Below are positions 1 through 64,000 of a stretch of DNA of 64,000 bases, piece by piece. Origin of the DNA: Bacteroidota bacterium (GTDB taxonomy: Bacteria > Bacteroidota > Ignavibacteria > SZUA-365). The stretch is from NCBI GenBank assembly GCA_029907355.1, contig JARYLZ010000001.1, positions 64,522-128,521 on the forward strand. Reading direction: 5' to 3'. How positions within the stretch are numbered: the first letter of the stretch is position 1; each line of letters starts with the position of its first letter. Below the pieces are notes generated by a model. The model saw nothing but the letters and a program-made list of their open reading frames with translations, made no database searches and was not told the origin of the DNA. A program made the position numbers and the translations under genes.

Positions 1-2
1 GG

Positions 3-842
3 GGAGTCTTCGTCGAACCAGACGACCTCGTGGGGCTTAAAGTCAATCCCGTCGCTGGCAAGGAACTCTCGACCAGTCTTGAATTGACGCGCGCTGTGAT
101 TCGGCAGCTTGAGGTTGCGGGGATCCCGCGGGAGCGTATTGTCATTTGGGATCGTCGGGAATTCGAGTTGAAAGAGACGGGCTTCACCGCGGAAAACTTT
201 CCTGGTATTAGGATCGTCGGCACGGAGTGGAAGAACGAAAAGGATTCTTTCTTCGACGAAGATGGTCTTCCACTCGGTAGACAGCGAATAGACGAAAACT
301 GGTACTATTGGGCTGATTGCGAAGAGAAATACGACAACGAAACGTTGCCGTACATGGTCAATGAAGGGAAATATTCGTACTTCAGCTCTATCGTAACGAA
401 AGAAATGACGAAAATCATCAACATCCCGATCCTGAAAAATGCCGGTCCGACAGTCACGTTATGTTTGAAAAACCTCGCCTATGGCTCCATTACGAACACG
501 GGCCGACTGCATCGGCAACTCTGGGCGGAGACCTGTGCACAGGTCCCCTGTTTTCCCCCCTTGCGGGACAAAGTCGTCCTGAATATTGTCGACGGTATTG
601 TCGGATGCTACGAAGGGGGACCAGGTGCGAATCCCCAGTTCATCGTCCCTTTCAACACCCTACTCGTCGGGACAGACCCGGTGGCCGTGGATCGCATTGG
701 TTATGATATCGTCCTTCGGAAACGCCTCGAGATGAAAGTCCAGAAAAAGGAATCCCCTCGAGGGACAGCCTTCCTGGCCCTCGCAGAAACATACAACATC
801 GGTATAGGGGATCCGGAGAAAATTGATCTTCGAAAGGTATGA
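3..842 (+). CDS. DUF362-like protein, 5' end truncated by window edge
   Basis: The ORF is in frame from the window start. LKNLAYG....H and DGIVGCYEGGPG resemble the LKNLxG and D.i.a.EG.GP signatures of DUF362 proteins. Its stop overlaps the start of the next gene (ATGA). Confidence 0.5.
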   Translation, partial: GVFVEPDDLVGLKVNPVAGKELSTSLELTRAVIRQLEVAGIPRERIVIWDRREFELKETGFTAENFPGIRIVGTEWKNEKDSFFDEDGLPLGRQRIDENWYYWADCEEKYDNETLPYMVNEGKYSYFSSIVTKEMTKIINIPILKNAGPTVTLCLKNLAYGSITNTGRLHRQLWAETCAQVPCFPPLRDKVVLNIVDGIVGCYEGGPGANPQFIVPFNTLLVGTDPVAVDRIGYDIVLRKRLEMKVQKKESPRGTAFLALAETYNIGIGDPEKIDLRKV

Positions 843-1729
843 CCTTGAGAAGACGTACATTCGTCTTCCTTGCCTCGTTCGTCGTGATCGCCTTCTCCAG
901 CGCTTCTGCCCAAGAGCGGACGATCCTTGCAGGCTCCGACATACCCGGCTGGCGCATGGTTGAAACGGGTTTCTACGAGGGGAAAGAGCTTTTCGGGTAC
1001 ATCGACGGGGGGGCGGAACTTTACCTCGAATTCGGGTTCGAACGTGCGGAGGTGCAGAGGTGGGTCTTTGGGGGAGCAGAACTCCGCATCGAAGCCTATA
1101 AAATGATGACGAGGGAAGCGGCGTTCGGTATCGCTTCCCTCTCTCATGTACCTGAGGCCATTCCCTCAGAACTGTGGCGATGGTCATGGACCGGTCCCCG
1201 CCAGGTCCTCTTCGCCAAGGGCGAGTGGTTCGTCACCGCCGCTCTATCCGGTACCGTGCTTCCAAACGATTCGACAGTCCTTCATGATGCGATTCGCGCA
1301 CTCCTGAAGAGAATCCCCGGAAAGGAAATGGACCCTCCGCCCATGTTCCAAAAATCCGCGTTGAGACCTTACGAGGCGAGGCTTCGCTTTGTGTGCGGTC
1401 CCGTAGGTCTTCAAACGGCGGCTCCCGAATGGGGCGAAGTGTTCGCAAACTTCAAGAACTTCACCCTTTACATCCTTGACTTCCCTGGACGCTACGGGAC
1501 ATGCACGGTGCTCATGGCCACGTTCCCCCTCGCGGAACATGCAACGAACTTCGTGAAAAAAATCGGGGTTCGGACCCCCTCTAGAGCTTTCAAGGATTGG
1601 GAAATTCTCACTAGTGGGAAAAAGAACACGGGGGTTCGCCTGCTTTTCGGGACGATTGCCGTTGTCGTCGAGGCGGACGGACCCTCGTCATGGTTCCGCT
1701 CATTCTTGAACGATCTCGCGCTTCGATGA
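839..1729 (+). CDS. hypothetical secreted protein
   Basis: 296-aa ORF with an N-terminal signal peptide (LASFVVIAFSSASAQE). It overlaps the upstream gene by 4 nt. I recognise no known domain. Confidence 0.6.
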   Translation: MTLRRRTFVFLASFVVIAFSSASAQERTILAGSDIPGWRMVETGFYEGKELFGYIDGGAELYLEFGFERAEVQRWVFGGAELRIEAYKMMTREAAFGIASLSHVPEAIPSELWRWSWTGPRQVLFAKGEWFVTAALSGTVLPNDSTVLHDAIRALLKRIPGKEMDPPPMFQKSALRPYEARLRFVCGPVGLQTAAPEWGEVFANFKNFTLYILDFPGRYGTCTVLMATFPLAEHATNFVKKIGVRTPSRAFKDWEILTSGKKNTGVRLLFGTIAVVVEADGPSSWFRSFLNDLALR

Positions 1730-1992
1730 ACTCGGCTTGAGCGGGCCGGTAATGCCGACGTGTCCAATGCGACACCTCTGAGCGAGGGAAATGCCTTTGG
1801 GGCTCATTCCCGAATCTTTTCCATCGGGAGAAGAAAGCCCTTCATCCTCATCGGAACGAGGGGGCCACGAGGTGGAAAAACGTCCTGGAAACAATTGCGT
1901 GGCGTCCCCCTTCGTTCTCGGGAAGAGAGGGAAACGTGCGATGGAATTCATTGTCGATGATTGAAACCCATGAGATTTTGGCGGTATATTAG

Positions 1993-3825
1993 ATGTCTAT
2001 GATGAGCATGATTCATTCCGACCGACAGAAACGCACGCGGAATTTCTGCATCATCGCGCATATCGATCACGGGAAATCGACCCTTGCGGATCGGCTCCTC
2101 GAATTGACAGGTACGATCACGAAACGCGATCTCGTGGTAAACCAAGTGCTTGACGACATGGATCTCGAGCAGGAGCGCGGGATCACGATCAAACTCCATG
2201 CTATCCAGATGAAATACACCCATGAGGATGGTCTCGAATATACGCTGAACTTGATAGACACCCCGGGTCATGTCGACTTTAGCTACGAGGTATCTCGCTC
2301 CCTCCAGGCTTGTGAAGGGGCGATCCTCGTTGTCGATGCTACACAGGGCATCGAGGCGCAAACGATCAGCAACCTCTACCTCGCTATTGACGCTGGTCTC
2401 GAAATCATTCCCGTTGTGAATAAAATCGACTTGTCGAGCGCGATGATCGAGACCGTCAGCCGCAGTATCGTGGATCTTGTCGGGTGCAAGGAACAAGACG
2501 TTATTCCGGCGAGCGCGAAATCCGGTGTCGGCGTCCCGGAAATCCTCGAGGCGGTGATCGAACGCATTCCACCACCACAGGGGAATCCTGAAGCACCATT
2601 GCAAGCGTTGATCTTCGACTCGGTATTCGATCCATACCGTGGCGCCGTCGCGTACATCCGTGTCGTTCAAGGCTCTCTTCGAGAAGGCGATCGCATCCGC
2701 TTCATGGCGACCGGCAAGGAATTCGAGGCTGAAGAAGTCGGTATTCTTCAAATGAAAAGGAAACGAACCGGCTCCCTGGCTGCGGGGGACGTCGGGTACC
2801 TCATTGCAGGTGTCAAGGATGTTGCCGACACCCATGTGGGCGATACCATCACACACGCGACCCGACCGGCAGAGAAACCCCTCCCCGGCTATAAAGTGGT
2901 GAAACCCATGGTCTTCAGCGGCCTGTATCCTACACTGAGCGAGCAATTCGAGGAACTACGGGACGCGCTCGCGAAACTCCGCTTGAACGATGCATCCATC
3001 GTTTTCGAACCGGAATCCTCAGCAGCTCTAGGGTTTGGCTTCCGGTGCGGCTTCCTCGGTCTTCTCCATATGGAAATTGTCCAGGAACGACTTGAACGCG
3101 AATTCGGGCAGACCATTATCAACACAGTCCCCAACGTCGAGTATATCGTCGTCCTGCGCAATTCGATGGAACGCCTTGTCATCGACAACCCCACCTTGAT
3201 GCCTGACCCCGGGAAAATAGATCATATCGAGGAACCGTTCATATCGGCTCAGATCATCACGCCCGCTGAATATCTCGGTAACATCATGAAACTTTGCATG
3301 GACCGCCGTGGTATTTACATAAACACCACCTACCTCGACCCGACGCGGGCAGATGTACGGTATGAACTCCCCCTTGCCGAAGTGATTTTCGATTTCTATG
3401 ACAAGCTCAAATCCGTGTCTCGCGGTTATGCATCCCTCGATTACGAGTTCAAGGATTATCGGCCTTCCGACCTCGTGAAACTCGATATCCTCATCAACGG
3501 CGAAATGGTAGACGCCCTCTCCTGTATCATTCACCGCTCGAAAGCCTATGACTGGGGACGAAAACTGTGCGCGAAGCTCAAACAGCTCATCCCCCGCCAG
3601 CTGTTCGAGGTCGTTATCCAGGCTGCCATCGGGAGTAAGGTCATCGCGAGAGATGTTGTTAAACCATTGCGGAAAAACGTCACTGCGAAATGCTACGGTG
3701 GTGACATCACACGGAAAAGAAAACTGCTCGAGAAACAGAAGGAAGGTAAACGCCGAATGAAACAAGTAGGGAGTGTGGAAATCCCCCAGGAAGCGTTCCT
3801 TGCCGTTCTCTCCATGGAACAGTAA
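1993..3825 (+). CDS. lepA: elongation factor 4 (translational GTPase LepA)
   Basis: N-terminus [22 protein letters not shown] matches LepA/EF4. GTPase motifs DTPGHVDF and NKID are present. The C-terminal [22 protein letters not shown] is typical of LepA. Confidence 0.95.
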
Positions 3826-3972
3826 TCGCCGTATCCCTCATGGCTCTCATCGACGCCTACAGGCTCTTTTCATCGTTCATTCCGTTTCGATTCGCTCTGA
3901 TCCCGAAACCCCACTTCCGCTGAACTCGAGCACAGCCTCTAACGAACCCACCACCCCGGAGAGGATATCTTC

Positions 3973-4902
3973 ATGGTAAACAGCAAGGAGCGGAAACCAC
4001 AACGTGACCGCAGCAAGAAGAAAGCTCCGCCTCCCCCCCTGGGGAAGCGGGTTTACGAGTTCTTCAAGAGCATCACGATCGCCCTTCTCGCCGTCATCGT
4101 CCTGAACAGCTTCGTTGTCCAGTCCTTCCAGGTCCCTACTGGATCGATGGAGAATACGGTCTTGGCTGGCGAATTGCTTTTCGTCAACAAGTTCATATAC
4201 GGCGGTTCCACTCCGCAAGCTGTTCCGATCATCGGCCTCCTCACAGGGAAAGAAATCGAAATTCCGTACTTCAGGGTTCCGGGGTTCCGCAGCCCGAGGA
4301 GGGGCGATGTAATCGTGTTCATCTTCCCCGGCATGCGCGATGAGGTCAAGTCCCCGCTGTTCCAATACTACCTCAAGCGTTGTGTCGCTGTCTCCCACGA
4401 TACCATCCTCATCGTGAAGAAGCGCCTCTTCATCAACGGTTCACCATTCCCCGACCCGCCGGGCGTCCAGTACGTAGAACCGCTTATCGAACAGTCGGAC
4501 CCGCAAATTTTCCCACCCGGCAAACCTTGGAACCGCGACAACTATGGTCCCCTCGTGGTACCTGCGAAAGGTGATGTCATTCATCTCGATAGGAACAATA
4601 TCGGCGAATGGATCACATTTATCCGACGGGAAGGACATACCGTCGAGATAGCAGGGAACACGATCCTCCTGGACGGCAAAGCCTCATCGGAGTATGTGGT
4701 CAAACGTGATTATGTGTTCGGGATGGGGGATAACCGTGACGTCTCCCTCGATAGCCGTTTCTGGGGATTCATCCCGAAGGATTACGTTATCGGGACACCG
4801 ATGATCGTGTACATGTCGTGGAATCCTTCTATTCCCATCTGGAATTTGATCAAGAAATTAGGATCGATACGATTTGATCGTATCGCAACGATAATCCATT
4901 GA
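3973..4902 (+). CDS. lepB: signal peptidase I (S26 family)
   Basis: It has an N-terminal TM anchor. GSMENT carries the catalytic Ser, and GDNRDVSLDSRFWG is box E. A GAGAGG RBS lies upstream. The gene sits immediately downstream of lepA, which is the classic arrangement. Confidence 0.9.
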   Translation: MVNSKERKPQRDRSKKKAPPPPLGKRVYEFFKSITIALLAVIVLNSFVVQSFQVPTGSMENTVLAGELLFVNKFIYGGSTPQAVPIIGLLTGKEIEIPYFRVPGFRSPRRGDVIVFIFPGMRDEVKSPLFQYYLKRCVAVSHDTILIVKKRLFINGSPFPDPPGVQYVEPLIEQSDPQIFPPGKPWNRDNYGPLVVPAKGDVIHLDRNNIGEWITFIRREGHTVEIAGNTILLDGKASSEYVVKRDYVFGMGDNRDVSLDSRFWGFIPKDYVIGTPMIVYMSWNPSIPIWNLIKKLGSIRFDRIATIIH

Positions 4903-5876
4903 CGATGACAGAAGACGAAGGTAGCTTTCCCCATCCTCCCGACAGCGGTTCCGACGACTCGAAGGAATCGTCCTCCCTTCAACGATCGGAGCAAAAGAAA
5001 GAATCCGGAAAAATATCAAACCGATTTCTGTCGCGTCGATATCTGCGAACGACGCTCTGGGCTGGGGGGCTGGCCCTATTTGTGAAGATTTTCATCTTCG
5101 AGGCGTATGGAGTCCCCTCGAGCTCTATGGAAAATACTCTTCTCGTCGGGGACTGCTTTTTCGTCGATAAGTTCTCATACGGGGCGACCACCCCTCGAAC
5201 CATTCCCCTGACACATATCCGCATCCCGCACCGACAGATACTGCCGGCCCTCAGATCACCTTCACGCAACGATGTCATCGTGTTCGAGTCCACTTCCACA
5301 AATGCAACGGAAGAGGATGCTCGTCCGATGTATTACGTGAAACGTTGCATAGCTTTACCGGGCGATACTGTGGAGATCGCCGGGAAACAGGTCTTCATCA
5401 ATAGAGTCCCTCGGCGGGAAGTCGCGTCATGCGTTTTCTCCGCATTCACACTCCCACGTGGGAACAGGGAAGAGGGGATATTCCCGAAGGGGTTCCCCTA
5501 CAACCGCGATTGGTGGGGACCGCGCGTGGTCCCCTACCAGGGGATGAAGATCAAATTGACTCTCGAGAATATCGATGAGTGGAGATCGTTCATCGAAAGG
5601 GAAGGGCACTCGATTCGTTTTACCCTCGACGGGCGCATTGAAATAAGTGGCGTCCAAGGGTCTGTGTACACCGTCGAGCGTGACTACTATTTCGTTCTTG
5701 GGGATAACCGCGACAACAGTCAGGACAGCCGTTATCGAGGGTATATCGCGCACGGGGACATTATCGGTCGAGCCATGTTCCTCTATTGGTCTTGGGACAA
5801 CAGAATTCGGTTTACGCGTCCCTTCGCATTACTATCCTCCATTCGCTGGGACCGAATCGGCATGGCTGTCCGTTGA
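4899..5876 (+). CDS. lepB: signal peptidase I paralogue (S26 family)
   Basis: SSSMENTLLVGD and GDNRDNSQDSRYRGYI motifs are present. Its start overlaps the previous lepB stop (ATGA), so the two are tandem paralogues. Confidence 0.9.
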   Translation: MTMTEDEGSFPHPPDSGSDDSKESSSLQRSEQKKESGKISNRFLSRRYLRTTLWAGGLALFVKIFIFEAYGVPSSSMENTLLVGDCFFVDKFSYGATTPRTIPLTHIRIPHRQILPALRSPSRNDVIVFESTSTNATEEDARPMYYVKRCIALPGDTVEIAGKQVFINRVPRREVASCVFSAFTLPRGNREEGIFPKGFPYNRDWWGPRVVPYQGMKIKLTLENIDEWRSFIEREGHSIRFTLDGRIEISGVQGSVYTVERDYYFVLGDNRDNSQDSRYRGYIAHGDIIGRAMFLYWSWDNRIRFTRPFALLSSIRWDRIGMAVR

Positions 5877-5879
5877 ACA

Positions 5880-7001
5880 ATGGCCGGTATATATATTCAT
5901 ATTCCTTTCTGCACGCGGAAGTGCGCGTATTGCGATTTCGTGTCGGTCCGTCCTGACGGGTTGAAATCCCCATATCTCGATGCCCTTGTCCGGGAGATAC
6001 GGCTCCGCTCGGAAATGTTCGCGGGCTCCCTCATCCATACGATTTACTTCGGCGGTGGGACACCGTCCCTCCTCGAGCCATCCGAACTCGAATATATCGC
6101 CGATGCACTTGTCCGGAATTACCGACTCTCAAGCGACATCGAGTGGACAATTGAATGCAACCCCGGGACCATCGATGCAGGCGCGCTCCGTGCATACCGG
6201 GACATCGGCTTCAATCGGCTGAGCATAGGCGTTCAATCGTTTTTCGATGAAGACCTTGTCTTTCTGACGAGAATGCACGATGGCAGAGAGGCTCTCGAGG
6301 CGATTGAGGCGGCAAGTACCGCAGGGTTCAAGAATATCGGTATCGATCTCATGTTTCGCATCCCGGGGCAACCTCTCGAAAGGTGGCAAGCCAATCTCGA
6401 GCGTGCGGTGTCGTTGCGTCTTCCCCATATTTCCTGTTACTCTCTTACGACCGAGTCAAGGACACCTCTTGTGCAATGGATCGAAAGCGGAGAAGTCATG
6501 TTGCCGTCAGAAGAAGAAGATGCGCATCTTTACACCCTCGCGTACCGATTTCTCACCGGCAGAGGCTATCAGCGATACGAAATATCGAACTTTGCCCAAC
6601 CGGGGTTCGAGTGTAGACACAATATCTCGTACTGGGATCACGAACCATATGGGGGATTCGGTCCATCGGCCCACAGTTACTTTGAAGGGAGCAGAAGTTG
6701 GAATACCACCGACGTTTCAGAATACATCCGCCTTCTCGCAGCGGGGACGCTGCCATCACAAGGGAGTGAGACACTCTCTTCGGCAGCGCTGAGGACGGAA
6801 CACATCTTTCTCTCCCTCCGCACTCGCGGTATCGATCTCGATGCGTTTCAAAAAAAATTCGACGGAGACTTCCTCGAGGAAAACGCTTCGACCATCGAGC
6901 GTCTGATGCATGCAGGATTCATCGAAATCTCGGAGCGGTTCGTGCGACTTACTTTACGAGGGATGCTCCTCTGTGACGAAATCTGCTCGGAGTTGAGATG
7001 A
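5880..7001 (+). CDS. hemW: radical SAM heme chaperone HemW / HemN-like
   Basis: The CxxxCxxC motif (CTRKCAYC) sits at the N-terminus, as in radical SAM HemN/HemW. At 373 aa it fits HemW rather than full-length HemN. It is downstream of lepA/lepB, as in many bacteria. Confidence 0.85.
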   Translation: MAGIYIHIPFCTRKCAYCDFVSVRPDGLKSPYLDALVREIRLRSEMFAGSLIHTIYFGGGTPSLLEPSELEYIADALVRNYRLSSDIEWTIECNPGTIDAGALRAYRDIGFNRLSIGVQSFFDEDLVFLTRMHDGREALEAIEAASTAGFKNIGIDLMFRIPGQPLERWQANLERAVSLRLPHISCYSLTTESRTPLVQWIESGEVMLPSEEEDAHLYTLAYRFLTGRGYQRYEISNFAQPGFECRHNISYWDHEPYGGFGPSAHSYFEGSRSWNTTDVSEYIRLLAAGTLPSQGSETLSSAALRTEHIFLSLRTRGIDLDAFQKKFDGDFLEENASTIERLMHAGFIEISERFVRLTLRGMLLCDEICSELR

Positions 7002-8023
7002 GGAATTTCCTCCGGCTGCACCCGAGGGTCCGCTTCCCCCTCCCGTTCGGCAGCTACGATGTACTTACAGGGCGCCGCCTTATCTGTCCGGTTTATCACG
7101 TTGTTTCCGATGAGCCGCTCCCGCATATCGAATATCTGTACCGTTATCGCGGGATCCGCCTCTTCGAGGATGATCTTGACTTCATGTTGCGGTTCTTTGA
7201 GCCGATCGACGCGCAAACACTTTACCACTTGATCATGAACGGGGAGAACCCGCATCGGAACATGCTCTTTCTTTCTTTCGACGACGGTTTCCGAGAAGTG
7301 TACGAAATCGCAGCACCGATTCTCCATAGGAAAGGTGTACCTGCAACGCTCTTTATCACGACTTCCCTTCTCGATAACCGCTCGATGATGTACCGGCACA
7401 AAGCAAGCCTTTTAATCGGATTGTTGAACGAGGGGAACTTTTCCGCGGCGTGTAAAGAGGAAATACGGAAATTCCTTGCATCCGCTGGTGTGAAAGGGAG
7501 TGAAAAAACGACAGACCTTCGGCTGGTTCCGTATTCAAAATCCGCTGTTCTCGATGCGATTGCCGAAATACTCGAATTCGATTTCTCCTTGTACCTCCGG
7601 GAACACAGGCCTTACCTCGAGACCGGACAAGTCCAGGAACTCCAAGCAAAAGGGTTCACCGTTGGCTCACACTCCGTGGATCACCCCGAGTTTTCAGCCA
7701 TTGAACCTTTTGAACGAATCAGACAGATGGTGGAAAGCCTCACTGAGATACAGAACCGCTTCTCCCCCCCTCTTCGCCTTTTCTCATTCCCCTTCACTGA
7801 TCACGGTGTACCGAAAACGTTCTTCGAGACGATCTTCCGCAGCGGGGATTCACTCGTAGATCTCACGTTCGGGTGTGCCGGATTGAAACGCGACAGCATC
7901 CGCCGGAACATTCAACGCATCCCCATGGAGAGCTGTACACTCCAGGCCAGGGATATTCTCACTGCGGAATACACGGCTTCCATTATCCGAGCTATGGTGG
8001 GAAAAGATTGCATTCGGAGGTGA
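6998..8023 (+). CDS. polysaccharide deacetylase (NodB homology, CE4)
   Basis: FLSFDDGFREVYEIAAPILHRKGVPATLFI and GSHSVDHPEF are NodB motifs carrying the Asp-Asp and His-x-x-x-x-His signatures. The gene overlaps the hemW stop by 4 nt. Confidence 0.8.
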   Translation: MRNFLRLHPRVRFPLPFGSYDVLTGRRLICPVYHVVSDEPLPHIEYLYRYRGIRLFEDDLDFMLRFFEPIDAQTLYHLIMNGENPHRNMLFLSFDDGFREVYEIAAPILHRKGVPATLFITTSLLDNRSMMYRHKASLLIGLLNEGNFSAACKEEIRKFLASAGVKGSEKTTDLRLVPYSKSAVLDAIAEILEFDFSLYLREHRPYLETGQVQELQAKGFTVGSHSVDHPEFSAIEPFERIRQMVESLTEIQNRFSPPLRLFSFPFTDHGVPKTFFETIFRSGDSLVDLTFGCAGLKRDSIRRNIQRIPMESCTLQARDILTAEYTASIIRAMVGKDCIRR

Positions 8024-8025
8024 TC

Positions 8026-9120
8026 GTGGATATCGTCTCGTACACAAAATCTTCCCTCGCCGAATTTCTTCGTTCCGAGCTCTTCCAATCGCTCGAGAAT
8101 ATCCCCATCAACCCTAAACGGGGCTTAGCCCACGTGATGAACCCGCGGGCTGCTGAGGGGGATACCCTTCTTATCGCCGCCTACCACGAGAGAAACTTGG
8201 TCGGGTATCTCGGGATTCTTCCGGACCTCGCGCATTCTACATCCCCACCGACGGCCGTTGGTTGGATGACATGCCTTTGGGTCAAGGAGTCCTCGCGCGG
8301 AAGAAAACTAGCATGGGAACTCCTCCAACATGCCGTGAACGCGTGGAATGGTCGCCTGTGCGTTACGAGGATGGTTCCCTGGCTCGAAACGGTCTTCCAA
8401 CGCCTTGGTATTTTCCACCCGACAATGAGAAAAAAGGGACTTCGGGCATACCTGCGCATGCCGCTCGCAATGGTCCTTCCTCCGCGCCGCAAACTCTTCT
8501 ATTCGGTCAGACCTTTGCTCCATGCGTTCGATTGCTGCGTGAATACGATTCACGATCCGCTCGTACGTATTTGGAAACCGCCCTGTCCGCAGGGATTGAC
8601 GTGGGAAGTCGTCGGGACAATACCGGAAGATGCAGTAGATTTCATCGAAAGGATGAATTGCGGAGAGTGGACGCGTCGAGGTCGCGAGGAATTTGATTGG
8701 ATCCTTCGTTACCCCTGGGTTGTGGAAGCACCGGCGGATCACGACGACACGAGACGGTACTACTTCTCCTCTCGATGCAAACGATTCTTTCTCCGGTGCC
8801 TCTGTGTACGGGACAAGGGAGATACGCTCAAGGCATTCGCCCTCGTACAGGTACGAAATTCCGCAATGACCGTCCCATATGTGTACGCGTATGAAGATGC
8901 GTTCGAAACCCTTGCACACGGACTTTTCTCGATGATGCAGAGCTACACCATCGATACTCTCACCTCCTGCCACCCTAAGCTATCGGTCGCGGTGGATAAG
9001 CTACGCGTACCCTTCATACACAAACGGGCAACGACGCGGGTATTCCTCTTCCCCAAATGTCTCCCCGCTCCCCACGAAGATGAAATTCAAGACGGTGACG
9101 GAGATGGGGTCTTCACGTAA
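8026..9120 (+). CDS. hypothetical protein, possible GNAT-like acyltransferase fold
   Basis: The ORF track starts it at 7873, inside the previous gene. GTG at 8026 has a GGAGG 6 nt upstream, right after the deacetylase stop, so I prefer that start. The region LIAAYHERNLVGYLGILP...SRGRKLAWELL weakly resembles the GNAT motif A. Confidence 0.5.
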   Translation: MDIVSYTKSSLAEFLRSELFQSLENIPINPKRGLAHVMNPRAAEGDTLLIAAYHERNLVGYLGILPDLAHSTSPPTAVGWMTCLWVKESSRGRKLAWELLQHAVNAWNGRLCVTRMVPWLETVFQRLGIFHPTMRKKGLRAYLRMPLAMVLPPRRKLFYSVRPLLHAFDCCVNTIHDPLVRIWKPPCPQGLTWEVVGTIPEDAVDFIERMNCGEWTRRGREEFDWILRYPWVVEAPADHDDTRRYYFSSRCKRFFLRCLCVRDKGDTLKAFALVQVRNSAMTVPYVYAYEDAFETLAHGLFSMMQSYTIDTLTSCHPKLSVAVDKLRVPFIHKRATTRVFLFPKCLPAPHEDEIQDGDGDGVFT

Positions 9121-9309
9121 CGCCATGTGGCCTTGTTCTGTCCATCATCCTTGATCCGATGGCGGGGTGAGAGCAGCAGAAACGATTGCACGCGATCTCC
9201 CCGCTGAATCGAGAAAAGAACACCGTGGCTGTCTAGGAGAAACGGGACTGCAGACATGGAGGAGAACCGTCTTGCAGCAAAGCTGTTTTTCAATCCCGAG
9301 AGGAATACG

Positions 9310-12300
9310 TTACCGAACTACGGATAGAGGGACTACGCTTCGCATCCCTTCCGAAGTCAGTTGAACGTGGTACACGCCGGCTGAGAGACCCGAAAGATCG
9401 ACCCATGCCGAATGTGTTCCGGTTTCCAAGATAGCTGAGAAGACTTTTCTGACGACGCGGCCGTTGAGATCCGTGATCACAAGTTCAGTCGGAAGGGGTC
9501 TACACACGTGAAATTCCACAACCGCCTGTCCGGATAATACGGGGTTCGGGTAGATGCCTGAAATGAACAAACCGTTTGCCTCCGCAGGTGTGCTTTTCAA
9601 GTCCGTCGCAACCGACTCGAAGGGAGAAATGAAACGATACACATCGAACCCTGCGGCGTACACGTAAGTATCCGTTCTATCCACGTAAGCGTCGGTGACC
9701 GTTATCGGATCGAAACCGGAGGGGCGTGGTTCGACCCTCCAGGTTTGACCGAGATTGGAGCTCACATAGGAATTCCCGTCCCGAAGGAGCCAGAGCCTTT
9801 TCCCGTTCGGTTCCATGATGATCGACCCATAGGGGGTCATTTGAATCGTGTTGACGAGAGACCACGTTTCTCCACCATCCGTCGTCACCGCGAGTGCATT
9901 CGTACCCGTATTGTTCTGAACGGAAAACCGGATTGCACCGACAAATTGGTCTCTGAACGAGATGTCCACGGAATGCCTGCTCGGTGTCGGGTACGATCTC
10001 CACGTCGCACCGCGATCCGTGGTTTTATAAATTTTCCCGTTGTTTGTGCCGAACCAACCGATATCCCCGATGAATTGGCATGAGTTGTTCCAACCGGCTT
10101 CTCCACTAGCGGCTGAGACGTATGGTGTGACTGCCGTCCATGTCGCGCCTCCATCTGTCGTTTTCCCAATTCCCCAGCGCCCGCTTAACGGGTCCCCGAT
10201 AAAGATTCCCTCCGTTGCCGAAAACATGTGGATCGCATCGACGAAAGGCGTTATGGATGACACGGAGGCGGAGCTCCAGGATTGCCCACCGTTTGTCGTC
10301 CTGCAAATCGTCGCGGCTCCGGAAGAAGGTCCTGTCCCGACAAACGCCGTAGAACCGTCACGCGCCGTGATGCAAAAGGCCCCTTGGAGCGAAGGATATC
10401 CGCTCCCATTGGCACTGTACCATTGCCCGCCGTCATATCGGAAGCAGTACTCCTGGGCAGGCGTTTGGTTCTGCATGACGATAACCGTCCCCCACACGGC
10501 GGTCGGGTTCGCAATATCCAGGGAATAAAACGTCGGGATCGAAATGGAGAGGGCTGTATGCCAACCTGTCTGCAGGTAAATTGCAATCCTACCGACCACG
10601 TAATCCGTGTATGCTCCGTCCGTGATCATCAAGTGGAGAGGAATATACCCTTCGGAGATGAGAGGATTGTCCGACAGCTTCAAATCGACGATAATCGATT
10701 TCGTGCCGAACGTCGGAATGACACCGAGAGGGAAGGTTGTGCCGGAGGTTATCGATACAGAGGTATCCTCGATTTGAAGTGTTGCGACGGCGGATTCGCT
10801 CGTCGGCGCGAGGACGTTCTCAAGGATGAACTCGACACGTGCTGTCTGCCCTGGTTGCGTAAACATGGACCCTGAAGATGTCGTGACGAGGAAATTACGG
10901 AGATGGATCCCGGGGATGTCAGAGAGATTTTGATTCGTACTCACTGCCCTGAATGCGTTGACACGACCATATCTTTTCGCTTGCGGAGGCGTAGTGAAGG
11001 GGTCTGCAGTAACACGGATCTGCTTCGCGACCTGGTCGGGTGTCCATGTCGGGTGAACGCTGAACACGAGGGCGGCGACACCGGCTGTGAGGGGAGAAGA
11101 AAACGAGGTGCCGGTCTGATTCGTGTATCCACCCCCTTTCCTCGTTGTTAGCACGCTCGAACCCGGCGCATACACGTGCACCGAAGTGCCGTACGTGCAC
11201 CAGCTGGATACTGCCCCGTTAGATTCGATGGAACCGACATTGAGAATGTGCGTGTACGAAGACGGCCAATGCGGGACGCGATCATTGTCTAGAGGGTTGT
11301 TTCCTGACGAGGCGACGATAAGTGCTCCTTTATTGAATGCATAGTTGACGATATCCTGTAGGGTCTGGCTGTAAACCCCCGTGCTTCCCCAACTGCAGTT
11401 GATCACTCTACATCCCATATCCGCCGCATATTTGATTCCTTCGTAACCCGCAGCAATCCCCGCCGAGGTTTCTCCGGCAGCCTTGATGGGGAGAATTTTC
11501 ACGCGGTAGCCGGTGCCGGCGATTCCAATTCCGTTGTTCGCTGTCGCGGCGGCGCAACCGGATGTGTTCGTCCCATGGCCGATCGCACCGTCCATAGGGT
11601 CGTTGTCGGGGATTGGAGCCTGAGCGGAGCCGGTCCCGATAAAATCCCAGCCGTGCCAATCGTCGATTTTCCCGTTCCCGTCGTCATCGATTCCGTTCGC
11701 CCGTAACTCTCCCGACACCCCCCATTCACCTTTATTGACATAGATACTCGCCGATAAATCAGGGTGTGTCCAGTCGACTCCGGAGTCGACGTCGCCGATG
11801 ACAACGGTTGTGTCTCCTGTTGTGATATCCCACGCTTCCTGGAGTTTCATGACCGAAATAGCCCACTGTTGACTGAGCATCGGGTCATTCGGAGTATGGA
11901 GGAGCGGGAAAATATAATATGGTTCGGCATGTTCTACGTATGGAATCTTCGCGAGTTCTGTGGCAACGACTCCGGGATCCTCCCATGAGCGGTAATGCAC
12001 CTTGAATGTTCTGGCCAGCGCCGCCTCATACTCGTTCATAGCACCCTTCAGCAACTTCGGCGGATCATGGAACGGGACGATTTGTGTGGTTCCAATGCGC
12101 TGAAGCACCGCGTCGATGGCATTAACCCCCGTCATTGTGGCCTGCAACGACATCGGTGCCCAGGAAACAAGCTTGACGATAACGAGATGGGGGGCTGCTT
12201 TTGCGGTTTCGTTCGACCTGCCTATAGGCCTTTCCTTTTCGCGGCCATCAGCCTGTTTGTAAAATATGGAAGAGACAATGACCCCGAGGAAAAGGAAATG

Positions 12301-12336
12301 TCCAAGAGCTCTGTTCATGGTATTCACCGAAGACAT
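9310..12336 (-). CDS. S8 subtilisin-like serine protease with BNR/Ycf48-like beta-propeller and T9SS C-terminal sorting domain
   Basis: Signal peptide. Catalytic triad context is VVIGDVDSGVDWTHPDL (Asp), GHGTNTSGCAAA (His), and GTSFSSPLTAG (Ser). It carries several Asp-box repeats (TTDGGATWT, TTDRGATWRS, TTDGGETWS). The C-terminal roughly 80 aa (GIYPNPV...VYHVQL...) resembles a Por secretion system CTD. Confidence 0.9.
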   Translation of the reverse strand: MSSVNTMNRALGHFLFLGVIVSSIFYKQADGREKERPIGRSNETAKAAPHLVIVKLVSWAPMSLQATMTGVNAIDAVLQRIGTTQIVPFHDPPKLLKGAMNEYEAALARTFKVHYRSWEDPGVVATELAKIPYVEHAEPYYIFPLLHTPNDPMLSQQWAISVMKLQEAWDITTGDTTVVIGDVDSGVDWTHPDLSASIYVNKGEWGVSGELRANGIDDDGNGKIDDWHGWDFIGTGSAQAPIPDNDPMDGAIGHGTNTSGCAAATANNGIGIAGTGYRVKILPIKAAGETSAGIAAGYEGIKYAADMGCRVINCSWGSTGVYSQTLQDIVNYAFNKGALIVASSGNNPLDNDRVPHWPSSYTHILNVGSIESNGAVSSWCTYGTSVHVYAPGSSVLTTRKGGGYTNQTGTSFSSPLTAGVAALVFSVHPTWTPDQVAKQIRVTADPFTTPPQAKRYGRVNAFRAVSTNQNLSDIPGIHLRNFLVTTSSGSMFTQPGQTARVEFILENVLAPTSESAVATLQIEDTSVSITSGTTFPLGVIPTFGTKSIIVDLKLSDNPLISEGYIPLHLMITDGAYTDYVVGRIAIYLQTGWHTALSISIPTFYSLDIANPTAVWGTVIVMQNQTPAQEYCFRYDGGQWYSANGSGYPSLQGAFCITARDGSTAFVGTGPSSGAATICRTTNGGQSWSSASVSSITPFVDAIHMFSATEGIFIGDPLSGRWGIGKTTDGGATWTAVTPYVSAASGEAGWNNSCQFIGDIGWFGTNNGKIYKTTDRGATWRSYPTPSRHSVDISFRDQFVGAIRFSVQNNTGTNALAVTTDGGETWSLVNTIQMTPYGSIIMEPNGKRLWLLRDGNSYVSSNLGQTWRVEPRPSGFDPITVTDAYVDRTDTYVYAAGFDVYRFISPFESVATDLKSTPAEANGLFISGIYPNPVLSGQAVVEFHVCRPLPTELVITDLNGRVVRKVFSAILETGTHSAWVDLSGLSAGVYHVQLTSEGMRSVVPLSVVR

Positions 12337-12519
12337 GAAACGAATGAAAATGCCGAGTGAAAGTTACGAAACTTTCAAAAGGCTTCAAGCCGGGCCACAA
12401 TGATCTTGCGACAGTGGAACGAAGAAAAGGGTCGGAGCAGAACTCCGGCCCTTGTCCGCCGGGACCGTGTGTGGACGATACCCGGCCGTGCCCCGGCCAG
12501 GTGGGCGGCCACGAGCGCG

Positions 12520-12969
12520 TCAATCCCAAATCGCCGCGAATTGCTGCGCGCCGCAAAGGAAACAGTTCTCACCCTCGAAGTGGACGATGATTTCCACCAA
12601 TCCCTTCTTACCGGGAACGTTGTGTACGGCAAAACCGATATGACCGCTGACAGCCGGTCGTTCGTCAGAAACGGTGACCGTATTCACACCAAGCAATGGT
12701 TTGGGAACTTTATAGGCTTTATGCGTCCTGAAATTCACAAGAAGAGCGTGATCTGCCATCTTCGAAATGAGTATCACTTCATCGGCATTTTTCATGTTAC
12801 GGTAGGCGAACACCGGCAACCGAAGCCCTTCTGGACTCATGACCTGACAATGGATAGAACGAAAAAGAGTAGCAGTTCTTTTCCCTTGTTGAGCATGGGA
12901 AAACTGAATGGTTATGAATCCAAGAAGAATTATCACCGACCACATTCTCAATATGGATCCGGTTTTCAT
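12520..12969 (-). CDS. small hypothetical secreted protein
   Basis: 149-aa ORF with a clear signal peptide (MKTGSILRMWSVIILLGFITIQFSHAQQ). I prefer it over the overlapping + strand ORF 12400-12999, which has no protein-like features. Confidence 0.45.
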   Translation of the reverse strand: MKTGSILRMWSVIILLGFITIQFSHAQQGKRTATLFRSIHCQVMSPEGLRLPVFAYRNMKNADEVILISKMADHALLVNFRTHKAYKVPKPLLGVNTVTVSDERPAVSGHIGFAVHNVPGKKGLVEIIVHFEGENCFLCGAQQFAAIWD

Positions 12970-13172
12970 AAGACTGCCCCTTTTTCTTTATTGACTTAGT
13001 TTTATGATAGTGAAAATATTTCAATGCATACTATATGGCAATAGAACTTTTTGTATATGTTGCAATATTTGCATTGACTTATTCTTAGAAAAATGGGACC
13101 TAGTTCTTCTCCAAAATGGACGTGAATTTTTTCACTAAATATCTTTGTAAACGCTTCCTATGAAAAAACATG

Positions 13173-13201
13173 AAAAAACCGGTCTGGAAGACCGGTTTTT
13201 T
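13173..13201. terminator. bidirectional rho-independent terminator hairpin
   Basis: The sequence AAAAAACCGGTCTGGAAGACCGGTTTTTT has a perfect 9-bp stem (AACCGGTCT/AGACCGGTT), a GGAA loop, and an A-run on one side with a T-run on the other. It lies 20 nt downstream of the stop of the 2127-aa gene on the minus strand. Confidence 0.65.
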
Positions 13202-13220
13202 CATCAGGGAATATGAAATA

Positions 13221-16200
13221 TTAACGTTTGATAATAGGTCGTGCGAGAACCCTTTCACCGACATAGAGATAGATAATGTAGAAACCACCGGGGACGTCAC
13301 CGATTCCGATTTGCTTGATATAGGGACCTTGTACCCTCTCTTCTTGAGATTCATGAACCGAACGCCCAAGCAAATCACTGACAATGAGACGCACTTTTGA
13401 AGGGAAAGGAAGCTGAATCTCTACTGTAAAGAGCCCTTCATTCGGGTCCGGATATACCGAAAATGACTCAATCCCCAAATTATTTTCGATGCTGGTGGCA
13501 CGAAATTCGAATGGGGCTGACATAGAGAAACAACTGTCCTCATTCCAAACGGCGACGGAGTATTGTCCGTTCCTGGTGGGATTGTGCGTCCTTTGTGTCG
13601 CTCCCGTAATCGGTGCACTGCTGAAATACCACTGATACCGATACGCAGGGGTTGAAATCAATGTGTTTCCTATCTGCGTGATGACCGGGGTGGGGGGGGT
13701 CGGTTTGACGCGGACTTCGACAACATCGGATTCACCCACGCAACCATACTGATTCGTCACACGAACGTTGTACAAACCGCTTTGGGAAACGGTTATCCGC
13801 CTCGTTCTAGCGCCGGTTGACCATAAGTATGATTGATATCCCGATCCGGCATCGAGTTCAACGCTTCCTCCATCACAGAAATTTAAGGGTCCACCGGCTT
13901 TTATTTGTGGAACAGGTGTTGAGTGTCGAGTTACTGTAATCGGGGTTGATGTACCTATACACCCATTCGCATTCGTCACCGTCACGGAATATGTGCCTGA
14001 GGTTTTCACGGTGATTTTCCTGGTAATGGCGCCGGTGGACCATAGATAGGTAGCATACCCCGCACCGGCGTCAAGAACGACACTGTCGCCGGGGCAGAAT
14101 GATGTGGGTCCGCTTGCAGAGATAACCGGCTGCGGTTTCGAATACACCGTTACGGAAACGGGGGCTGATGTCCCCTGGCATCCGTTCGCATCCCGAACGG
14201 TGACAAGGTAATTCCCCGCGGACTTGACGGTGATCACTCGCGTCGTCCGACCGTTCGACCATTGATATGACGAGTACCCTCCTCCTGCATCCAGTCTGAC
14301 ACTGTCACCCTGGCAAAACTCTGTGGGACCGAGGGGTGTAATATGAGGCATAGGGAGAGGATTTACCGTTACCGTAACGGGATTCGACCTACCAACGCAA
14401 CCGGAATCCGTCCATACTGCCACGTAATAGGACCCTCCTTGATTGACCTTTATTGTTCTGGTATTCGCGCCATTTGACCAAAGATAGCGTGCATAGCCGC
14501 CTCCGGCATCAAGGGTGACCTCGTTCCCCTCACAAAATCTCAATGGGCCGCTTGCCGTAATCCTCGGTGTGGGAATTGAGTTCACGGTAATGTGGATCGG
14601 CGGGGATGTCGCTGAACACCCGTTATCATCCATGACGGTCACCGTGTAATCGCCGGGTGATTTTACCGTGATAAATCTGCTCGTCGCCCCCGTAGACCAG
14701 AGATAACCACCATAGAGACCGTACTTGTCTGCATCGAGGACTATACTGTCACCCTCGCAAAAACTTACCGGTCCCTTGGCGGTGATGCGCGGTTGTGGGA
14801 GCGGGTACACTGTGACGGTATATGAGGGGGATGTTTTCCTGCATCCGTTATACCCTGTCACGGTCACGAAGTATGTCCCCGGTTTCGTCACCGTGATTCG
14901 CCGTCCCCCCATTCCGTTCGACCACAAAAAGCTATCCCCGTAAGAAGAATCCGCTTCGAACGTCACGCTCCCCCCCGCACAGAAAGTCAATGGACCACTG
15001 ACGTTGACATGTGCGCGTGGGAGTGGCATGACGACGACTCGAACGGCGGGGGATTCCCCTCTGCATCCCTGAAGTGTGTTGACGTGCACTTTGTAGAGAC
15101 CGGGTTCCCGCACGACGATACTCTGGCTCGTGTCGATGGCGATCGTGTCACGATACCACAGGTAACCGGAATAGAGACGTGCGGAATCGATTGAAAGAAC
15201 GACACTGTCGTATTCGCAGAAGGTCAGTGGTCCGCTCGCACGAATAATTGGCATGGGGGGCGCGATGACATCCACGCGGACATCGTCGGTTTCGACGCAC
15301 CCATTGGCGTCGGTGACGGTCAATGTATACGTGGTCGGGAAAAACGGTCGTGCCCATGTACGTGGTGCCGTCGAATCGCTCAGTCCGCCTACGGGACTCC
15401 ATTTATATGTATACGGTGGGGTGCCCCCTGTAGCATTTGATCCGATCTGCACGCTGTCGCCACGACATATGGAAATATCCCTCGTGTCTTTGAGGCGGGG
15501 CCACGGGAGAAGCGCGATGAAAACGCTGTCGACCGACTTGCATCCGTTGGCGTCTGTCACCGTGACATAGTACCTCGTGGGTTCCAGGGGGCGCACAAGG
15601 GGTCGTGCGACACGGTTGGAACCGACGAAGTATTTCAACGGTGTCCATTCATATTTGTACGGGGGTTTCCCCCCTGTTGCCGTATCACCGATCTGCGTTA
15701 ACTCGTTCCTGCATACAATCTGGTCCGTTCCAGCTTCCGCAACAGGAGGTTGATTGACAACCACCGTAATCGTGTCCGAGGCAGTACAACCTTTTAGGTT
15801 CTTCACGGTGAGAACATAAACGGTTGTGCTTTGTGGAGAAGCCTTGGGATTCATGATCGTAGGATCCGTCAATCCCGTTGACGGTTGCCAGAGATAGGTA
15901 AACGGCCCGGCTTGGTTGCTGCCGACAGTCGCGGAAAGTTGGATGGAATCGCCGAGGCAGATGGACCGGTCATCTCCAGCATGAACGGTGAAATCGACGA
16001 TGGAAATGGTTACCGAATCGATACCCGAACAGCCATAGGCGTCGCGGGCAACAACAGTGTACGTCGTCGTTACCTGCGGTTTGGCATAGGGCCGCGCGAT
16101 CAAAGGATCGCTGAGTCCCTGGGCAGGTGTCCAGAAATACGTGTAGGGTGGGGTCCCTCCGGTTGCCACCGAACCGATCTGAACGCTGTCGCCTGAGCAG

Positions 16201-19200
16201 ATGAGCGAATCGACACCAGCCGAGACGACCGGTGTATTTTCAACGTAAACAACTACGGTGTCGGAAACTGTATTCGATGCTGCATCCGTCACGGTGAGTA
16301 CATACGTACAAGTTGTCGTCGGCGAAGCGGTTGGACGCATGGCGGTCGTGTCGCTTAATCCGGTTGCAGGGAACCATCGAAACGAGTATGGTGGTATCCC
16401 GCACACCGCGGTGTCCCCGATAACATCGGAACTTCCTTTGCAGAGATGGATATCGGGTCCTGCGAGTGCCGTAAAGCTCGTGTAGACGGAAACGTTGACC
16501 TGATCGGTGTCGGAACACCCCTGGCTGTCACGGACGACCAGTGTGTATTTCGTAGTCGATAACGGGAACGCAAGGGGGCGGGCGACATTCGTTTGGCTTA
16601 ATCCAATGGCAGGTGACCATGTATACTGGAGTGGACCGATACCGAAATTGCCGCCTCCGCCGAGACGAACTGTATCACCGGCGCAAAGGACACGATCAGT
16701 CCCCGCGTCAGCGATGACACGGTTTACCATGACAAGAACGGAGTCCACGGTACTGCAGCCGTTTGCATCCGTTACGGTAACCGTGTACCTCGTGGAGACT
16801 GGCGGTGATGCGATCGTCACTGAGTCGGTCGTCGAACTGAGACCGCTCGGCGGATTCCACGCGTAAGTATAAGGTGGGGTACCCCCGCTTGCCGAATGGC
16901 CTATTGCGACACTGCCACCACGACAAATCATAGTATCCGGACCCGCATGGAGTATGGGAAGGGCGAACACGAAAACCGTTACGGAATCCGTGGCAGTGCA
17001 GTTGTATGCATCCGTAATGGTAAGATGATACGTCGTTGTCACCGCTGGGAATGCAAGGGGGGTTGCGGAGGTTGAATCGTCGAGCGTCGTGTTGGGCCTC
17101 CAGATATAACGCAGCGGTCTGGCTCCCCCAACGGCTTGACCACCGATGCGGACACCGGACCCACGACAAATCGCAGTGTCACGACCTGCATCCGCAAACA
17201 GCGGGGATGCGACATTTACCCGGACGGTATCGGAGACACCGTGGCAACCGATCCCGTCTGTCACTCTCACTGCATACGAACCGGTCGTGTCAACGGTAAT
17301 CGTTCTTGTGGTCTCGAGCGTTGACCAGAGATAACTGGTGTATCCCGGACCCGCATCCAGGACCACTCGTCCACCTGGACAGAGATTCGTCGGTCCGCTG
17401 GCGGTTATGAGCGGCTTTACATCGCAAATTTTCGTGATGAAACCATCCACGGTTCCACCGTTTACATTTTGGACTGCGGAAAGAACGGGGAAATCGGTGC
17501 TCGAGGTCCAGCCGCCGAAAACGACATTCCCACTGTATTGTGCCATGATCGCATTCGCAGCGTCATCGCCATTCCCGCCAAAAAAGGTGGACCAGATCCG
17601 CCCTCCCTGCGGATTGAACTTTACGATGAAAGCATCCGTCGATCCGTTTTTCGAAGGCTGGATGGCATCCTGTGTAACGGGAAAATTTGTACTCGCAGTT
17701 TGGCCTGTGAAAGCAATGTTGCCATGGAAATCCGTGCTTACCCCGCTCGCATACTCGTCCTGGTTCCCCCCGTAAAATGTTGCCCATTCCCGCGCACCTG
17801 TCGGACTGAAAACGCAGAGAAATGCTTCTTGACCACTCATCAGGTATGGACGGAACGCATTCGCCACAGGGAAATTCGCACTCTCCGTCCTCCCGACCAT
17901 GACGGGACGCTGGAACTTGTCGACGGCGAGCCCGTGTGCGATATCGAAGGCGCTTCCCCCGTAATACGTCGCCCAGAGACGAGTGCCGTCGGAAGCAAGT
18001 TTCACGAGGAATGCATCTCCCTGCCCGGCCTGGGTGTTCTGCAAACATCCTACAGACACCGGGAAATTCGTGCTGTTCGTGTTCCCTGCAAAGTACACGT
18101 TGCCGCTCGAATCACAGCCCACTGCCCGAGCGACATCTCCCATCATCCCTCCATAATATGTCGTCCAAATTTGCGTTCCCGTCCCGCTGAATTTGGCAAC
18201 GAATGCATCACCGACACCTGCGATCACGGTCTGGTAAGCCCCAGGAGTGACAGGGAAATTTGCGCTGGTCGTCACACCAGTTACCAGAATATTTCCACTC
18301 CGGTCCGTCGCCACCGCATACGCGTTGTCGTCGGCTCCGCCTCCCAGGTAAGTCGCCCACTGTAAAGACCCTAATGCATCGAAACACAAAAGGAAACCGT
18401 CATACATTCCCCCATTCTGTTCCTGGAATGCTCCCGCTGTTGTGGGGAATGATGTACTGTTCGTTTCACCTGCTACGATGATGTTCCCGTTCCCTGCCAC
18501 TGCAACCGACGTTGCGGCATCATTACCGGTTCCCCCGTAATAGGTTGCCCAGAGACGCGTTCCTGAAGAATTGAATTTCACGACGAAAGCATCAAGACTG
18601 CCAGCGTTTATGGATTGGACCGCACCCGCGGTGACCGGCAAATTCGTGCTGTATGTGAATCCGCATACAATGACGTTCCCTCCTGCGTCGGTTGTAACGG
18701 ATGTTATCCGATCGCCGTTCGAGCCGCCGTAATACGTCGACCAGTGAACGGTTGGGTCGATCACGAGAGGGAATCGTCCATCATAGGTACCAACGTCGAA
18801 ATGGATTTCTCTGCCATCCACACGGAAGGAGGAAGGGACCGTCGGCATACCGGAAGCGTAGGGAGAGGACAAATCGGGAGGTTGATAACAGAAAGGTCGT
18901 TCTTCTTTCAAGCATCCGAATGGATTCTCCACGATGAGATCCCTCTCTTCTCCGATAGATAGGGATTTTGCTCCCGCAACTCGAAGCTTGATATCCTCCG
19001 GGCGTCCACGAGGATGAACTACAAACTCATACTTGATTCCTGTATCGGTAATTCTAAAGATCAGGTCGATCCCCTCGTAGAGATTTTCATAAATGATGCA
19101 TCGGTATTCATGCGCCATGAGATTGAGAGCACCACCCCTATGGTACATGACCGGTGTTTCCACTTTGTCGACGCCTCGCACGGATACATCCTGGTTTGCA

Positions 19201-19604
19201 TCAACGAACTCGATATCCATCCTATATGATTCGCATGATTTCGCGAAGGAGTGACCATAGTCGGCCTTGGGTATCTCACCCGTTCCCTTTTCGAAGTTCG
19301 GTTTGAGAAAAACATAGCTGACATGCTTCCTCGTAAAGAAGAGACTCGTCGAACCGTAAGAGACCGTAAAGAGAACGTCTTCTTGAACGGAACCGTCTAC
19401 ATTGTAAATCTGACCTTTGTTCTCGACGAAACCTCTCACGGGATTCGAACTCATCCGCCTAATGAAAGCCTCCGGAAAAAGAACTTTTCCCGATGGATAA
19501 TCGACGGAGGACTTTTCGAAATTTCTCGCGATTGCGATCCGGTTAGCGGTTAGAAAAGTCCCGCTCATCAGTAGCACAGGAAAAATCGAGCGCAGGAAAT
19601 TCAT
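13221..19604 (-). CDS. giant T9SS cargo surface protein with SBBP beta-propeller repeats, SprB-type repeats and Ig-like repeats
   Basis: 2127-aa ORF with a signal peptide. Repeated GN..V.G.T.S.NFPV blocks are SBBP-type beta-propeller units. Repeated C.GDSV.IG..A.GGTPPYTY.W blocks are SprB-type. About 8 Ig-like units of roughly 78 aa (GP..FC.GDSV.LDAG.GY..YLWSTG...ITV...G.Y.V.V.D.NGC) follow. The C-terminal roughly 80 aa looks like a T9SS CTD. Confidence 0.9.
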   Translation of the reverse strand: MNFLRSIFPVLLMSGTFLTANRIAIARNFEKSSVDYPSGKVLFPEAFIRRMSSNPVRGFVENKGQIYNVDGSVQEDVLFTVSYGSTSLFFTRKHVSYVFLKPNFEKGTGEIPKADYGHSFAKSCESYRMDIEFVDANQDVSVRGVDKVETPVMYHRGGALNLMAHEYRCIIYENLYEGIDLIFRITDTGIKYEFVVHPRGRPEDIKLRVAGAKSLSIGEERDLIVENPFGCLKEERPFCYQPPDLSSPYASGMPTVPSSFRVDGREIHFDVGTYDGRFPLVIDPTVHWSTYYGGSNGDRITSVTTDAGGNVIVCGFTYSTNLPVTAGAVQSINAGSLDAFVVKFNSSGTRLWATYYGGTGNDAATSVAVAGNGNIIVAGETNSTSFPTTAGAFQEQNGGMYDGFLLCFDALGSLQWATYLGGGADDNAYAVATDRSGNILVTGVTTSANFPVTPGAYQTVIAGVGDAFVAKFSGTGTQIWTTYYGGMMGDVARAVGCDSSGNVYFAGNTNSTNFPVSVGCLQNTQAGQGDAFLVKLASDGTRLWATYYGGSAFDIAHGLAVDKFQRPVMVGRTESANFPVANAFRPYLMSGQEAFLCVFSPTGAREWATFYGGNQDEYASGVSTDFHGNIAFTGQTASTNFPVTQDAIQPSKNGSTDAFIVKFNPQGGRIWSTFFGGNGDDAANAIMAQYSGNVVFGGWTSSTDFPVLSAVQNVNGGTVDGFITKICDVKPLITASGPTNLCPGGRVVLDAGPGYTSYLWSTLETTRTITVDTTGSYAVRVTDGIGCHGVSDTVRVNVASPLFADAGRDTAICRGSGVRIGGQAVGGARPLRYIWRPNTTLDDSTSATPLAFPAVTTTYHLTITDAYNCTATDSVTVFVFALPILHAGPDTMICRGGSVAIGHSASGGTPPYTYAWNPPSGLSSTTDSVTIASPPVSTRYTVTVTDANGCSTVDSVLVMVNRVIADAGTDRVLCAGDTVRLGGGGNFGIGPLQYTWSPAIGLSQTNVARPLAFPLSTTKYTLVVRDSQGCSDTDQVNVSVYTSFTALAGPDIHLCKGSSDVIGDTAVCGIPPYSFRWFPATGLSDTTAMRPTASPTTTCTYVLTVTDAASNTVSDTVVVYVENTPVVSAGVDSLICSGDSVQIGSVATGGTPPYTYFWTPAQGLSDPLIARPYAKPQVTTTYTVVARDAYGCSGIDSVTISIVDFTVHAGDDRSICLGDSIQLSATVGSNQAGPFTYLWQPSTGLTDPTIMNPKASPQSTTVYVLTVKNLKGCTASDTITVVVNQPPVAEAGTDQIVCRNELTQIGDTATGGKPPYKYEWTPLKYFVGSNRVARPLVRPLEPTRYYVTVTDANGCKSVDSVFIALLPWPRLKDTRDISICRGDSVQIGSNATGGTPPYTYKWSPVGGLSDSTAPRTWARPFFPTTYTLTVTDANGCVETDDVRVDVIAPPMPIIRASGPLTFCEYDSVVLSIDSARLYSGYLWYRDTIAIDTSQSIVVREPGLYKVHVNTLQGCRGESPAVRVVVMPLPRAHVNVSGPLTFCAGGSVTFEADSSYGDSFLWSNGMGGRRITVTKPGTYFVTVTGYNGCRKTSPSYTVTVYPLPQPRITAKGPVSFCEGDSIVLDADKYGLYGGYLWSTGATSRFITVKSPGDYTVTVMDDNGCSATSPPIHITVNSIPTPRITASGPLRFCEGNEVTLDAGGGYARYLWSNGANTRTIKVNQGGSYYVAVWTDSGCVGRSNPVTVTVNPLPMPHITPLGPTEFCQGDSVRLDAGGGYSSYQWSNGRTTRVITVKSAGNYLVTVRDANGCQGTSAPVSVTVYSKPQPVISASGPTSFCPGDSVVLDAGAGYATYLWSTGAITRKITVKTSGTYSVTVTNANGCIGTSTPITVTRHSTPVPQIKAGGPLNFCDGGSVELDAGSGYQSYLWSTGARTRRITVSQSGLYNVRVTNQYGCVGESDVVEVRVKPTPPTPVITQIGNTLISTPAYRYQWYFSSAPITGATQRTHNPTRNGQYSVAVWNEDSCFSMSAPFEFRATSIENNLGIESFSVYPDPNEGLFTVEIQLPFPSKVRLIVSDLLGRSVHESQEERVQGPYIKQIGIGDVPGGFYIIYLYVGERVLARPIIKR
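13560..15260 (-). repeat. array of about 8 tandem Ig-like coding repeats (roughly 234 nt each) inside the 2127-aa gene
   Basis: The translated repeats are diverged at roughly 50-60% aa identity. Coordinates are approximate, derived from residue positions. Confidence 0.5.
15260..17450 (-). repeat. array of about 9 SprB-type coding repeats (roughly 85-100 aa each) inside the 2127-aa gene
   Basis: The recurring motif is AG.D..IC.G.SV.IG..A.GG.PPY.Y.W.P..GLSD. Boundaries are approximate. Confidence 0.45.
17450..18758 (-). repeat. SBBP-type beta-propeller coding repeats (about 7 blades) inside the 2127-aa gene
   Basis: The recurring motif is YYGG...D.A..V..D..GN....G.T.S.NFPVT.GA.Q. Boundaries are approximate. 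Confidence 0.45.
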
Positions 19605-20161
19605 GATAACCTCATCCCCAGAATTCGTTCTTCTTCGGGTGGATTATAACACGATGAAACTATCAGGAACATAACGTTTTAGAAAGAAAGTATCCAGACA
19701 TCGCGTGTCGATGAAGAATGTAATCTTGTTTCGCCGAAATCTTTGAGAAACAAGTATTTCGAAGACAGGACATCTGGCGCATGAGCGGTTCTCTGCTTCT
19801 ACGTACATGTTGATTTTCATGGACGGACAATCACAGCAAATTACACGAATGGATCTCATTGTTCTGAATGATGCGAGCCCATCATCTCATCATAAAGTAT
19901 TAGTATTGACTTTTTGAAGAAATAGTGTAGGTTTATTTCACTTTCATATACCGCACCTGAATCAGAACCTTTGAAGAAAGGGAAATACTCTCGTGCAGAG
20001 AGAAATTCTCTTTTTCCCCTTTTTATGCCGAGGTTCATATGAAAATCTGTTGCTTGCATGTTCATTCATGGTTTTCCGCTTTCTTCGGCACATGAGTCTA
20101 TCGATATCAAGAGCCGCAGAAAATTTATTGCTGTCAGATAGAATTTTATGGAGGGGTTACC
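19605..20161. promoter_or_regulatory. AT-rich divergent intergenic region between the two giant surface-protein genes, presumed to hold promoters for both
   Basis: This is 557 nt with no credible ORF. Start codons flank it on opposite strands. A GGAGGGG RBS lies 6 nt before the ATG at 20162. Confidence 0.35.
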
Positions 20162-23100
20162 ATGCGTTGTCGGGACATTCTCATAGAAATCTCTTTTCTC
20201 CTAATCTGTTTCGCCACGGATTCATTTACCCAAATCGGGATAGCGGTTCAAATCGATCCATCACCATCCCCGTATATCTCCGACTGGCGTTCGAATCCGA
20301 ACACGGTTCGATTCATCGTCACGAACCCGACTTCGATGACGTACGAAGTACGTTTCGTTGGGTACATAGAAGGCGAACGGCGAGGCCGAATTGCTGAAAC
20401 CAAAATTGATGCTGCAATCCAACCCGTTATTATTCCACCTGGTACGTCGAGTTTCAATGGTGTCGATGCCCACCTCGTAGAAGAAGGGGTGGTTCGATAC
20501 ATCGGTTCCTCTCGGGCAGAAACCGAGCGCACGGGTCGTATCCCCGAAGACAGGTACCGTCTTTGCATTGAGATTGTCTCCTATAAGAATCCTCAACAAA
20601 AATTGTCTCCTGAAACCTGCACCTCTTTTGAGATCAAGATACTATCGCCGCCCTCTCTTATCTCTCCCGCCGATAAAACCAGCATTACTCTTCTCCCGAC
20701 ATTTCAATGGTCTGCCGTGCCTATGGGCATCGGTGTCTTCGCTTCCTACGAACTTACCGTCGTGCGCCTCGAACAAGGGCAAATGAATGTTGCCCATGCA
20801 ATGGAAACGAATGTTCCTTTCCTCCAACGTGAAACGACACTGCCTCTCTATACCTGCCTGCCCTCAGACCCACAATTCACAGCAGGAACCTACGCTTGGC
20901 GGGTACGCGCTTTCGATCCCAACAATCGCTACACATTCAACAATCAGGGGAAGAGCGAAATTTGGTCCTTCACGTATCGCGAAGATGTTCGGATAACCGG
21001 GACCGTTCCGAGAAGACCTTCCCCTTCGGCTGGACTTGATTTATCGAGGCCGAATTTTCTCTATACCGGACTGACACGTATTCGGGGCACACTGAAGGTG
21101 ACATTCCTAAAGGGAATGATTCCGCCGCCGAAAAGTATCATCATCCCCCCACCGGGTAAGGGACAATTACCCCTGCCTGATCATCCGACCCAGCAACAGC
21201 TTCCTCAACAACAGACTCAACCACAAGCAGGCACTCTCCAAGCTCAAGGGGTTTCACTCGCCGCTTCCCTGAGTAAACCCGCACAAGCCCTCGGTGGATT
21301 ACATCTCAAGCTGTATAAGTGTTATCAACCACATCCCACGACAGGTTGCTTCGATCAGGCCAGCTTTACAGTCAACGGCAAATTATACATGGGAAAAACC
21401 CTCGTCGCAACGACGGTCACTCAGGAAGATGGTTCGTTCGAGTTCACGTTCTTCGCTTCCGATTCGACAGGTCGTGTTGCGAAAAATACTTCTATCCGAT
21501 GCGGCTCATCTACTTCGGAGTTTAGCAGTATCATCACGGGGGATTTCTATGGATTTTACACAATCGAAGTGACAGACCCTCATCTCTGTAGCCCATCCGA
21601 CCGCTTTATCGTCCAGCCGCTCGAGAACGCCGACGTCGGAACACTGTACTCCCTAGTCCGGTGGTACACCGTTACTATTCGTACGAACCACTACGAAGTG
21701 AAAGCGGGATCGGAATCCGTCATATATCCATTGAGCGGGATAAAAGTCCGTGTCATGCGCGTTTCTCGCCCGTACGATATCCCCTCGAATGAGGGAGAAA
21801 TTTCCGAGCCATTGATGGGCTCGATGACGGTCATCGCGGAGGGTATCACCAATGCCATGGGCGAGGTGTCTTTCAAGTATTTGGTGAAAAGCGTTGGGCC
21901 AAATGACCGATACCTCCTACGCGCGGAAACCGCCGAAGGCTCGGAATATTACTATTATAGCGCCTTTGAAAGCTTTAGGAATTCGTTCCTCTTGGACGAG
22001 AAGGACGACGCCGGCAATGGACTGTTTTTCGATTATGCGGTGCTAAACGAGGATTACGATCCCACAAAAATGAAAGCGACAGAGATCGTGCCAATGATCC
22101 CGAAGCCCCCGCGAATTCTCGGGAGCGTATATCGAAAAGACAATCCTAACTCCCCGGTTGCTGGTGCATGCATACTTCTCTACCGTACAGTAGGGACAAC
22201 CAGGTATGTGGAACGTATTCAATGGACCGACGCATCAGGCAAATTCTGTTTCGAAAATATCGAACCGGCACAGGATACATCGCACACGAGCGACGTGTAT
22301 TATCAACTGAAAATCATCAAATCTGGCTTCAAGGGATTACTGTTCCCAGAGCGAAAAGAGGACGCCTATCGTCCTACGATCGGAAGGCAAAAAATCACTC
22401 CGAAAATTCTCCTCGAACCGGATATGATCGTGAGCGGAAAAATCGTCGATGAATTAGGAAGACCTGTGAAAGCGTGGGTGCAAATTGATGATGGTGAAAA
22501 AGTGCATACCGTGACGAAATTCGTCCCGAAACGGATATCGTCTCAGCCTACCGATATGAACATAGATGACAATGGCATCGTGCGGTGTATACGGAAAATC
22601 CAGGGAACCCAGCAACAAGAACTGCACATCACATATACTGCACCGCGCGCTGCCCTCACTCAAAAATCAAGATTTCGGTTGACTGCTTCCGGCATACTCG
22701 TTGACACGGAAGAGGAATTCCGCTCCGCTTATGCCCCGCAACCGAATAAGGAAGCACGCGTGATTATCACGCCGGATGACCTCGCCACGTGGTTCCCTGA
22801 AACGTTGCGCGTTTGCTGCGGCGGTATGGCATATTTCGGGGAATTTGTCGTTTCCCTCAAACTCCGTCGTCTGGCAGTAGTGGCAGTCAAGATGCATTCA
22901 GAGCCGCCGACTCGGCAGCGTACGGAAGGGGGCCTCCAGACAGGCGGAGAACGCACGAGAACTAAGATCACCTCTCAATACATGCAGCAAATCACTAGCC
23001 AGACTATGGCCGGTGGCGGGTTACGCCAGGCTCTCCTGTTCACCGGTGGCGTGATGCAACTCATTCAGCCTGAACTGTTATTCCTTCCTACGGAGATCGT

Positions 23101-26035
23101 GAAGGATGCCGTCATCAGGGTCAACGGGATGGAACCGGACTCCATCGACAATGAGGGTGTACATTATTTCGCATGGCAATCTATAGGAGCGAACACGGAA
23201 ATCCATGTGGAAGGCCCGCCGGGCTCGAATTTCGTCCCGAGAGATATTACGGGGATTTCCACACCCGTCAGCCGCACATGGACACTCTACCCGGCACTTT
23301 TATCTCAGGGGGGAAAATTAGCCGGAACAGTTCGCGTGGGTAGCGTTCCAATCCCTAATGCACGTGTCATGCTCTTCGATAATCCATCCGATCCCACTCC
23401 ACTTCAGACAACAACAAACAGCGAAGGAAAATATGAACTTCCGGGTGTACCACTCGGTCTGCACACTTTCCGGGCGACGAAATCGAGCAGCCAATACATC
23501 GGTGACACAGTTTCCACCATCGTGAAAACGTCAGAAACCACGATGTTGGATTTCCAGCTTACCCTTTACAATGACATGGATATTACACATCTCCTCGGTT
23601 TTCCAATCGAGGTGAGCGCGTTGGACTCGTCAATGGGATCCATTCGGATTTCTGGGAATTTCTGCAATCTGCCGGCCAACGCCCATTTTTCTGTCGACAC
23701 AGCGAAGACGATCCTCCACTTCTCCGATATCGTGATCATACCTTCGACAGAAACGAATGTAAACGGTATCCCCCTTGCTCAGCCGTCGTCGATTCCACTG
23801 ATCACGGATGTCAACACGTTCGGAGTGAAAGCGTTTGGGCTCTTCAAGGCTAACCAATTCGACCCCATGAACGGGGTACGTGTTTCACTGGCAGAAGGAC
23901 GCGGAGAAATAACTGGCACTATCCGAATAGACCCGGCATCATTCACCGTCAGTCCCGGCTCGATTGATTTTGACCAGTCCTGGTTATACCTCGCTCCACC
24001 GCAACCGGAAGGGCCGCTCACACTCTCATCGATAACGTCCGATGCTTCGGTACCCCTTGCAATCCCCCATGGCTACCGTGTCGTGAATGAAAGTGGGCAA
24101 GGTCTCGAATATACTCTCTACGATTTCCCTGCACGTGGTGATCCTGTACTCTCATACCTTCTCGACGATACCCTTTCTCTGCGGACGACGGTCCACACGG
24201 ATATCATCGGAACGGTGAACCCTGATCTGGCAATCGATCTCGGTAACCTTCGAATTCACCATGCTTCTATCGAACCGATTTTATCGACAAAGGTTACGAC
24301 AATCGGTCTTGAGGGAGAATGGAAACTCATCGCGAAATCATGGCGGATAGACAATAATGGGTTTACACTTGACAGTGGTTACGTTGACACTGGGCCGATA
24401 TATATCCGATTTACTGGCATAAAAGTATTTCCCGATCACTTGGATTTCGGGGTATTCAATCTCACGGAACTCCCCCTAGCGGGGATTACCACGATGACGG
24501 TCACAGGGAAGGCTGTTTTCGGTATCGACGGCGGTGTGGGGAGCTGGGCACTGTCTGTCGTACCTCAGACGGGGGAAGATATTTGCGGCTGGGCGAATGC
24601 TCTCCCAGGAATGGCTTCCAACGACAAGATCCGATTCAATAATTTCTTTATCCGCGCGAATGACTCGAAAGGATTCACCCTAGCGGGAGGGAACCAAGTT
24701 ACCTTCCATAAGGTAGCGAAATGGAATCTCAACCATTTCTACGTCGCACCCAATCTCATTCAGTTGTCGGGCAATCTCGACCTCCAGATCCCGAATTTCC
24801 CCCCATTCAATTACCCGGTCTCCTACTCGATCATTGACAATGAATTGAAATGCGTGATTGTCCCGATCGATCAAACGATTGCCGTGAACGGCGTCGAGAT
24901 TGTATTCATCGCAAGCGGAACGAACCCGCAATACTGGGATAACACCGGTTTTCACAGCAGCGTTTACGTTCAGGAGCAAGGCGCCTTCCGCTTACGGAGC
25001 ATGCTTCACCGGACATTGCAGAAAACCAATATCATCGTCAACCAGGGCGAGGAAACATACATTGGGGACGATCACACGGCGAAATTCACGAACGTGACGG
25101 GGGAAATGCTCGTCGAAAATGACGAATGGACGCTGTTCTGGTATGAAGGCGACCTTCAGAATTCGAACCAAGGGGGTCGCATCCATTTCGTTGTCGAAGG
25201 GGAGATTGTCGCGAACAACCAAGAGATCGGTGTCGACAAAATCGAAACACCCTTCGGTGATATCCGCATCGTGTACAATTTCCAGAAGCAACGCCTCGAG
25301 GGGAATCTCGATATCGACTGCGACCTCGGGGGAACGAAAGTCAAAGGCGGCGGAAATCTTCTCATCAGCGGGACGGGCAAAGGATGGTACTTCCGATTCT
25401 ACATCACGTTCAAACTACCTACACCCACCGTTGAGGGTTCTGCAGTGTTCATTTGCGGGAATTGGCAGATGGAACAAGAGCAGTTGGATGATTTCGCACA
25501 ATATTCCTACAAGAACAAACCGCTCCCGGCACAGTTCCACAACCTCCGCGGTTTCTTTTTCGAAGGGACCGTTATGGTCCAGCCATCGGTTTTTTGCCCG
25601 AATTTCGAGTTCAACTTCATTCTCGTCTCTGCCTATATGGAATGCATGGTCGGTGCGAACGCTCGGTTCGGAATGAACTTCGGACCTGAGTATACAACCT
25701 TTTTCATCGCCATAAGAGGGATCATTCATCTCGAAGCCGGGGTTGGACTCTCCGTCGTTGTCTTCTGCGCAGGTTTAACCCTCGGCATCGACATCGAACC
25801 GAACATCGAAGGAGTTTTCCAAACAAATGGGGATTGGTACGTAAAAGGGCAACTGCCGATTATCATTTACGGATCATGCTACTGCGGAGGAGGTTTCTGT
25901 GACAGTCAATGCGAAGGAGATCTTTGCGTGAAGGAGGAGGCGAGCGGGAGTATCGAAATGGGCGCCGAAGCGTATTATGGTTCGAAGGATGGAAAGGATG
26001 AGCAATACTTTAAATTTTACTTCAAGAGCGAATAA
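20162..26035 (+). CDS. giant secreted hypothetical protein (1957 aa) with N-terminal two-domain module, Pro/Gln-rich linker, carboxypeptidase-regulatory-like beta-sandwich domains and Cys-rich C-terminus
   Basis: Signal peptide and strong RBS. Residues about 40-285 form a module that is duplicated in the downstream 314-aa gene. The linker reads PPPKSIIIPPPGKGQLPLPDHPTQQQLPQQQTQPQ. Segments such as GSVYRKDNPNSPVAGACILLYR...DASGKFCFENIEP and GTVRVGSVPIPNARVMLFDN...NSEGKYELPGVPLG look like CarboxypepD_reg-like folds. The C-terminus contains CYCGGGFCDSQCEGDLC. I see no T9SS CTD. Confidence 0.85.
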   Translation: MRCRDILIEISFLLICFATDSFTQIGIAVQIDPSPSPYISDWRSNPNTVRFIVTNPTSMTYEVRFVGYIEGERRGRIAETKIDAAIQPVIIPPGTSSFNGVDAHLVEEGVVRYIGSSRAETERTGRIPEDRYRLCIEIVSYKNPQQKLSPETCTSFEIKILSPPSLISPADKTSITLLPTFQWSAVPMGIGVFASYELTVVRLEQGQMNVAHAMETNVPFLQRETTLPLYTCLPSDPQFTAGTYAWRVRAFDPNNRYTFNNQGKSEIWSFTYREDVRITGTVPRRPSPSAGLDLSRPNFLYTGLTRIRGTLKVTFLKGMIPPPKSIIIPPPGKGQLPLPDHPTQQQLPQQQTQPQAGTLQAQGVSLAASLSKPAQALGGLHLKLYKCYQPHPTTGCFDQASFTVNGKLYMGKTLVATTVTQEDGSFEFTFFASDSTGRVAKNTSIRCGSSTSEFSSIITGDFYGFYTIEVTDPHLCSPSDRFIVQPLENADVGTLYSLVRWYTVTIRTNHYEVKAGSESVIYPLSGIKVRVMRVSRPYDIPSNEGEISEPLMGSMTVIAEGITNAMGEVSFKYLVKSVGPNDRYLLRAETAEGSEYYYYSAFESFRNSFLLDEKDDAGNGLFFDYAVLNEDYDPTKMKATEIVPMIPKPPRILGSVYRKDNPNSPVAGACILLYRTVGTTRYVERIQWTDASGKFCFENIEPAQDTSHTSDVYYQLKIIKSGFKGLLFPERKEDAYRPTIGRQKITPKILLEPDMIVSGKIVDELGRPVKAWVQIDDGEKVHTVTKFVPKRISSQPTDMNIDDNGIVRCIRKIQGTQQQELHITYTAPRAALTQKSRFRLTASGILVDTEEEFRSAYAPQPNKEARVIITPDDLATWFPETLRVCCGGMAYFGEFVVSLKLRRLAVVAVKMHSEPPTRQRTEGGLQTGGERTRTKITSQYMQQITSQTMAGGGLRQALLFTGGVMQLIQPELLFLPTEIVKDAVIRVNGMEPDSIDNEGVHYFAWQSIGANTEIHVEGPPGSNFVPRDITGISTPVSRTWTLYPALLSQGGKLAGTVRVGSVPIPNARVMLFDNPSDPTPLQTTTNSEGKYELPGVPLGLHTFRATKSSSQYIGDTVSTIVKTSETTMLDFQLTLYNDMDITHLLGFPIEVSALDSSMGSIRISGNFCNLPANAHFSVDTAKTILHFSDIVIIPSTETNVNGIPLAQPSSIPLITDVNTFGVKAFGLFKANQFDPMNGVRVSLAEGRGEITGTIRIDPASFTVSPGSIDFDQSWLYLAPPQPEGPLTLSSITSDASVPLAIPHGYRVVNESGQGLEYTLYDFPARGDPVLSYLLDDTLSLRTTVHTDIIGTVNPDLAIDLGNLRIHHASIEPILSTKVTTIGLEGEWKLIAKSWRIDNNGFTLDSGYVDTGPIYIRFTGIKVFPDHLDFGVFNLTELPLAGITTMTVTGKAVFGIDGGVGSWALSVVPQTGEDICGWANALPGMASNDKIRFNNFFIRANDSKGFTLAGGNQVTFHKVAKWNLNHFYVAPNLIQLSGNLDLQIPNFPPFNYPVSYSIIDNELKCVIVPIDQTIAVNGVEIVFIASGTNPQYWDNTGFHSSVYVQEQGAFRLRSMLHRTLQKTNIIVNQGEETYIGDDHTAKFTNVTGEMLVENDEWTLFWYEGDLQNSNQGGRIHFVVEGEIVANNQEIGVDKIETPFGDIRIVYNFQKQRLEGNLDIDCDLGGTKVKGGGNLLISGTGKGWYFRFYITFKLPTPTVEGSAVFICGNWQMEQEQLDDFAQYSYKNKPLPAQFHNLRGFFFEGTVMVQPSVFCPNFEFNFILVSAYMECMVGANARFGMNFGPEYTTFFIAIRGIIHLEAGVGLSVVVFCAGLTLGIDIEPNIEGVFQTNGDWYVKGQLPIIIYGSCYCGGGFCDSQCEGDLCVKEEASGSIEMGAEAYYGSKDGKDEQYFKFYFKSE

Positions 26036-26131
26036 CTTTCATCCCGGTTTATCTCGGGTATAGATCTTCCCATTCGCCGCGAACAGCACCCGCTTAACAT
26101 CACAAATGTTCAATACCTCACACAAGAAATA

Positions 26132-27076
26132 ATGGTTCTCAAGACAAGGCCGAAAAACATGAACCGACGCATCCACATCCTCACTGTCGTCAGCATTTGG
26201 TCTTTCGTCATTACAACGGCGTCCGCGCAGCTCTCTCTCGTCGTGCAATTCGAACCCTTACCCTCTCCTTATATCTCCGATTGGCGCTCCCACCCTAACA
26301 CGATCCGATTCATTCTCACAAACCCAACAGGCACACCTGTTACCGGTCGGCTCAAAGCTTATATCGAAGGCGATATCCGAGGTCGTGTGGCGGAAACCAA
26401 ACTCAACGCGAAGATTCAACCGATCACTGTACCACCGGGGACATCGACTTTCAATGCTGTTGATGCTCGATTCATCGAAGAAGGCGCGATCCGTTATATC
26501 GGACCGACGAAAGATGAAACGAAAAGAACAGGTCGATTACCAGAAGACCATTTTCGCATTTGTGCACAGTTTGTCGCGTACCATGATCCATATTCTCCGC
26601 TCTCGAACGAATCCTGCGCGACGTTCGAAATCCATTTCCTCCTTCCTCCCTCGTTGATCACTCCCAGCGACACAGCCATTGTTCAATCTCTTCCAGTTTT
26701 CCAATGGTCATTCGTTCCCCTTTTTATGGGTGAATTCACGAAATACGAATTGAAAATCGTTGAACTGGAACCCGGTCAAAAGAACCCGCAAGACGCGATT
26801 TTAACGAACATTCCTCTTCTCGTACGTGAAACAGATTTGCCGATGTACGCTTATCTCCCTTCCGATCCACCTCTTGAAAAAGGGAAAACATACGCTTGGC
26901 GGGTTCAAGCATTTCATCCTGACTCGAGATTTGTATTCGCGAAGAGAGGTCTCAGCGAAACGTGGAGTTTCACCTACATGCCCACCATTCCCCCGTCTAT
27001 CAAAACAGAAGAGCAAACTGGCGGAAATACAGGTACCTCTGATGAAATATGGGAAAGAAAGCGTCCTTCAAATTAA
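26132..27076 (+). CDS. secreted hypothetical protein, standalone paralogue of the N-terminal module of the 1957-aa protein
   Basis: Signal peptide (TTASAQ). It aligns to the giant protein over about 280 aa: PSPYISDWRS.PNT.RFI.TNPT, AETK..A.IQP...PPGTS.FN.VDA, RYIG......TGR.PED, P.FQWS.VP, YAWRV.AF.P, and ETWSFTY all match. The C-terminal half of the module looks FN3-like. Confidence 0.8.
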   Translation: MVLKTRPKNMNRRIHILTVVSIWSFVITTASAQLSLVVQFEPLPSPYISDWRSHPNTIRFILTNPTGTPVTGRLKAYIEGDIRGRVAETKLNAKIQPITVPPGTSTFNAVDARFIEEGAIRYIGPTKDETKRTGRLPEDHFRICAQFVAYHDPYSPLSNESCATFEIHFLLPPSLITPSDTAIVQSLPVFQWSFVPLFMGEFTKYELKIVELEPGQKNPQDAILTNIPLLVRETDLPMYAYLPSDPPLEKGKTYAWRVQAFHPDSRFVFAKRGLSETWSFTYMPTIPPSIKTEEQTGGNTGTSDEIWERKRPSN

Positions 27077-27306
27077 CGTCCTCAATGATTTCTCCTTTCT
27101 CTGGGCTCGAATCAATTTTTGCAGTCACGCTATCTAAAAGAAATCCATTTTAGGGTCCGCGAGTACCTATCGGTGCATGGAAGCGCATAGAATCCATTCA
27201 TGAATAGACAGTCCTCTCCATCCGATAATAGAAAGACATCATAGCAGGAATGAAAATCCGCTGGATTCAACTCGTATAGGTAAATAGAACTTCTCGAAAG
27301 AAACGG

Positions 27307-29391
27307 ATGATGCATATGTATCCCTCAGAGATTTTCCCATTCTTGCGAATGATACCAATGAAGTCGCTCCCCTTTCATTCAATGTGGACGATTCTCTTCA
27401 TTCTGGCAATGCAGGTTCCTATCACACAATGCCAGCAACGCAAATCTGTTCACGCGGGGCCCCAAGGCATCTGGGTTGATCTCGGCGAATACGTTCTGCC
27501 GGCACGCATCGAAGGTAATGCCTGCCAATTTTACATCGTCGAACGAAAGGCGATCGGCGAGAATAGATGGGAAACCGTAGCAAAAGTCCAGGGTCCGACG
27601 TCACAACACGAATTCGAGAAAGCAGTCCAAGCACAGACATATCGATTCCCCGAGTTGCGCACGCTAACAATACAGTACTCCGAAATCTGGAAATCGCTTG
27701 AAAAAAAGAGAACTATTTCCTCTATCGGATTCCTCGGCCAGTCGCTCCCTATCCAAGCAGCCCTTGGAACTCGGTGGTACGATACAACGGCGGAGAAAGG
27801 GAAGGTCTACCATTACCAGGTGAGCCGAGTTGCTGAAGACGGAATGACAACAGACCGCGTGACGAGCGAACCTATCTCATATCCCCAGCCTGCAGCGACA
27901 CCACGACTCCTCGTGTATCGTCATTACTCGGATGCGTCCGCCGTCAACGTCGTCTGGACACCCGGGAAACAAAAGAACATCGGATCGTTCAAAATATACA
28001 GGCGAGAAGGTGTCAGTGGCCCATTCGAACATTTGCCCGTCAATGTTAAGGACACCTGCTGCATTGTCAGCGCAGGATTCATGTCACGAGGGGACAGCCT
28101 TTTCTGCACGATCATCGACCGGACGATAAAAACTGGAACTGTTTATCAATACTACATTAAGCCGATGGACATCTTTCAGAACGCGGGGATGGAAAGCGAC
28201 ACCGCGACGGTTTACTCATTCGATATGATCCATGTCCCTTTGCCGCAACAATTCCACATCCGCTCGATCGATTCCGTCGGTATCCAGATACGCTGGACTC
28301 TTTATGATACTAGCGCTGTCCATGGAGTGATCATCGAGCGAAGCAGGGATTTCGACACTGGTTATGTAGAACTTTTCACTGCATCACCACGTGATACGGC
28401 ATTCACTGACATAACCGTTACCCCGATGGAGCGCTATTATTACCGCCTCAAGATAGTCGGACCGGGGGGAATCGTCTCAGGGCAGAGCGCAAAAATCATG
28501 GGACATTTCCGCAGCAATATTGAACCGACACCCCCTGAGGGTATCCGAGCGGAAGGTATCCACGGCGGAATCCGCGTCTCATGGTTCTCTGACACAGAAC
28601 AACTTCTCGAAGGGTATTACGTGTACCGCTCGGAAGGCTTGATTGATACCATGGTGCAAATCTCCACACTTTTGCCTCCCGGCACGACACAATTCCTCGA
28701 TACACTCGGCATGCAGGCAGGCCGTATATATGCCTACTGCCTTCGGAGTGTAAGCTCAAGTCATATTCCCAGCGTACCGTCGGACACAGTTACCGCCCAA
28801 CCAATCATACCCATGGGAGTCTCCACACCTATGGGACTTGCCGCATACGCGGACGAGCATGCCATTCACCTGACGTGGCAAGGACAGAAGGAACGCGATC
28901 CCTCGTTGGACGGTTTCCGTGTTTATCGCCGTGAAGGGACAAGCCGTTGGAAGACTTTAAATAGCACGCTTCTACCCCCTCAGCAAAACTTTTTCGACGA
29001 TAATACCGCTGAGCCTGGGAAGAAATATTTCTACGCGGTACAGGCTTATTCGGTCGAAGGCGATAGCAGTAGCTGGAGTATGATCGCGAGTACAATAATC
29101 CCACTGCCTCGCCTATATCCACCTGGGAACCTTACTGCGAAAGTCGAGAAGAACAATATTCGATTGTCTTGGGATGAAATTGTTCAACCGAATGCAACGG
29201 GATTCAAAGTATACAAGTACACTAGGGGTTCTAAACCACATCCTATAGCGACGCTTCCCTTAACCCAACGGGAGTACGTCGATATGAATCCTGGATCGGG
29301 ATCCCCCATTTTCTATTTCGTCACGACAATTGGGAAATACGACACGGAAAGCGCAGGTGGGAATGAAATTTCAATACGACGAATGCCGTGA
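27307..29391 (+). CDS. secreted protein with about 6-7 tandem FN3-like domains
   Basis: The probable start is the internal Met at about 27346 (MIPMKSLPFHSMWTILFILAMQVPITQC is a signal peptide). The recurring pattern is W......GF.VYR.EG......L and YYY..AV.-type beta-sandwich signatures. Confidence 0.8.
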   Translation: MMHMYPSEIFPFLRMIPMKSLPFHSMWTILFILAMQVPITQCQQRKSVHAGPQGIWVDLGEYVLPARIEGNACQFYIVERKAIGENRWETVAKVQGPTSQHEFEKAVQAQTYRFPELRTLTIQYSEIWKSLEKKRTISSIGFLGQSLPIQAALGTRWYDTTAEKGKVYHYQVSRVAEDGMTTDRVTSEPISYPQPAATPRLLVYRHYSDASAVNVVWTPGKQKNIGSFKIYRREGVSGPFEHLPVNVKDTCCIVSAGFMSRGDSLFCTIIDRTIKTGTVYQYYIKPMDIFQNAGMESDTATVYSFDMIHVPLPQQFHIRSIDSVGIQIRWTLYDTSAVHGVIIERSRDFDTGYVELFTASPRDTAFTDITVTPMERYYYRLKIVGPGGIVSGQSAKIMGHFRSNIEPTPPEGIRAEGIHGGIRVSWFSDTEQLLEGYYVYRSEGLIDTMVQISTLLPPGTTQFLDTLGMQAGRIYAYCLRSVSSSHIPSVPSDTVTAQPIIPMGVSTPMGLAAYADEHAIHLTWQGQKERDPSLDGFRVYRREGTSRWKTLNSTLLPPQQNFFDDNTAEPGKKYFYAVQAYSVEGDSSSWSMIASTIIPLPRLYPPGNLTAKVEKNNIRLSWDEIVQPNATGFKVYKYTRGSKPHPIATLPLTQREYVDMNPGSGSPIFYFVTTIGKYDTESAGGNEISIRRMP

Positions 29392-29438
29392 CATGCTGGA
29401 CGTCCAGGCGAGGGAGAGAACATGCTATCGCTAACTTT

Positions 29439-32400
29439 TCAATTGTGGATAAATTGGGAAACAGCGTCGGTAGTGAAATTCACTGCAACGATCTTCGAAA
29501 CGCCCTCTTCTTCCATGGTGACTCCATAGAGGGTATCCGCAGCCGCCATAGTTTTCTTATTGTGAGTGACGATGATGAATTGGATGTTATCGGAGAAAGA
29601 TCGAAGAATTCGGAGGAACCGGTCGATATTTGCATCATCGAGTGGAGCGTCAACTTCATCCAGGATACAAAAAGGGCTTGGTTTCACGAGGTAGATCGAA
29701 AAAAGCAAGGCGATGGCGGTGAGGGTTTTCTCGCCCTGAGAAAGCATCTCTATAGAATGAGGGCGCTTTCCGCTGGGTTTCGCGATGATATCTATTCGTG
29801 CTTCGAGGGGGTCTTCACCATCGGCGAGAATAATGTCCGCTTCGTCGCCCTTTTCGAAAAGTGATTGAAATACGTCAAAAAAGTTCTTTCGTATTTCGTT
29901 GAACGTTTCAAGAAATTTTGTTTTCGCCGTCTCATTGATTTCCTGAATTGTCTCCGTCAACGTTTGTCGTGACTCGATGATATCCTCACGTTGAGCGAGC
30001 AAGAGATCGAGGCGCTCTTTTTCCTTCCTCCATTCCTCAAAAGCGAGAGGATTCACAGGCCCGAGCGTTCGGATTTTCTCACGGAGCACATTGATCTCCT
30101 CCTTCGCTTGTGAAAGGTCGAAAACATCCTCCTCCCCGCTCAGGTCCTCCGTTTCGATTGACGATAATTCGAATTCATCCCGTGCTCTTTGTTCGAGCGT
30201 CGCCATTCGGTGGCGTATTTCTTCTATTTTAAGTTCGGTTTCGTGAACGATCGACGTCAAACGATTGAAATCCTGGCGAAGTCCGTGGAGAACATTTTCC
30301 CTCTCTTCGATCACGTGCCGCAGGTCGGATAGGGTCTTCTCGACGCTCCGGACCCTTTCCTCGGCGGAACGACGTTCTTCTTTCCATTGCTCAAGCGTCA
30401 ACTGAGTGGAAGTGCGCTCCTTGAGAAGCGCTTCGAGTAGCCGTCGGGCATCCACAATCTCTTGTTCGGTCTGGGTCACCAAACGATGCAGCTCGAGGAA
30501 AGAGTCTCGATAATGATCGCGTTGATTGAGAATGTTCTGGATTTCAGCCGATTTCCCCACACGCGCCAAGTGTTTGTCGTTTAGAGTAGTCATGCTCCGA
30601 GAATATTCCTCTTCGAGGCGATGCAATTCACATGACTCCATCTCGATTTCGATTTCCATGCTTTCCTTCTCTCGCTTGCAACGTTCGAGTGCCGGGAGTA
30701 GTGCACTGTGCTCTGCAACATCGCGTTGGTACTCCTCTATGAGAAGAGCTCGTTCATCGGTGATTTTTGAAAGAGTCCGAACATATTCATCTTCCTCGAA
30801 AATCATCTGGGCAGTGTGCTGTTCAAAGGTTGAGAGGTCTTGCTGGGACTGCTTCATGTTTTCGGCGTATTCTTTCAGGTCAATAGACTCGTATTCCTGA
30901 ACCTTTCTTTCCACCAACTGCTGATTTTTCACTAATGCTGCTTTCAACTCTTGAACTTCGCGTTCCAATCGAGAAATTTTTTCTTTCTTCCCGATGATTC
31001 CCACCTCCTCTTGGTTGTTACTACCGCCTCGAACTAATCCATTGCTATCGAAGAGATCACCATCAAGCGTTACACAACGGATGTCACGGTGTTCGCGCAT
31101 ACATCGATGGGCGGTTTCTGCGTCACGAACGATGAGAACATTCCGAAGGAGAAATTGAAAGAGGGGAAGGTATGTCGTCGGACACGAGATCAGATCGATC
31201 GCCCAGCCGAAGATCCCCTCTCCAGCAATTGAGAACGGAATGGCAACGCTTTCCGGTATCCGGGAGAGACATACGAAAGTCGCTCTTCCCTTCCGTTGAT
31301 CTTTGAGAAGGTATAGACCGGTAATGGCTTCTGCGATATCATGTACAACAATGTACTGCGCCGCCTCGGTAAGAGCCGCTTCGATTGCCGCACGATAGGT
31401 TTCCTTCGTATCGACTACATCGGCTACTGTCACGATATCTGTCACAGACCACTCACGGTTCTGAAGTAAATACTGGACGCTTTGCGGATACCCTTCAAAT
31501 CTACTCACGAGACCCGAAAGAAAATCCAACTGCGTCATTCGTTCCCCAATTTTACCCTGTAGATCGAACGAAATATTCTGCAAGCGGTCTATCTCGGCCC
31601 GCAGAGCTTGTTTCCTTTCTTCCATTTCATGGAATTTTTGCTCAGCACGTACAGCTGACTCGAGAATTCCGGATCTCTTTATTTTTTCTCTAGAAAGACG
31701 CTCACGAACAGTTTGAAGTGCGCTGGCTATACGGTTTTCATCCTCCGCAAGTTTCTCTAGGCGGTTTTTCGCCGCTTCCATACGAGTCGCGTATCGATCG
31801 ATTTCACTCTGGACCTGCGACAGCTTCTCATGCACTTGAAGAAGAAGACTTCGACGGCGATCGGCATCGAGTTTTTTTTGTGATACAACGCTTTCAAGAT
31901 CCGTGTGAATCGAGCGATGCTCCATTTCATCTCGCTCAATGATAGCAAGTTCATTCTCAAGCTTTTCCAACTCGATAACCGCTTGCGCCTCGTTTCTCTG
32001 CATCTCCTCAATCCGCCGAGTGTAGGACTCTTTTTCACCTTGAAGACGTTGGATCGTCTCAAGAATATTTCTTTCCCTCTCTGCATTAACTGCAAAATCT
32101 TGTTCACAATTCATGATTTTAGAGATCCAGAGAGCTAATTCGCCACGAGCCGAGTCCAACCGGTTCTCAATTTCCCGCTCGCTTACCCGATACGATTGAA
32201 GTTGTGCCTCTTCACGGATCACATTTTCTTCAATGGAGAAACGTAACATAGTATCAGCCTTCAAACGTTCCGCCAGTGGTCCAAGTCTCCCCGCCAGCGT
32301 TGTATAATCCCTTTTTATCACATCGATCTCAAGGGATCGAAGCCTTTCAATAAGATGATTATACCGTTCGGCCTTTTTGGATTGACGAATGAGAGAATTC

Positions 32401-33005
32401 ACCGAACGGGACACTTCAGAAATGATATCGTCGAGCCTGACGAGATCCGCTTCTATATCCTCCAATTTTTTCAGTGTTTCTTTGCGTCGAATCTTGTATT
32501 TCGTCACACCGGCGGCTTCTTCGAATAATTTTCTTCGCTCCTCGACCTTATCGTTGAGAATAGACTCCACCATTTTCAATTCGATGACGGAATATGCATT
32601 GGGTCCCATCCCCGTATCCATGAAAAGCGACTGGATATCCTTCAAGCGACATTGTGTGCCGTTTAAAAAATACTCGCTTTCCCCGGATCGGTAGAGACGA
32701 CGGGTTATGGTCAATTCGGAATATTCAAGGGGTAATACACCTTTATTATTCTGGACGGTAACGGAAACCTCAGCCATGCCCACGGACTTTCTCGCTTTCG
32801 TTCCGTTGAAAATGACGTCTTCCATACGGTCACTCCGCAGCACGGAATACCTCTGTTCACCGAGTGCCCACCGCAAAGCATCGACTATATTCGTTTTCCC
32901 GCACCCGTTCGGACCAACGATAGCGGTTATTCCATCGTTGAAAACGACACTCGTCTTCAACGCGAAAGACTTAAAACCGAAGATATCAAGTTTGCAAAGG
33001 TACAT
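29439..33005 (-). CDS. smc: chromosome segregation protein SMC
   Basis: N-terminal MYLCKLDIFGFKSF...GPNGCGKTNIVDA is the Walker A. The middle is long coiled-coil sequence rich in E/K/R/L. The C-terminal LSQGEKTLTAIALLFSIYLVKPSPFCILDEVDAPLD carries the signature and Walker B motifs. The ORF track start at 33131 adds 42 non-SMC residues. The Met at 33005 gives a canonical 1188-aa SMC. Confidence 0.9.
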   Translation of the reverse strand: MYLCKLDIFGFKSFALKTSVVFNDGITAIVGPNGCGKTNIVDALRWALGEQRYSVLRSDRMEDVIFNGTKARKSVGMAEVSVTVQNNKGVLPLEYSELTITRRLYRSGESEYFLNGTQCRLKDIQSLFMDTGMGPNAYSVIELKMVESILNDKVEERRKLFEEAAGVTKYKIRRKETLKKLEDIEADLVRLDDIISEVSRSVNSLIRQSKKAERYNHLIERLRSLEIDVIKRDYTTLAGRLGPLAERLKADTMLRFSIEENVIREEAQLQSYRVSEREIENRLDSARGELALWISKIMNCEQDFAVNAERERNILETIQRLQGEKESYTRRIEEMQRNEAQAVIELEKLENELAIIERDEMEHRSIHTDLESVVSQKKLDADRRRSLLLQVHEKLSQVQSEIDRYATRMEAAKNRLEKLAEDENRIASALQTVRERLSREKIKRSGILESAVRAEQKFHEMEERKQALRAEIDRLQNISFDLQGKIGERMTQLDFLSGLVSRFEGYPQSVQYLLQNREWSVTDIVTVADVVDTKETYRAAIEAALTEAAQYIVVHDIAEAITGLYLLKDQRKGRATFVCLSRIPESVAIPFSIAGEGIFGWAIDLISCPTTYLPLFQFLLRNVLIVRDAETAHRCMREHRDIRCVTLDGDLFDSNGLVRGGSNNQEEVGIIGKKEKISRLEREVQELKAALVKNQQLVERKVQEYESIDLKEYAENMKQSQQDLSTFEQHTAQMIFEEDEYVRTLSKITDERALLIEEYQRDVAEHSALLPALERCKREKESMEIEIEMESCELHRLEEEYSRSMTTLNDKHLARVGKSAEIQNILNQRDHYRDSFLELHRLVTQTEQEIVDARRLLEALLKERTSTQLTLEQWKEERRSAEERVRSVEKTLSDLRHVIEERENVLHGLRQDFNRLTSIVHETELKIEEIRHRMATLEQRARDEFELSSIETEDLSGEEDVFDLSQAKEEINVLREKIRTLGPVNPLAFEEWRKEKERLDLLLAQREDIIESRQTLTETIQEINETAKTKFLETFNEIRKNFFDVFQSLFEKGDEADIILADGEDPLEARIDIIAKPSGKRPHSIEMLSQGEKTLTAIALLFSIYLVKPSPFCILDEVDAPLDDANIDRFLRILRSFSDNIQFIIVTHNKKTMAAADTLYGVTMEEEGVSKIVAVNFTTDAVSQFIHN

Positions 33006-33141
33006 GCGAACAGCGAGACAATTAATGAGTACAGGAAAGAGATCGTGTTTATTAAGATTCTGGAAAACAAGGGAATGGGACCATATATTGCATCGAGAAA
33101 GATAAATCTGGGAACGCGGATGAACACCCAAAAGATATTAT

Positions 33142-35790
33142 TTAGAAATGTGAATGCGCAAATACAGGCAACCATTTATGTATCATGTACTGAATATAGA
33201 AAAATGTTTCATGACGTGAATCCAAAACCCACAAGGTGACAAAAACGACAAGAAATGACGTGATATACCCGATGAAATAAAACATTCCGACTTTACTCTC
33301 GAGTAGAATGGCTGCACCTTTTAAAAGTCTTGAAAAAACCCAAAAATGAAAAACCACAATAAGAGAAAAGAACACAGCAGTCAGGGATACAGGTGACAAC
33401 AAACGTGTTAATACAAGTCCGAGAGGCAGAAGAAAAAGGATGGGAATAACACTCCACATGGCAGCACTATAAGTGTCGAACAAAGTAAGAGATTTTCTTC
33501 GCATCAAAGCGACAATACGAATCAGAATGGCGAAAACGATGAGCAGGAAAAACAATACACAGGCAAATAGAAGAATATTAGTAAACGGATTCCAGGCATT
33601 GAACACTAGGAAACTCTTTAACCCCATAGATGGGATGAAAACACTCAACCATTCATCAAAAGCGAAATTCGTACGAAAGGAGAAAAGTATATTCGCAAAG
33701 AGCAAGGCTGAGGTTAGGCACCCAAGAAAACCGATAGAAGTTGTCTGAAATATTGAGAGTACTCGACGGTCCCGAATATCACAATAAAAATTGTAGGGAC
33801 GAAGCAAAGACCGACTAATATTCTCACGGAAACGTCTGAATATATTATACATAGAAGCAAATATCGCAATGAGCAACAAGCCGATAATGACAAATATGAT
33901 GGGGAACTCCTCATTGAAATTCGCTACGACAAGTGAAGGTGATTTTTCATCGTTGAACCTTGCCTTAAGAATATCATAAGCAATCCTCTTATGCCTTAAT
34001 ATATCAAGGAAACCCACACTTGCCATTCTTTGATCCCGTACTCCCATGGTGAGAAAAGGAATTGAAACGGGATAATCGCAGAACGAATGGAAAAACACAC
34101 CGGGGAGTTTTCGCTTTACAACGTCAGAATACACTACAGAAACAAACTGAGCTTGTGCATCAAGAGAACGGGGATCATTTATTCCGTTATTATTATTGAT
34201 TTCAACGGGATAATAGATGGAACCAATCAAAAATTGCCCTGAGCTATGGAGGGTATCTAAACTTTCCCACATCACTTCAAGCCTTTTCATATCACAGGGA
34301 GGAATATCAACAGCAGAAAAATCTAAACCAGTGGGTATTTCACGTATGCCGGGAAAAAGAAAAGATGCATATACGAGAAGATCGGAATTCGTTTTCACTA
34401 CTGATGACATTTCAGATAAATAAGGAGAATACCCTTCTGTATTCCAATCAATCGAACGGGCCAGACCAACAGCCACGATACAAGGATGATATGCATATTT
34501 CACCAACATATCGCGCACAACATTCCTCGCAATCGATAAAAATCCCCATTTACTTAAAAGAGGTGAAGGTACTTGAGATACCGGCATATCCTGAAAAACG
34601 AGCAATCCATATTTGTCGCAGAACGAATAGAACATGGGATGAACCGATCCATTCATCAACCGAACAGCATTCGCTCCTAAGTTTTTCATTATCAATACAT
34701 CTTTCTCGATTTCTTCAATCGACATCGAACTCCCTCTAGAACCTGAAATACCGTAATACGTCACGCCTCGGATAGAAATCTGAGAGCCATTTAGTGATAA
34801 ACGATTGTTTGCAGAGCGAATAAAACGGAATCCTGTTTGGAGAACAGCTTCATCTATCAATATCCCATTATGAAAAATCTTCTGAACAATGATATAGAGA
34901 TACGGGTTCTCCGGGGACCAAAACTTCACTTGGGATAAATCCAACATCAGAGAAAAAGAAACCATACGATCAGGGGCTATCGAAAAACGGGTCGGGACAC
35001 TTCGAGCCACGAAGCCCCCCGTCTGAGCATCAAAAACTTCTAATGTGTGTTCAAATGTCGTTTTTCCTGTACCGGTATTCGATGAAGAGTCTCTCTGAAT
35101 ACGCGAAACATTTGAACTGGAATTGATAAGAGTACGATATGAAAGGGTTACGGATTTCCCATCCGGTAAAAAAATAGGACGGAGAATTGTTTCTTGAACC
35201 CATACCGGACCTGTAGCAATGATTGCTATATCCTGAAGAATACCACCGAAATGGACTGGATCCCACAAGCGCTCTTCTACGGGAATAGTTTCACTTGAAC
35301 TCAACGTATTGTGAACAAGAACAACGATTTCATTCTGACCAGCATGCAAAACATCGTTCGGAATTTTTAAAGTAAAACTTGTTTCCCCGGCATGTTTCCC
35401 GATAAAATGACCATTAATGGAAATCTCGGAGTAATACGAGATCTGCAGAGCTACAAAATGAAATGAAGCTCTTGCAAGAAGTTCCGGTGCAATTTCGAAG
35501 CTCTTGGAAAATATAACAGGTAACGAACCGATAAAAGAAGAAGGAACTGTGACAGTATACCATGATTCCGATTTGAGCGTTCGATAACGCCAAACACCAT
35601 TGAGATCGATAACAGAACGAGTGGAAGAATTTTTTAAAATTCCCACATCCCCATCAGTAAAAGACCGTATACACGGTTTAAAGAATTGTATTTGTGGGAT
35701 ACAAATAGAAGAAAAAATTGGCAGAATAATTGAAAAAATAAAAAAATAGGAAATCTTTATCCCACAACGAGTATAATGCGACAGGTACAT
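33142..35790 (-). CDS. glycoside hydrolase family 2-like protein fused to a C-terminal multi-pass membrane domain
   Basis: The N-terminal jelly-roll reads LNGVWRYR. The GH2 hallmark WSPENPYLY is present. The TIM-barrel start is GFRFIRSANNRLSLNGSQISIRGV, followed by NAVRLMNGSVHPMFYSFCDKYGLLVFQDMP. The last roughly 270 aa form at least 6 hydrophobic helices. The gene is strongly AT-rich. Confidence 0.75.
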   Translation of the reverse strand: MYLSHYTRCGIKISYFFIFSIILPIFSSICIPQIQFFKPCIRSFTDGDVGILKNSSTRSVIDLNGVWRYRTLKSESWYTVTVPSSFIGSLPVIFSKSFEIAPELLARASFHFVALQISYYSEISINGHFIGKHAGETSFTLKIPNDVLHAGQNEIVVLVHNTLSSSETIPVEERLWDPVHFGGILQDIAIIATGPVWVQETILRPIFLPDGKSVTLSYRTLINSSSNVSRIQRDSSSNTGTGKTTFEHTLEVFDAQTGGFVARSVPTRFSIAPDRMVSFSLMLDLSQVKFWSPENPYLYIIVQKIFHNGILIDEAVLQTGFRFIRSANNRLSLNGSQISIRGVTYYGISGSRGSSMSIEEIEKDVLIMKNLGANAVRLMNGSVHPMFYSFCDKYGLLVFQDMPVSQVPSPLLSKWGFLSIARNVVRDMLVKYAYHPCIVAVGLARSIDWNTEGYSPYLSEMSSVVKTNSDLLVYASFLFPGIREIPTGLDFSAVDIPPCDMKRLEVMWESLDTLHSSGQFLIGSIYYPVEINNNNGINDPRSLDAQAQFVSVVYSDVVKRKLPGVFFHSFCDYPVSIPFLTMGVRDQRMASVGFLDILRHKRIAYDILKARFNDEKSPSLVVANFNEEFPIIFVIIGLLLIAIFASMYNIFRRFRENISRSLLRPYNFYCDIRDRRVLSIFQTTSIGFLGCLTSALLFANILFSFRTNFAFDEWLSVFIPSMGLKSFLVFNAWNPFTNILLFACVLFFLLIVFAILIRIVALMRRKSLTLFDTYSAAMWSVIPILFLLPLGLVLTRLLSPVSLTAVFFSLIVVFHFWVFSRLLKGAAILLESKVGMFYFIGYITSFLVVFVTLWVLDSRHETFFYIQYMIHKWLPVFAHSHF

Positions 35791-36110
35791 TGGAAGGGAA
35801 ATAAAAGTTGTTGATGGGAATGCGCTTCAACGCGTAAGGGAAAGAGATGATAAGATTCGCACTTTAATTTGAAAGAAAAAATAGTGACAAGAACTCTGCC
35901 AAGCACATAGTGGTAAGAGAATAATAATTCTATCTCGATGGGTTTGGATTCGTTCTCTATTCTCTATGACCCATCATGTCAATATGTGGTAAGAAAATCA
36001 TATCCATCTCGATAAAAAATAGCATGGATAAATAGCCGACAAATCAACAACTATTACCTTATGCTACAAAAAAACAATAAGATAATACATGTTTCACATG
36101 GAACCCAAAA

Positions 36111-37967
36111 TTATGGATGTTGTTTTTGTTTCTTTGCTTGTTCTTCGAGAGATTTCATTGCTCGTTCTAAAACTCCAGATTTCTTACTTTTTTGAACTTT
36201 GACAAGTTGAAAATTTTCTTTTTTTCGTGAAATCCACCACTGTTGTAAAATTGAAAGGAGGTTAAACGAAAAATAATAAAGATTTAAACCAGAAGGGAAA
36301 TTGTTAAACATCATCCAAAACATCAATGGCATAATATATATCATCGCTTTTTGACGAGGATCTTTCACGGTTTGCTTTTGCTGTATGTACATTGTAATTG
36401 CCATCAGAACAGAAAGCAAACTTATGAAATTCGTCCCAAGTATTGGAATTTTAAATGGTAAGGTAAACAAAATATCCGGTGATGAAAGATCAGAAATCCA
36501 TAAGACAAACGGTTGATGACGAAGTTCAAAAGTCGATCTAAAAATGGTAAAAAGGGCAAACAAAATTGGCATTTGCAACAAAAGAGGAAGACAACCGCCT
36601 GCAGGATTTATACCATAGTCCTTATATAACCTCATGATTTCAGCGTTCTGCTTCTGAGGATCATCCTTATACTTGGTCTTGATATCATTCATTAAAGGCT
36701 GCAATGCCTGCATTTTTTTCATCGACGTCGTACTGCTCTTTGTGAGCGGATAAAGAATTAGTTTTATTATGATCGTAAAAACAAGGATAACAAGCCCATA
36801 ATTTGGAATGAATTTATGAAGAAACGCAAAGAGAGGAATGATCAGATACTCGGAAAAAGGTCTTACGATAAACTTCCAACCTAAACTTATCGTCTGTTCC
36901 AAACCTGCGTATTCGCTCTTTAAAAGATCGTACTGCATCGGTCCGATAAATATCCTCAGTTTTGCAGTCTCGTCCTTTCTTTCATCGAAATGGATTTTCA
37001 TGCTTGCCTGATAAATCTCTCTTGATCCATTAAAAGGCAATGGTATATGTACCCCCTCTAAAAATGCCCCTATTCCTCTAAACTCATCTCGACACAATAA
37101 AGCCGAAATGAAGTATTTGTTTTGGACGGCAACCCAGTTGGTATTTCCATTCAAACTTTTTTCCTCAATATCACCAATTTTTGTTACATCTAATGTATAT
37201 CTTTTGCTATCCACATACGCATTTGCTTCCGAGAAAGCAGCCTCCTCAACAGTATTAAGTTCTGTCAATGCAGGCGATCCAATCGTAATCTGGTACTCAT
37301 TATTTGCTATTATTTCGCCCATGTTTAAAAATCGAACATCGAGATCCACGTGATATGCATTTCCATAGATTGTATACTCTTTGATTATCATGCAACTATC
37401 ACCGATCACTTTTAAAACGTAACGAAATGTAAGTTTTGATGTATCGTGTATAAAAATTGAATCTCCATCCATAAGATCAGGGGAATCGAAGAAAAAGTTC
37501 TCCGTATGTATTTCCTTACCATCTTTTGTAATAAAGAATAGATTCGCTTCACTGATTGCCTTCCAGTCAATCAGCTGTAACGGTGATCTGTTCCACGTGG
37601 AATAACCTTTCAATATCCAGCGTTTGATACCGCCCCCGCGAGATGTAAAAACAGCTGAAACTTTTTTGGATTCAATTTTAATGTTTCTTTCTACACCTAT
37701 AGAAAGCCCCCCAAACCATTTCCCGTATTTCGTTTGTCGGTTTGTTATACTTTCGCCTCCTAAATCTTTTTTTTCTATTGGTTTTGCCTTTTTTTCGGGT
37801 ATCTGCTTCCCTGATCCAGCAATTATCGAGTCTGAGTATTTTTTCTGCTCAGTTTCAACAGGTTTTTGGTACTGGACGCTTGTGTACACCATCCAGATAA
37901 TGAAAAGGATGGCCATCAATATAAAACCGATAATACTTTGTCTGTCCATAGAAATCTTACTGTTCAA
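36111..37967 (-). CDS. yidC: membrane protein insertase YidC
   Basis: N-terminal TM anchor, large periplasmic domain, and a C-terminal five-TM core carrying the GGCLPLLLQMPILFALF motif. The gene order rpmH-rnpA-yidD-yidC is conserved. Confidence 0.9.
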   Translation of the reverse strand: MNSKISMDRQSIIGFILMAILFIIWMVYTSVQYQKPVETEQKKYSDSIIAGSGKQIPEKKAKPIEKKDLGGESITNRQTKYGKWFGGLSIGVERNIKIESKKVSAVFTSRGGGIKRWILKGYSTWNRSPLQLIDWKAISEANLFFITKDGKEIHTENFFFDSPDLMDGDSIFIHDTSKLTFRYVLKVIGDSCMIIKEYTIYGNAYHVDLDVRFLNMGEIIANNEYQITIGSPALTELNTVEEAAFSEANAYVDSKRYTLDVTKIGDIEEKSLNGNTNWVAVQNKYFISALLCRDEFRGIGAFLEGVHIPLPFNGSREIYQASMKIHFDERKDETAKLRIFIGPMQYDLLKSEYAGLEQTISLGWKFIVRPFSEYLIIPLFAFLHKFIPNYGLVILVFTIIIKLILYPLTKSSTTSMKKMQALQPLMNDIKTKYKDDPQKQNAEIMRLYKDYGINPAGGCLPLLLQMPILFALFTIFRSTFELRHQPFVLWISDLSSPDILFTLPFKIPILGTNFISLLSVLMAITMYIQQKQTVKDPRQKAMIYIMPLMFWMMFNNFPSGLNLYYFSFNLLSILQQWWISRKKENFQLVKVQKSKKSGVLERAMKSLEEQAKKQKQHP

Positions 37968-38177
37968 TCATGGCACTGGATCGTGACCGTACCCTCCCCA
38001 GGGGGCACAATGGAGAATTCTTTTCAAACTTAAAAAAACTCCTTTTAACGCACCGTGTTTGTTAATCGCTTCGATTGCATAGGAAGAACACGTTGGTATG
38101 TACCTGCATGAAGATGGAAAAAGGGGCGAAAGAACCCCTTGATAGACATGTATGATAAATATTAATGCTTTTTTCAT
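37968..38177 (-). CDS. yidD: membrane protein insertion efficiency factor YidD
   Basis: 69 aa. [35 protein letters not shown] is the YidD signature. The gene abuts the yidC start. Confidence 0.85.
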
Positions 38178-38180
38178 CCG

Positions 38181-38600
38181 CTATATCCTAATTACTCTCC
38201 ATTGAAGAGTACCCATGATATCCGACATTATTCTCTTTATTTCACGAAAAGTAGGCATGTTATCGTTTGCGCTCCCATCGTAGAGAAAGACACAAGATAC
38301 ATTCAAGCCATGCTGTTGACAGAAATCATGGAGAACTTGCTTCTGAAGTCGGTAGGCTTCGCGCATGAGCCGTTTGATTCGGTTGCGCCGAACATTTTTC
38401 CTAACCCCCTTCACAGCAAATCCCACCTTACATTCGTAAGGTGGGATCGATCTTTGATAGGTAAAATAACATCGGAGCCTATCTTTTATAATTATTCTTC
38501 GCCCTTTCAAAACACGAGCGAAAGAATGATAACCCCTGATAATCTCCGATTTTTTCAACCCATGTGTCTTCGTCACATCATCTATAACGCGGTTCATCAC
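38181..38600 (-). CDS. rnpA: ribonuclease P protein component RnpA
   Basis: [22 protein letters not shown] and the basic RNR motif [21 protein letters not shown] are present. The true start is probably an internal Met or alternative start, because the first codons overlap rpmH. Confidence 0.75.
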
Positions 38601-38733
38601 TGACGGTTAGCTTCCATCTTCCCTTTGCACGTCTTCGGGCTAAAATCTTTCTTCCATTTTTTGTTTTTATCCGTTGACGGAATCCATGCGTATTCCGTCT
38701 TTTTCTTACACTTGGTTGATAAGTCCTTTTCAT
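38578..38733 (-). CDS. rpmH: 50S ribosomal protein L34
   Basis: This gene is below the ORF-track length cut-off. Reverse-strand translation gives [51 protein letters not shown], which matches the L34 consensus (MKRTFQPS..KR...HGFR.RM.T..GR.VL..RR.KGRK.L). It sits immediately upstream of rnpA. Confidence 0.85.
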
Positions 38734-39008
38734 ATGATTTCACTCGGTTAAAGTAGAGATTCCAATATTACAAATCCTTGCATTTGAAAGCAAACGATAT
38801 TTCTATGAAGGAAAACCAAGGAACTTTTTCAGATTCACGAAGGATACATATTAGGATCGTTATAACGACTACAAAATCTCATTGTTATGTCGGAAGGACC
38901 ATTCTATTCTATACCATTGTTTCTTTTAATTTTATCTATTGTTCTCACACTTTCTAACGAGTGAAATTCATCTCAAAAAATCGATGGGATTTCAAATATT
39001 GACTTGTT

Positions 39009-40652
39009 CTACCACATGACTTCCGTTTTGAGGAAGACGGTTCCTTCGTTCTCACCCCTTTCTTTTTTAATATCTTTTGTGAATCGATATGTAAAGCTCA
39101 TTACAATATCCTTTATCGGCTCATAGCGAAAACCGGCTTCGACCACATACTTGTATTCCTTTGGCCCTTCTAAAAATCGTGCCGTCTGGTTATCTCTCTC
39201 AAAATCAAATTTTACCGTCACATCTCCCCCATGATTTCTAATTAAATTACCCGTGGAATCATACTCATTTGCCCCGTGCCGATCCATGCTGAGGCACACC
39301 GTAGATTCGAATTTTGTTGAGGGTTTCCATGATATCGAGCATCGAATTCTGTCGCTGTTAGGGGGAAGATCCAATCCCAAGGCTACTCCATTCATCGTAT
39401 AATCGTTATTTCGGAAAATATGGCTGTAAACATATGGTTCAATACGGGTGTACTCCATACCTATACGGGTATCAGTGAAAAGGTCGTCATTAAGCACCCC
39501 TATCTGCCAAATAAATTTATTTCCCCACCACCCATTTCCTATTTTCCCGAAATCAATGTCATCGATGAGCCAAGATCCATAGAATTCGGTCCCTTTAAGA
39601 CACAGTGATTGCATTTCAATTCCCAGCATCGGGTTATCCCGATCTCCCGTAGCATGTTCAACTGATTTAAAAAAATTCACCGGAAGAAGGTATGCAGGAT
39701 CGAGCGATCTCTGGGAGTAGATAACCGATTCGAAAAGTCCGACTCGCAGGAACTGAAAAAGATCCATCTCCGCTCGATGATACACAAGATATTTTCCCGG
39801 GTAGTGTGGGCGTGCATTTTCCACGAGTTCTTTTTCCCCCATGAGAAAGCCATGGATGTAGGTAAAGCGAAAATCACTCGTGAAGACATCGAATCGAAAT
39901 GCATCGAAAACACGTGCGCGATCGCTTATTATTGTCTTCGACCAGGGGCTGTTTCCCACCATGATGCGTTCTCTACTCAAAGACAATGCACCCCACGACC
40001 ATCCATGCGAAAGATGTCCTTCACTCAAGTCAAAGAATGCATTTCCCCAATCCGCGAAGTTTACCGCTTGTTTGAGAAAAGGGTCCTTCCTCGCGTAGCT
40101 CGTGTCACCGGATAATGTCCCATTCGTAGCCTGCATCCCATACCCTAAAACACCCCCAAAGGTCCCGCGTATTCTTCCCCCGACACGTCCCATGAAAACG
40201 TTCGAGCTCTTCTTTTTGTTCACGAAAAAACGATATTCGATTGAACCTAAAGCCTCGATGTACAACCGAGAATTGTGATCTTCACTTGCCCAGGTGTAGA
40301 GATATTTCTCATCATCAGAAAGTATCCCTTTTGTCCCATCTCGAAAGAGAACCGCCGCCCTCTGATTACCTTCCTCTTCCTCGATGAATTCATTACGATA
40401 GCGAAGCAAAAGACTTTTCTCTCCCTCTTCCAGTTCATCGATACGTGTATCTATTTGTCGAAGGAAAGAGGTTATCGCCCTTCGTTCTAGAGGCAAGATG
40501 GTTCTGCTGTACCCAGTAACGATTTGTTTCACATGCATTCGGTCGAGGAAGTCATAGACCGGGTGGTTCGCCGGGACATGTTCCATCTGAGTTCGTGCCG
40601 TTCCTGGGAGAAGGACAAACAGAGTAATGAGAACAGCACGGCGGAGGTTCAT
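39009..40652 (-). CDS. outer-membrane beta-barrel protein, possibly Wzi-like capsule/EPS assembly protein
   Basis: Signal peptide (LLPGTARTQ). The N-terminal region is helical. The body shows the amphipathic alternating aromatic/Gly-rich strands typical of beta-barrels. The final residue is aromatic (W). It is adjacent to a polyprenyl-phosphate sugar transferase. The family assignment is tentative. Confidence 0.6.
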   Translation of the reverse strand: MNLRRAVLITLFVLLPGTARTQMEHVPANHPVYDFLDRMHVKQIVTGYSRTILPLERRAITSFLRQIDTRIDELEEGEKSLLLRYRNEFIEEEEGNQRAAVLFRDGTKGILSDDEKYLYTWASEDHNSRLYIEALGSIEYRFFVNKKKSSNVFMGRVGGRIRGTFGGVLGYGMQATNGTLSGDTSYARKDPFLKQAVNFADWGNAFFDLSEGHLSHGWSWGALSLSRERIMVGNSPWSKTIISDRARVFDAFRFDVFTSDFRFTYIHGFLMGEKELVENARPHYPGKYLVYHRAEMDLFQFLRVGLFESVIYSQRSLDPAYLLPVNFFKSVEHATGDRDNPMLGIEMQSLCLKGTEFYGSWLIDDIDFGKIGNGWWGNKFIWQIGVLNDDLFTDTRIGMEYTRIEPYVYSHIFRNNDYTMNGVALGLDLPPNSDRIRCSISWKPSTKFESTVCLSMDRHGANEYDSTGNLIRNHGGDVTVKFDFERDNQTARFLEGPKEYKYVVEAGFRYEPIKDIVMSFTYRFTKDIKKERGENEGTVFLKTEVMW

Positions 40653-42058
40653 GTATGCCCTCGCCCTCTGAGCACATTATAAGTCGTCGATAATAGGATT
40701 TTCAAATCCATCCTAATCGACATGTTCTCGATGTAAAATAGATCGTAACTCAGTTTCGTTCTCACATCCTCGATGCTCTGATCGTACCTGTGCTTGACCT
40801 GAGCCCAACCCGTTAGTCCAGGTCGGACATTCAAACGACGTCTATAGAGCGGTATTTCCTTGATAAATTTCTCAACGAAAAAGGGACGCTCCGGTCGCGG
40901 ACCGACGAGACTCATATCACCCTGAAGGACATTGATCATTTGGGGGAGTTCATCGAGGTGGGTTTTCCGGAGAAATCTTCCCAGCGGTGTTACACGCGGG
41001 TCATCTTTTTGTGCCCAACGGGGTCCGGTCTGTTTTTCCGCATCGACGTACATTGTTCTGAATTTTATGATCCGAAACGTTTTCATATCCTTCCCCACAC
41101 GTTGCTGCCTATAAAAAACCGGACCGGGATTCGTCAGTTTTTGAGCCACCGCAAGAATGAGGAAAAGCGGGGCACCAAGCGTGAGGATGACCAAGGATAC
41201 TGTAATGTCAATTGCGCGCTTTAAAAAAGCTTCCCATGGTGCTAAAAGTTGAGGAGTAACCTCGATCAGGGGTATCCCATAGAGTTGATTCGTCCGCGCC
41301 TGTCCCGAAACGATGTCATACATATCCGGACGTATTTTTATCCCAACATTAAAAGCGCTACATCTTCCTATAATTTCAAGGAGGAGTTCATGTTCTGTTG
41401 AAGCAAGGGCAATTAAGATTTCTTCAATATTTTCTCGTTTTATGACATCCTCCAGATCAGATAACTCTCCAATTTTTTGAAGACAATGATTCTTTTCGTC
41501 ATGTGCATCACTATCGGTGAAAATTCCACCGATAACGCGATAACCTAATGCCGGGAAATTTTCGACGAGGCATTTTAGTTCCTCAGCCTTTTTTCCACTT
41601 CCGACGATGAGCGTATTTCTGTGCCCTATACCTGCGAGCAACATGCGTCGACGCACACTACGTACGCATGCACGCCCGGAACCCACAAAAACGAGGAGAA
41701 TTGCCCAGTATAAAACGATTTTCAACCGTGATGTCGCCGTCTCCTGCGTTAATGCATCGTCAAGGAAAATCACGAAGAAAAGAATAATGACGCCGAATGT
41801 GACGGCTTTACCGACCAGGATCAGCTCATCGACGCGGGATTTGGCCCACCATGGGCGATACAACCCAAAAAGCCAGAATACGATGAGCCAGTAGAGGTTG
41901 ACAACCATCATAGGGAGAAAAAAATCTGGAATGGTCGGGAGGATAAATAGACCGGATCGTACACGGATGTAGTAATAAGCCATCCATGCCAAGGAAACGG
42001 CTATGACATCCGCAAGGAGCAGAACCCATAATTCTTGGATTCTTCTACGTCCACCCAT
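40649..42058 (-). CDS. exopolysaccharide polyprenyl glycosylphosphotransferase (WbaP/CpsE-type bacterial sugar transferase)
   Basis: N-terminal TM helices. The C-terminal domain reads PGPVFYRQQRVGKDMKTFRIIKFRTM...LDELPQMINVLQGDMSLVGPRPERPFFV...RPGLTGWAQV, which is the Bac_transf (PF02397) signature. Confidence 0.9.
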   Translation of the reverse strand: MGGRRRIQELWVLLLADVIAVSLAWMAYYYIRVRSGLFILPTIPDFFLPMMVVNLYWLIVFWLFGLYRPWWAKSRVDELILVGKAVTFGVIILFFVIFLDDALTQETATSRLKIVLYWAILLVFVGSGRACVRSVRRRMLLAGIGHRNTLIVGSGKKAEELKCLVENFPALGYRVIGGIFTDSDAHDEKNHCLQKIGELSDLEDVIKRENIEEILIALASTEHELLLEIIGRCSAFNVGIKIRPDMYDIVSGQARTNQLYGIPLIEVTPQLLAPWEAFLKRAIDITVSLVILTLGAPLFLILAVAQKLTNPGPVFYRQQRVGKDMKTFRIIKFRTMYVDAEKQTGPRWAQKDDPRVTPLGRFLRKTHLDELPQMINVLQGDMSLVGPRPERPFFVEKFIKEIPLYRRRLNVRPGLTGWAQVKHRYDQSIEDVRTKLSYDLFYIENMSIRMDLKILLSTTYNVLRGRGHT

Positions 42059-42262
42059 CTTTCCCTATCCACATCCTGATGCAAGAGATGAAATATTTCA
42101 TTCAGAAATTGAAAATACTCGTTTTTTCATCCATGGGAAATGTGTCCTCAGGAATGGATTTTGCCTGTATCCGTATGATTCTTGTTTCGCTTCTTCCTTT
42201 TCCCAAAAAAGAACCGGAATTCTTTCAAGGGATCATGATTAGCATATAGAATCGGTCATTCA

Positions 42263-45259
42263 TCATGGGGGATCTTCTTTCCCGCTGTCGATACTTGCGA
42301 GTGCTTGCCGGACAGCATCATGAAGAACAGTACGGAATGGAAGAAGAAGTGTGTTCGTTCTCGTCGGGTGAATTCGATTTGTGAGAAAGACAACGGCGAC
42401 CTCCGCTTGCGGGTCCACCCAAATCGATGTCCCAGTAAAACCGGTATGTCCAAATGATTCGAACGAGAAAAACCGACCTGCCGATGAACCGACCGAAGAT
42501 TTCCCATCCCAACCGAGTGCTCGTGGACCAGGAAACTGTTTGTGGGTGAACATCTCCACTGTTTTGCTTTTCAGAAAACGTGTCCCATTAAACTCACCCC
42601 CATTCATCAACATCAGGATGAACCGACCGAGATCCGTCGCTGTCGAAAAAAGACCGGCATGACCCGCCACACCACCCAGTAACGCTGCACGTTCATCATG
42701 GACCTCCCCTTGAAGGAGGCGATGTCTCCATACCGAATCGTATTCCGTTGGGGCACAGAAGGCTTTCAAGGAATCCGGCGGCAGAAACATCGTATGTTTC
42801 ATACCAAGCGGTTTGAAAAAGATTTCCTCGGTGTAGCGATCCAACGATTTCCCGACGATACTCTCGATAACTTTGCCAAGGGCAATGATCCCGATATCCG
42901 AGTACACTGTTTTTGTTCCTGTCGAGTACACGAGCCGTTCCGAAAGCATGGTATCGAGAGCTTGTTCGGCTGTCGAACAGAATGACTCGTAAGATCTGAA
43001 TGCAGGTAGGCCGCTGTTGTGCAGGAGTAGATTTCTAACCGTGACCTTTTCCTTGCCGTTTTTCCTAAACGCAGGAAGATACACTTCTACCGGGGTGTCG
43101 AGATCGAGGCTTCCTTCCTCCACTAACTTCATAGCCGCAGCCGTCGTTGCAATGACTTTGGTCAACGAGGCAAGATCGTACATCGTATTGGAATCGACGA
43201 CCGGTGAGGAAGGTGAATACGTCAAACGGCCGTATGAACGGTAGTAAACCGGCGTTCCGCCATGAATGACTAAGAGTTGGGCACCGGGGAATGCGTGTTG
43301 CCGGATCGCTTTTTCGACAAGCGAATCAACTCGACGGAAATCGGCCTTGCGAGTTCGGTCGTTCGTGATATGGGAGAATCCCAGAGCAGTACCGCGCAGG
43401 GCAATTCCAGGGATCGTTATAGGGAGAGCACCAGTTGGATTGGTTTCCCCGACAAGAACCTCAATCCCAGCGGTGATTGAAGCATCATCGTCACCATACA
43501 TGCAGATATACGCATTCACCCAAGGCACCGCTGTGATCACATACGGATTGCCAAAGGATATTAACACCGCTCGAGGGCAACCGCGAGCAATCCTTTCAAG
43601 AAACATTCGCTGGTCCCGGGAAAAGGTGATCTCGCCTGTCCCTGGTTCTGCTTTGACAAACGAAGCGAGAACAAGACAACTTGATTTCCGGACGATCTTC
43701 TCCCATCGCTTGATATCTGAACGTGTCACGGCCCGCTCCACCGTGTAACATTTCGCAGCAGGAAACCGCCTAACCATTTCTTTTTCAAACCGCTCTGTAA
43801 TCCTCCTATCCCCGTGAGTGATAAAAGAGAGACACGTGATATTCCGTGTGGTTTTTCCCTGGAGGGGTAAAATCCCCGAGTTGTTGCGAACGAGAGTGGC
43901 TGCTCTCCGGGCGAGGTCCAATGCAAAAACACGATGCGTGCTGTCCTGCAGAGTCGAATCCATAGCTTGCCGGTTTGGTAAACGATGCGTGGACAGACCA
44001 AGCCACTCCTTGTAGCGTAGAATGCGGCGAACCGAACGATAGACCTGTAAGGTATCAAGCGTCCCCTGGCTAAGTGCTAATGCAACAGCTTTTACGGCTG
44101 AGAAAGGATCATGCGGCATGAGAATTATGTCCGCGCCTGCGCGAACCGCTTCCACGCAGGCGGAATCATTATTAAACGATCTCCCTACCGCCTTCATATT
44201 CATTGCATCAGTGACAATAAGACCCTTGAAACCTATAACACCGCGAAGAAGCGAATCGAGAACCGCCCCCGACAATGTTGCAGGTCGTATACCCCCTGTA
44301 TCGATTATCGCAAGGGCAAGATGCCCCGTCATAATCGCCAGCACACCGGCCCGAACGACATGGCGGAACGGAACGAGTTCGACGGAATCCAATCGACATT
44401 GAGAATGCCAAAGCGTCGGGAGATCGGTATGAGAATCTCTCTCGGTATCACCGTGACCGGGAAAGTGTTTTGCCGTGGCTATCACCCTTTCATCCTGAAT
44501 GCCCCGCAAGTACGCCTCGGCAAGCTGTGCGACAAGTTCCGGTTCTTCGCCGAATGAACGAATGTTGATGACAGGGTTGAGGGGGTTGTTGTTCACATCG
44601 ACGACGGGAGCATAATTCTGATAGACTCCGAGGGCACGTGACTCCTCGGCGACCATTCGCCCCAAGGTGTACGCAAGTTCCGGTGAGCGGCAGGCACCGA
44701 CTGCCATTGCCGACGGAAATGAGACGGCATCTCTGAGACGCATCCCAAGGCCGTTTTCGAAATCTGCCGAGATCAACAGTGGTACCTGAACCTGCGACTG
44801 AGCCCATTCGATCAAGCGGGTGGCTGCTCCCACCGTACCCTTCGATAAAACGAGCCCTCCCACACCGAGATCGGAGAGAAACGGCCGAAGGCGATGCAAA
44901 GTCACTTCACTCGTGTCTCCATAGGTGAAAGGGACAATCATTTGCGCAATCCGCTTTTCGAGTGTCATCGAGGCGAAAACACTATCGACCCATGGTGTCG
45001 AAACGGAAGGATGGACCGGCTCGAGATCGTCGATCAGCAATGAATCAGGCGGAAGTTCGGACAAGCGAACAGGGGGCAGACAGTGGCTTTCCCCCACGGT
45101 TGGAGGAGCAGATCCGAGCGACGGGAGAGCAAGATTCCCATTGCTCGCGACAGGTTCCATCGACGAGCATGCCGCAAGGAAAAAGAGTGCGGAGTAAAGA
45201 ATCGTCGCGAACCGAATCCATCGTTCACGAAATGCAGATCGGGGAGGATGAGCGGACAT
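42263..45259 (-). CDS. lipoprotein fusing a GH3 (NagZ-like beta-N-acetylhexosaminidase) domain to a beta-lactamase/PBP-like serine hydrolase domain
   Basis: The lipobox is LAAC. The N-terminal half (KRIAQMIVPF, GGLVL, LISADFENG, ATAKHFPGHGDTERDSHTDLP) is a GH3 N-domain with the catalytic D-x-x-KHFPGHG region. The C-terminal half carries the SxxK motif (ASLTKVIA) typical of class C beta-lactamase / AmpH-like hydrolases. Confidence 0.85.
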   Translation of the reverse strand: MSAHPPRSAFRERWIRFATILYSALFFLAACSSMEPVASNGNLALPSLGSAPPTVGESHCLPPVRLSELPPDSLLIDDLEPVHPSVSTPWVDSVFASMTLEKRIAQMIVPFTYGDTSEVTLHRLRPFLSDLGVGGLVLSKGTVGAATRLIEWAQSQVQVPLLISADFENGLGMRLRDAVSFPSAMAVGACRSPELAYTLGRMVAEESRALGVYQNYAPVVDVNNNPLNPVINIRSFGEEPELVAQLAEAYLRGIQDERVIATAKHFPGHGDTERDSHTDLPTLWHSQCRLDSVELVPFRHVVRAGVLAIMTGHLALAIIDTGGIRPATLSGAVLDSLLRGVIGFKGLIVTDAMNMKAVGRSFNNDSACVEAVRAGADIILMPHDPFSAVKAVALALSQGTLDTLQVYRSVRRILRYKEWLGLSTHRLPNRQAMDSTLQDSTHRVFALDLARRAATLVRNNSGILPLQGKTTRNITCLSFITHGDRRITERFEKEMVRRFPAAKCYTVERAVTRSDIKRWEKIVRKSSCLVLASFVKAEPGTGEITFSRDQRMFLERIARGCPRAVLISFGNPYVITAVPWVNAYICMYGDDDASITAGIEVLVGETNPTGALPITIPGIALRGTALGFSHITNDRTRKADFRRVDSLVEKAIRQHAFPGAQLLVIHGGTPVYYRSYGRLTYSPSSPVVDSNTMYDLASLTKVIATTAAAMKLVEEGSLDLDTPVEVYLPAFRKNGKEKVTVRNLLLHNSGLPAFRSYESFCSTAEQALDTMLSERLVYSTGTKTVYSDIGIIALGKVIESIVGKSLDRYTEEIFFKPLGMKHTMFLPPDSLKAFCAPTEYDSVWRHRLLQGEVHDERAALLGGVAGHAGLFSTATDLGRFILMLMNGGEFNGTRFLKSKTVEMFTHKQFPGPRALGWDGKSSVGSSAGRFFSFESFGHTGFTGTSIWVDPQAEVAVVFLTNRIHPTRTNTLLLPFRTVLHDAVRQALASIDSGKEDPP

Positions 45260-47961
45260 CAGTCCCTTTTCCGAACAATATATTCCAGTGAATCAAGCGC
45301 GAGCACGATGCGAATTTCCGCATAGGTCATTTCATCACCGAGCATCGCCTTTATTTTCTTGAGGTCCGACCTCCCACAGCGGACACATGCCGATCGGATT
45401 TTTTCCTGTCGCACAGGCGGCACAAGGGTATCAATGTCCCTCAGTATCCCACGTTCTATGAGTTCTGACACATGTTGAGAGACGGTCCCTTCTGTCAGAC
45501 CCCGGCGCTTCGCGATCTCGGGAATCGACAAACCTTGGATGCAGAGATCGAGAATCGCCCGAAGGGAGGGGGATAGATCCTTGAGCGCATCACCAGTGCG
45601 AGATGCAGTCTCGGCAAGCTCTCTCTCATGCAGGTATTCGCGAATCGCGGCGAGAAACTGCTTCCCCACCCGTTTCACCGTGATCGGACCAACGCCTTCG
45701 ACACGTAGAAGTTCCTCATCGGTTTTCGGGAGTGCATTGGCTATGTTCACAAGGACTGAATCGGGAAGCAGAGCATGCGAGGGAAGGATAAGATCGGCCG
45801 CTACACGGCGCCTGACTGCGCGGAGTGTTTCGTATAGAAGCCGATCTTTTGCCCCACCGGCAATGGCCTCCTTGAGAGGAGGAAGATCGAGAGGGCTAAT
45901 ATCGCGCCCGAGTTTCGCTTTCCCGAGTTCCGTCACGCGCAGTGTCCCGCGGGGCCCGGTAGTCTTCCGGATCCATCCCATGCCGAGCATCGTCTCAATG
46001 ACCCCAAACAGGTCGGAACGATCTTCTTCATGGCAGGAACCGTAGCTTGGTACCTCATGGAGTTTGAACTGGGAAACGCGGCGTGAATTGGAACCACGGA
46101 GGACATCAACAATAGCATGAGCACCGAATTTTCCATCCAATTCCGCAATGCATTGGAGAATTTTTCCCGCGCACCTGTCGAAGAGATCACCGGAGTCTTC
46201 CCCAGAAAGGGAAACCGTCGAATGGGTACAATTGTCGCACTTCCCACAAACACCTCTTACATCGTCTTCCTGGAAGTATTCCAAAATGACATTTCGCCTG
46301 CATTCCGAGCTCTGGAGATAGTGTTCGACCGCATGGAGTTTCCGCTGTTGTCTCCGCATGCGCTCCTCGAGGGCTGAGAAGTCAACCGCAAGATCACGCG
46401 AGGGCACTCTTTCTCCGAGGAGAGCTATTCCTCCTTGTGTCGTGCCAGAACGGAAATCCACAATACGCAGGGTGTGGAGTTCTCTTACCCCCGTGAGGAT
46501 TTGGTCCTCGGAACGGAACGCTTTTTCTGCAATTTCCGGAAGAGAGACCACGACAGGATAATGAAAGGCTTCGGCCCCGACGGCGCGGAGAAGTGCGACA
46601 GCGACGGGAGCGAGAGTCTCCGGCGCCGTGTCGACAAGCCATCGACGCATGCTCTCGGGATCCAAGAGGAATCGGAGCGAGGCTTGTACATAGCGTGCAT
46701 CGTAGCGCCGGATATACCCGCTTCGTTCGAGCACATCAAGTGCGCCTCGCACTGCGGCTTCCCCAACATTCCCTATTCTCGCTGCAATCGATTGCTCATT
46801 GAGATTCAGGAGACCGCGGAACCTCCCACCGATCTGGGTTCCCGCCACGTTATGGAGATGCGAATAGACGGTTTTCACAAGAGCACGGTCCGGGTAATTC
46901 TGACGGATGAAGAATTCCGGAAGAGCACGGTCTCCGGGGTTGTAAAGGATCGTGCAGATGCTTTCCCCGCCGTCTCGGCCGGCGCGACCTGCCTCTTGAT
47001 AGTATTGTTCGATGGTCCCCGGCATGTCGTGATGAATTACGAAGCGAACATCGGGCTTGTCGATTCCCATGCCGAAAGCCGTTGTTGCGACAATGACGCG
47101 GGTATCCCCCTCCATGAAACGGTTCTGGACTTCCTTTCTTCGGATGTCTTCGAGTCCTGCATGGTAGGCTTCCGCTTTTATCGCACGGCTCTGGAGGAGG
47201 GCGGCCAATTCTTCGGCCGTATTCCGCGTACCAGTATAAACGATACCGGTGAGGTTTGAACGACATGCCGCGAAGATCTCCTCGCGCTTCGAGACTTTCG
47301 TGCGCACGCGGAAGACGAGATTTTCCCTGTTGAACCCACGAACGATGATGTGCGGTTGACGGAGGCCAAGTTGTCGTACAATGTCCTCACGGACATCCGG
47401 AGTCGCCGTGGCGGTGAGGGCGACGACCTGAGGTCTCCCGAACAGTTCGATCGCCGTACGCAGTTTCAGATAGCTCGGTCGAAAATCGTGCCCCCACTCG
47501 CTGATGCAGTGCGCCTCATCCACCGCGAAAAGCCCAACGTGTATCCCGCGCATTCGTTCAAGAAACGCAGGGCTCTCGAATCTTTCCGGGGCGACATAGA
47601 TCAGCCGGTATACGCCACGTTGTGCCTTTTCCATTCTTTCGAGCGCATCGCGGAAATCAAGCATCGAATTAACGAATGTCGCGCGGATTCCCGCCCGCAG
47701 CAAGGACTCCACCTGATCGTGCATGAGAGAAATCAAGGGGGAAACAACGATCGTCAGACCTTCGAGGAGAAGGGCGGGGATCTGGTAACAGATGGATTTC
47801 CCTCCCCCCGTCGGCATGACAGCAAGGGTGTCCCGACCATCCAGTACAGATCGGATGATTTCATCCTGACCGGGGCGGAAATCCTCATACCCGAAGTATT
47901 TCCGGAGGATCTCGCGCGCATCGGCAAGGGACGGTCTCGTTTGTTGTTGCATCTCAATCAT
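45259..47961 (-). CDS. recQ: ATP-dependent DNA helicase RecQ with C-terminal HRDC, HhH and LuxR/GerE-type HTH extension
   Basis: FRPGQDEII is motif 0, TGGGKS is Walker A, DEAH is motif II, and CGKCDNC is the RQC zinc finger. The HRDC region is LLYETLRAVRRRVAAD...LPDSVLVNIA. The tail LSPSLRAILDLCIQGLSIPEIAKRRGLTEGTVSQHVSELIERG resembles a LuxR/sigma-70 region 4 HTH. The start is set at the internal Met (MIEMQQQ), because the ORF-track N-terminal extension runs back to the stop of the upstream gene. Confidence 0.9.
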   Translation of the reverse strand: MIEMQQQTRPSLADAREILRKYFGYEDFRPGQDEIIRSVLDGRDTLAVMPTGGGKSICYQIPALLLEGLTIVVSPLISLMHDQVESLLRAGIRATFVNSMLDFRDALERMEKAQRGVYRLIYVAPERFESPAFLERMRGIHVGLFAVDEAHCISEWGHDFRPSYLKLRTAIELFGRPQVVALTATATPDVREDIVRQLGLRQPHIIVRGFNRENLVFRVRTKVSKREEIFAACRSNLTGIVYTGTRNTAEELAALLQSRAIKAEAYHAGLEDIRRKEVQNRFMEGDTRVIVATTAFGMGIDKPDVRFVIHHDMPGTIEQYYQEAGRAGRDGGESICTILYNPGDRALPEFFIRQNYPDRALVKTVYSHLHNVAGTQIGGRFRGLLNLNEQSIAARIGNVGEAAVRGALDVLERSGYIRRYDARYVQASLRFLLDPESMRRWLVDTAPETLAPVAVALLRAVGAEAFHYPVVVSLPEIAEKAFRSEDQILTGVRELHTLRIVDFRSGTTQGGIALLGERVPSRDLAVDFSALEERMRRQQRKLHAVEHYLQSSECRRNVILEYFQEDDVRGVCGKCDNCTHSTVSLSGEDSGDLFDRCAGKILQCIAELDGKFGAHAIVDVLRGSNSRRVSQFKLHEVPSYGSCHEEDRSDLFGVIETMLGMGWIRKTTGPRGTLRVTELGKAKLGRDISPLDLPPLKEAIAGGAKDRLLYETLRAVRRRVAADLILPSHALLPDSVLVNIANALPKTDEELLRVEGVGPITVKRVGKQFLAAIREYLHERELAETASRTGDALKDLSPSLRAILDLCIQGLSIPEIAKRRGLTEGTVSQHVSELIERGILRDIDTLVPPVRQEKIRSACVRCGRSDLKKIKAMLGDEMTYAEIRIVLALDSLEYIVRKRD

Positions 47962-48097
47962 CACCTTTTCCCACTCGTACTCCACTTCTACACAACAGAA
48001 GGGTTGAATGTTTCCACTGCACTCTCTCAAGGGCAACGGGTGACGGGAATGTCCCATCCTGCCCTCGTAACCGAGGATGTTGCGGTCGCTCGCCCCC

Positions 48098-48493
48098 TCA
48101 GAGAGGATAGTACGGGGCGAGTTGGTCAGCCATGTAGCGGGTGACGGCGACGATCACACCAAAATCATCGAGATAGCCGAAGAATGGGGAAAGATCGGGT
48201 ATCGCGTCGAGAGGGAGAATGAAATACAGAAGGGCCGACACGACGATGATCTTTCTCTGCCAGGGAACGGATGAATCAGTGAAATAACGCCAGAGGGCGA
48301 TGAGGTCCTGCGCGAATCGCAGTTTGCTCCCCACTTCCGACATTTTCCTCTCGAAACCGGAGGAGACGATACGCGCCTTCTCCTCGTACTGGCGCTCATC
48401 CATCTCATCATCCGTCTCGTCGAAATCGGACATGTTTTCACGTTGAACATCCATGGCAAACCTCGGAGGGATTGTTATCAGGGCTTGTCGCAT
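48098..48493 (-). CDS. DUF1232 (YkvA-like) small membrane protein
   Basis: LLYFILPLDAIPDLSPFFGYLDDFGVIVA matches the P.D.IPD..P..G..DD core of DUF1232. The N-terminal third is acidic. The exact start is uncertain. Confidence 0.65.
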   Translation of the reverse strand: MRQALITIPPRFAMDVQRENMSDFDETDDEMDERQYEEKARIVSSGFERKMSEVGSKLRFAQDLIALWRYFTDSSVPWQRKIIVVSALLYFILPLDAIPDLSPFFGYLDDFGVIVAVTRYMADQLAPYYPL

Positions 48494-50003
48494 GCTTGTC
48501 TCTCGATAAGTTCATGACATGATCTTTCCCCACTCCCGATTTGAAGTTTCTTTCCCGGATCCAAATAACAAGGGACTCGATCATACTGAAGCAATCATCT
48601 CCGCTCTCTTCCCCGTCTGGTCCCTTTTTCCACGCGATGGATGGAACCATCGTGAAGATAGGGAAAGATTCAGATGGAGTGAATTTCGATGAAAAGAACT
48701 TTTCATCGAAAGGAATACCCTTGATATGAAATCGAGAACGGTCGAACACTCGTGAAGTTTCATCTGTGCCATCATGGGGGCAACGGGCGCCTTCGGCGAA
48801 AACGGTTCGCGGTATCTACAGGCATTACGCCGGACCCGTCCTGGTAGCAAAACATTGTCGGGAACAGCCTGCTTCTGGATCTTCCATGACGACATGGAAC
48901 ATGAAAGGGATAGCGGTACGAGTAGACATGTCGCTCTCCACTTCGAAACGGATCGCAGCATTCAGCGACACCTTTTCGAGGACGACCAGAACGAATTCAC
49001 ATAAAAATCACCACGTTACGGAAATGTAAAACGAAAACACGAGCAGGTCATCGACGAGGCATCGAAGTTCACGGATGAACACCTCAACACGCCGGGGAGT
49101 GGGCACACCGATCCATTTACGAATCCACGTACAAAAGGGTCAGGCATTTTCTTTCGAGGCATCGTTTAGGCAGTTCGCGATGGACCTTCGAATATAGCCT
49201 GGAAGGATGGTCAGATGGGATTCAAGGAGCGTTTTTCCATAGTGACGAGCCCCGTTTCAGTTCCCAGATATGAGGACCCATGACAAGCCCCGGCAAATAC
49301 CCTCCCTCACAACCCGCCGCACTGCGTCATCGGCATCCATCATCCAAGGATGAACCTGCCCTAAAATGTAGGCGATCCGATGTATATGAAAAGTCGATCC
49401 GTCGCGGCAAAGGATTGCTTACATGACCAAGTCCACCGGGAGCAACCGTTATCCCGCTCCGCTCGAGAGGAGTCCCGACATCATCCCCTTACATCGACCC
49501 CAGGACATAAACGGAGACCGCTCGAATCCTTTCGATCGGTCAAGCTGAAATCTGCTCGCGCATGCCCTCCGCATTTTTTCCCTTGCACTATCGAAAAAGG
49601 TCTGGGTGCGGAACTTCAGTTATCCTTAGAGAATGTACCCGAATACATTCCGCGCCTCGAGAATACACCGGGAGACGGCCTGCACACGCAACCCACTCCA
49701 TGACAAGAACGAGCGCTCACTCCATCGCAACGATAATGTTGTTACGAGAGGAGTCCCCCGGGATACCAGGTGAACATTTCGGAAGATGGATGGAAAGAAC
49801 GCTCATCTTCCCCGCTGGTGATCGGATTTCACCAATAACAGGGCCACCCGGCATGAAAAACCGCCTATAATTCACGCGATAAAGAAAATCGACGGACCCA
49901 ATCATATCCTGTTAAGCAGACTTTGTCATGATACCCTCTCTATTCCTCTTTGTCTCGAAGAGCGGGATCAGTTATTGAGCACGGTCGGTGGGCTCAATCA
50001 TCT

Positions 50004-50546
50004 CTACATGATAGCACGGACGACAACAAGCGCGGCAAGGACGGCAATGAGATCGGCAAAAAGTCCTGCAGGAAGAGCATGGCGTGTTTTTCTCACCCCG
50101 ACGGCTCCGAAGTACACCGCTAAAACATAAAAGGTCGTTTCCGTACTCCCGTAGAGCGTCGAGGAGAGCACCCCGATCAAGGAATCCGGCCCGTAGGTTT
50201 TCATAATGTCCGTCATAACGCCGAGGGAGCCGCTTCCGGACAGTGGGCGCATGAGGACCATAGGAAGCACCTCGGCGGGAAGACCGAGGAGATCGGTCGC
50301 GGGCCGAATTCCTGCAATAAGTATATCCATGGCCCCGGAGGCGCGGAACACAGCAATGGCAACGAGCATCAAGACCAAGTAGGGGATGATCCGAACGGCG
50401 ATGGAGAATCCTTCCTTTGCACCTTCGACAGCGGTCTCGTATACCGGGACTTTCCGAAACGCCCCGTAGACGAGGAAAAACAGCAGGAGTGCCGGGATTG
50501 CGAGCGCGGAAAGTGTTACGACGACGGATTTAAACATTTCCGTCAT
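50004..50546 (-). CDS. spmB: spore maturation protein B-like nucleoside-recognition membrane protein
   Basis: The product starts at the internal Met (MTEMFKSVVV). The 180-aa product is polytopic and hydrophobic. The ORF-track N-terminal 150 aa are an out-of-frame overlap with spmA. The start overlaps the spmA stop (ATGA). Confidence 0.75.
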   Translation of the reverse strand: MTEMFKSVVVTLSALAIPALLLFFLVYGAFRKVPVYETAVEGAKEGFSIAVRIIPYLVLMLVAIAVFRASGAMDILIAGIRPATDLLGLPAEVLPMVLMRPLSGSGSLGVMTDIMKTYGPDSLIGVLSSTLYGSTETTFYVLAVYFGAVGVRKTRHALPAGLFADLIAVLAALVVVRAIM

Positions 50547-51499
50547 GTTTCGCTCCGTGCCATTCGGAACATCGGCAGCCGCTGCAAGAGTTTCGCTGCA
50601 GTGACACCGGACAGCGTCGCCGCTGTGGATGCAAGAAATGTCGTGCCGATAATGACGGCCGGATCCGCCGAACCGGAAGCGGCTCGTACGGCGACTGCAG
50701 TCGCCGGGATGAGGGTGATGCAGGAGGTGTTCATCGCCAGGAAGGTACACATCGCGTTGGAAGCCGTGCCAGGCCGATGATTGACGCGATTGAGTTCTTC
50801 CATTGCTTTCAAGCCGAATGGTGTCGCCGCGTTCCCCAGCCCCAGCATGTTGGCAGATACATTCATGAGAATGGCGGCGATCGCAGGATGATCGGGGGGA
50901 ACATCGGGGAAAAGACGAACGGTAAGAGGACGGACGAGCCGTGCGAGGTGAACGATCAATCCCGAAGCCTCGGCTACTCTCATTACACCGAGCCAAAGCG
51001 CCATGATACCGATTAAACCGATCGCGATCTGTACGGCGAGGGTGGCGGCTTCAAAGGCAGCCGTCGTGATCTTCTTCATAAAGACGAACCGGACAGGTTC
51101 CAGCAGTATGAGCCATTCCCCACCTCGTCGAGCCATGGTTCCCACGACTGTCTTGTCGTTTCCCTGCGCCGAGGCTATATCCGAAAAGACAGCGGGTGAG
51201 TTGGCGGGAATCCTCAACAAGATACTCCCATGCGATGCGTCGTGCATGTGAATTTCCGCACGGCATACGACCTCGGGAGGATCATCTTTCATCAACGGAA
51301 AATGTTTCCGAACCTCCTCGCGGCTGAGCGTCAGGTCCACCGTGCCCTGTCCAGCATCGATTGCATTTTCGATTTCGAACGTGGAGAGATGCCAAGGTAT
51401 ATCATTCCCATACGTGTTCGCCCATGTATCGTACATATCCCGACCTGTTGCCGTCAGAATCCCGACGACGATGAGAGCGAGCCAGACGTAGTTCAACAT
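50543..51499 (-). CDS. spmA: spore maturation protein A-like nucleoside-recognition membrane protein
   Basis: 318 aa, polytopic. It has a Gate/nucleoside-recognition-type composition (AIGLIGIMALWLGVMRVAE, PFGLKAMEEL). It is paired with spmB, as is usual. Confidence 0.8.
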   Translation of the reverse strand: MLNYVWLALIVVGILTATGRDMYDTWANTYGNDIPWHLSTFEIENAIDAGQGTVDLTLSREEVRKHFPLMKDDPPEVVCRAEIHMHDASHGSILLRIPANSPAVFSDIASAQGNDKTVVGTMARRGGEWLILLEPVRFVFMKKITTAAFEAATLAVQIAIGLIGIMALWLGVMRVAEASGLIVHLARLVRPLTVRLFPDVPPDHPAIAAILMNVSANMLGLGNAATPFGLKAMEELNRVNHRPGTASNAMCTFLAMNTSCITLIPATAVAVRAASGSADPAVIIGTTFLASTAATLSGVTAAKLLQRLPMFRMARSET

Positions 51500-51504
51500 G
51501 CCGG

Positions 51505-53763
51505 TCAGGGGATGATTTCGGTTTTGACTGCATCGACGCGGTGCCGTTCTGCATCGACAGGGCGTACGTCATCCTCGGCAACGGTTACAGCTCGGAATCT
51601 CACGATCCCCTGGTTATCCGCCATGGAAAGGAGCGCATGATTGAGCGTGACAAGCACAAACGCTGCGGGTGCCCCTGTTGCGTTGTCCACGATTTTCGCT
51701 TCGACATTCCGCGTGCCTGACCGACTATACCCTTCTGCGGTGAGGATCCCCTCATATACGCCCCATGCGGTATTCCACGCAAAGTGAGTGGCATGCCTTC
51801 GCTCATAGCGATTCTGTCCCGAAGGCGGCAAGTCGACGAGGATTTGTGCAACGCCGGTTATCTCATCCCGTCGGCTCACGCGCTGGACGATCGGAGAAAC
51901 GGCGACCTTGGTTATATCCCGGAGCGAGCGGGATACGTGTTCCGCTGCCGAGCGAGCCCGAGCTGAAGCGTTTATGGAAACAGCAAGTCGTGTTGCATAA
52001 GGGCGGTATGCGAATCGGATGAGGTATGCACCCTTGTTGTGCGCGATAATAAGAGCCCGTTCCGATGCATTCACACCTACCAGGTTATGGACGATAGCGC
52101 CTGAGGCTTCAAGCAGAAGCGCGATTGCTTCTGCCGCGTCAAAAGCGACGTGTCCGCTCACGGAATCGGCAGAATACCCCGATGCATCGATCAAAACCGT
52201 TTTGTTGTGGAGGATACCTCGGGCAACAGGTGTGAGGATGATCGGGTCTTGGACACGTTGACCGGTGAGGGCTTCATGCCGACCGAAATACCCCTTCGCT
52301 CTGACAACGACCTCGACACCATCGGTACTCCTCCCTGCGATGTGGTAACCGCCATCTTTATCCGTCACGGCTTTCAGGCCGCCAGGAAGTGTAATTTCCG
52401 CTCCATTCACAGGCTTGCCGTCCAAGCTCATGACAAGTCCACGCGTGTAGAGGGCGGTGGAGACAACAGCGATGGAACCGCTGGTCTCAACGGGACCGCT
52501 GAACACCTCAAAAGGAATACGCGAAACAGCACCACTGTGCAATTCCACACACACGGTTCCATTCCGTGCAAACAGGACGGTATCGATCACTCCGGCACTT
52601 CGGAAATGGAGGGGATAACCATCATTGACAGGCTGGCCCGAACTGTCGACAGCGGTGACAGTGACCCGGGAGACGGCATCCATATCCGGCGGAAGCGTCG
52701 GCGGATCCGCCGACCATCGGAGGAGTGCGGCGGGTTTCCCAATGGAAAAAAAGCGTTCGAATGGAGCCGATGAATTCTCGTTCAAGTTGCGCACCTGCGC
52801 CGAGATTCGATGATAGCCCAACGGGAGGTCTTCTGTCGGTGTAACGGTTATGCGGTTGGTTCTTGTGTTGAAAACGAATCCTTGTTCGTTCCCGTCAATC
52901 CAGACCCGGATAGATTCATCCTGGATTCCCTGGGATTCCACAACCTCGATATCGATGCGAGGGCGTGCTTCCTCGAAAACTGTCGGGGAAGCATAAGCGA
53001 GTTTAGGGACCCCAGCCCGCAGGTATTTTGCGATACCGCGGAAAATGCCCCATGCTTGAATTTCATTGAACTCGGAGCGGCGAAGTCGCTGTTCCTCATA
53101 TGCACTCGTAAAGAATGCGCACTCGATAAGGACGGATGTCATGTTCGTCTCGCGAAGGACTGCGAACCCCGCCCCCGGGTAAATAAGTTCATCGGAGAGG
53201 GTGCCATCAAAACCCACAAGCGGTCCCGGGTTCCCCATGACGTACGCAAGATCCCTCTGAATATATCGGGCGAGGTCGTGGCTCGACGACTTGTAACCGG
53301 GGCGACCGGGGCGTGCATGGTAAAAGGTACACGTGTAATTCGTGTAGGGATTTTCCGTTGCGTTATGATGGATGGATATGAAAAGATCGGCCCCGTTCGC
53401 ATTCGCCATCCGCGCGCGTTCCGCCAGGGGTACGGTCTGATCCGTTTCTCTCGAGAGGAGAACGTTCGCACCTGCTTTCCGGAGATAATCGCGTAATGCG
53501 AGAGCGACACGAAGATTGACCTGAGATTCCACGACATCACCAGCAGGACCTTTGCCACCGCGGTCATCGCCACCATGGCCGGGGTCGAGAAAGATCGTTT
53601 TCCCTTTGAGAACACTCGCGTAGGCGCGTATCGTCGAATCGCGCGCTGAAGGCTCGCGCCAATCGGGCGGTTTGACATAATACACCGAGGTTCCACAACT
53701 TGCGGCCAGAAACACTGATGCAAGCATCATGACCGCTTTTATTGTCGCTACCGGATTCGGCAT
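51505..53763 (-). CDS. N-acetylmuramoyl-L-alanine amidase (Amidase_3) lipoprotein with additional C-terminal domains
   Basis: The lipobox is LAASC. The Amidase_3 core is GKTIFLDPGHGGDDRGG...ESQVNLRVALALRDYLRKAGANVLLSRE...ISIHHNA. The C-terminal roughly 250 aa look like a second, degenerate amidase/SpoIID-like domain (KTVLIDASGYSADSVSGHVAFDAAEAIALLLEASGAIV). The start is taken at the internal Met (MPNPVATIK...). The ORF-track 5' 119 codons overlap the convergent-looking upstream region and lack protein character. Confidence 0.85.
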   Translation of the reverse strand: MPNPVATIKAVMMLASVFLAASCGTSVYYVKPPDWREPSARDSTIRAYASVLKGKTIFLDPGHGGDDRGGKGPAGDVVESQVNLRVALALRDYLRKAGANVLLSRETDQTVPLAERARMANANGADLFISIHHNATENPYTNYTCTFYHARPGRPGYKSSSHDLARYIQRDLAYVMGNPGPLVGFDGTLSDELIYPGAGFAVLRETNMTSVLIECAFFTSAYEEQRLRRSEFNEIQAWGIFRGIAKYLRAGVPKLAYASPTVFEEARPRIDIEVVESQGIQDESIRVWIDGNEQGFVFNTRTNRITVTPTEDLPLGYHRISAQVRNLNENSSAPFERFFSIGKPAALLRWSADPPTLPPDMDAVSRVTVTAVDSSGQPVNDGYPLHFRSAGVIDTVLFARNGTVCVELHSGAVSRIPFEVFSGPVETSGSIAVVSTALYTRGLVMSLDGKPVNGAEITLPGGLKAVTDKDGGYHIAGRSTDGVEVVVRAKGYFGRHEALTGQRVQDPIILTPVARGILHNKTVLIDASGYSADSVSGHVAFDAAEAIALLLEASGAIVHNLVGVNASERALIIAHNKGAYLIRFAYRPYATRLAVSINASARARSAAEHVSRSLRDITKVAVSPIVQRVSRRDEITGVAQILVDLPPSGQNRYERRHATHFAWNTAWGVYEGILTAEGYSRSGTRNVEAKIVDNATGAPAAFVLVTLNHALLSMADNQGIVRFRAVTVAEDDVRPVDAERHRVDAVKTEIIP

Positions 53764-53937
53764 GATGGTTCGTCGATTTCGGATCGTCAATATACCCCAC
53801 CCTCCACGGAAGGGCAAGGGAGAATCGACGCGTAAAGAGTCGATCTTCATGAAAATCGCGCACCGTCGAACGAACGACACGATGTTGCGCCAGCAGTTAT
53901 CGAGAAGGTTCCCCCAGCTTACATTCAGTACATATCG

Positions 53938-54711
53938 ATGAAACGAAACCCGATGATATATGACCTGCCGACGGAATTCTACGACCGCATTTCGATAGAA
54001 TACGATGGGATGACGGGGCGGGAAAAAAGGATCGATGCCGCCCGCCGGGCACTCGCCCACTTCGTAGAAGAATACGATATCCATTCGGCCGTCGACATGG
54101 GATGCGGTTCCGGGGTGCACGCCGCAGCCCTCGCCGACCTCGGGGTGAATGTGGTCGGTGTGGATATCTCTCCACGAATGATCGCCGTTGCAACAGAATC
54201 GGCAGGCTCGCGGACCCGGACAAGGTTTCAGACGGGCGATTTCTTTTCCTCTTTCTCACTCCACATGTTCGACGCCGTTTTCTGTCTCGGAAACTCGTTG
54301 CCTCACATCGAAAGCGAAGCGGCTCTCCGGGCGGTTCTCACCCACTGGCACGGTCTGCTCAAACCAAAAGGTCGTTTGATCGTCCAACTCCTGAACTTCG
54401 ACCGCTTCATGCGAACGGGGGAACGGATTGTCGCCGTGACGCGGAGCGGATCGGTTCTCACCGTCCGATTCTATGATTTCACGGACCCGAGATGGACATT
54501 CAACATTCTCTTTGTTCGAGGGAATGGATCCCACCCTTCGCATGAGCTCCTCTCCACGCAACACACCCCGTTCCTGCATTCCACCATACACGACGCAGCG
54601 TTGGATGCGGGTTTCACGGATATCTTCTTCTCCTCAACGCTTTTCGGCGACGCATGGGACGAAAACGCTCGGGACACGATCATCCTCGCAACAGCAGGAC
54701 CGGCACCATGA
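53938..54711 (+). CDS. class I SAM-dependent methyltransferase
   Basis: Motif I reads VDMGCGSGVHAAALADLGVNVVGVDIS, and the post-I acidic residue is present. 257 aa. Confidence 0.8.
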   Translation: MKRNPMIYDLPTEFYDRISIEYDGMTGREKRIDAARRALAHFVEEYDIHSAVDMGCGSGVHAAALADLGVNVVGVDISPRMIAVATESAGSRTRTRFQTGDFFSSFSLHMFDAVFCLGNSLPHIESEAALRAVLTHWHGLLKPKGRLIVQLLNFDRFMRTGERIVAVTRSGSVLTVRFYDFTDPRWTFNILFVRGNGSHPSHELLSTQHTPFLHSTIHDAALDAGFTDIFFSSTLFGDAWDENARDTIILATAGPAP

Positions 54712-55862
54712 ACATCGTCGTATTCGGTGCGGGCCTCGTGGGGTCGGCGATCATCCATGATCTCTGCAGCGAGCCTGCATTTTCGGTGACGGCAGTAGAC
54801 ATCGACCAATCGGTTCTCGACCGTCTCGCAGGGCACGAACGGCTCCTTCGCCTCCGTGAAGACCTTTCAGACCCTGAATTGGTTCGGCGTATCGCCGCTT
54901 CATTCGATATTGCGGTCGGGGCCGTGCCGGGCATGCTCGGCTATCAAGTGCTTCGGGCCGTGATCGAAGCGGGGACCGACATCGTAGACATCTCGTTCTC
55001 GCCGGAAGATCCCTTCACACTCGACCGTTGCGCAACGGAGGGCGGTGTGACCGCCATCGTCGATTGCGGCATCGCACCGGGATGCAGCAACGCCCTGCTC
55101 GGGCACGCACGTTCCATGCTCGATCGAGTACATCGATTCGCCTGCTACGTCGGCGGATTACCCCTCGTTAGGCGGAAACCTTGGGAATACAGCGCAGTGT
55201 TCTCCCCTTCGGACGTCATCGAGGAATACACGAGACCTGCAAGATTGGTCGAAAACGGGAAAGTTATCACCATGCCCGCCTTAACGGGGGTCGAAGAAAT
55301 CGAAATCGAGGGTCTGGGGACGCTCGAAGCGTTCAACACGGATGGGCTTCGGACGCTGCTCGTCACGATCGACGCCGAGAACATGGTGGAAAAAACCCTT
55401 CGGTACCCCGGTCATGCGCAATTGCTCCGCGTTTTCCGTGACGCGGGTTTTTTCAGGAAAGAACCGATCGACATCAACGGAAAGCCTATCCGTCCCCTGG
55501 ATGTAACCTCCGCATTACTTTTTCCTCTCTGGAAAAGACGGGAGGAGGAAGAAGACCTAACCGTCATGCATGTCATGGTGGAAGGGGAAAAGAACGGTTC
55601 TCCCCTCCGCTTCACGTACGACCTTCTGGACCGCTACGACAAGCGAACACGGACGACATCGATGGCGCGAACGACGGGGTACACCTGTTCCGTTGCCGTT
55701 CGCATGGTTGCCGAAGGGATCTATCGACGGGTGGGGATCTCGCCGCCTGAATACATCGGGGCCGACGCTGCAGCGTACGCGTTCCTCACACGCGGGCTCC
55801 GAGAACGTTCGATCATTTTTCATGAGAAACTCGAGTCGCCCGAACGGTGGGAAAAGCCCTGA
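54708..55862 (+). CDS. saccharopine dehydrogenase family NAD(P)-binding oxidoreductase
   Basis: The Rossmann motif MNIVVFGAGLVGSAII sits at the chosen start. The ATG overlaps the methyltransferase stop (ATGA). Length and composition fit saccharopine / carboxynorspermidine dehydrogenase-like enzymes. Confidence 0.8.
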   Translation: MNIVVFGAGLVGSAIIHDLCSEPAFSVTAVDIDQSVLDRLAGHERLLRLREDLSDPELVRRIAASFDIAVGAVPGMLGYQVLRAVIEAGTDIVDISFSPEDPFTLDRCATEGGVTAIVDCGIAPGCSNALLGHARSMLDRVHRFACYVGGLPLVRRKPWEYSAVFSPSDVIEEYTRPARLVENGKVITMPALTGVEEIEIEGLGTLEAFNTDGLRTLLVTIDAENMVEKTLRYPGHAQLLRVFRDAGFFRKEPIDINGKPIRPLDVTSALLFPLWKRREEEEDLTVMHVMVEGEKNGSPLRFTYDLLDRYDKRTRTTSMARTTGYTCSVAVRMVAEGIYRRVGISPPEYIGADAAAYAFLTRGLRERSIIFHEKLESPERWEKP

Positions 55863-55963
55863 TGCCGTGCATCATTCATCTTTCCAATGGTGAAGGGTGC
55901 CAATCAACGGCAGCGTTTGGTAAAGGTCATCCCAATTCCGCCCCACGTTGACACAGTTCATCG

Positions 55964-56006
55964 AAAAAAAGCCGGCGGCCAAATTCCCCGGCCGCCGGCG
56001 AGCGAA
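55964..56006. terminator. rho-independent terminator hairpin between convergent genes
   Basis: The sequence AAAAAAA-GCCGGCGGCC-AAATTCCCC-GGCCGCCGGC has a perfect 10-bp GC stem. Read on the minus strand it is followed by a T-run, 14 nt after the stop of the lipoprotein gene. Confidence 0.65.
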
Positions 56007-56019
56007 AAGAGACCGCGTG

Positions 56020-57327
56020 TCAGTTGATGCTGAAGTTCGTGATGACGTGCATATCGCTCCCGTTGGAGATCGAACCTGACCACGTTCTCACGGACCCGAA
56101 ACGGATAACACGAACGGTGTAGGATTTCGGTTGTCCGCTGAAATGATGGACTTTCACCGTGTATGATCCTTTCGGCATTTGCTTGACGCTGAAGATATTC
56201 TCCACGGCATTACCGGTCTCTTCCTGCCAGTCACGGTCGAGCATGACCGACCCGTCTGAACTCACGTCCTCACCGAAATACACATGCATGTTGTTCGGAC
56301 CATAGAGGTGAAGGTCGAGATCGGCCGCGGTGGTGCTCGTATTGACCCAGTTGAGAGTTGCCTGGAACTCGCCGGTTCCCATGGGGTTGGTCGGTTGAGG
56401 CCACTCGCCAGGTCTCCCCTCCCGCCATTCGCCTCCGGACGGTGAGTTCAGGGTTGTCCACCCGGTCGTGTTTCCGTAGCCCCAGGACGTAAGTGGATTG
56501 TCGATGGTACCCCGCGCAGGTATCGTATAAGTCCACGTCTTCGGCAGTTCGGTGAGTGTCCCCGGCTTGGTCCTCGTGATCCATATCTCGTACGTCCCCT
56601 GAGGGAGTATGGCATGCGTGGGCTGGAGCGGCCCGCCGGTCGGTCCACTGCCTGAGGCACCCGCGACCACGCCGACAAGATTGAACCATGCGGCCTGGGC
56701 AGGATATTTGAACGTGACGCTCTTGACGGTCAGCGCATAGTAATAACCGGATTCGCCACCGTATTCGAAGCCGCCCTGGGAATCCGGCGCCTGCAATTTG
56801 CCCATCCCCTGGAGCTTCACGAGAACGAATTCCCCCAGCTCGAGAACATCCGCGCCGACGACGCGTTTCGATGCATCCGCATAGGAGGCGGGAACGACGA
56901 ACCATTTCTCCTGAGCGGCATTGTACCGCATAATGAAAAGAGAGGCAGGGTCGTTTCCTTCTGGATAGGAAAGAATGACACGGACAGGCCAATTGAAGAG
57001 AAATCCCACCGGCCCGAAACGAGTGCAGGAACCCACCTGTGTCGCGCCTGACGGAAGAGGTGCAGGGAGCTGAACGGGGGACTCGACAGAGAACGCGACC
57101 GTGGCGGGGGTGCCGTTCTGATTGCCCGGGACGACACCGGGAATGACTTCCAATGCGTTCCCTGAGGGGGTTTCGATCTTCCCGCCCGTTGTGGATGTAA
57201 AGGTCTGAACGGCCGTCTGCTGGTCATCTGTTTTTACGGGATTGTTCTCCTTCGAGCAAGACCCCCAAAAAAGACACCCAGTAAGGACGGAGATACCGAT
57301 TGCAATGAGATTCGAACGTCGGCCCAT
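56020..57327 (-). CDS. hypothetical lipoprotein
   Basis: The lipobox is LTGC. 435 aa, rich in Thr/Gly/Pro, which suggests beta-rich composition. I recognise no family. Confidence 0.7.
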   Translation of the reverse strand: MGRRSNLIAIGISVLTGCLFWGSCSKENNPVKTDDQQTAVQTFTSTTGGKIETPSGNALEVIPGVVPGNQNGTPATVAFSVESPVQLPAPLPSGATQVGSCTRFGPVGFLFNWPVRVILSYPEGNDPASLFIMRYNAAQEKWFVVPASYADASKRVVGADVLELGEFVLVKLQGMGKLQAPDSQGGFEYGGESGYYYALTVKSVTFKYPAQAAWFNLVGVVAGASGSGPTGGPLQPTHAILPQGTYEIWITRTKPGTLTELPKTWTYTIPARGTIDNPLTSWGYGNTTGWTTLNSPSGGEWREGRPGEWPQPTNPMGTGEFQATLNWVNTSTTAADLDLHLYGPNNMHVYFGEDVSSDGSVMLDRDWQEETGNAVENIFSVKQMPKGSYTVKVHHFSGQPKSYTVRVIRFGSVRTWSGSISNGSDMHVITNFSIN

Positions 57328-57620
57328 AACGTGATCACCTCCAGGAATGAATGAAAAGGGTAAAAACAGAGTTTCTTTCGAACAGTTCTTTCATTGAGTT
57401 GAAAGGCAAGGTATGATATGCAAACCGAAAACAAAAAATGCTCCTAACGAAGTAAGAAAATCTCGATACAGGGAAGCAATAAGAGAAACTCTTCCCAATT
57501 GTCATCCTGTCCCGAGGGAACAAGCCGGGACACCGGAAAATGACCATTCCCTTCACCAGGAGCGACCGCTACCCATCATGACTGCTAATTGGAAAAGGGT
57601 TCCGGCCTTGGTATTATCTC

Positions 57621-59708
57621 TTGCCGCTGACCGCTGCGACCGATGAGCGGGACCCTCAAGTTCTTCCCTTCCTTTATCAGCAATTCATCATGATAACATT
57701 GAAAAATTTCATTTTCCTGCTTGTTCTTCTCGCTGCATTCGGGTTTTTCACTTTCAGTGTCAGGAGAACCATTCTTCTCCTGAAGGTGGGAAAACCGGAA
57801 AATCGTTTCGACCAATGGGACAAACGCATCGGGAACGTCCTTTCCGTTGCGTTCGGGCAATCGAAAATATTCCGCGATCCCGTCGCGGGACCGATTCATG
57901 CTGGCATTTTTTGGGGATTCTTGATCCTCCTTTTCTCCGTTTTCGAATCAATCGTGGAAGGGCTCATCCCCGGATTCCGCCTCTCGTTTCTCGGTCCCAT
58001 CTATCACTTTTTCGCAATCGGGGGAGACGTGATGGGAACGGCTGTCGCTGTCGCCGTTCTCCTTGCTCTGTACCGCCGTTTCATCTCGGGACCATCACGG
58101 TTGAGGAACATCGAGGCGAAATCGAGGAAAGATGCGGCTCTTATCCTCACATGGATCGGTGGCATCATGCTCTCGATGTTCGCCATGAACGCCACGCGTA
58201 TCGCCCTTGGCGACAATGTGGATTTCGCACCAGCGTGGCGCCCCGTCAGCACGGCTCTCTCCGCATTTTTCCACGGCGGGTCCATTACGAGAACCGTCCA
58301 TGAAACGGCCTGGTGGATTCACATCATTCTCGTTCTCGGTTTCCTGAACGCTCTTCCCTATTCGAAGCACTTCCATGTTCTCACCTCGATCCCAAATACT
58401 TTTTTCAGCAATCGAGGTATCCGTCCAGAGGGGAACGGAGCGCTCAAGCCGCTGGATCTCGAGGATGAAACCATCGAGCGGTTCGGCGCGGCGGATATCG
58501 AAGACCTGACCTGGAAGCAATTATTCGACGCATTCACGTGTACCGAATGCGGGCGATGCACATCATCCTGCCCGGCCAACCTTACGGGGAAGCAACTGTC
58601 CCCGAAAAAGGTCATCATGGAAACGCGTGTACGATTGGAAGAGAAAGGCCCGCTTCTCATCGCAGGAGAAACGAGTTCCCCCGTCCTCGAGAAGCGGCTC
58701 GTCCCCGATTTCATCAACCCGGAAGAAATTTGGGCATGCACGACCTGCCGTGCCTGTGTGCAGGAATGCCCGGTCATGATCGAACATGTCGATGAAATCG
58801 TGGAGATGCGGCGCAATCTCGTTTTAACCGAAGGGTCTTTCCCCGACGAACTGCAGGTGTTGTACAAGAATCTGGAGAACAACTTCGCTCCTTGGCAGTT
58901 CAGCCCGGCCGACAGGGGAAAATGGGCGGAAGAGTTGGGTATTCCCACATTGAAGGATCTCGGCTCGGCGGACGAGATCGATTTTCTCTTTTGGGTCGGT
59001 TGCGCGGGGTCTTACGACGCGCGAGCCGTGAAAGTAAGCAGGGCGTTCGCACAGGTACTCCGGCGCGCCGGTATCCGTTTCGCCATTCTCGGGTCGGAAG
59101 AAAAATGCACGGGCGATGCCGCGAGGCGGACCGGCAACGAGTACCTCGCGCAGATGCTCGCCCGGGAAAACGTCGAAACCCTCGAACGGTACGGGGTAAC
59201 GCGGATCGTGACCGCCTGCCCGCACTGTTTCCACTCGCTGAAAAACGAGTACCCGCAATTCGGCGGGAGATATGAAGTAATCCATCACACGACACTGCTC
59301 CGAGAACTCGTCGAACAGGGCATTCTCCCGCTCGTGGAACCTGTGTGCGGGAAAACAATTTTCCACGACAGCTGTTACCTCGGACGCTACAACCAGATCT
59401 ATGACGCCCCTCGCATTGCCCTTGCGGAAACGCCAGGCGTGACGCTAGATGAATTCCCGCGCCACGGCGACCGCGCATTCTGTTGCGGTGCGGGGGGAGG
59501 ACGTCTCTTCCTCGAGGAGACGGTGGGGAAACGGATCAACGTGGAACGCACGGAGGAAGCGCTCTCCGTCGGTGCGGAGACGATCGCATGCGCCTGCCCG
59601 TTCTGCATGACCATGCTCACGGACGGGGTGGTGGAAAAAGGGGCGGGCGATCGTGTCCAGGTACTGGACATCGCGGAAATCATTTTCTCCGCGCTCAGGA
59701 AAACCTGA
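57621..59708 (+). CDS. membrane-bound Fe-S oxidoreductase: NarI-like heme-b membrane domain fused to HdrD/GlpC-like domain with two 4Fe-4S and two CCG motifs
   Basis: The probable start is the Met at 57690 (MITLKNF). The N-terminal roughly 270 aa have 5-6 TM helices with conserved His (PIHAGIFWG, HETAWWIHIIL, KHFHVL). The ferredoxin motifs are CTECGRCTSSCP and CTTCRACVQECP. The Cys-rich CCG-type repeats are CPHCFHSLK and CACPFCMTML. Confidence 0.85.
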   Translation: MPLTAATDERDPQVLPFLYQQFIMITLKNFIFLLVLLAAFGFFTFSVRRTILLLKVGKPENRFDQWDKRIGNVLSVAFGQSKIFRDPVAGPIHAGIFWGFLILLFSVFESIVEGLIPGFRLSFLGPIYHFFAIGGDVMGTAVAVAVLLALYRRFISGPSRLRNIEAKSRKDAALILTWIGGIMLSMFAMNATRIALGDNVDFAPAWRPVSTALSAFFHGGSITRTVHETAWWIHIILVLGFLNALPYSKHFHVLTSIPNTFFSNRGIRPEGNGALKPLDLEDETIERFGAADIEDLTWKQLFDAFTCTECGRCTSSCPANLTGKQLSPKKVIMETRVRLEEKGPLLIAGETSSPVLEKRLVPDFINPEEIWACTTCRACVQECPVMIEHVDEIVEMRRNLVLTEGSFPDELQVLYKNLENNFAPWQFSPADRGKWAEELGIPTLKDLGSADEIDFLFWVGCAGSYDARAVKVSRAFAQVLRRAGIRFAILGSEEKCTGDAARRTGNEYLAQMLARENVETLERYGVTRIVTACPHCFHSLKNEYPQFGGRYEVIHHTTLLRELVEQGILPLVEPVCGKTIFHDSCYLGRYNQIYDAPRIALAETPGVTLDEFPRHGDRAFCCGAGGGRLFLEETVGKRINVERTEEALSVGAETIACACPFCMTMLTDGVVEKGAGDRVQVLDIAEIIFSALRKT

Positions 59709-59729
59709 CCATCGATCCTTGCCGAAGGG

Positions 59730-60701
59730 ATGGAACCGCTCCGTTTTTCCATACTCCCCACGCCGTTCCACCGCCTCGATCGACTTTCCGAAATGCTCCG
59801 GGTGGATCTCTGGTGCAAGCGGGACGATATGACCGGCTTCGCTCTCGGTGGAAACAAGACCCGAAAGCTGGATTACCTCGTCGCGGAAGCCCTCGCCAGG
59901 GGGGCGACGGATCTGATCGCCGTCGGCGGCACACAATCGAATTTCTGCAGGCTCGCGGCTGCATATGCATCCCGAACGGGATTACGCGTCCACCTCATAC
60001 TCGGCGGAACATTGGAGCACGAGCGAGGGGGAGGGAATCTATTCCTCGCTGAACTGTTCGGCGCATCCATCAACCGGGTCCACTCGGACGACTGGCGTGA
60101 ATGGGAGAGTGAAGCTCGTGCTCTCGAAGAACGTCTCGTCTCCGAGGGATGCATTCCATACCGCATGCCGATCGGAGGATCGACGCCGACCGGTATCCGA
60201 GGTTACACCGATGCCTTCACGGAAATCCTCGAGGACGCCCGCCATGCCGGGATCGAAATCGGGACGATCATCTGCGCGACGTCTAGCGGCGGCACGCATG
60301 CGGGCCTACTCGTCGGCAAAGCCCGCACCCGTTGGAACGGCCGTATCATCGGTATGGCTGTCGCAAAATCGTCCGGCCAATTGAGGGAAGAAACGACATC
60401 CCTCGCCCGTGCAACTGCTACTTTGTTCCATACGGTCATCGACGAGAACGATGTCCACGTCGATGACCGCTATCTCGGACCGGTCTATGCGATCCCGACA
60501 ATGGAAGGACGGGAAGCTCAATCGTTCTTCGCGCGCCTCGAGGGGATTGTCGTCGATGATGTCTACACGGCGAAAGCAGCAGCCGGCTTGATCGCTCTTT
60601 GCAGAGAAAGAAATTTCCCCGAGGGGAAAGCGGTGGTATTCCTACACACAGGTGGGATACCGTATGTGTTTTCTTTTGAAAAACCAAGCCTTTCCCAATA
60701 G
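59730..60701 (+). CDS. PLP-dependent ACC deaminase / D-cysteine desulfhydrase family protein
   Basis: KRDDMTGFALGGNKTRKLDYLVAEA contains the PLP-binding Lys. The fold-type II tryptophan-synthase-beta-like composition fits. 323 aa. Confidence 0.85.
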   Translation: MEPLRFSILPTPFHRLDRLSEMLRVDLWCKRDDMTGFALGGNKTRKLDYLVAEALARGATDLIAVGGTQSNFCRLAAAYASRTGLRVHLILGGTLEHERGGGNLFLAELFGASINRVHSDDWREWESEARALEERLVSEGCIPYRMPIGGSTPTGIRGYTDAFTEILEDARHAGIEIGTIICATSSGGTHAGLLVGKARTRWNGRIIGMAVAKSSGQLREETTSLARATATLFHTVIDENDVHVDDRYLGPVYAIPTMEGREAQSFFARLEGIVVDDVYTAKAAAGLIALCRERNFPEGKAVVFLHTGGIPYVFSFEKPSLSQ

Positions 60702-60752
60702 ACACCGGCGGGCTTTGAGGGAATACGCTCCCCCTTCAACCGCCTAATAAAC

Positions 60753-60778
60753 GAGCGCCGGCATGACAGCTGGCGCTC
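60753..60778. terminator. possible terminator hairpin between convergent genes
   Basis: A GAGCGCC....GGCGCTC 7-bp stem with a 12-nt loop. No clean U-run follows, so this is weak. Confidence 0.3.
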
Positions 60779-60811
60779 CGTATACATGCCGCTTTCTTCC
60801 GTAAATGGGTT

Positions 60812-61657
60812 TTACTCGAGAACTCTCACGCTAAGGATCTTCACTCCATTGCCTTTTTTTTCGATGGCATGAGCGACATCCATTCCCTTGACGACCTTAC
60901 CGAACACGGTGTGCTTGCCGTCGAGCCACTCGCAACCTTCTTTCTTCGTCACGATGAAAAACTGCGAACCGTTCGTGTTCGGTCCCGCATTCGCCATGCA
61001 GATCGTTCCATATGCGACCTTGGCTTTCAATTTCCCATGTGACATCAGCGGCTCCGTGCGGCCGGTCTTTTTCAGGTAAAATTCAACCGGGTGTTTCATC
61101 AGCGGTTTTCCGCTCTGCTGTTGCTGACATTCCTGCGCCAGGGCGACCAGTTCAGCGTCGGGGTTCTGCGTCGATCGGAAATACGGGGTAAGAATTTCCT
61201 GGTACACCCGGACAGCAGTAGCCTCATCGGTGAACATGCCTGTAATAGGAGCGGTACCGGCGGTATCGTAGCACTCATCCTCGAATTGATAGCCCGGTCC
61301 CCCGCTCCCCGTCCCAAGCGGACACCCCCCCTGGATCATGAAATCGTTGATGACCCTGTGGAACGTGAGCCCGTCATAAAACGGTCGTTTTACTTTCTGC
61401 CCGGTTTTCGGATCGGTGAACTCCTTTGTCCCCGAGGCAAGACCGATAAAATTCTCGACCGTCTTGGGGGCGATATCGGGCCACATTTCGATTTCCATAT
61501 CGCCGAGCTCGGTTTTCATAAGAACGACGGGTTTCTTTTCCTGCAGGACGGTCTGATCCGCGGTATTCGTGCCGGAAGAGAGGTTCTTCTTTTTCTGCGC
61601 ATTGCAGCTCGGGAACGAAAGCACAGTAAGAACGAGAACGAGACAAAGCGGCCGCAT
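60812..61657 (-). CDS. cyclophilin-type peptidyl-prolyl cis-trans isomerase lipoprotein
   Basis: The lipobox is FPSC. The cyclophilin core is [30 protein letters not shown]...[16 protein letters not shown]. Confidence 0.9.
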
Positions 61658-61904
61658 GAGTATTCCTCTCCGTGAAAGATTCTCAATTCGAACAACCAGT
61701 ATACAGCCGGAAGGATATGCGACGCAAATGGAGAATCACACCCGATCGATAATCACCCCGCCCTGCACCGCGCATTTCGAGCTCAAGGGAAGCGAAACCC
61801 TTTTCTGTTTCCACGCAAGACAGGCAGAGAGTTCACCCGCTTTCGAAACGAGAGAATTGAAGAGAATATGAAGGGACGCACGACGTGTGTTGCACGAGGG
61901 GTGT

Positions 61905-62684
61905 TCACCGGCGAATCAGGCGTTCGTCATCCGTGAAGCATTTCCTACGTACGAGGGTTACCATCATGACCGTGCTGACCGTCGTCGCACCGACCAACAT
62001 GAACATGACCACGATTTGGTACTTCACCGCCGCGAGGGGGGAAGCCCCGGCGAGGATCTGTCCTGTCATCATACCGGGGATCCAGACAATTCCCACCCCC
62101 ATCATCGAGGAAATGCTGGGGATCATTCCTGCCCGAACCGCCGAGCGGAACACCGTCGCGGATGCCTGCGCCGCCGACGCGCCGAGGCAGAGGCGGAGTT
62201 CAATCTCGTCCCGCCGCAATCGCAGTTCTTCGAAAAGACGCTCGAGAGCAAGCGCGACCGCGGATATCGAGTTCCCGATGACCATGCCGCCAAGCGGGAT
62301 AAAATAAACCGGATCGTACCAAGGCTTGACTCTCACGATCACCGAGGTAACGAGCATTGTCACGACGAGATAACTCAACAGCATCGAGAAGAAGACGGGG
62401 GCGACGAACCGGACGAGAGGACGTTTCACGCGACCTTTCACGATGACGGCGGCAAGGGCTATCATGATGACATACACGGAACACACAAGATACCAGGCAT
62501 CAAAGCCGAAGACATACCTCAGGACGAAACCCATAAGGTATAGTTGTGCAACAGTCCGCAATGCCCCCCAAAGAAGGTCTTTCTCGAGACCGAGCCGAAG
62601 TGTGAGCGATGTCACCCCTGCGAGGAGCACGAACACCGTGGAAACGGCAAGTCCTTCCCAGCTTATGTCGATGATACCGTTCAC
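61905..62684 (-). CDS. fetB: ABC transporter permease FetB/YbbM family (UPF0014)
   Basis: 259 aa, polytopic. It is translationally coupled (4-nt overlap) to the upstream ATPase. Its N-terminus resembles YbbM/FetB. Confidence 0.75.
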   Translation of the reverse strand: MNGIIDISWEGLAVSTVFVLLAGVTSLTLRLGLEKDLLWGALRTVAQLYLMGFVLRYVFGFDAWYLVCSVYVIMIALAAVIVKGRVKRPLVRFVAPVFFSMLLSYLVVTMLVTSVIVRVKPWYDPVYFIPLGGMVIGNSISAVALALERLFEELRLRRDEIELRLCLGASAAQASATVFRSAVRAGMIPSISSMMGVGIVWIPGMMTGQILAGASPLAAVKYQIVVMFMLVGATTVSTVMMVTLVRRKCFTDDERLIRR

Positions 62685-63373
62685 TTCTCTTCCATGACAT
62701 GCCCGTTTTCAAGGCGGAAAAGACGTGCGCCGGGAGGGATGAGCCCCGATGCAGTGTGGGACACGAGGAAAACGGTTTTCCCCAGCGTATTCAGTTCAAC
62801 CAGCCAACCGATAAGGGCATCGGTGGATTCCTCGTCCAACCCGGAGACAGGTTCGTCGAGGAGAAACACCTCCGGGTCCATCAGAAGCAACCGGAGAAAG
62901 GCAATGCGTTGCTTCTGACCCATGGAAAGCTCGCCTGCATGCTTCAAAAGCAGGGCGTGATCGAGGCGGGCCCGGGTGAGAAGGGCACGGAGTTCCCTAT
63001 CCTCGATGGATTTCATTTTCGACCGTGCAAAGCGGAACGAGAGAAGCAGATTGTCACGCACCGTTTCTTCCACCATGACGGGGCTTTGCTGAAGGAGGGC
63101 CGCTTTCCGCCGGAGTAACCGGGGCGGGATCTCGTCGTATGGGATACCCTCGTAGAACACGCACCCGGTCGTGGGCGTTTCCAGTTTGCACATCAAGCGG
63201 AGAAGGGTGGATTTTCCGCTACCCGACTCGCCGCGGAGAACGGCGAAATCCCCACGGTGGACAGCGAAAGAGACATCTGTCAAAACAGGGCACTCGCCGT
63301 AGGAAAAAGTAACCGACCTCACCTCGATCATAATGCTTGCCCCCAATATCCGCTGTTTCACGACGACCTTCAA
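62681..63373 (-). CDS. fetA: ABC transporter ATP-binding protein FetA/YbbL family
   Basis: Walker A is GESGSGKSTLL. The signature is LSMGQKQRIAFLR. Walker B is VFLLDEPVSGLD. 230 aa. Confidence 0.85.
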   Translation of the reverse strand: MKVVVKQRILGASIMIEVRSVTFSYGECPVLTDVSFAVHRGDFAVLRGESGSGKSTLLRLMCKLETPTTGCVFYEGIPYDEIPPRLLRRKAALLQQSPVMVEETVRDNLLLSFRFARSKMKSIEDRELRALLTRARLDHALLLKHAGELSMGQKQRIAFLRLLLMDPEVFLLDEPVSGLDEESTDALIGWLVELNTLGKTVFLVSHTASGLIPPGARLFRLENGHVMEEK

Positions 63374-63483
63374 TCCCCCTTTCAGTCAGGACATCTCTCG
63401 ACGGCGGGATTCTCACGTGCAAACGGTAGATTCGCGGAAGAGACAGGCAACGACAGCTCATTTCCCCTTCCTACATCGCTCCG

Positions 63484-63837
63484 ATGACCCGCTTCAAAGC
63501 CATGCTTTTCGCTGCATTCGGGATTGTATCGGTCCTCGTCCTTGCGTGGGTCATCTTCACATCGGGGCAACCTTCCGATGGGCCCGAGATCATTGAGCAC
63601 TACGCCTCACCGCAAGAGGAATTAGAATTTTACCTCCATGAGCGCATGAATTACCGTTTGCCCTTCGTGCGACTGCTCGCGGAGAGACGGATCGCACGTG
63701 CACATGCCATCGCCGAGCAATACCCGGAATGCGCCGCTCTCGCTCGTATGGTGGCTGATTCCATTCAGGCCCGCTTGCAGAGAACGGATACGACGGAAAA
63801 CGCTCACGGACACAGAGGAACCCGCCCCGCAGAATAG
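63484..63837 (+). CDS. hypothetical membrane-anchored protein
   Basis: 117 aa with an N-terminal TM helix (MLFAAFGIVSVLVLAWVIF). No recognisable domain. Confidence 0.5.
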   Translation: MTRFKAMLFAAFGIVSVLVLAWVIFTSGQPSDGPEIIEHYASPQEELEFYLHERMNYRLPFVRLLAERRIARAHAIAEQYPECAALARMVADSIQARLQRTDTTENAHGHRGTRPAE

Positions 63838-63840
63838 CGC

Positions 63841-64000
63841 TTACATTTTCAATTCATCGTGCAGGTAGCGGCTGCAGGCGTCCATTGCGATGCGGATTTG
63901 TTGCATCGTGTCGCGGTCTCGCACCGTTACCGTCTCGTCTTGGAGCGTTTGGGAGTCGATCGTGATGGCGAACGGGGTACCGATTTCGTCCTGCCGCCGG
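63841..64000 (-). CDS. glyQS: glycine--tRNA ligase, C-terminal fragment (gene continues beyond the window)
   Basis: Reverse-strand translation gives ...[52 protein letters not shown]. This matches the anticodon-binding C-terminus of class II dimeric GlyRS (GTPF.ITID..T...TVT.R.RD.M.Q.R). Confidence 0.6.

Follow-up and report, generated by a model that had tools for sequence, protein, structure and literature searches.

A TANFOR-like-headed giant of an Ignavibacteria genome belongs to an atypical copy of a widespread barrel, giant and FN3 gene cassette

Giant Bacteroidota proteins headed by the TANFOR domain were described in 2020 as one class of polymorphic toxins (PMC7073777), and one TANFOR protein of Tannerella forsythia was detected in an outer-membrane-vesicle proteome. 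Genes of the SprB, PKD, Fn3 and Por_Secre_tail (CTD) types are statistically enriched near TANFOR genes, and from such neighborhood statistics only it was hypothesized that TANFOR proteins are exported by the T9SS (PMC7073777); the export route of these giants and toxins has been open since then. In the published table, the T. forsythia gene is flanked by an upstream gene for 548 aa, with a 17-nt overlap, and by a downstream gene for a 665-683-aa protein, and T. forsythia-like flanking genes are found in Dyadobacter, in Salibacter and next to a deaminase toxin of Chitinophaga pinensis (PMC7073777). The text of that paper, which proposes T9SS export, does not discuss a barrel partner.

Here we analyze a locus coding for a giant with a related head, lying in a 64-kb stretch of DNA from a Bacteroidota bacterium (the whole stretch, 64,000 nucleotides, is called the window below), with the following features:

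13221-19604, minus strand: ORF of a 2127-aa T9SS-type cargo, with signal peptide, DUF7948, SBBP beta-propeller repeats, Ig_7/PKD/SprB-like repeats and a probable type-A CTD
19605-20161: divergent AT-rich intergenic region of 557 nt, occupying the slot of the barrel gene (~570 aa) of related loci
20162-26035, plus strand: 1957-aa giant with TANFOR-like head (NCBI MDH7514305.1)
20231-20977, plus strand: N-terminal module of the giant (aa 24-272), divergent TANFOR plus FN3-like
23318-23563, plus strand: CarboxypepD_reg domain of the giant (PF13620, aa 1053-1134), a transthyretin-like beta-sandwich in the middle stalk region
23567-26032, plus strand: conserved all-beta C-terminal region of the giant (aa 1136-1957)
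26132-27076, plus strand: 314-aa stand-alone paralogue of the N-terminal module, with signal peptide, TANFOR-like and FN3-like parts and a short tail
27307-29391, plus strand: 694-aa FN3 partner, with signal peptide and six FN3-like repeats

The three plus-strand ORFs are intact and full length, and all four products have signal-peptide-like N-termini. An earlier sequence-only reading of this DNA had described four ORFs around an AT-rich divergent spacer of 557 nt, one of them a 314-aa paralogue, and all of these are real, as judged from the coordinates, the GC content (0.395 in the spacer vs 0.512 in the whole window) and the sequence identity (54%). It had also seen no enzymatic signature, and indeed the four proteins yielded no enzymatic domain. 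Its statement that the plus-strand products lack a T9SS CTD is borne out by Pfam and NCBIfam searches, in which neither the type A (TIGR04183) nor the type B (TIGR04131) domain was detected in any of the three at E<=0.01. Past the FN3 partner lies a convergent SMC gene, and the locus is adjoined by the gene of an S8 protease with a CTD (33 bits), a strong T9SS cargo, because of which the organism probably has a T9SS.

On sequence grounds, the module shared by the giant and the 314-aa protein consists of a divergent TANFOR domain (TIGR02542) with an FN3-like domain behind it, and giant Bacteroidota proteins of a whole superfamily carry it at their head. In the family alignment, the head of the giant starts at an invariant Gln24, directly after the signal peptide, and its second half is weakly FN3-like. 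Residues 1-313 score 17.7 bits against TIGR02542 (E 0.0026; curated cutoff 67), over model positions 77-144 only, and the 314-aa protein gives no match at E<=0.01. The head is 29% identical over 277 aa (BLASTP, E 4e-29) to a TANFOR-annotated protein (P0030) which itself scores 43 bits on TIGR02542, and ten out of ten giants encoded downstream of barrels match this model, with 26-58 bits over its whole length. It is common to 3587 representative clusters, nearly always in N-terminal position, and remains ~50% identical even between subfamilies that are otherwise no more than about 33% identical. The earlier opinion that the locus matches no recognized system was therefore wrong, all the more as the gene types enriched in published TANFOR neighborhoods (PMC7073777) are present here, in the form of the cargo (PKD/Ig_7, weak SprB, probable CTD) and of the FN3 protein downstream.

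Comparison with related loci places the plus-strand genes in a cassette that is widespread but unstudied in Bacteroidota, Ignavibacteria and Chlorobiota, and of which they form an atypical copy. Its conserved unit consists of three genes, coding for an outer-membrane beta-barrel (~570 aa), the giant (~2000 aa, with the head in its first ~270 residues behind the signal peptide) and a secreted protein with six FN3 domains (~690 aa). The barrel gene is found upstream of the giant in 14 of the 15 genome loci that include the giant 5' end. In a metagenome set of 80 loci, seeded with distant barrel sequences, a head-bearing giant lies directly downstream of the barrel in 61 of the 62 with enough flank, with gaps of -127 to +85 nt. 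The FN3 partner follows the giant, in the same orientation, in 18/18 genome and 41/42 metagenome loci, which agrees with the earlier claim that these two genes are linked and not independent; the synteny comparison proposed at that time thus finds their homologues together in related loci. The description of the 694-aa product as a tandem-FN3 protein also stands: one fn3 match exceeds the Pfam cutoff, contactin FN3 domains are matched in the PDB, and an internal-repeat HMM finds the remaining repeats, with six FN3-like repeats mapped in total. This protein is 44% identical over 649 aa to its counterpart at a related locus (L001). The same trio is found in Pedobacter frigiditerrae (barrel 29% identical, E 2e-76, over the full length) and on a JGI contig (barrel 29% identical, E 1e-46, over about 75% of the length), their FN3 partners matching at E 1e-15 and 1e-12, respectively. 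In Flavobacteriia the TANFOR genes have other neighbors, a PKD lipoprotein of ~450 aa upstream and a protein of ~790 aa downstream, and therefore the head is not universally coupled to the barrel family.

The AF2 model of the barrel (pLDDT 85.6, pTM 0.73) has about 24-26 strands, without POTRA or plug domain. The last residue is Phe in 58 of 72 family members, and the family has a single Pfam match, to Porin_4 (PF13609), on one member (P0053). No barrel homologue was found by tblastn in the 64-kb window, where, as in one related genome locus from an independent MAG (L005, genes intact), a T9SS-type cargo gene stands in place of an adjacent barrel. As these two loci show, barrel adjacency is dispensable. 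A barrel-family gene is present on another contig of the same MAG (P0068, MDH7514946.1, QHI48_03585), with the same locus-tag prefix as the window genes, and it may belong to a second cassette of its own.

The other peculiarity of this copy is the 314-aa gene (305 aa in the NCBI annotation, MDH7514306.1, QHI48_00320), whose product is identical to the giant N-terminus at 146/268 positions (54%, E 6e-99) and agrees with 24 giants at 53 of the 56 columns that do not vary among them. Since identity between the two genes at codon positions 1/2/3 is 62/75/36%, with third positions near saturation, the comparison indicates purifying selection on the stand-alone head. The earlier reading, which placed this paralogue in a joint assembly, was correct about the paralogy; no separate head gene was found at any other locus among about 100, and the gene is for that reason a lineage-specific addition. 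It lies in a 1.27-kb insertion which separates the giant from its FN3 partner, usually spaced by -91 to about +130 nt. The current labels of these genes, "carboxypeptidase-like regulatory domain-containing protein" and "hypothetical protein", reflect neither the cassette nor the TANFOR relation.

Such a disturbed arrangement could be taken for decay, with a system inactivated by loss of the barrel and a 314-aa ORF left over from a truncated second giant gene; the missing barrel gene at the canonical position, the interrupted spacing and the split giants seen elsewhere (L013 and L029) all fit. We nevertheless regard decay as very improbable, given that the three ORFs are intact and full length, that the 314-aa product retains nearly all invariant columns and its gene the contrast between codon positions 3 and 2, that L005 is likewise barrel-less with intact genes, and that a barrel family member is encoded elsewhere in the MAG. 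Moreover, neither barrel nor giant coding relics were found in the spacers flanking the plus-strand genes, including the 557-nt region (tblastn and blastx).

The giant has 18 full-length homologues at 43-47% identity, and its CarboxypepD_reg domain (48.8 bits, cutoff 32.3) is the sole Pfam domain above cutoff. The most conserved region is the C-terminal 822 aa, 49-54% identical across the close family, for which an amphipathic beta-meander is predicted over ~820 aa; the C-terminal model is of moderate quality (13 sequences, pLDDT 71, pTM 0.38, Foldseek TM-scores 0.10-0.14). Over the last ~270 aa (about 25199 onward), the predicted long amphipathic strands run antiparallel and resemble outer-membrane barrels and lipid-binding sheets, MtrB and LptD being among the structural matches both of this sheet and of the partner barrel. 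It is doubtful that the giant contains a true transmembrane barrel, because a terminal aromatic residue is not a common trait of the giants (7/43).

These properties bear on the reading most directly suggested by the literature, in which the giant would be a TANFOR-class polymorphic toxin (an antibacterial or anti-eukaryotic effector) exported by the T9SS, with the SprB/PKD/CTD cargo helping to carry it. Its head is homologous to TANFOR, the enriched neighbor types (SprB, PKD, Fn3, Por_Secre_tail) are at hand, the pairing with an orthologous cargo is kept in L005, and the S8 protease next door points to a T9SS. On the other hand, searches of Pfam and NCBIfam found no toxin domain in the giant, whose C-terminal 820 aa are the best conserved part of the family and not a variable tip, no CTD of either type was detected, and downstream there follow the genes of the 314-aa head and of the FN3 partner instead of a small immunity-like gene. 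In addition, a cargo homologue is absent from 14/15 genome and 80/80 metagenome loci. Altogether, we consider this reading quite unlikely for the present giant.

The cargo itself was described earlier as a T9SS protein with SBBP, SprB and Ig repeats and a CTD. DUF7948 (153 bits), SBBP (81 bits) and Ig_7/PKD are recognized by Pfam/NCBIfam, while the SprB repeats (26.8 bits, cutoff 28) and the CTD (PF18962, 21.2 vs 27 bits; TIGR04183, 20.5 vs 23 bits) remain below the curated cutoffs. The CTD match is, however, full-length and at the extreme C-terminus, the last 80 residues hold the classical type-A motifs (YPDP..G.F.V, D..GR.V and GFY..Y), and this region aligns with CTD-bearing proteins of L001. 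An orthologue, 57% identical and in the same divergent position, occurs only in L005, that is, in one of the 15 related genome loci and none of the 80 metagenome loci. The cargo is therefore not a fixed subunit of the cassette, as the sequence-only reading would have it, but a neighbor of a kind often found near TANFOR genes. This weakens the proposal of a single multi-component surface assembly (adhesin, gliding or S-layer-like) encoded by all four genes under common control from their shared divergent promoter region. The divergent layout around the AT-rich spacer, the recurrence of the cargo-giant-FN3 order in L005, the signal-peptide-like N-termini of all four products and the SprB/CTD enrichment near TANFOR genes (PMC7073777) speak for such an assembly; against it, nearly all related cassettes lack the cargo, the 314-aa gene is unique to the window, and the true conserved third partner is the outer-membrane barrel, missing here. 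A four-gene assembly seems unlikely to us.

We lean slightly towards a reading in which the cassette, atypical here, lets a giant surface protein be exported or anchored with the help of the barrel, independently of a T9SS CTD. In this mechanism, all three cassette products would cross the inner membrane via Sec (signal peptides, Gln at +1), and the wide barrel would then engage the conserved N-terminal head, as in two-partner secretion or plug-and-barrel complexes, so that the giant is exported or anchored at the outer membrane, the FN3 protein acting as an accessory or stalk component. The giant would, in this subfamily, have a structural role at the surface or in the envelope rather than act as a polymorphic toxin, and its conserved amphipathic beta-sheet end would probably contact membrane or lipid. 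The barrel used here would be one encoded in trans, and the free 314-aa head might serve it as a second client, a cap or a competitor. The near-invariant gene order, the barrel fold of the partner, the widely shared head, the conserved C-terminus without a detected CTD, the barrel-family gene elsewhere in the MAG and the T. forsythia protein in vesicles speak for this reading; the barrel-less window and L005, the other neighbors in Flavobacteriia, the moderate C-terminal model and the rarity of terminal aromatic residues in giants speak against it. A shared envelope complex with another function would explain the adjacency just as well, and the SprB/CTD enrichment near TANFOR genes (PMC7073777) may reflect a T9SS link.

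A broader claim, which we put forward tentatively and think rather doubtful, is that the cassette represents a previously unrecognized pathway by which the FCB group exports or anchors proteins at the outer membrane without the T9SS, and in which an usher-sized barrel recognizes the TANFOR-like head, with both structural giants and TANFOR polymorphic toxins as clients. If this holds, the window would show barrel action in trans to be possible, and the 314-aa head alone would be a self-sufficient export or docking unit. The barrel lies directly upstream of the giant at nearly all of roughly 80 junctions examined, which offers a testable alternative to T9SS export, and the published table gives the same arrangement for several toxin-bearing and T. 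forsythia members. The window may also be regarded as a natural experiment in two respects: the cassette works here, if at all, without an adjacent barrel, and a free-standing head appears to be kept under selection, which would suit as a minimal export or docking substrate.

Among the known systems, the chaperone-usher pathway (FimD, PapC) differs in its usher and in its client: the cassette barrel lacks the N-terminal, plug and C-terminal usher domains and any usher Pfam match, and the client is one giant polypeptide instead of polymerizing pilins. Membership was rejected on the barrel-only model, on a structural similarity to ushers limited to the pore, and on the lack of a PapD-like chaperone gene at any locus examined. 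The plug-and-barrel complexes LptD-LptE and MtrB-MtrA share with the cassette a large barrel of 24-26 strands that could house a partner domain, a resemblance at the fold level only, without sequence homology. The SprB-SprF pair (type-B CTD cargo of the T9SS with a PorP/SprF-like barrel) likewise sets a giant Bacteroidota surface protein beside its cognate barrel gene, but the cassette giant lacks TIGR04131, its conserved element is N-terminal and not C-terminal, and its barrel, roughly twice as large as PorP/SprF, gives no PorP_SprF match. Two-partner secretion and CDI (TpsB-TpsA, CdiB-CdiA) are closer in layout, with a ~570-aa outer-membrane protein gene followed by a giant exoprotein, a conserved domain of ~250-300 aa right behind the signal peptide and, in some members of the cassette superfamily, polymorphic C-terminal toxins with immunity genes. 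The cassette barrel, modeled with ~24-26 strands and no POTRA, is nevertheless not an Omp85 protein; Pfam searches gave no ShlB match and no Haemagg_act/TPS match in the giant, which consists of Ig, FN3 and transthyretin-like sandwiches instead of a beta-helix, and a third FN3 gene is obligatory. Membership was rejected on the missing POTRA and Haemagg_act. The TANFOR-class toxins, finally, differ from this locus in their immunity genes and variable C-terminal toxins, where the giant studied here has a conserved C-terminus and is followed by the 314-aa head and FN3 partner, in a TIGR02542 score far below cutoff in our case, and in the free-standing head gene and non-adjacent barrel of the window. 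They share with it the giant, Sec-dependent Bacteroidota protein with a homologous domain after the signal peptide and then an FN3-like domain, the CarboxypepD_reg domain in the body (as in the 3078-aa T. forsythia protein), neighborhoods with Fn3, PKD, SprB and CTD genes and, in many canonical members, flanking genes of ~550-590 aa upstream and ~665 aa downstream.

The locus between 13221 and 29391 belongs to the cassettes built around giant proteins with a TANFOR head, as a member that has no toxin, lacks the barrel and carries a duplicate head. Its four ORFs lie where the sequence-only reading had placed them, and the two divergent genes are separated by the AT-rich spacer of 557 nt it described (GC 0.395, versus 0.512 for the whole window):

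ORFs of the locus
13221-19604, minus strand: 2127-aa ORF, the cargo (a T9SS-type protein)
20162-26035, plus strand: 1957-aa ORF, the giant (MDH7514305.1)
26132-27076, plus strand: 314-aa ORF, a free-standing head (MDH7514306.1, QHI48_00320)
27307-29391, plus strand: 694-aa ORF, the FN3 partner

An NCBI MAG with the label Bacteroidota bacterium is the source of the window, in which the locus is surrounded by chromosomal housekeeping genes (LepA, two signal peptidases, HemN, SMC, YidC and RecQ). A scan for sigma-70 promoters and terminators between the plus-strand genes gave counts at the level of shuffled sequence, the promoters of Bacteroidota being outside the coverage of such a scan.

The locus had initially been considered unlike any recognised system, a view that has to be abandoned, as the N-terminal module of the giant (the head) is a TANFOR homologue. 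This homology is secure because it is transitive: the head matches the N-terminus of P0030, a homologous protein named TANFOR domain-containing by JGI (29% identity over 277 aa, E 4e-29), P0030 itself scores 43 bits on the TANFOR model, and this model is matched over its full length by all 10 of the 10 giants of related cassettes (26-58 bits). The second half of the module has a weak FN3 likeness, and its start, in the alignment of the giants, is an invariant Gln immediately after the signal peptide, which fits the "Q-rule" of Bacteroidetes signal peptidase I substrates. A word-indexed search with the 314-aa protein returned only itself and one other protein, and an exhaustive search (phmmer) was needed to reach the wider family, with matches in 3587 representative clusters (1457 of them at E<=1e-10), nearly always at residues ~10-300 of proteins of up to 4000 aa; the module thus heads, at the N-terminus, a superfamily of very large size. 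Searching PDB sequences with the head profile and with the giant-family profile gave no usable match.

Jana, Salomon and Bosis (2020, PMC7073777) described TANFOR-headed proteins as forming a polymorphic toxin class, of which about 87% carry Sec signals (PMC7073777). Since genes with SprB, Fn3, PKD and Por_Secre_tail domains are over-represented around them (PMC7073777), and the same domain types recur here (SprB and Por_Secre_tail below threshold), the gene combination of this locus is a recognisable pattern.

About 20 MAGs from Bacteroidota, Ignavibacteria and Chlorobiota encode full-length proteins homologous to the giant (43-47% identity). Directly 5' of the giant gene, on the same strand, lies a ~570-aa gene in 14 of the 15 genome loci covering the giant's 5' end, and the FN3 partner lies directly 3' in all 18 genome loci covering its 3' end (the 694-aa product of the window is indeed the tandem-FN3 protein anticipated, with six FN3-like repeats). 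The same trio, with homologous partners, is found in more distant TANFOR loci, from Pedobacter frigiditerrae and from one JGI contig: the upstream proteins share 29% identity (for Pedobacter, E 2e-76 along the entire length; for the JGI contig, E 1e-46 along about 75% of it), and the FN3 partners match with E 1e-15 and 1e-12. A metagenome scan, seeded with distant upstream-family members (a 12-sequence subset of the family alignment), yielded 80 loci; a head-bearing giant directly follows the seed gene in 61 of the 62 with >=600 nt downstream (gaps of -127 to +85 nt), and in 41 of the 42 where the giant is complete and enough sequence follows it, the FN3 partner comes next. One barrel-seeded locus only (L093) has no head-bearing ORF after the barrel, and one only (L102, 9950-14507) has a short head protein (964 aa), with no FN3 partner within 7 kb. 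The functional linkage and secretion proposed in the sequence-only reading are upheld, but not the membership of the assembly as it was drawn.

The same neighbours recur around canonical TANFOR proteins in published data, where they are tabulated in a supplement and left undiscussed in the text (PMC7073777). In Tannerella forsythia, a 548-aa gene lies upstream of the TANFOR gene with a 17-nt overlap, and a protein of 665-683 aa is encoded downstream, with the same arrangement in Dyadobacter and Salibacter, and the TANFOR-deaminase toxin of Chitinophaga pinensis has a 581-aa upstream gene (PMC7073777 table). The head is not bound to one partner type, since other TANFOR loci have an SprB-CTD cargo gene upstream instead (PMC7073777 table), and in those of the Flavobacteriia Cellulophaga, Aquimarina and Tenacibaculum a PKD-repeat lipoprotein of ~450 aa takes the upstream place of the ~570-aa gene, with a signal-peptide protein of ~750-800 aa downstream in place of the FN3 partner (PMC7073777 Supplemental Data 1). 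TANFOR-headed proteins would accordingly have three or more types of locus.

At least 287 proteins belong to the upstream family; every one is annotated as hypothetical, and Pfam matches are essentially absent. Its AlphaFold2 model (66 sequences) is confident (pLDDT 85.6, pTM 0.73) and consists of a signal helix at the N-terminus and then about 24-26 antiparallel strands, POTRA and plug domains being absent. Phe, the residue with which outer-membrane proteins usually terminate, is the last one in 58 of 72 members. As modelled, the protein encoded upstream is a large barrel of the outer membrane.

No barrel gene was found in the 64-kb window by tblastn, the only match being weak and unrelated (E 0.027, to a 547-aa ORF), and blastx of the three spacers, including the 557-nt one, revealed no residual coding sequence of either a barrel or a giant. 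The upstream side of the giant is held instead by the divergent cargo gene. This barrel-less arrangement is not an assembly artefact, because it is matched in an independent MAG (L005), where a cargo orthologue (57% identical) lies beside the giant in the same divergent arrangement; the synteny reaches past the cargo gene, since a 199-aa ORF without family match (12400-12999, plus strand), located between a subtilase gene and the cargo gene, is also kept in L005 (40% identity). A member of the barrel family is present in the same MAG as the window, on a 51-kb contig (MDH7514946.1, QHI48_03585).

The cargo contains DUF7948, SBBP repeats and Ig_7/PKD domains in Pfam/NCBIfam profile searches, with sub-threshold matches to both SprB and Por_Secre_tail, classical type-A CTD motifs in the final 80 residues and a signal-peptide-like N-terminus. 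The subtilase nearby (9310-12336, minus strand; S8 family, with Sortilin/BNR repeats) has a T9SS CTD above threshold (33 bits). It has been hypothesised that T9SS exports TANFOR-headed proteins (PMC7073777), and a T9SS-type gene beside the giant would be in line with this. However, the same profile searches detected no T9SS CTD in the giant, the 314-aa or the 694-aa protein, as the sequence-only reading had noted, which leaves this route a less likely one, without support in the window's giant. Moreover, the cargo gene is not conserved across related loci: apart from L005, its homologue is absent from the other 14 genome loci and from all 80 metagenome loci, so the cargo can no longer be counted as a regular member of the assembly.

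The 314-aa product was correctly seen as a paralogue of the giant's N-terminal module (146 of 268 residues identical to giant residues 6-272, 54%, E 6e-99). Its gene breaks the normally tight giant-FN3 junction, with flanking spacers of 96 nt and 230 nt, and a separate head gene is absent from all other loci (genome loci and 80 metagenome loci). A recent tandem duplication was rejected, given that the protein is 51% identical to the head of its own giant, versus 45-57% to all other heads, and that DNA similarity amounts to only 67% over 261 nt. A decaying fragment was likewise rejected: 53 of the 56 columns invariant in 24 giants are kept (the changes being F>L, V>I and D>H), and identities at codon positions 1, 2 and 3 are 62, 75 and 36%. 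At the sequence level, these comparisons show the extra head to be under selection. Two other loci (L013, 1817-7540; L029, 3623-10682) have a split giant, with a head-bearing ORF of ~530-560 aa and a separate ORF for the remainder; these could be frameshifts, sequencing errors or true two-polypeptide versions, and bear on whether a free head functions.

Beyond its head, the giant has a Pro/Gln-rich linker, beta-sandwich domains (CarboxypepD_reg, residues 1053-1134; SdrD_B and SpaA match weakly) and an 822-aa C-terminal region, the best-conserved part of the family. No toxin domain was found in the window's giant, nor any immunity-like gene, and the tip of this subfamily is not polymorphic, because the C-terminus is conserved and its HMM (CT822) recognises 23 of 44 complete giants of distant cassettes. 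The AlphaFold2 model of this region (13 sequences) is all-beta and of moderate quality (pLDDT 71, pTM 0.38), the last ~270 residues forming antiparallel strands of 13-22 residues with one almost purely hydrophobic face; in this model they would form an amphipathic beta-meander, probably in contact with membrane or lipid. We do not claim a transmembrane barrel here, because a terminal aromatic residue occurs in only 7 of 43 giants, unlike in the barrels. In a distant subfamily (L021, L022 and L025; about 33% identity over the first 40%), the C-terminal region is ~90 aa longer and ends in ...TPTFEFLSF or ...FEFLGLNI, most close-subfamily members ending in ...YFKFYFK; the JAEYUG01 MAG has two cassettes of the distant type.

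Further features were observed in the surroundings. The 547-aa ORF weakly similar to the barrel family (39009-40652, minus strand) has no Pfam/NCBIfam match and lies 3' of a co-oriented Bac_transf sugar transferase (40649-42058, 4-nt overlap); judging from its sequence, it may be another outer-membrane barrel, e.g. for polysaccharide export. The block at 33001-39000 has a GC of 0.35-0.41 (0.51 in the window) and holds a GH2-like 882-aa gene (33142-35790, minus strand) and, unusually for such a block, yidC, encoding the YidC insertase (36111-37967, minus strand); it could be a compositional island, or the MAG contig could be chimeric. In a 998-aa protein (42263-45259, minus strand), the N- and C-terminal domains of a GH3 glycosidase are fused to a domain of beta-lactamase fold, in the manner of a cell-wall recycling fusion with NagZ-like and AmpH/PBP-like parts.

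The near-invariant barrel-giant-FN3 cassette, found outside the window, is a candidate export route, open to testing, for the TANFOR class as a whole. Homologies, gene order, folds, the lack of CTD and toxin domains and selection acting on the free head are demonstrated; beyond these, we propose that all cassette products would be Sec substrates and that the usher-sized barrel would engage the head and thereby export or anchor the giant, with the FN3 protein as a putative accessory. The head is the candidate for this engagement because it is conserved across subfamilies that have diverged elsewhere. In the window's genome the barrel would act in trans, and the free 314-aa head might serve as another client of it, cap it or compete for it. 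Detection of a T. forsythia TANFOR protein in an outer-membrane-vesicle proteome fits an envelope location of these proteins.

Among known systems, SprB/SprF-type membership was rejected on the tested features, and chaperone-usher membership on structure and domain content (the barrel has no plug). The cassette is like two-partner secretion in that a gene for an outer-membrane protein precedes that of a giant with a conserved domain after the signal peptide, and in the toxin tips of some relatives; nevertheless, its barrel has no POTRA and is not Omp85, and its giant is not a beta-helix, and membership was rejected on this structure and domain content.

Follow-up and report, generated by a model that had tools for sequence, protein, structure and literature searches.

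Comparison of the protein sequences shows that the 314-aa secreted protein encoded next to a 1957-aa giant protein in an Ignavibacteria genome is an old and intact paralogue of the two-domain handle at the N-terminus of that giant, and that it carries no cargo. The module of about 260 aa which the two proteins share is the N-terminal handle that defines a very large class of secreted proteins of the FCB group, within which the C-terminal bodies behind the module are interchangeable, and the genes of this class are almost always found beside the gene for a large, unannotated outer-membrane barrel. The DNA analysed here, referred to below as the window, is a stretch of 64,000 nt from a Bacteroidota bacterium (Ignavibacteria; SZUA-365; assembly GCA_029907355.1, contig JARYLZ010000001.1, positions 64,522-128,521 of the forward strand).

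The two genes are present as originally described, both on the + strand, viz. the giant gene at 20162..26035 (NCBI MDH7514305.1, where it is named 'carboxypeptidase-like regulatory domain-containing protein') and the small gene at 26132..27076 (QHI48_00320), which encodes 314 aa when read from its first ATG and 305 aa from the NCBI start at M10 (position 26159). The small gene starts 5970 nt from the start of the giant gene and 97 nt past its stop, and the spacer between them (26036..26131) contains no terminator- or promoter-like site above chance; the scan for sigma-70 promoters and terminators, which is not informative for the host phylum, gave hits at chance level only. The giant consists of a signal peptide, the TANFOR-like/FN3-like module, a P/Q-rich linker and a conserved body of ~1670 aa, inside which the CarboxypepD_reg domain occupies aa 1053-1134, and it ends in a Cys-rich C-terminus whose last residues are YFKFYFKSE. 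Its module is made up of a TANFOR-like beta-sandwich (domain 1; 20231..20632, aa ~24-157) and an FN3-like beta-sandwich (domain 2; 20648..20977, aa ~163-272), the limits of the latter being taken over from the structure model of the small copy. The small protein, in turn, is formed by a signal peptide, the module and a disordered tail of 32 aa, and a cargo domain is absent. Its domains 1 and 2 extend over 26231..26632 (aa 34-167 in the 314-aa numbering) and 26648..26977 (aa 173-282), whereas the tail YMPTIPPSIKTEEQTGGNTGTSDEIWERKRPSN (26978..27073), which is modelled with low confidence, resembles the beginning of the Y-(D/N)-P-x-x-P-P linker found after the module in giants. Both N-termini are signal-peptide-like as read from the sequence, ending in ...ASA-Q and ...SFT-Q in the giant and the small protein, respectively, and in both cases the module begins ~10 residues past the predicted cleavage site.

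The small protein, which has a signal peptide of its own, is a genuine paralogous copy of the module that stands alone, as is clear from the BLASTP alignment of giant aa 1-313 with it; between giant aa 6-272 and aa 16-282 of the small protein, 146 of 268 residues are identical (54% identity, 70% positives, 2 gaps, E 7e-109). The original prediction of roughly 50% identity over about 280 aa is thus borne out, and the motifs on which it was based (PSPYISDWRS, PPGTS, TGRxPED, FQWS, YAWRV and WSFTY) are all found in the alignment. The accompanying estimate of 70-75% DNA identity in the cores applies to the best core only, because the best 30-codon window is 74% identical, whereas the codon-aligned identity of the two modules overall is 59%. 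The identities at codon positions 1, 2 and 3 are 65, 76 and 36%, respectively, so that third positions are near saturation; blastn detects a single 261-nt HSP of 67%, and the longest exact DNA word common to both copies is 14 nt. No further copy of the module is seen in the window when it is searched by tblastn with the small protein, the next match having an E value of 0.67. In neighbour-joining trees the two modules were sisters in 0 of 300 bootstraps, and the nearest relative of the small module is the giant of another genome (locus L030; 57% identity); due to the weak support at the deep ingroup nodes of this tree, our claim is limited to the two copies not being sisters. The small and giant modules retain 36 and 37, respectively, of the 39 columns that are at least 80% conserved among 30 relatives, and they are scored equally by the family HMM (E 3e-97 and 9e-97). 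These observations indicate that the divergence of the two copies is old and has taken place under protein-level constraint, and the duplication in itself is a case of ordinary old paralogy. It could be, however, that the conservation of the small copy dates from a time when it formed the head of a full-length giant, and that its truncation is recent.

The AlphaFold2 model of the small copy (pLDDT 90.9 overall and >90 for domain 1) consists of two tandem beta-sandwiches, and a Foldseek search of the module against the PDB retrieves only generic tandem FN3/Ig pairs with TM ~0.3, in agreement with the suggestion that its second half is FN3-like. The PSPYISDW motif lies in domain 1, together with a disulfide-type pair of invariant Cys residues. 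No match for the module was obtained in Pfam and NCBIfam at default thresholds. A word-indexed search with the small protein, in which only the protein itself and one relative of 33% identity were found, had suggested that the module is rare, but this was overturned by an exhaustive profile search, which yielded 5385 cluster representatives. Among the 150 best of these 5385 matches the module is N-terminal in about 143, and in carriers ranging from 185 to 3891 aa it nearly always follows directly after the signal peptide; the N-terminal handle is the conserved, not the variable, part of these proteins. Beyond Bacteroidota, the family is found in metagenome-assembled genomes labelled as Ignavibacteria, Zixibacteria, Calditrichia, Gemmatimonadota, Chlorobiota and WOR-3. 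The concern that the module might be a generic, ubiquitous domain is therefore justified with regard to its wide distribution and its relationship to TANFOR, but it occurs in one specific context and not in unrelated ones.

Profile matches relate domain 1 of the module, distantly, to a domain that is already known, TANFOR (TIGR02542, 'T_forsyth_147'; Jana, Salomon & Bosis 2020, Life Sci Alliance, PMC7073777). Matches to this NCBIfam model, sub-threshold and colinear with domain 1, were obtained for 18 of 32 relatives. In the giant the match covers aa 87-158 (E 0.0021, 18 bits) and does not reach the curated cut-off of 67 bits, whereas the small protein gave no match at E<=10. The individually scanned relatives scored at most 23.5 bits, the best E value in the family being 7e-6, so that all remain far below the cut-off; in one of them (P0011), aa 27-161 align to profile positions 3-144 of 145. 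It was this sub-threshold match that provided the lead to TANFOR, general literature searching having given nothing relevant. In 2020, a delivery function in the polymorphic toxins of Bacteroidetes was proposed for TANFOR; in these toxins a C-terminal toxin domain is accompanied by a downstream immunity gene, and TANFOR was operationally defined by RPS-BLAST with the CDD PSSM (E<1e-7, >=90 aa aligned) (PMC7073777). SprB, PKD, Fn3 and T9SS-CTD domains are enriched near TANFOR genes, TANFOR-only proteins with separately encoded cargo have been reported, and one TANFOR protein, from bacterium A37T11 (2161 aa), also carries a CarboxypepD_reg domain (PMC7073777).

The resemblance extends to several features. 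Like TANFOR, the module in both window copies is N-terminal, comes straight after a Sec signal peptide and is followed by an Fn3-type domain, as is often seen for TANFOR; in both families large Bacteroidetes proteins with variable C-terminal regions occur along with short forms limited to the domain. The window neighbourhood is also of the TANFOR kind, as it includes a secreted 694-aa FN3-repeat protein (27307..29391, + strand), a divergent T9SS-type adhesin of 2127 aa (13221..19604, - strand; DUF7948, SBBP, PKD, SprB repeats and Por_Secre_tail), which is syntenic in L030, the closest relative, and an S8 peptidase that likewise has Por_Secre_tail (9310-12336). An additional ORF at 29388-29864 (158 aa) was considered as a member of the cluster and rejected, because it is antisense to the 3' end of an SMC gene. 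In contrast to the published TANFOR toxins, the window cluster yielded neither toxin nor immunity domains in Pfam and NCBIfam searches, which for the giant gave CarboxypepD_reg-type domains only and for the small protein no domain at all; downstream of the giant come the small gene and then the FN3 gene, and no immunity gene is found there. The module family furthermore extends past Bacteroidota. This identifies the module as a divergent relative of TANFOR with a far wider distribution.

The neighbourhoods of module genes provide a further indication of how the module may work. Neighbour clustering covered 81 loci. In 52 of 57 loci with adequate flanks, to which this count is restricted, the module gene adjoins a member of an unannotated family of ~580-aa proteins (C580). 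The genomic linkage of the module gene to this family is thus evident, and together with the N-terminal position of the module it favours the original view of the module as an anchoring or partner-coupling unit, although physical coupling of the two proteins is something that we infer. No conserved chaperone-like neighbour emerged from the 81 loci. Structure models of C580, made from database proteins (AF2, pLDDT 86), predict a barrel of ~26 strands without POTRA or plug domains. In structure comparison, its best PDB match is the MtrB sheath (6r2q_B, E 1e-10, TMq 0.54), followed by the PapC/FimD usher pores (2vqi, 3rfz and 9bog; TMq 0.29-0.43) and, lower, LptD, whereas by sequence it matched nothing in the PDB, nor in Pfam or NCBIfam at default thresholds. 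C580 is absent from the 64-kb window and from all three giant cassettes (L003, L012 and L030) of the closest genome, and a member is encoded elsewhere in the same metagenome-assembled genome (P0205, QHI48_03585); due to this, the coupling of module and barrel, if real, must here occur in trans.

Two-partner secretion (type Vb) comprises a TpsA exoprotein and a TpsB transporter, and the module system resembles it in having an N-terminal domain of ~250-300 aa after the signal peptide, very large proteins with variable C-termini, and the gene for a ~580-aa outer-membrane barrel alongside. However, this comparison is one of logic only. The exoproteins of T5b contain a TPS beta-helix and their transporter is a 16-strand Omp85 barrel with POTRA domains, whereas the module is formed by two beta-sandwiches and C580 has ~26 strands, no POTRA and no match to the ShlB/Omp85 Pfam families. 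Ushers serve for the passage of Ig-fold subunits, and the lumen of MtrB and of LptD accommodates a partner protein; in structure, the C580 model is matched best by these barrels (MtrB, PapC, FimD and LptD), but the TM-scores are moderate only and there is no sequence similarity. In the chaperone-usher pathway, the usher has 24 strands as well as plug, N- and C-terminal domains, and a gene for a periplasmic chaperone accompanies it, whereas C580 is a barrel only, with none of these. The module contains no haem motifs. T9SS cargo proteins occur in the same organisms as the module, and T9SS-type adhesin and protease genes adjoin the cluster, but the conserved element of module proteins is N-terminal. 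The search that detected Por_Secre_tail in two neighbouring genes gave neither this nor any other C-terminal sorting domain for the giant and the small protein, and ten other module proteins likewise gave no match to a T9SS C-terminal sorting domain.

The giant and the 694-aa FN3 protein constitute a conserved, tightly coupled pair. Along its full length the body of the giant shares 42% identity with that of a 1963-aa protein (P0008), and it has many relatives of 1900-2260 aa; both this body and its adjacency to the FN3 gene are conserved across phyla, and an FN3-690-type gene adjoins the giant in at least 25 loci that have no small gene. The distance from the giant stop to the FN3 gene is 2-13 nt in orthologous loci versus 1271 nt in the window, where the small gene and a further spacer of 230 nt (27077..27306) intervene, and the small copy is lacking in 8 of 8 complete orthologous giant loci. 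The small gene is thus a lineage-specific insertion at the giant/FN3 junction, and the question of whether giant and small proteins always come as a pair is answered in the negative by these eight loci. A metagenome scan with the small protein revealed no close orthologue, and nothing above 31% identity.

Based on these results, we consider it slightly more likely than not that the small protein is a minimal, functional and cargo-less client of the barrel-linked TANFOR-like system, which engages the same partner as the giant. The module would probably couple secreted proteins to the dedicated ~26-strand C580 barrel usually encoded beside them, and the subclass of ~1900-aa giants would additionally have an accessory protein of ~690 aa with FN3 repeats. 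The small protein consists of no more than the handle (signal peptide, module and linker start), its gene being inserted into the giant/FN3 junction, and it could have as its partner the barrel in trans (QHI48_03585), the FN3 protein, or both. Loci at which one barrel gene precedes several module genes are known from elsewhere (L054 and L065, see below). We infer that the small gene is expressed, and since its product would engage the partner of the giant without carrying cargo, its precise role may be that of a plug, place-holder, competitor or adaptor, not of a recombination cassette. The functions named in the original prediction, viz. cap, competitor, assembly chaperone or docking subunit, are likewise putative.

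A different interpretation, which we regard as unlikely but as deserving consideration, is that the small gene is non-functional and represents the 5' remainder of another, divergent giant of the TANFOR type, which lost its body by a deletion so recent that the ORF is still open. In favour of this interpretation, the end of the small gene falls within the linker located behind the module in giants, the gene is missing from all close orthologous loci and lacks a close metagenome orthologue, and the nearest relative of its module is the giant module of another genome. A tandem giant is also a possible precursor, because several giant paralogues can occur in one genome (three in CAYLZD01, the closest genome, viz. 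L003, L012 and L030) and tandem module genes exist, with one barrel followed by several module genes in L054 (415, 1327 and 1231 aa) and L065 (846 and 2683 aa). However, the ORF is intact and has its own signal peptide, 36 of the 39 conserved columns are kept in a confidently predicted fold, and the 230-nt spacer retains nothing detectable of a giant body or of the conserved 3' end of giants. Further, a second standalone protein of 316 aa (P0166), with the same apparent layout and at 50% identity, is known as the only similar case, and short or module-only TANFOR proteins are a recurrent published architecture (PMC7073777). Slightly less probable still is that the small protein is an adaptor which takes a separately encoded cargo along the TANFOR route, as has been proposed for TANFOR proteins whose toxin lies in the next gene. 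The absence of cargo from the small protein would fit this proposal, but the next gene, FN3-694, does not encode a private cargo, because this gene partners the giant in at least 25 loci without a small gene, and no toxin or immunity domain is present in the cluster. It is very improbable that the small copy, although homologous to the giant N-terminus, on the same strand and 6 kb away, is a silent donor cassette for its recombinational exchange, as the original prediction had also proposed, or for its antigenic variation, because the copies share 59% nucleotide identity with near-saturated third positions, a 14-nt longest word and one 67% HSP, are never sisters and bear no phylogenetic trace of conversion, while the small gene has a start codon and signal peptide that a silent cassette does not need, and the handle is the conserved and not the variable part of module proteins.

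More tentatively than for the client role of the small protein, TANFOR-type modules in general may serve as the address or anchor for a route, not described before, by which proteins of the FCB group are exported across or displayed on the outer membrane. This route would be built on C580, with the FN3 protein as accessory for the giant subclass, and not on T9SS, and in it module-only proteins would occupy the barrel in a regulatory or structural capacity. The export of TANFOR proteins by T9SS was a speculation in the 2020 paper, in which an adjacent barrel is not discussed (PMC7073777). The almost constant pairing of module genes with a large unannotated outer-membrane barrel offers a concrete, testable alternative to this hypothesis for the surface delivery of TANFOR-type toxins and giants, and it provides a reason for the existence of module proteins without cargo. 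The layout of the module loci recurs at published TANFOR loci, where domain-less upstream proteins of 528-593 aa, which carry a signal peptide, and downstream Fn3 proteins of 629-692 aa are found (PMC7073777). Examples are the loci of Leadbetterella byssophila (WP_013409685.1, 1961 aa) and Lewinella cohaerens (WP_020536064.1, 1955 aa), with ~530-590-aa domain-less and ~630-690-aa Fn3 proteins (PMC7073777), and with such cultured carriers in the supplement of that paper a test of the barrel against T9SS is feasible.

The giant protein (1957 aa; 20162-26035, + strand; NCBI MDH7514305.1) and the standalone small protein (314 aa; 26132-27076, + strand) are encoded in the same MAG, the ORF for the latter starting 96 nt past the end of that of the giant. 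BLASTP aligned residues 6-272 of the giant with residues 16-282 of the small protein at 54% identity (268 aa, E 7e-109), confirming the original observation that the N-terminal module of the giant is duplicated as a standalone secreted protein, and these were the only two copies found within the whole window by tblastn with the small protein as query. The small protein is identical to the NCBI entry "hypothetical protein QHI48_00320" from a Bacteroidota MAG, where its annotated start is at M10. Signal-peptide-like N-termini, followed by Gln, could be read from the sequences of both proteins. No significant Pfam or NCBIfam match was seen for the small protein, and its AlphaFold2 model (pLDDT 90.9, based on an alignment of 32 sequences) shows, in the 305-aa form, a signal helix, a beta-sandwich (~25-158), a second beta-sandwich (~164-273) and a disordered tail; Foldseek matched this module model to generic tandem FN3/Ig pairs only. 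Among the residues invariant across the family are the W of PSPYISDW and, in the first domain, two Cys located 18 residues apart, which may form a disulfide, fitting an extracytoplasmic location. Of the 39 columns conserved at 80% or more in 30 relatives, 36 are retained by the small copy and 37 by the giant. The small protein has both domains of the giant's N-terminal module, is intact and of the secreted type, and represents an old, constrained paralogue inserted in a conserved operon.

When the module alignment was compared with 185,579 species genomes, 80 loci were obtained, all from MAGs, which are labelled, among others, as Bacteroidota, Ignavibacteria, Zixibacteria, Calditrichia, Gemmatimonadota, Chlorobiota and WOR-3. 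Conservation extends over the body of the giant (42% identical at full length to the database protein P0008, and with numerous relatives of 1900-2260 aa), and the 694-aa FN3-repeat protein (27307-29391) is its conserved neighbour in at least 25 loci, at identities from 50% to 23%. The FN3 gene starts 2-13 nt past the giant's stop in five orthologous loci and 1271 nt past it in the window, where this interval contains the small gene. A constant pairing of giant and small protein is not borne out: all eight complete giant loci that are orthologous (viz. L002, L004, L005, L007, L010, L011, L014 and L030) lack a second module gene, which makes the small gene an insertion specific to its lineage, at a tightly coupled junction. 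It is rather unlikely that this gene is what a recent truncation left of a second giant, since the spacers flanking it show no trace of a giant body. A role of the small protein as adaptor for cargo encoded by a separate gene is somewhat less probable again. One other standalone protein, P0166 (~316 aa), is 50% identical to the small protein, and its gene lies 13 nt past a gene of at least 467 aa and 183 nt ahead of another gene.

The codon-aligned DNA of the two modules is 59% identical, with identities of 65, 76 and 36% at codon positions 1, 2 and 3, indicating constraint at the protein level and near-saturation of synonymous sites. The best stretch of 30 codons reaches 74%, which explains the original estimate of 70-75% DNA identity for the cores, although this holds for the best core only; blastn gave a single HSP (261 nt, 67%). 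The window copies are 49-54% identical to each other and about as distant from the giants of other genomes, the nearest relative of the small copy being the giant of locus L030 in the closest genome (57%). Deep ingroup nodes of the neighbour-joining tree of 26 modules are weakly supported, and our claim is therefore limited to the duplication being old, and the small copy not a recent in-situ one. The suggested role of the small copy as a recombination donor is very improbable: the 59% identity, a longest common exact word of 14 nt and the absence of a sister grouping in all 300 bootstraps effectively rule out both its use as a donor cassette and continuing gene conversion.

An exhaustive profile search with the module, covering 1.84 billion cluster representatives, gave 5385 matches at E<=1e-3 (348 at E<=1e-30). 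The module lies at residues ~5-280 in about 143 of the top 150 of these, and the proteins in this set range from 185 to 3891 aa. Their C-terminal parts varied (RTX repeats, SusE-like, DUF928, or nothing recognisable), and a T9SS sorting domain was present in none of the 10 module proteins scanned. A sub-threshold NCBIfam match identified TIGR02542 (the TANFOR domain) as a relative: it was matched by 18 of 32 family members (best E 7e-6), colinearly and over domain 1, as in P0011, a related database protein (residues 27-161 vs profile positions 3-144 of 145), and in the window giant (residues 87-158 vs 77-144; E 0.0021, 18 bits), with no match for the small copy. Since all family members score far below the curated cut-off of 67 bits, the module is, as judged from these profiles, a distant relative of TANFOR and not a certified member. 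TANFOR was described from 339 large Bacteroidetes proteins that bear a Sec signal, have this domain at the N-terminus and carry polymorphic toxins at the C-terminus, the toxin being sometimes encoded by the next gene (Jana, Salomon and Bosis 2020, PMC7073777); the supplement of that paper includes Tannerella forsythia proteins with four tandem TANFOR domains. Export by T9SS was a speculation presented there without test, and no later paper resolving the route was found in the literature searched. The duplication itself is ordinary and the proteins are of a known kind, viz. those with a TANFOR-type N-terminal domain, here in a divergent variant. Repeated modules also occur within single proteins, with a second near-complete copy at residues 657-906 in L027 (8390-11359) and 5-6 additional copies of the FN3-like half in L058 (10001-14131) and L076 (9965-12988). 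L003 (genome CAYLZD01) has a 2881-aa giant whose module is broken over two ORFs (5704-6261, 6295-14940), due to a frameshift or assembly error.

The more interesting by-product is the linkage to a barrel. When all ORFs of the module loci were clustered, an unannotated family of ~580-aa proteins, C580, emerged from about 50 of the loci (e.g. L004:8177-9931, L005:8067-9878 and L001:3623-5308). It adjoins module genes in 52 of the 57 loci with adequate flanks, lying directly upstream of the module gene in 31, after the FN3 gene in 20 and ~600 nt upstream in one. C580 lacks significant Pfam, NCBIfam or PDB sequence matches, and its AlphaFold2 model (pLDDT 86.2) shows a signal peptide and a ~26-strand barrel that lacks both POTRA and plug domains, the top PDB match being the MtrB sheath (E 1e-10, TMq 0.54), followed by PapC/FimD usher pores, SlpA and LptD. 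C580 is predicted to be an outer-membrane barrel of MtrB- or usher-like fold. A single barrel gene precedes two or three module genes in L054, L065 and L067; L054 (2800-13696), with three consecutive module-bearing genes (415, 1327 and 1231 aa), is the clearest case of one barrel with several clients. Of 18 consecutive entries in the TANFOR table (PMC7073777), 10 have a domain-less signal-peptide protein of 528-593 aa located 2-62 nt upstream and one has such a domain-less protein as the second downstream gene; these entries include giants of 1955-2161 aa followed by Fn3 proteins of 629-692 aa. The domain-less proteins are tabulated without comment, and the paper mentions no barrel; their size, position and lack of domains suggest that they are C580 homologues. 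The module, N-terminal and TANFOR-like, is widespread and has a genomic tie to this large barrel, a context that supports the proposed partner-binding role. The module may dock to, or pass through, the C580 barrel, and a module-only protein would then occupy the same site as a plug, place-holder, competitor or adaptor, offering for TANFOR-type proteins a route of export or anchoring that can be tested. C580 is absent from the 64-kb window and is not adjacent to the three giant cassettes of the closest genome (L003, L012 and L030 of CAYLZD01); the window's MAG encodes one C580 elsewhere (P0205, QHI48_03585).

Over-representation of Fn3, PKD, SprB and T9SS-CTD domains near TANFOR genes (PMC7073777) is matched in the window by a 2127-aa adhesin (DUF7948, SBBP, PKD, SprB, Por_Secre_tail; 13221-19604, - strand), oriented divergently to the giant and with a syntenic counterpart in L030 (57% identity), and by an S8 peptidase that carries a T9SS sorting domain near the cluster (9310-12336, - strand). 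The C-terminal region of the giants (25900-26035 in the window; orthologues in L004, L005 and L030) carries a conserved Cys-rich motif, C-D-S-x-C-[ED]-G-x-L-C, matching no known family, then ...YF+FYFK, which ends at the C-terminus or at most 2 residues before it. A 158-aa ORF (29388-29864, + strand), antisense to the 3' end of an SMC gene (29439-33131, - strand) and without family matches, is probably not a gene. The stretch 32000-40000 (GC 0.36-0.42 vs ~0.50-0.57 elsewhere), which may be acquired or compositionally unusual, encodes a GH2-like 882-aa protein, YidC and a 547-aa protein without Pfam matches, with a sugar transferase gene (40649-42058) just outside it.

Follow-up and report, generated by a model that had tools for sequence, protein, structure and literature searches.

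The 1957-aa protein encoded at 20162..26035 (+ strand) of the analysed window, a 64,000-nucleotide stretch of DNA from a Bacteroidota bacterium, is probably a divergent TANFOR-family protein whose passage or attachment at the outer membrane depends on co-encoded partner proteins; we estimate the probability of this reading at roughly 55%. The original prediction had pointed to a giant protein with no recognisable sorting or anchoring signal that might define a new family. The first part of that prediction was borne out. The second was not, as the protein belongs to a class published in 2020 (PMC7073777).

Architecture and family of the giant protein

The gene, whose coordinates include the stop codon, starts with ATG and has GGAGG 7 nt 5′ of this codon. 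It was taken from the ORF list, and its translation contained all strings quoted in the original prediction. Full-length homologues (n=19) showed 43-47% identity over 99-100% of its length, indicating that the gene is real. A promoter and terminator scan performed no better than on shuffled sequences. From N- to C-terminus, the protein consists of a signal peptide, an N-module with TANFOR-like and Fn3-like parts, a variable Pro/Gln-rich linker, Ig-like and CarboxypepD_reg sandwiches, a meander of ~500 aa, and a compact terminal beta-domain of 318 aa.

Residues 1-23 (20162..20230, +) form a probable Sec/SPI signal peptide, assigned by eye from hydropathy and from alignment to the family consensus (MK..LLL..A.A, followed after the cleavage point by QL.LAVQ). 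Q24 is nearly invariant (≥90% conserved) and the N-terminus looks cleavable in this alignment; the window protein is atypical in having a Glu within the h-region. The N-module (aa 24-275; 20231..20986, +) comprises a distant TANFOR-like domain and, C-terminal to it, an Fn3-like subdomain. It is shared, as had been proposed, with a stand-alone paralog of 314 aa that has its own signal peptide and lies between the giant gene and the gene for a multi-Fn3 protein (26132..27076, +); aa ~6-272 of the giant are 54% identical to the paralog, which is absent from every other surveyed locus. The Pro/Gln-rich linker (aa 321-355; 21122..21226, +), read from the translation, belongs to one of the most variable stretches in the family alignment.

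"Several" CarboxypepD_reg-like sandwiches had been predicted. One of them (aa 1053-1134; 23318..23563, +) passes the Pfam cut-off (PF13620, 48.8 bits vs. 32.3), a second (aa ~651-740, limits approximate; 22112..22381, +) was recovered by hhalign (family region 651-702 against the CarboxypepD_reg region, 92.6% probability), and a third is only hinted at. A sub-threshold SdrD_B match was found at aa 660-704. Searching the whole giant against Pfam and NCBIfam returned beta-sandwich domains only. Residues 1135-1639 (23564..25078, +), modelled by AF2 as a long all-beta hairpin meander and conserved in relatives, had no Pfam family; no internal repeats were detected in the beta region by hhalign self-comparison. 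A PDB sequence search gave no match at E≤1 with the giant alone, and only a marginal 82-aa Ig-like match with the family profile.

When the last 318 aa were used as a profile, ≥414 clusters (50% identity) were matched at E≤1e-3, and the match almost invariably lay at the very C-terminal end of proteins of 1.8-2.6k aa; a word-indexed search with this profile returned only 4 short fragments. All seven regions were common to 120 of the 137 relatives of ≥1700 aa. Judged by sequence, the family is large, uniform, distributed in Bacteroidota and related FCB lineages, and not new. Close relatives are named in NCBI only "carboxypeptidase-like regulatory domain-containing protein", and a cluster look-up of long relatives gave generic names only.

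[quoted passage not shown] Residues 1-313 of the window giant matched TIGR02542 at profile positions 77-144 only, with 17.7 bits (E=0.0026), below the cut-off of 67 bits; the whole protein had no match at E≤0.01. Homology of the N-module to TANFOR-domain carriers can nevertheless be demonstrated. In BLASTP, residues 23-272 matched P0030 at E=4e-23, and TIGR02542 scores were 43 bits for P0030, 27 bits for P0028, and 21 bits for P0035. P0134 carries both a TIGR02542 domain (157.7 bits; cut-off 67) and the C-terminal domain in one protein, and thereby links this family with the TANFOR giants. P0030 is among the relatives matched only through the N-module, which may have a diverged C-terminal domain; alignment of the C-terminal domain to it by hhalign gave 12.5% probability. 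The setting described for TANFOR proteins (PMC7073777) was likewise found: a large protein with a signal-like N-terminus, encoded in a T9SS-bearing Bacteroidota genome, and Fn3, SprB, PKD, and CTD neighbours. The sequence comparisons thus identify the N-module as a distant TANFOR domain.

Partner genes and the proposed route across the outer membrane

In relatives, the giant gene is part of a conserved trio with genes for a porin-like protein, termed U (~570 aa), and a multi-Fn3 protein (~680 aa). In the window, the multi-Fn3 partner is a 694-aa protein (27307..29391, +) identified with Pfam fn3 and 42-44% identical to the partners in loci L001 and L003. A partner of this type, conserved directly after the giant gene in relatives, was present downstream of the giant in 23/23 related loci. 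U adjoins the giant in all 18 loci with enough flanking sequence, except the window and L015; the U-bearing loci include relatives of only ~25-30% identity (Pedobacter L004, L005, and L008). No U homologue was found in the 64-kb window, where tblastn and a 4-sequence HMM at --max gave noise, so that the window locus itself provides no support for partner dependence. Published tables list a trio of a ~550-aa protein, a giant, and a ~665-aa Fn3 protein in Tannerella forsythia, Dyadobacter, and Salibacter (PMC7073777). TANFOR proteins of Flavobacteriia have other neighbours, with a PKD lipoprotein upstream (PMC7073777), indicating that there is no strict link between the N-module and U.

U is a probable outer-membrane beta-barrel. 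For one U protein (P0183), the Porin_4 score lies above the Pfam gathering threshold (32.5 vs. 27), and scattered weak matches to Opacity, OMP_b-brl, OMP_b-brl_2, and PagL were observed. The C-terminal Tyr (Y562) is invariant, the family consensus ends with an aromatic Phe, and F567 is invariant among 7 sequences. The U profile had no match in PDB, and no homology was found between U and any part of the giant.

Searches for sorting and anchoring signals agreed with the original prediction. Profiles of type A (TIGR04183/PF18962) and type B (TIGR04131) CTDs of the type IX secretion system (T9SS) matched neither the giant nor 11 diverse C-terminal domains at E≤10, and these 11 domains gave nothing relevant against the profiles even at that threshold. 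The same searches (Pfam, NCBIfam) recovered the CTD of the neighbouring S8 peptidase (9310-12336), whose Por_Secre_tail scored above the cut-off. Within the giant, no match was obtained to profiles for N-terminal TPS domains or for autotransporter barrels (PF03797 or similar), no lipobox was present in the first 40 aa, and the only string similar to LPXTG was an internal LPLAG at aa 1437. No CTERM family of NCBIfam (PEP- or GlyGly-CTERM) matched, and AsmA, DUF490, TamB, and LptD profiles matched neither the giant nor the C-terminal domains. A significant match of the C-terminus to a known CTD or sorting profile, named in advance as the finding that would speak against the prediction, did not occur.

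We propose that Sec carries the giant across the inner membrane, with cleavage probably before Q24. Its passage or attachment at the outer membrane would need no cis-acting CTD and would rely on the co-encoded U and multi-Fn3 protein, by a mechanism that may be similar to two-partner secretion or may involve a partner docked to a barrel. Docking could be mediated by the N-module or the terminal beta-domain. In the window genome, only the Fn3 partner is adjacent, and U would be encoded elsewhere or replaced. A family member from T. forsythia (WP_052449025.1) has been detected in an OMV/EV proteome (PMC10682907). Tentatively, the three proteins might form a previously unrecognised, dedicated Bacteroidota system for outer-membrane export or anchoring, similar to two-partner secretion, in which the 318-aa domain would be a new fold docking the giant to the barrel. 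Such a system could be the route that delivers TANFOR toxins, and the position between the giant and Fn3 genes could be a variable cargo or accessory slot, occupied by an REase-like toxin in T. forsythia and by a free N-module here.

In a different route, of the kind on which Jana et al. speculated for TANFOR proteins (PMC7073777), the giant would be a T9SS substrate recognised through a non-canonical signal such as the TANFOR N-module or the terminal beta-domain. We consider this route less likely. The genome does encode T9SS substrates, among them the S8 peptidase with its Por_Secre_tail. The divergently transcribed neighbour of the giant (2127 aa; 13221..19604, - strand) has DUF7948, an SBBP propeller, PKD/SprB/Ig_7 domains, and a sub-threshold T9SS CTD (Pfam, NCBIfam); a homologue with 54% identity occupies the corresponding divergent position in L015, which also is without U. 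SprB, PKD, and CTD proteins are enriched near TANFOR genes, and >95% of TANFOR genomes have T9SS (PMC7073777). However, no type A or B CTD was detected in the giant or in the diverse C-terminal domains, the terminal domain has 318 aa and ~19 strands vs. the 80-aa Ig-like CTD, and tight synteny was seen for U and the Fn3 partner but not for T9SS components. T9SS as the exit route of TANFOR giants has been only a guess since 2020; flanking by U and the Fn3 protein offers a concrete, testable alternative. At the family level, the giants have a uniform core that ends in the C-terminal domain, and are almost always flanked by porin-like and multi-Fn3 proteins. This domain could be defined as a family, and hundreds of "carboxypeptidase regulatory-like domain-containing" giants could be renamed.

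The terminal beta-domain

The family-conserved C-terminal domain (aa 1640-1957; 25079..26032, +) was characterised by AF2, Foldseek, and the cluster search. The AF2 model (pLDDT 92.4, pTM 0.81) has ~19 predicted antiparallel strands, in line with the strand-like C-terminus originally described. Foldseek searches against PDB and BFVD gave no match at E≤1e-3, and the best TMq was 0.41. The domain is thus confidently modelled and has no known structural relative. The hydrophobic stretch AGVGLSVVVFCAGLTLGIDI that had been noticed is located at aa 1859-1878 (nt 25736-25795); it is modelled as two beta-strands forming a beta-hairpin (pLDDT >90), not as a membrane helix. The Cys cluster is also present, in a loop between two long strands (CYCGGGFCDSQCEGDLC, aa 1906-1922; 25877..25927, +). 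C1913 and C1922 are ≥90% conserved in alignment A1, and the cluster is missing from the P0020-24 clade; it appears to be a clade-specific loop, conserved only among the close clade. The conserved cysteines of this loop are consistent with an oxidising, extracytoplasmic location of the giant. The aromatic tail YFKFYFKSE occupies aa 1949-1957.

An outer-membrane-embedded barrel or partial barrel, serving as an autotransporter-like anchor, is an unlikely interpretation of this domain. The strands are amphipathic and alternating with tight hairpins, the last strand has alternating aromatic residues (the P0020-23 clade ends in ...FEFLSF), and the top Foldseek matches are all outer-membrane barrels. 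However, none of these matches reached E≤1e-3. TMq was ~0.2 for porins and autotransporter barrels (0.17-0.27 for BrkA and EspP, E>0.05) and ≤0.41 for TonB-receptor walls, with rmsd ~20 Å. Moreover, the hydrophobic faces span whole strands of 19-21 residues, too long for a membrane belt, the window giant ends in K-S-E rather than in an aromatic residue, and Autotransporter and OMP profiles had no match.

It is still less probable that the ~820-aa beta region forms a groove like those of AsmA, TamB, or LptD, bridging the periplasm and carrying lipid or other hydrophobic cargo. An AF2 model of the beta region (m89761ddf76d6, 823 aa; pLDDT 83.7) shows an uninterrupted beta-meander that is hydrophobic on one face, and its best Foldseek matches were to full-length LptD (E 2.4e-7); ApoB100 and MTP were among the other matches. 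The LptD, usher, and porin matches had TM-scores of only ~0.1, and BFVD gave none; we therefore took them as generic beta-meander similarity. AsmA, DUF490, and LptD profiles did not match, the signal peptide looks cleavable and would thus not serve as an N-terminal membrane anchor, and the N-terminal half is an Ig-like domain array typical of surface proteins. The idea that the giant is a TANFOR-class polymorphic toxin with a new Cys-rich C-terminal toxin domain, suggested by the published description of the class (PMC7073777) and by a C-terminus matching no known family, is very improbable, because the domain ranks with the best-conserved parts of the giant in the family alignment and its presence in ≥414 clusters shows that it is not polymorphic, no toxin profile (Pfam, NCBIfam) was found in the giant or the C-terminal domains, no small immunity gene follows the giant gene, the downstream genes being those for the N-module paralog and the Fn3 partner, and whole clades are without the Cys cluster. 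The domain is a conserved end module of the family, neither a polymorphic toxin nor a known sorting tag.

Comparison with known systems

The giant resembles T9SS cargo in being a large multi-Ig surface protein of the same phylum, encoded next to a true T9SS cargo; however, its terminal domain is four times larger and has a different predicted fold. Outer-membrane barrels and LptD/AsmA grooves share with it a meander of antiparallel hairpins that is hydrophobic on one face, and are its only (weak) Foldseek neighbours. TM-scores were 0.1-0.4, the C-terminal domain alone gave no significant E-value, and there was no similarity of sequence profiles.

The likeness to two-partner secretion and CDI (TpsB-TpsA, CdiB-CdiA) is an analogy. 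In both cases, a giant exoprotein gene is paired with a gene for a barrel, which in the relatives is a probable one of ~570 aa; the giant has a conserved N-terminal module; and some members of the giant family carry or adjoin toxin modules. In contrast, POTRA/ShlB and TPS/haemagglutination profiles were absent from U and the giant, and the gene order and the obligatory third partner with Fn3 domains differ from T5bSS.

The closest relationship is with TANFOR proteins. The window giant differs from them in having no toxin domain, no immunity gene, and no porin-like partner gene at its locus, and in ending in a conserved family domain. It shares with them the character of a giant Sec-signal protein of Bacteroidota with a homologous N-module, and a neighbourhood with Fn3 (COG3401), SprB/PKD, and T9SS-CTD proteins. 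P0134, which is a bona fide TANFOR protein, and the window giant have this C-terminal domain in common.

Gene, domains and sorting signals of the giant protein

The ORF at 20162..26035 (+) starts with ATG, has GGAGG 7 nt 5′ of the start, and comprises 1957 codons. Nineteen proteins from Bacteroidota-type metagenome bins were 43-47% identical to its product with 99-100% of its length aligned, indicating that the gene is genuine. All strings quoted in the original prediction were found in the translation: the P/Q linker (aa 321-355), the hydrophobic stretch (aa 1859-1878), the Cys cluster (aa 1906-1922), and YFKFYFKSE (aa 1949-1957). The N-terminal module described as shared was likewise present; aa 6-272 were 54% identical to the product of the next gene (26132..27076, +), a secreted 314-aa protein ending in a 30-aa low-complexity tail. 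Several CarboxypepD_reg-like domains had been proposed. Pfam confirmed one of these (aa 1053-1134, 48.8 bits), and profile-profile comparison added a second (~aa 651-702, 92.6% probability).

The giant was predicted to have no recognisable sorting or anchoring signal, and this held. Pfam search detected beta-sandwich domains only, and NCBIfam search gave no match. The same searches clearly picked up the T9SS type A CTD of the neighboring S8 subtilase (9310-12336, −; Sortilin/BNR repeats), as well as a weak, sub-threshold CTD (21 bits) in the neighboring 2127-aa protein (13221-19604, −). Scans at E≤10 of C-terminal domains from eleven diverse family members showed no T9SS CTD, autotransporter, TamB/AsmA or CTERM match. 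No lipobox was found in the giant, and its only LPxTG-like string was an internal LPLAG. Thus, the giant's C-terminus matched no known CTD or sorting profile in these scans. Because the subtilase bears a type A CTD, the organism has a T9SS. Export of the giant by T9SS through a non-canonical signal is the likeliest of four ranked alternatives to the partner-dependent route proposed below; its neighborhood favors this route, but the giant itself lacks a CTD.

Structure and distribution of the C-terminal domain

An AlphaFold2 model of the last 318 aa alone (1640-1957, termed C-domain; 50 sequences) was compact, with ~19 antiparallel strands (pLDDT 92.4, pTM 0.81), in agreement with the strand-like C-terminus proposed originally. 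Modeled from a 26-sequence alignment, aa 1135-1957 formed a hairpin meander that was all-beta except for a single short helical insert (pLDDT 83.7, pTM 0.51). In the models, the hydrophobic stretch spans part of a hairpin, namely the terminal part of one strand plus the strand that follows; the Cys cluster is a loop preceding the penultimate strand, and YFKFYFK is the last strand. In close relatives, conservation of C1913 and C1922 was 90% or higher, but the clade of related proteins P0020-24 lacked the cluster, which is thus clade-specific.

Foldseek search of the C-domain model against PDB returned nothing at E≤1e-3, and a viral structure library gave no match. The neighbors listed were outer-membrane barrels (TMq ~0.2), and the best TMq, 0.41, was to walls of TonB-dependent receptors at rmsd ~20 Å. 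These neighbors and the amphipathic strands would suit a C-domain that is itself a membrane barrel, the second-ranked alternative; however, TM-scores were low and the hydrophobic faces too long. Because hydrophobic/polar alternation ran over the full 19-21 residues of the strands, longer than a membrane belt, we favor two layers, in a sandwich or taco that buries one face, over a transmembrane barrel. For the 823-aa model, an LptD match had E=2.4e-7 and a TM of just ~0.1; we read it as generic meander similarity. An LptD/AsmA-like lipid groove in the beta region ranked third; the structural matches behind it were very weak, and the giant has no membrane anchor. As modeled, the C-domain appears to be a previously undescribed terminal domain without structural relative, new at family level.

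A search of 1.84 billion representative proteins with a C-domain profile yielded at least 414 clusters at E≤1e-3, of which 342 reached E≤1e-10. The matched segment nearly always ran to within a few residues of the C-terminus, in carriers of 1.8-2.6 thousand aa. The family alignment was split into seven regions: N-module (23-275), middle (380-650 and 651-1045), CarboxypepD_reg (1046-1135), beta (1136-1400 and 1401-1639), and C-domain. Among the 137 proteins with 1700 aa or more, 120 had all seven and most others lacked only one or two, so that the family architecture is uniform; the C-terminal third was among the best-conserved parts. This end of the protein is accordingly no polymorphic toxin, nor is it an oddity of one lineage; a novel toxin, the least likely alternative, is contradicted by the conservation. 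These counts and the link to TANFOR proteins show that the suggestion of a new giant-protein family is wrong.

Conserved partners and a proposed export route

Profile scans covered 24 related loci. In 23/23 loci the giant was followed by a multi-Fn3 protein, roughly 520-690 aa long. A porin-like protein of ~570 aa (termed U) was encoded beside the giant in each of the 18 other loci with enough flank, including those of Pedobacter relatives of 25-30% identity (L004, L005). It lay immediately upstream in 17; in locus L008 (6001-15535) the order was giant, Fn3 protein, U. By sequence comparison, the trio is thus conserved among the giant's relatives, and it recurs in T. forsythia WP_052449025.1, Dyadobacter WP_019942835.1 and Salibacter WP_151166343.1 (Jana et al. 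table, PMC7073777). In T. forsythia, a small REase-like protein occupies the slot after the giant (same table), and WP_052449025.1 was detected in an OMV/EV proteome (PMC10682907). In locus L017 (1682-7537) the giant was in two ORFs (603 + 1348 aa), possibly by frameshift, pseudogene formation or assembly error.

The exceptions without adjoining U were the window, where no U homologue was found in the whole 64 kb, and locus L015, which had the same layout: giant (46.5% identity), Fn3 protein (50%), and, upstream of the giant gene and divergent from it, a homologue (54%) of the 2127-aa protein, which carries DUF7948, SBBP beta-propeller repeats and PKD/SprB/Ig_7 domains. The free N-module paralog sits between giant and Fn3 gene in the window alone, being absent from the 23 other loci. 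In the public record, the contigs of L009, L015 and L022, which carry this Bacteroidota-type trio, bear the label 'uncultured Chromatiales bacterium', and another relative is labeled Gemmatimonadota; these could be binning or labeling errors, or reflect wider distribution.

U was annotated hypothetical everywhere and had 287 relatives of uniform length. One member exceeded the Pfam Porin_4 gathering score (32.5 vs 27), and others matched Opacity, OMP_b-brl, OMP_b-brl_2 and PagL weakly; conserved aromatic residues close the sequences. These features weakly suggest an outer-membrane beta-barrel. Sequence search of PDB yielded no relative of U, and U and the giant showed no detectable homology to each other.

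We infer that Sec exports the giant and that cleavage falls before Q24, which is nearly invariant. Ig-like arrays and conserved cysteines in loops suggest an extracytoplasmic location. To pass the outer membrane or be anchored there, the giant would depend not on a C-terminal tag but on the proteins encoded beside it, which would dock to its N-module or C-domain. What most weakens this partner-dependent route is that U is missing at the window locus. The conserved porin-like and Fn3 partnership, new at family level, may provide a testable export model for TANFOR giants.

Elsewhere in the window, G+C fell from ~0.50-0.55 to 0.36-0.42 over 32000-40000. This stretch holds a GH2-like 882-aa ORF, a 547-aa ORF (39009-40652) with no Pfam match adjoining a sugar transferase, and yidC (36111-37967), an odd location for a housekeeping gene. 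A 998-aa fusion (42263-45259, −) combines N- and C-terminal domains of glycoside hydrolase family 3 with a beta-lactamase/transpeptidase-like domain.

Relationship to TANFOR proteins

The N-module matched P0030, a related protein named TANFOR domain-containing by JGI, at E=4e-23. Scores against the TANFOR N-terminal profile (NCBIfam TIGR02542) were 43, 27 and 21 bits for relatives P0030, P0028 and P0035. Relative P0134 (3004 aa) scored 157.7 bits and carried the same C-domain at its end (E=7e-43). Thus, the window giant has both ends in common with bona fide TANFOR giants.

Jana, Salomon and Bosis (2020, PMC7073777) described TANFOR proteins as a polymorphic-toxin class of Bacteroidetes, with Sec signals and neighborhoods enriched in SprB, Fn3/COG3401, PKD and Por_Secre_tail, and proposed T9SS as export route only as a hypothesis. 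We found no later paper on the TANFOR export mechanism. The window giant differs in its TIGR02542 score (17.7 bits, E=0.0026; formal cut-off 67) and in lacking the toxin-plus-immunity combination. Its neighborhood, with a divergent SprB/PKD protein upstream and a multi-Fn3 protein (694 aa) downstream, is TANFOR-like. The giant is thus a member of the TANFOR family in the broad sense, divergent and toxin-less.

What the first reader, a model, noticed from the sequence alone, without database searches (positions are those of the whole stretch)
33100..39000. Sharply AT-rich island containing core genes rpmH-rnpA-yidD-yidC and the GH2-membrane fusion
Sampled 60-nt lines here are about 32-38% GC. 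Most of the window is about 55-60%, and the surface-protein locus is about 48-50%. Codon choice switches with it: Leu TTA/TTG and Ile ATT/ATA dominate here, against CTC/CTG and ATC in lepA. The smc gene (about 48%) and the region out to about 42 kb are intermediate. Core, vertically inherited genes in an AT-rich block is unexpected. The options are a replaced (xenologous) operon, an unusual local mutational or expression regime, or a chimeric assembly join.
Basis: seen in the sequence. Interest (0 to 1): 0.55.

Follow-up and report, generated by a model that had tools for sequence, protein, structure and literature searches.

The report
Native core genes in AT-rich trough
A 6.7-kb stretch holding essential housekeeping genes is about 17 points poorer in G+C than the rest of this bacterial contig, yet the genes look native rather than imported, so a local evolutionary force is the likeliest cause, though this is not proven.

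Summary
Segmentation puts a 38.4% GC core at 32,965-39,677, against 54-56% in the far flanks. In-frame GC3 is 0.31-0.39 in the core against about 0.62. The left edge is sharp, at the smc start. The right edge is a ramp. Shoulders of 46-49% GC reach to about 18.9 kb and 44.2 kb. The gene calls are correct: smc, a GH2-like/multi-TM fusion, yidC, yidD, rnpA and rpmH.

The genes look native.
- The order rpmH-rnpA-yidD-yidC-GH2f-smc is conserved in about 15 relatives.
- The best homologues of LepA (GC-rich flank), YidC (core) and the Wzi-like gene (right shoulder) all come from one metagenome.
- Relative branch lengths of YidC match those of LepA.
- Tetranucleotide usage is closer to the contig's own flanks than to low-GC relatives.
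- There is no integrase, tRNA, flanking repeat, DnaA-box cluster or skew switch.

The trough is not a family trait. Among the 83 relatives compared first, yidC GC3 averages 0.05 above its neighbours. It spans a junction specific to this lineage: BacTr-Wzi are compositionally normal in relatives but AT-shifted here, beside rpmH.

Best reading (about 0.5): a position-dependent, long-standing AT-biased regime, possibly a recombination/gBGC coldspot. Replacement from an unsampled low-GC close relative, or an assembly mosaic, cannot be excluded without reads.

The parts
32965..39677 (.). Compositional core of the trough: 38.4% GC, GC3 0.31-0.41
   Evidence: Likelihood segmentation; in-frame GC3 bins; 300-bp profile.
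18882..32964 (.). Left shoulder: 46-49% GC, GC3 about 0.43-0.66. Holds surface-protein genes and smc.
39678..44240 (.). Right shoulder or ramp: 48.3% GC, GC3 0.45-0.54
29439..33005 (-). smc. The likely ATG is at 33,005; the listed ORF starts at a TTG at 33,131. GC3 is 0.50, intermediate.
   Evidence: Pfam SMC_N, SMC_hinge. N-terminus MYLCKLDIFGFKSF. Adjacent to the GH2 fusion in relatives. GC12 lies on the GC3 regression and the lineage-specific amino-acid changes are AT-directed, 69:31.
33142..35790 (-). GH2-like domain fused to a C-terminal multi-TM region (882 aa). GC3 is 0.357.
   Evidence: Pfam Glyco_hydro_2 and Glyco_hydro_2_C, partial. Weak LacZ-type NCBIfam hits far below cut-off. Orthologues of 866-889 aa lie between yidC and smc in 15 relatives. 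The TM segments were read by eye from the translation.
35791..36110 (.). yidC-GH2f spacer, one of two local GC minima (31-33%)
   Evidence: The spacer length varies from 184 to 1,807 bp in relatives, and some carry a methyltransferase gene there.
36111..37949 (-). yidC (612 aa). GC3 is 0.36 and GC12 is 0.367.
   Evidence: Pfam 60KD_IMP 4.9e-61 and YidC_periplas. Translation. 63% identical to L001. Regression of GC12 on GC3.
37968..38177 (-). yidD (69 aa)
   Evidence: Pfam YidD 3e-29.
38181..38600 (-). rnpA (RNase P protein). GC3 is 0.44.
   Evidence: Pfam Ribonuclease_P 1.3e-10.
38578..38733 (-). rpmH (L34, 51 aa)
   Evidence: Translation. 83-92% identical to relatives by tblastn.
38734..39008 (.). 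Lineage-specific junction between rpmH and the Wzi-like gene, and the second local GC minimum (about 33%)
   Evidence: Relatives have FecCD or RNR upstream of rpmH, and a GT2 gene downstream of Wzi. GC profile.
39009..40652 (-). Wzi-like capsule-assembly protein (547 aa). GC3 is 0.465.
   Evidence: Homologues carry PF14052 and some are named 'capsule assembly Wzi family'. The orthologues in L172 and L174 have GC3 equal to their local background.
40649..42058 (-). EPS polyprenyl glycosylphosphotransferase (Bac_transf). GC3 is 0.47.
   Evidence: Pfam. TIGR03025 at 453 bits, above its cut-off. 71-73% identical to L172 and L174, where its GC3 equals the background.

Best explanation
The block smc, GH2-fusion, yidC, yidD, rnpA, rpmH is this organism's own, vertically inherited. 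It sits at the bottom of a graded regional trough in G+C, about 25-30 kb wide with a 6.7-kb floor. The trough is attached to the chromosomal position, not to the genes.

Inferred mechanism: the force that keeps this genome near 55% GC is weak or absent here. That force could be GC-biased gene conversion linked to homologous recombination, or selection for GC. Without it, the universal AT-biased mutation pressure has carried synonymous sites, intergenic DNA and, over time, the amino-acid make-up towards a low-GC equilibrium (GC3 about 0.36). A recombination coldspot around a lineage-specific rearrangement junction is one concrete way to get this.

Shown: the trough, the nativeness of the genes, the dependence on position, and the age of the shift. 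Inferred: the coldspot/gBGC cause.
For: (1) Synteny. rpmH-rnpA-yidD-yidC-GH2f-smc is conserved in about 15 relatives.

(2) Congruent relatives. The best LepA hit (86%), the best YidC hit (63%) and the best Wzi-like hit (about 51-52%) all come from JGI sample 3300021603. The next-ranked LepA hit (85%) and the second-best Wzi hit are both from GCA_016218045.1.

(3) Branch lengths. The window/L001 branch ratio is 1.40 for LepA and 1.30 for YidC. (a+b)/c is 1.08 for LepA and 1.13 for YidC.

(4) Position dependence. In L172 and L174, BacTr-Wzi lie in an EPS cluster with GC3 equal to the background (0.79/0.77 and 0.63/0.63). In the window they abut rpmH and have GC3 of 0.47/0.465 against 0.62. smc is normally at or above its background in relatives, but is 0.50 here.

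(5) Graded shape, with one ramped edge.

(6) Age. GC12 of YidC, GH2f and SMC lies on the cross-species regression of GC12 on GC3: YidC 0.367 against a predicted 0.382, z = -0.9. Window-specific replacements are AT-directed.

(7) Signature. Tetranucleotide z-scores of the core correlate with the contig's own far flanks at r = 0.47, against 0.21-0.30 for low-GC relatives.

(8) No tRNA, Rfam hit or flanking repeats.

(9) The two nearest relatives show mild dips at the same locus: L001 rnpA-yidD 0.51 and yidC 0.60 against 0.67-0.74; L170 0.53 and 0.59 against 0.63-0.67. More distant relatives show none.

(10) Literature. Gene GC correlates positively with recombination in most bacteria, and coldspots mainly hold housekeeping genes (PMC4450053; PMC11879095).
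Against: - A GC3 drop of about 0.26 is, to my knowledge, far larger than the recombination-associated GC differences reported within bacterial genomes.
- No recombination rate was measured here.
- The left edge is sharp and coincides with a gene boundary, which looks more like a junction than a diffusion-like gradient.
- The floor is centred near 36 kb, not on the 38.9-kb junction.
- The dinucleotide signature of the core is far from the flanks: delta* is about 101, against 26-50 for most flank segments.
- Core-versus-flank tetranucleotide r (0.47) is just below the flank range of 0.51-0.72.
- The left-shoulder surface-protein genes could be lower in GC for unrelated reasons.
- That the three contigs from sample 3300021603 belong to one organism is likely but not proven.
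Confidence: 0.5

Rival explanations
1. Orthologous (in-place) replacement. The GH2f-yidC-yidD-rnpA-rpmH segment was recently swapped for the same segment from an unsampled low-GC organism. That donor would have to be closer to this lineage than L001 is.
For: - Sharp left edge at a gene boundary.
- Flat GC3 floor of 0.31-0.39 over 5 kb.
- Amino-acid make-up fully equilibrated to low GC.
- Dinucleotide signature unlike the flanks and closest to a 39%-GC relative, L029, at delta* 41.
- A sister-lineage donor would give the same YidC tree position and branch ratios as vertical descent.
Against: - All 17 sampled members of the clade that shares the GH2f-yidC arrangement have local GC of 47-64%; none is near 38%.
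- RecA-type replacement between genomes 17 GC points apart is improbable (general knowledge).
- It does not explain the AT shift in smc, BacTr and Wzi, or the ramped right edge.
- Tetranucleotide usage is closer to the host flanks than to low-GC genomes.
- No mobility genes, tRNA or repeats.
Confidence: 0.2
2. Assembly artefact. The contig is a mosaic in which a stretch from a co-occurring, related low-GC population was stitched in at the syntenic position.
For: - The window comes from a metagenome-type contig of 130,531 bp, a single contig on record.
- No independent assembly of the organism was found to confirm the joins.
- The composition of the core is foreign-like by dinucleotides.
Against: - It needs two joins at exactly syntenic positions between genomes too different in GC to share long k-mers.
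- The right edge is a ramp, not a step.
- Genes on both sides of each putative join are themselves AT-shifted in a graded way.
- All ORFs across the edges are intact.
Confidence: 0.12
3. Local AT-biased mutagenesis rather than loss of a GC-favouring force. One candidate is transcription-associated cytosine deamination on the non-template strand of a strongly expressed co-oriented gene run. Another is a replication-related fragile zone.
For: - All genes from 29.4 to 54 kb are on one strand.
- At 4-fold sites the coding-strand change from C to T (-0.18/+0.19) is about twice the change from G to A (-0.10/+0.10).
- In smc the shift is almost purely to T.
Against: - The orthologous operon shows no such effect in 80 or more relatives, where yidC GC3 is at or above the background.
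- The GH2 fusion and the EPS genes are unlikely to be highly expressed, yet are shifted as much.
- Both strands shift.
- No GC-skew switch and no DnaA-box cluster, so this is not an origin or a terminus.
Confidence: 0.13

Closest known systems
Recombination-linked GC heterogeneity in bacteria (gBGC hypothesis; Lassalle et al. 2015, PMC4450053; Torrance et al. 2024, PMC11879095)
   Same: - Lower GC at synonymous and intergenic sites in a block of housekeeping genes.
- The direction agrees with the AT-biased mutational equilibrium.
- Recombination coldspots are reported to hold mainly housekeeping genes.
   Different: - The magnitude, a GC3 change of about -0.26, is to my knowledge far above the reported within-genome differences.
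- The trough is only kilobases wide.
- It is specific to one lineage.
- Recombination itself was not measured.
AT-rich genomic islands acquired by horizontal transfer
   Same: - Abrupt left edge.
- Atypical GC, codon usage and dinucleotide signature.
- AT-richer than the host.
   Different: - The cargo is essential core genes in their ancestral order.
- Nearest relatives and branch lengths match those of the flank.
- No integrase, tRNA or direct repeats.
- Neighbouring native genes are partly shifted too.
GC3 structuring along the chromosome, meaning AT enrichment near the replication terminus (Daubin and Perriere 2003, recalled from memory and not read here)
   Same: A position-dependent fall in GC3 that affects native genes regardless of their function.
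   Different: - That effect spans hundreds of kilobases and a few per cent of GC3.
- Here there is no GC-skew switch, and gene orientation is uniform across the trough.
Classical rpmH-rnpA-yidD-yidC cluster next to dnaA/oriC
   Same: Same gene order and co-orientation.
   Different: - No dnaA in the window.
- No DnaA-box cluster: 11 matches against 11.4 expected, with only one in the core.
- No skew minimum.

Membership tests
Horizontally acquired genomic island | Composition atypical of the host | tested here: met
   38.4% against 54-56% GC. GC3 0.36 against 0.62. delta* about 101.
Horizontally acquired genomic island | Mobility hallmarks: integrase or transposase, a tRNA target, flanking direct repeats | tested here: not met
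   No tRNA. No flanking repeats beyond chance matches of 14-30 nt. All ORFs in 29-45 kb have housekeeping, EPS or glycosidase Pfam hits.
Horizontally acquired genomic island | Absent from, or differently placed in, close relatives | tested here: not met
   rpmH-rnpA-yidD-yidC-GH2f-smc is conserved in about 15 relatives.
Horizontally acquired genomic island | Phylogeny incongruent with the flanking core genes | tested here: not met
   Same nearest relatives and matching branch ratios for YidC and LepA. These were three-point distance comparisons, not full trees. A donor inside the window's own stem lineage cannot be excluded.
Chromosomal replication origin (oriC) region | Cluster of DnaA boxes in an AT-rich spacer | tested here: not met
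   TTATCCACA with up to 1 mismatch: 11 matches against 11.4 expected, one in the core, none in the spacers.
Chromosomal replication origin or terminus | Sign switch of the GC skew | tested here: not met
   Cumulative skew falls from about 0 to -2.1 across the window, with small local reversals and no turning point. 64 kb is a short span for this test.
Recombination coldspot with reduced gBGC | Lower GC specifically at synonymous, 4-fold and intergenic sites | tested here: met
   GC at 4-fold sites is 0.29-0.40 in the floor against 0.55-0.77 in the far flanks. Spacers are 31-33% GC.
Recombination coldspot with reduced gBGC | Measured deficit of homologous recombination (r/m), or an AT-to-GC fixation bias in the flanks that is absent in the trough | not testable with these tools
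   This needs population or strain-resolved data. No second genome of this species was found.
YidC/Oxa1 insertase (identity of the central gene) | 60KD_IMP core domain plus the periplasmic domain, above Pfam cut-offs, with intact conserved residues | tested here: met
   205.9 bits against a cut-off of 35, and 73.5 against 24. More than 140 columns are invariant across 22 orthologues that include the window's protein.

The most novel reading that the evidence does not exclude
A kilobase-scale stretch of a 55%-GC bacterial chromosome, holding essential and vertically inherited genes, has escaped whatever force keeps the genome GC-rich and has relaxed to the raw mutational equilibrium (GC3 about 0.36). 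The effect is tied to chromosomal position, spreads in a graded way into neighbouring genes, and crosses a lineage-specific rearrangement junction. If so, it would be a natural in-genome control for measuring the strength of gBGC or of selection on GC in bacteria.
Probability: 0.3. Interest if true: 0.7.

Novelty: new variant of a known kind. Interest (0 to 1): 0.45.

Why it matters
Why bacterial genomes are GC-richer than their mutation bias predicts is an open question: selection, or biased gene conversion. A native core-gene block about 17 GC points (about 26 GC3 points) below its own genome would give an internal contrast for that question, provided the assembly is verified. The genes, the lineage and the cell are the same; only the local regime differs. 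Population sequencing across the trough could then test directly whether recombination and AT-to-GC fixation bias are missing there.

There is also a practical point. Composition-based HGT and contamination filters would flag this block as foreign, and with it the only visible copies of rpmH, rnpA and yidC. Removing it would make the genome look incomplete.

Tried and rejected
- Exact look-up of the window's own YidC in public assemblies found nothing on record, so there was no independent assembly.
- The metagenome scan with YidC found only relatives of 47% identity or less. The organism was not found there, so the chimera test failed for lack of data.
- The idea that the dip is a conserved trait of the yidC locus was rejected. 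The whole-GC dips in L001 and L002 are mostly GC1 and GC2 of a hydrophobic protein. Across 83 relatives, yidC GC3 averages 0.05 above its neighbours.
- A donor among low-GC Ignavibacteria was rejected. Their YidC is only 40-45% identical, against 49-63% for the GC-rich clade, and their tetranucleotide usage correlates poorly with the core.
- oriC or terminus was rejected: no DnaA-box cluster and no skew switch.
- Mobile element was rejected: no tRNA, no Rfam hit, no meaningful repeats.
- SMC seemed at first to lack the window-L001 sister signal that YidC shows. Three-point branch lengths showed all the genes fit one topology. SMC and GH2f are relatively more diverged in both lineages, so this is not evidence of transfer.
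- The sigma-70 promoter and terminator scan gave counts at or below chance, and it does not suit promoters of the Bacteroidota type.
- The 'deletion junction' idea for the yidC-GH2f spacer was set aside. The spacer length varies from 184 to 1,807 bp among relatives, and the window's 321 bp is within that range.
Full report
**Observation**

The window is mostly 52-58% GC. It falls to 34.5-40.7% between 33 and 39 kb. In 300-bp windows the left edge is abrupt: GC goes from 0.45-0.49 to 0.36-0.38 between 32.8 and 33.2 kb. On the right, GC climbs gradually from 39 to 44.5 kb.

A likelihood segmentation gives six segments:

| Segment | GC |
|---|---|
| 1-18,881 | 53.6% |
| 18,882-31,458 | 49.1% |
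| 31,459-32,964 | 46.3% |
| 32,965-39,677 | 38.4% |
| 39,678-44,240 | 48.3% |
| 44,241-64,000 | 55.6% |

Per-gene GC3 is 0.36 for the GH2 fusion, yidC and yidD. It is 0.44 for rnpA, 0.50 for smc and 0.465-0.47 for the two genes upstream of rpmH. Far-flank genes are mostly 0.57-0.68.

In-frame 750-bp bins and 4-fold sites show the same pattern: a flat floor of 0.31-0.39 from 33.0 to 38.25 kb, with shoulders on both sides. GC1, GC2 and the amino-acid make-up are shifted too. The only correction is that just one edge is sharp.

**What is there**

Pfam confirms the following genes, all on the minus strand:

- smc, 29,439-33,005. The true start is MYLCKLDIFGFKSF.
- An 882-aa GH2-like protein with a multi-TM tail, 33,142-35,790.
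- yidC, 36,111-37,949.
- yidD, 37,968-38,177.
- rnpA, 38,181-38,600.
- rpmH, 38,578-38,733.

Upstream of rpmH lie two further genes:

- A 547-aa protein whose homologues carry the Wzi capsule-assembly domain.
- An EPS priming glycosylphosphotransferase.

The flanks carry T9SS-tailed surface proteins, lepA and recQ. YidC relatives are Ignavibacteria/Bacteroidota MAGs. The best is 62-63% identical and the rest are 58% or less.

**Native or foreign**

*Synteny.* The closest YidC relative is L001, from JGI sample 3300021603. It has the order yidD, yidC, two small genes, an 879-aa orthologue of the GH2 fusion, then smc. A 5.2-Mb MAG contig (L002) has rpmH, yidD, yidC, GH2f, smc. By tblastn, about 15 relatives keep this order.

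*Shared relatives.* The table lists the best and next-ranked homologues of three genes from different parts of the trough.

| Gene | Position | Best hit | Next-ranked hit |
|---|---|---|---|
| LepA | GC-rich left flank | 86%, sample 3300021603 and MAG GCA_964388275.1, with the window's own DUF362-DUF6599-lepA-lepB-lepB-hemN order | 85%, GCA_016218045.1 |
| YidC | core | 63%, sample 3300021603 (L001) | 58% (P0003, Logan contig L170) |
| Wzi-like | right shoulder | about 51-52%, sample 3300021603 | about 51-52%, GCA_016218045.1 |

*Branch lengths.* Three-point branch lengths give a window/L001 branch ratio of 1.40 for LepA, 1.30 for YidC, 1.28 for SMC and 1.38 for RnpA. The ratio of tip branches to stem branch is 1.08 for LepA and 1.13 for YidC. 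The AT-rich yidC therefore has quantitatively the same history as the GC-rich lepA.

*Signature and mobility marks.* Markov-normalised tetranucleotide z-scores of the core correlate at 0.47 with the contig's own far flanks. Flank segments score 0.51-0.72, and low-GC relatives score 0.21-0.30. No tRNA, Rfam family, flanking repeat or mobility gene was found.

A distant-donor xenologue is therefore rejected.

**Not a family trait, and old**

In 83 related loci, yidC GC3 minus neighbour GC3 averages +0.05, with a range of -0.06 to +0.30. The window stands at about -0.26. The deepest 5-kb GC dip in 110 related loci (2.09 Mb) is -0.074, against -0.11 to -0.145 here.

The two nearest relatives do show mild dips at the same locus:

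- L001: rnpA-yidD GC3 is 0.51 and yidC is 0.60, against 0.67-0.74 in its flanks.
- L170: yidD is 0.53 and yidC is 0.59, against 0.63-0.67.

Across 160 YidC orthologues, GC12 tracks GC3 (r = 0.91). The window's YidC has GC12 of 0.367, which lies on that line (predicted 0.382). It is below the whole range of its GC-rich clade, 0.408-0.470. GH2f and SMC behave the same way, and the window-specific replacements are AT-directed: 24:15, 57:28 and 69:31. The low-GC state is therefore at equilibrium, not a recent burst.

At 63% amino-acid identity to the nearest relative I would expect synonymous sites to be saturated. That is an inference. It means the trough cannot be a relic from before that split. 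It is either maintained in place or was imported recently.

**Position dependence**

In L172 and L174 the BacTr-Wzi pair has the same 4-bp overlap as here. It sits inside an EPS cluster, is followed by a GT2 gene, and has GC3 equal to the local background (0.79/0.77 and 0.63/0.63). In the window the pair abuts rpmH and has GC3 of 0.47/0.465, against a background of 0.62.

Relatives have Obg-FecCD, or RNR, upstream of rpmH. So 38,734-39,008 is a junction specific to this lineage, and the AT shift crosses it. smc is a syntenic core gene that is at or above its background in relatives. Here it is also shifted.

A discrete imported block or a stitched-in contig does not predict graded shifts in native genes on both sides. 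A regional regime does.

**Mechanism**

The region is not an origin or a terminus. The cumulative GC skew has no turning point, gene orientation is uniform from 29 to 54 kb, and DnaA boxes are at the chance level.

At 4-fold sites the coding-strand change from C to T is about twice the change from G to A. This allows some strand-asymmetric deamination, but both strands shift.

The floor is GC3 of about 0.36 with spacers at 31-33% GC. That is the kind of value expected if AT-biased mutation ran without a counter-force. That expectation rests on general knowledge, and Hershberg and Petrov 2010 is cited within PMC11879095.

Gene GC correlates positively with recombination in most bacterial species, and coldspots mainly hold housekeeping genes (PMC4450053, abstract; PMC11879095). 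My best explanation, at about 0.5, is therefore a local loss of the GC-favouring force, with a recombination/gBGC coldspot as one concrete model. The cause is inferred, not shown. The magnitude is, to my knowledge, much larger than published within-genome effects.

**Rivals**

- Replacement from an unsampled low-GC sister lineage (0.2). This fits the sharp left edge, the flat floor and the foreign-like dinucleotide signature (delta* about 101). It does not explain the shifted neighbours, and it lacks any known donor: all 17 clade members are 47-64% GC.
- An assembly mosaic (0.12). It could not be tested, because no second assembly exists in the collections searched. It would need two syntenic joins and does not predict a ramp.
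- Local mutagenesis (0.13). This is a variant of the in-place model.

**Verdict**

This is a real and strong compositional anomaly on native core genes. It is unusual enough to deserve read-level verification and population analysis. Its cause is unresolved, and an artefact has not been excluded.

Noticed in passing
window 33142-35790 (-); orthologues in L001-L016: An approximately 880-aa protein combines a GH2-like sugar-binding/Ig/partial TIM region with a C-terminal tail. The tail looks like about 7 TM helices, read by eye. It is conserved between yidC and smc in at least 15 Ignavibacteria/Bacteroidota relatives. Only weak LacZ-type hits were found, far below cut-offs. Its function is unknown.
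   Followed up: partly
window 38734-42058; L172, L174: The EPS priming pair BacTr-Wzi is detached from the rest of its EPS cluster, which in L174 holds GT2, Wzy, a flippase, Wzz and Wza. In the window the pair is joined to rpmH, so this is a rearrangement specific to the lineage.
   Followed up: partly
window 12751-13500 and 19001-20000: Two further short GC dips (GC3 0.44; 43.9% GC) lie at the two ends of the 2,127-aa surface-protein gene. The second is the spacer between the two divergently transcribed giant surface-protein genes, 13221-19604 (-) and 20162-26035 (+).
   Followed up: no
window 42263-45259 (-): A 998-aa fusion of GH3 (N- and C-terminal domains) with a serine beta-lactamase-fold domain lies directly upstream of recQ.
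   Followed up: no
window 45259-48057 (-): RecQ (932 aa) carries an extra C-terminal HTH_40 domain after RQC and HRDC. A gap of about 375 residues separates the Helicase_C match from the zinc-binding match.
   Followed up: no
L001 11406-14973: smc of the closest relative is called as two ORFs, of 1,125 and 82 aa. This is either a frameshift or an assembly error in that metagenome contig.
   Followed up: no
L006, L011, L012, L016, L049, L050, L065: Public MAG records titled Chromatiales, Ectothiorhodospiraceae, Chitinophagaceae or Synechococcus carry an Ignavibacteria-type yidC locus. L006, L011, L012 and L016 also carry the GH2f-smc arrangement. The labels are probably wrong, or the bins are contaminated.
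   Followed up: no
window 3973-5876 (+); L164, L169: Two tandem signal-peptidase-I genes follow lepA. The arrangement is conserved in the nearest relatives.
   Followed up: no
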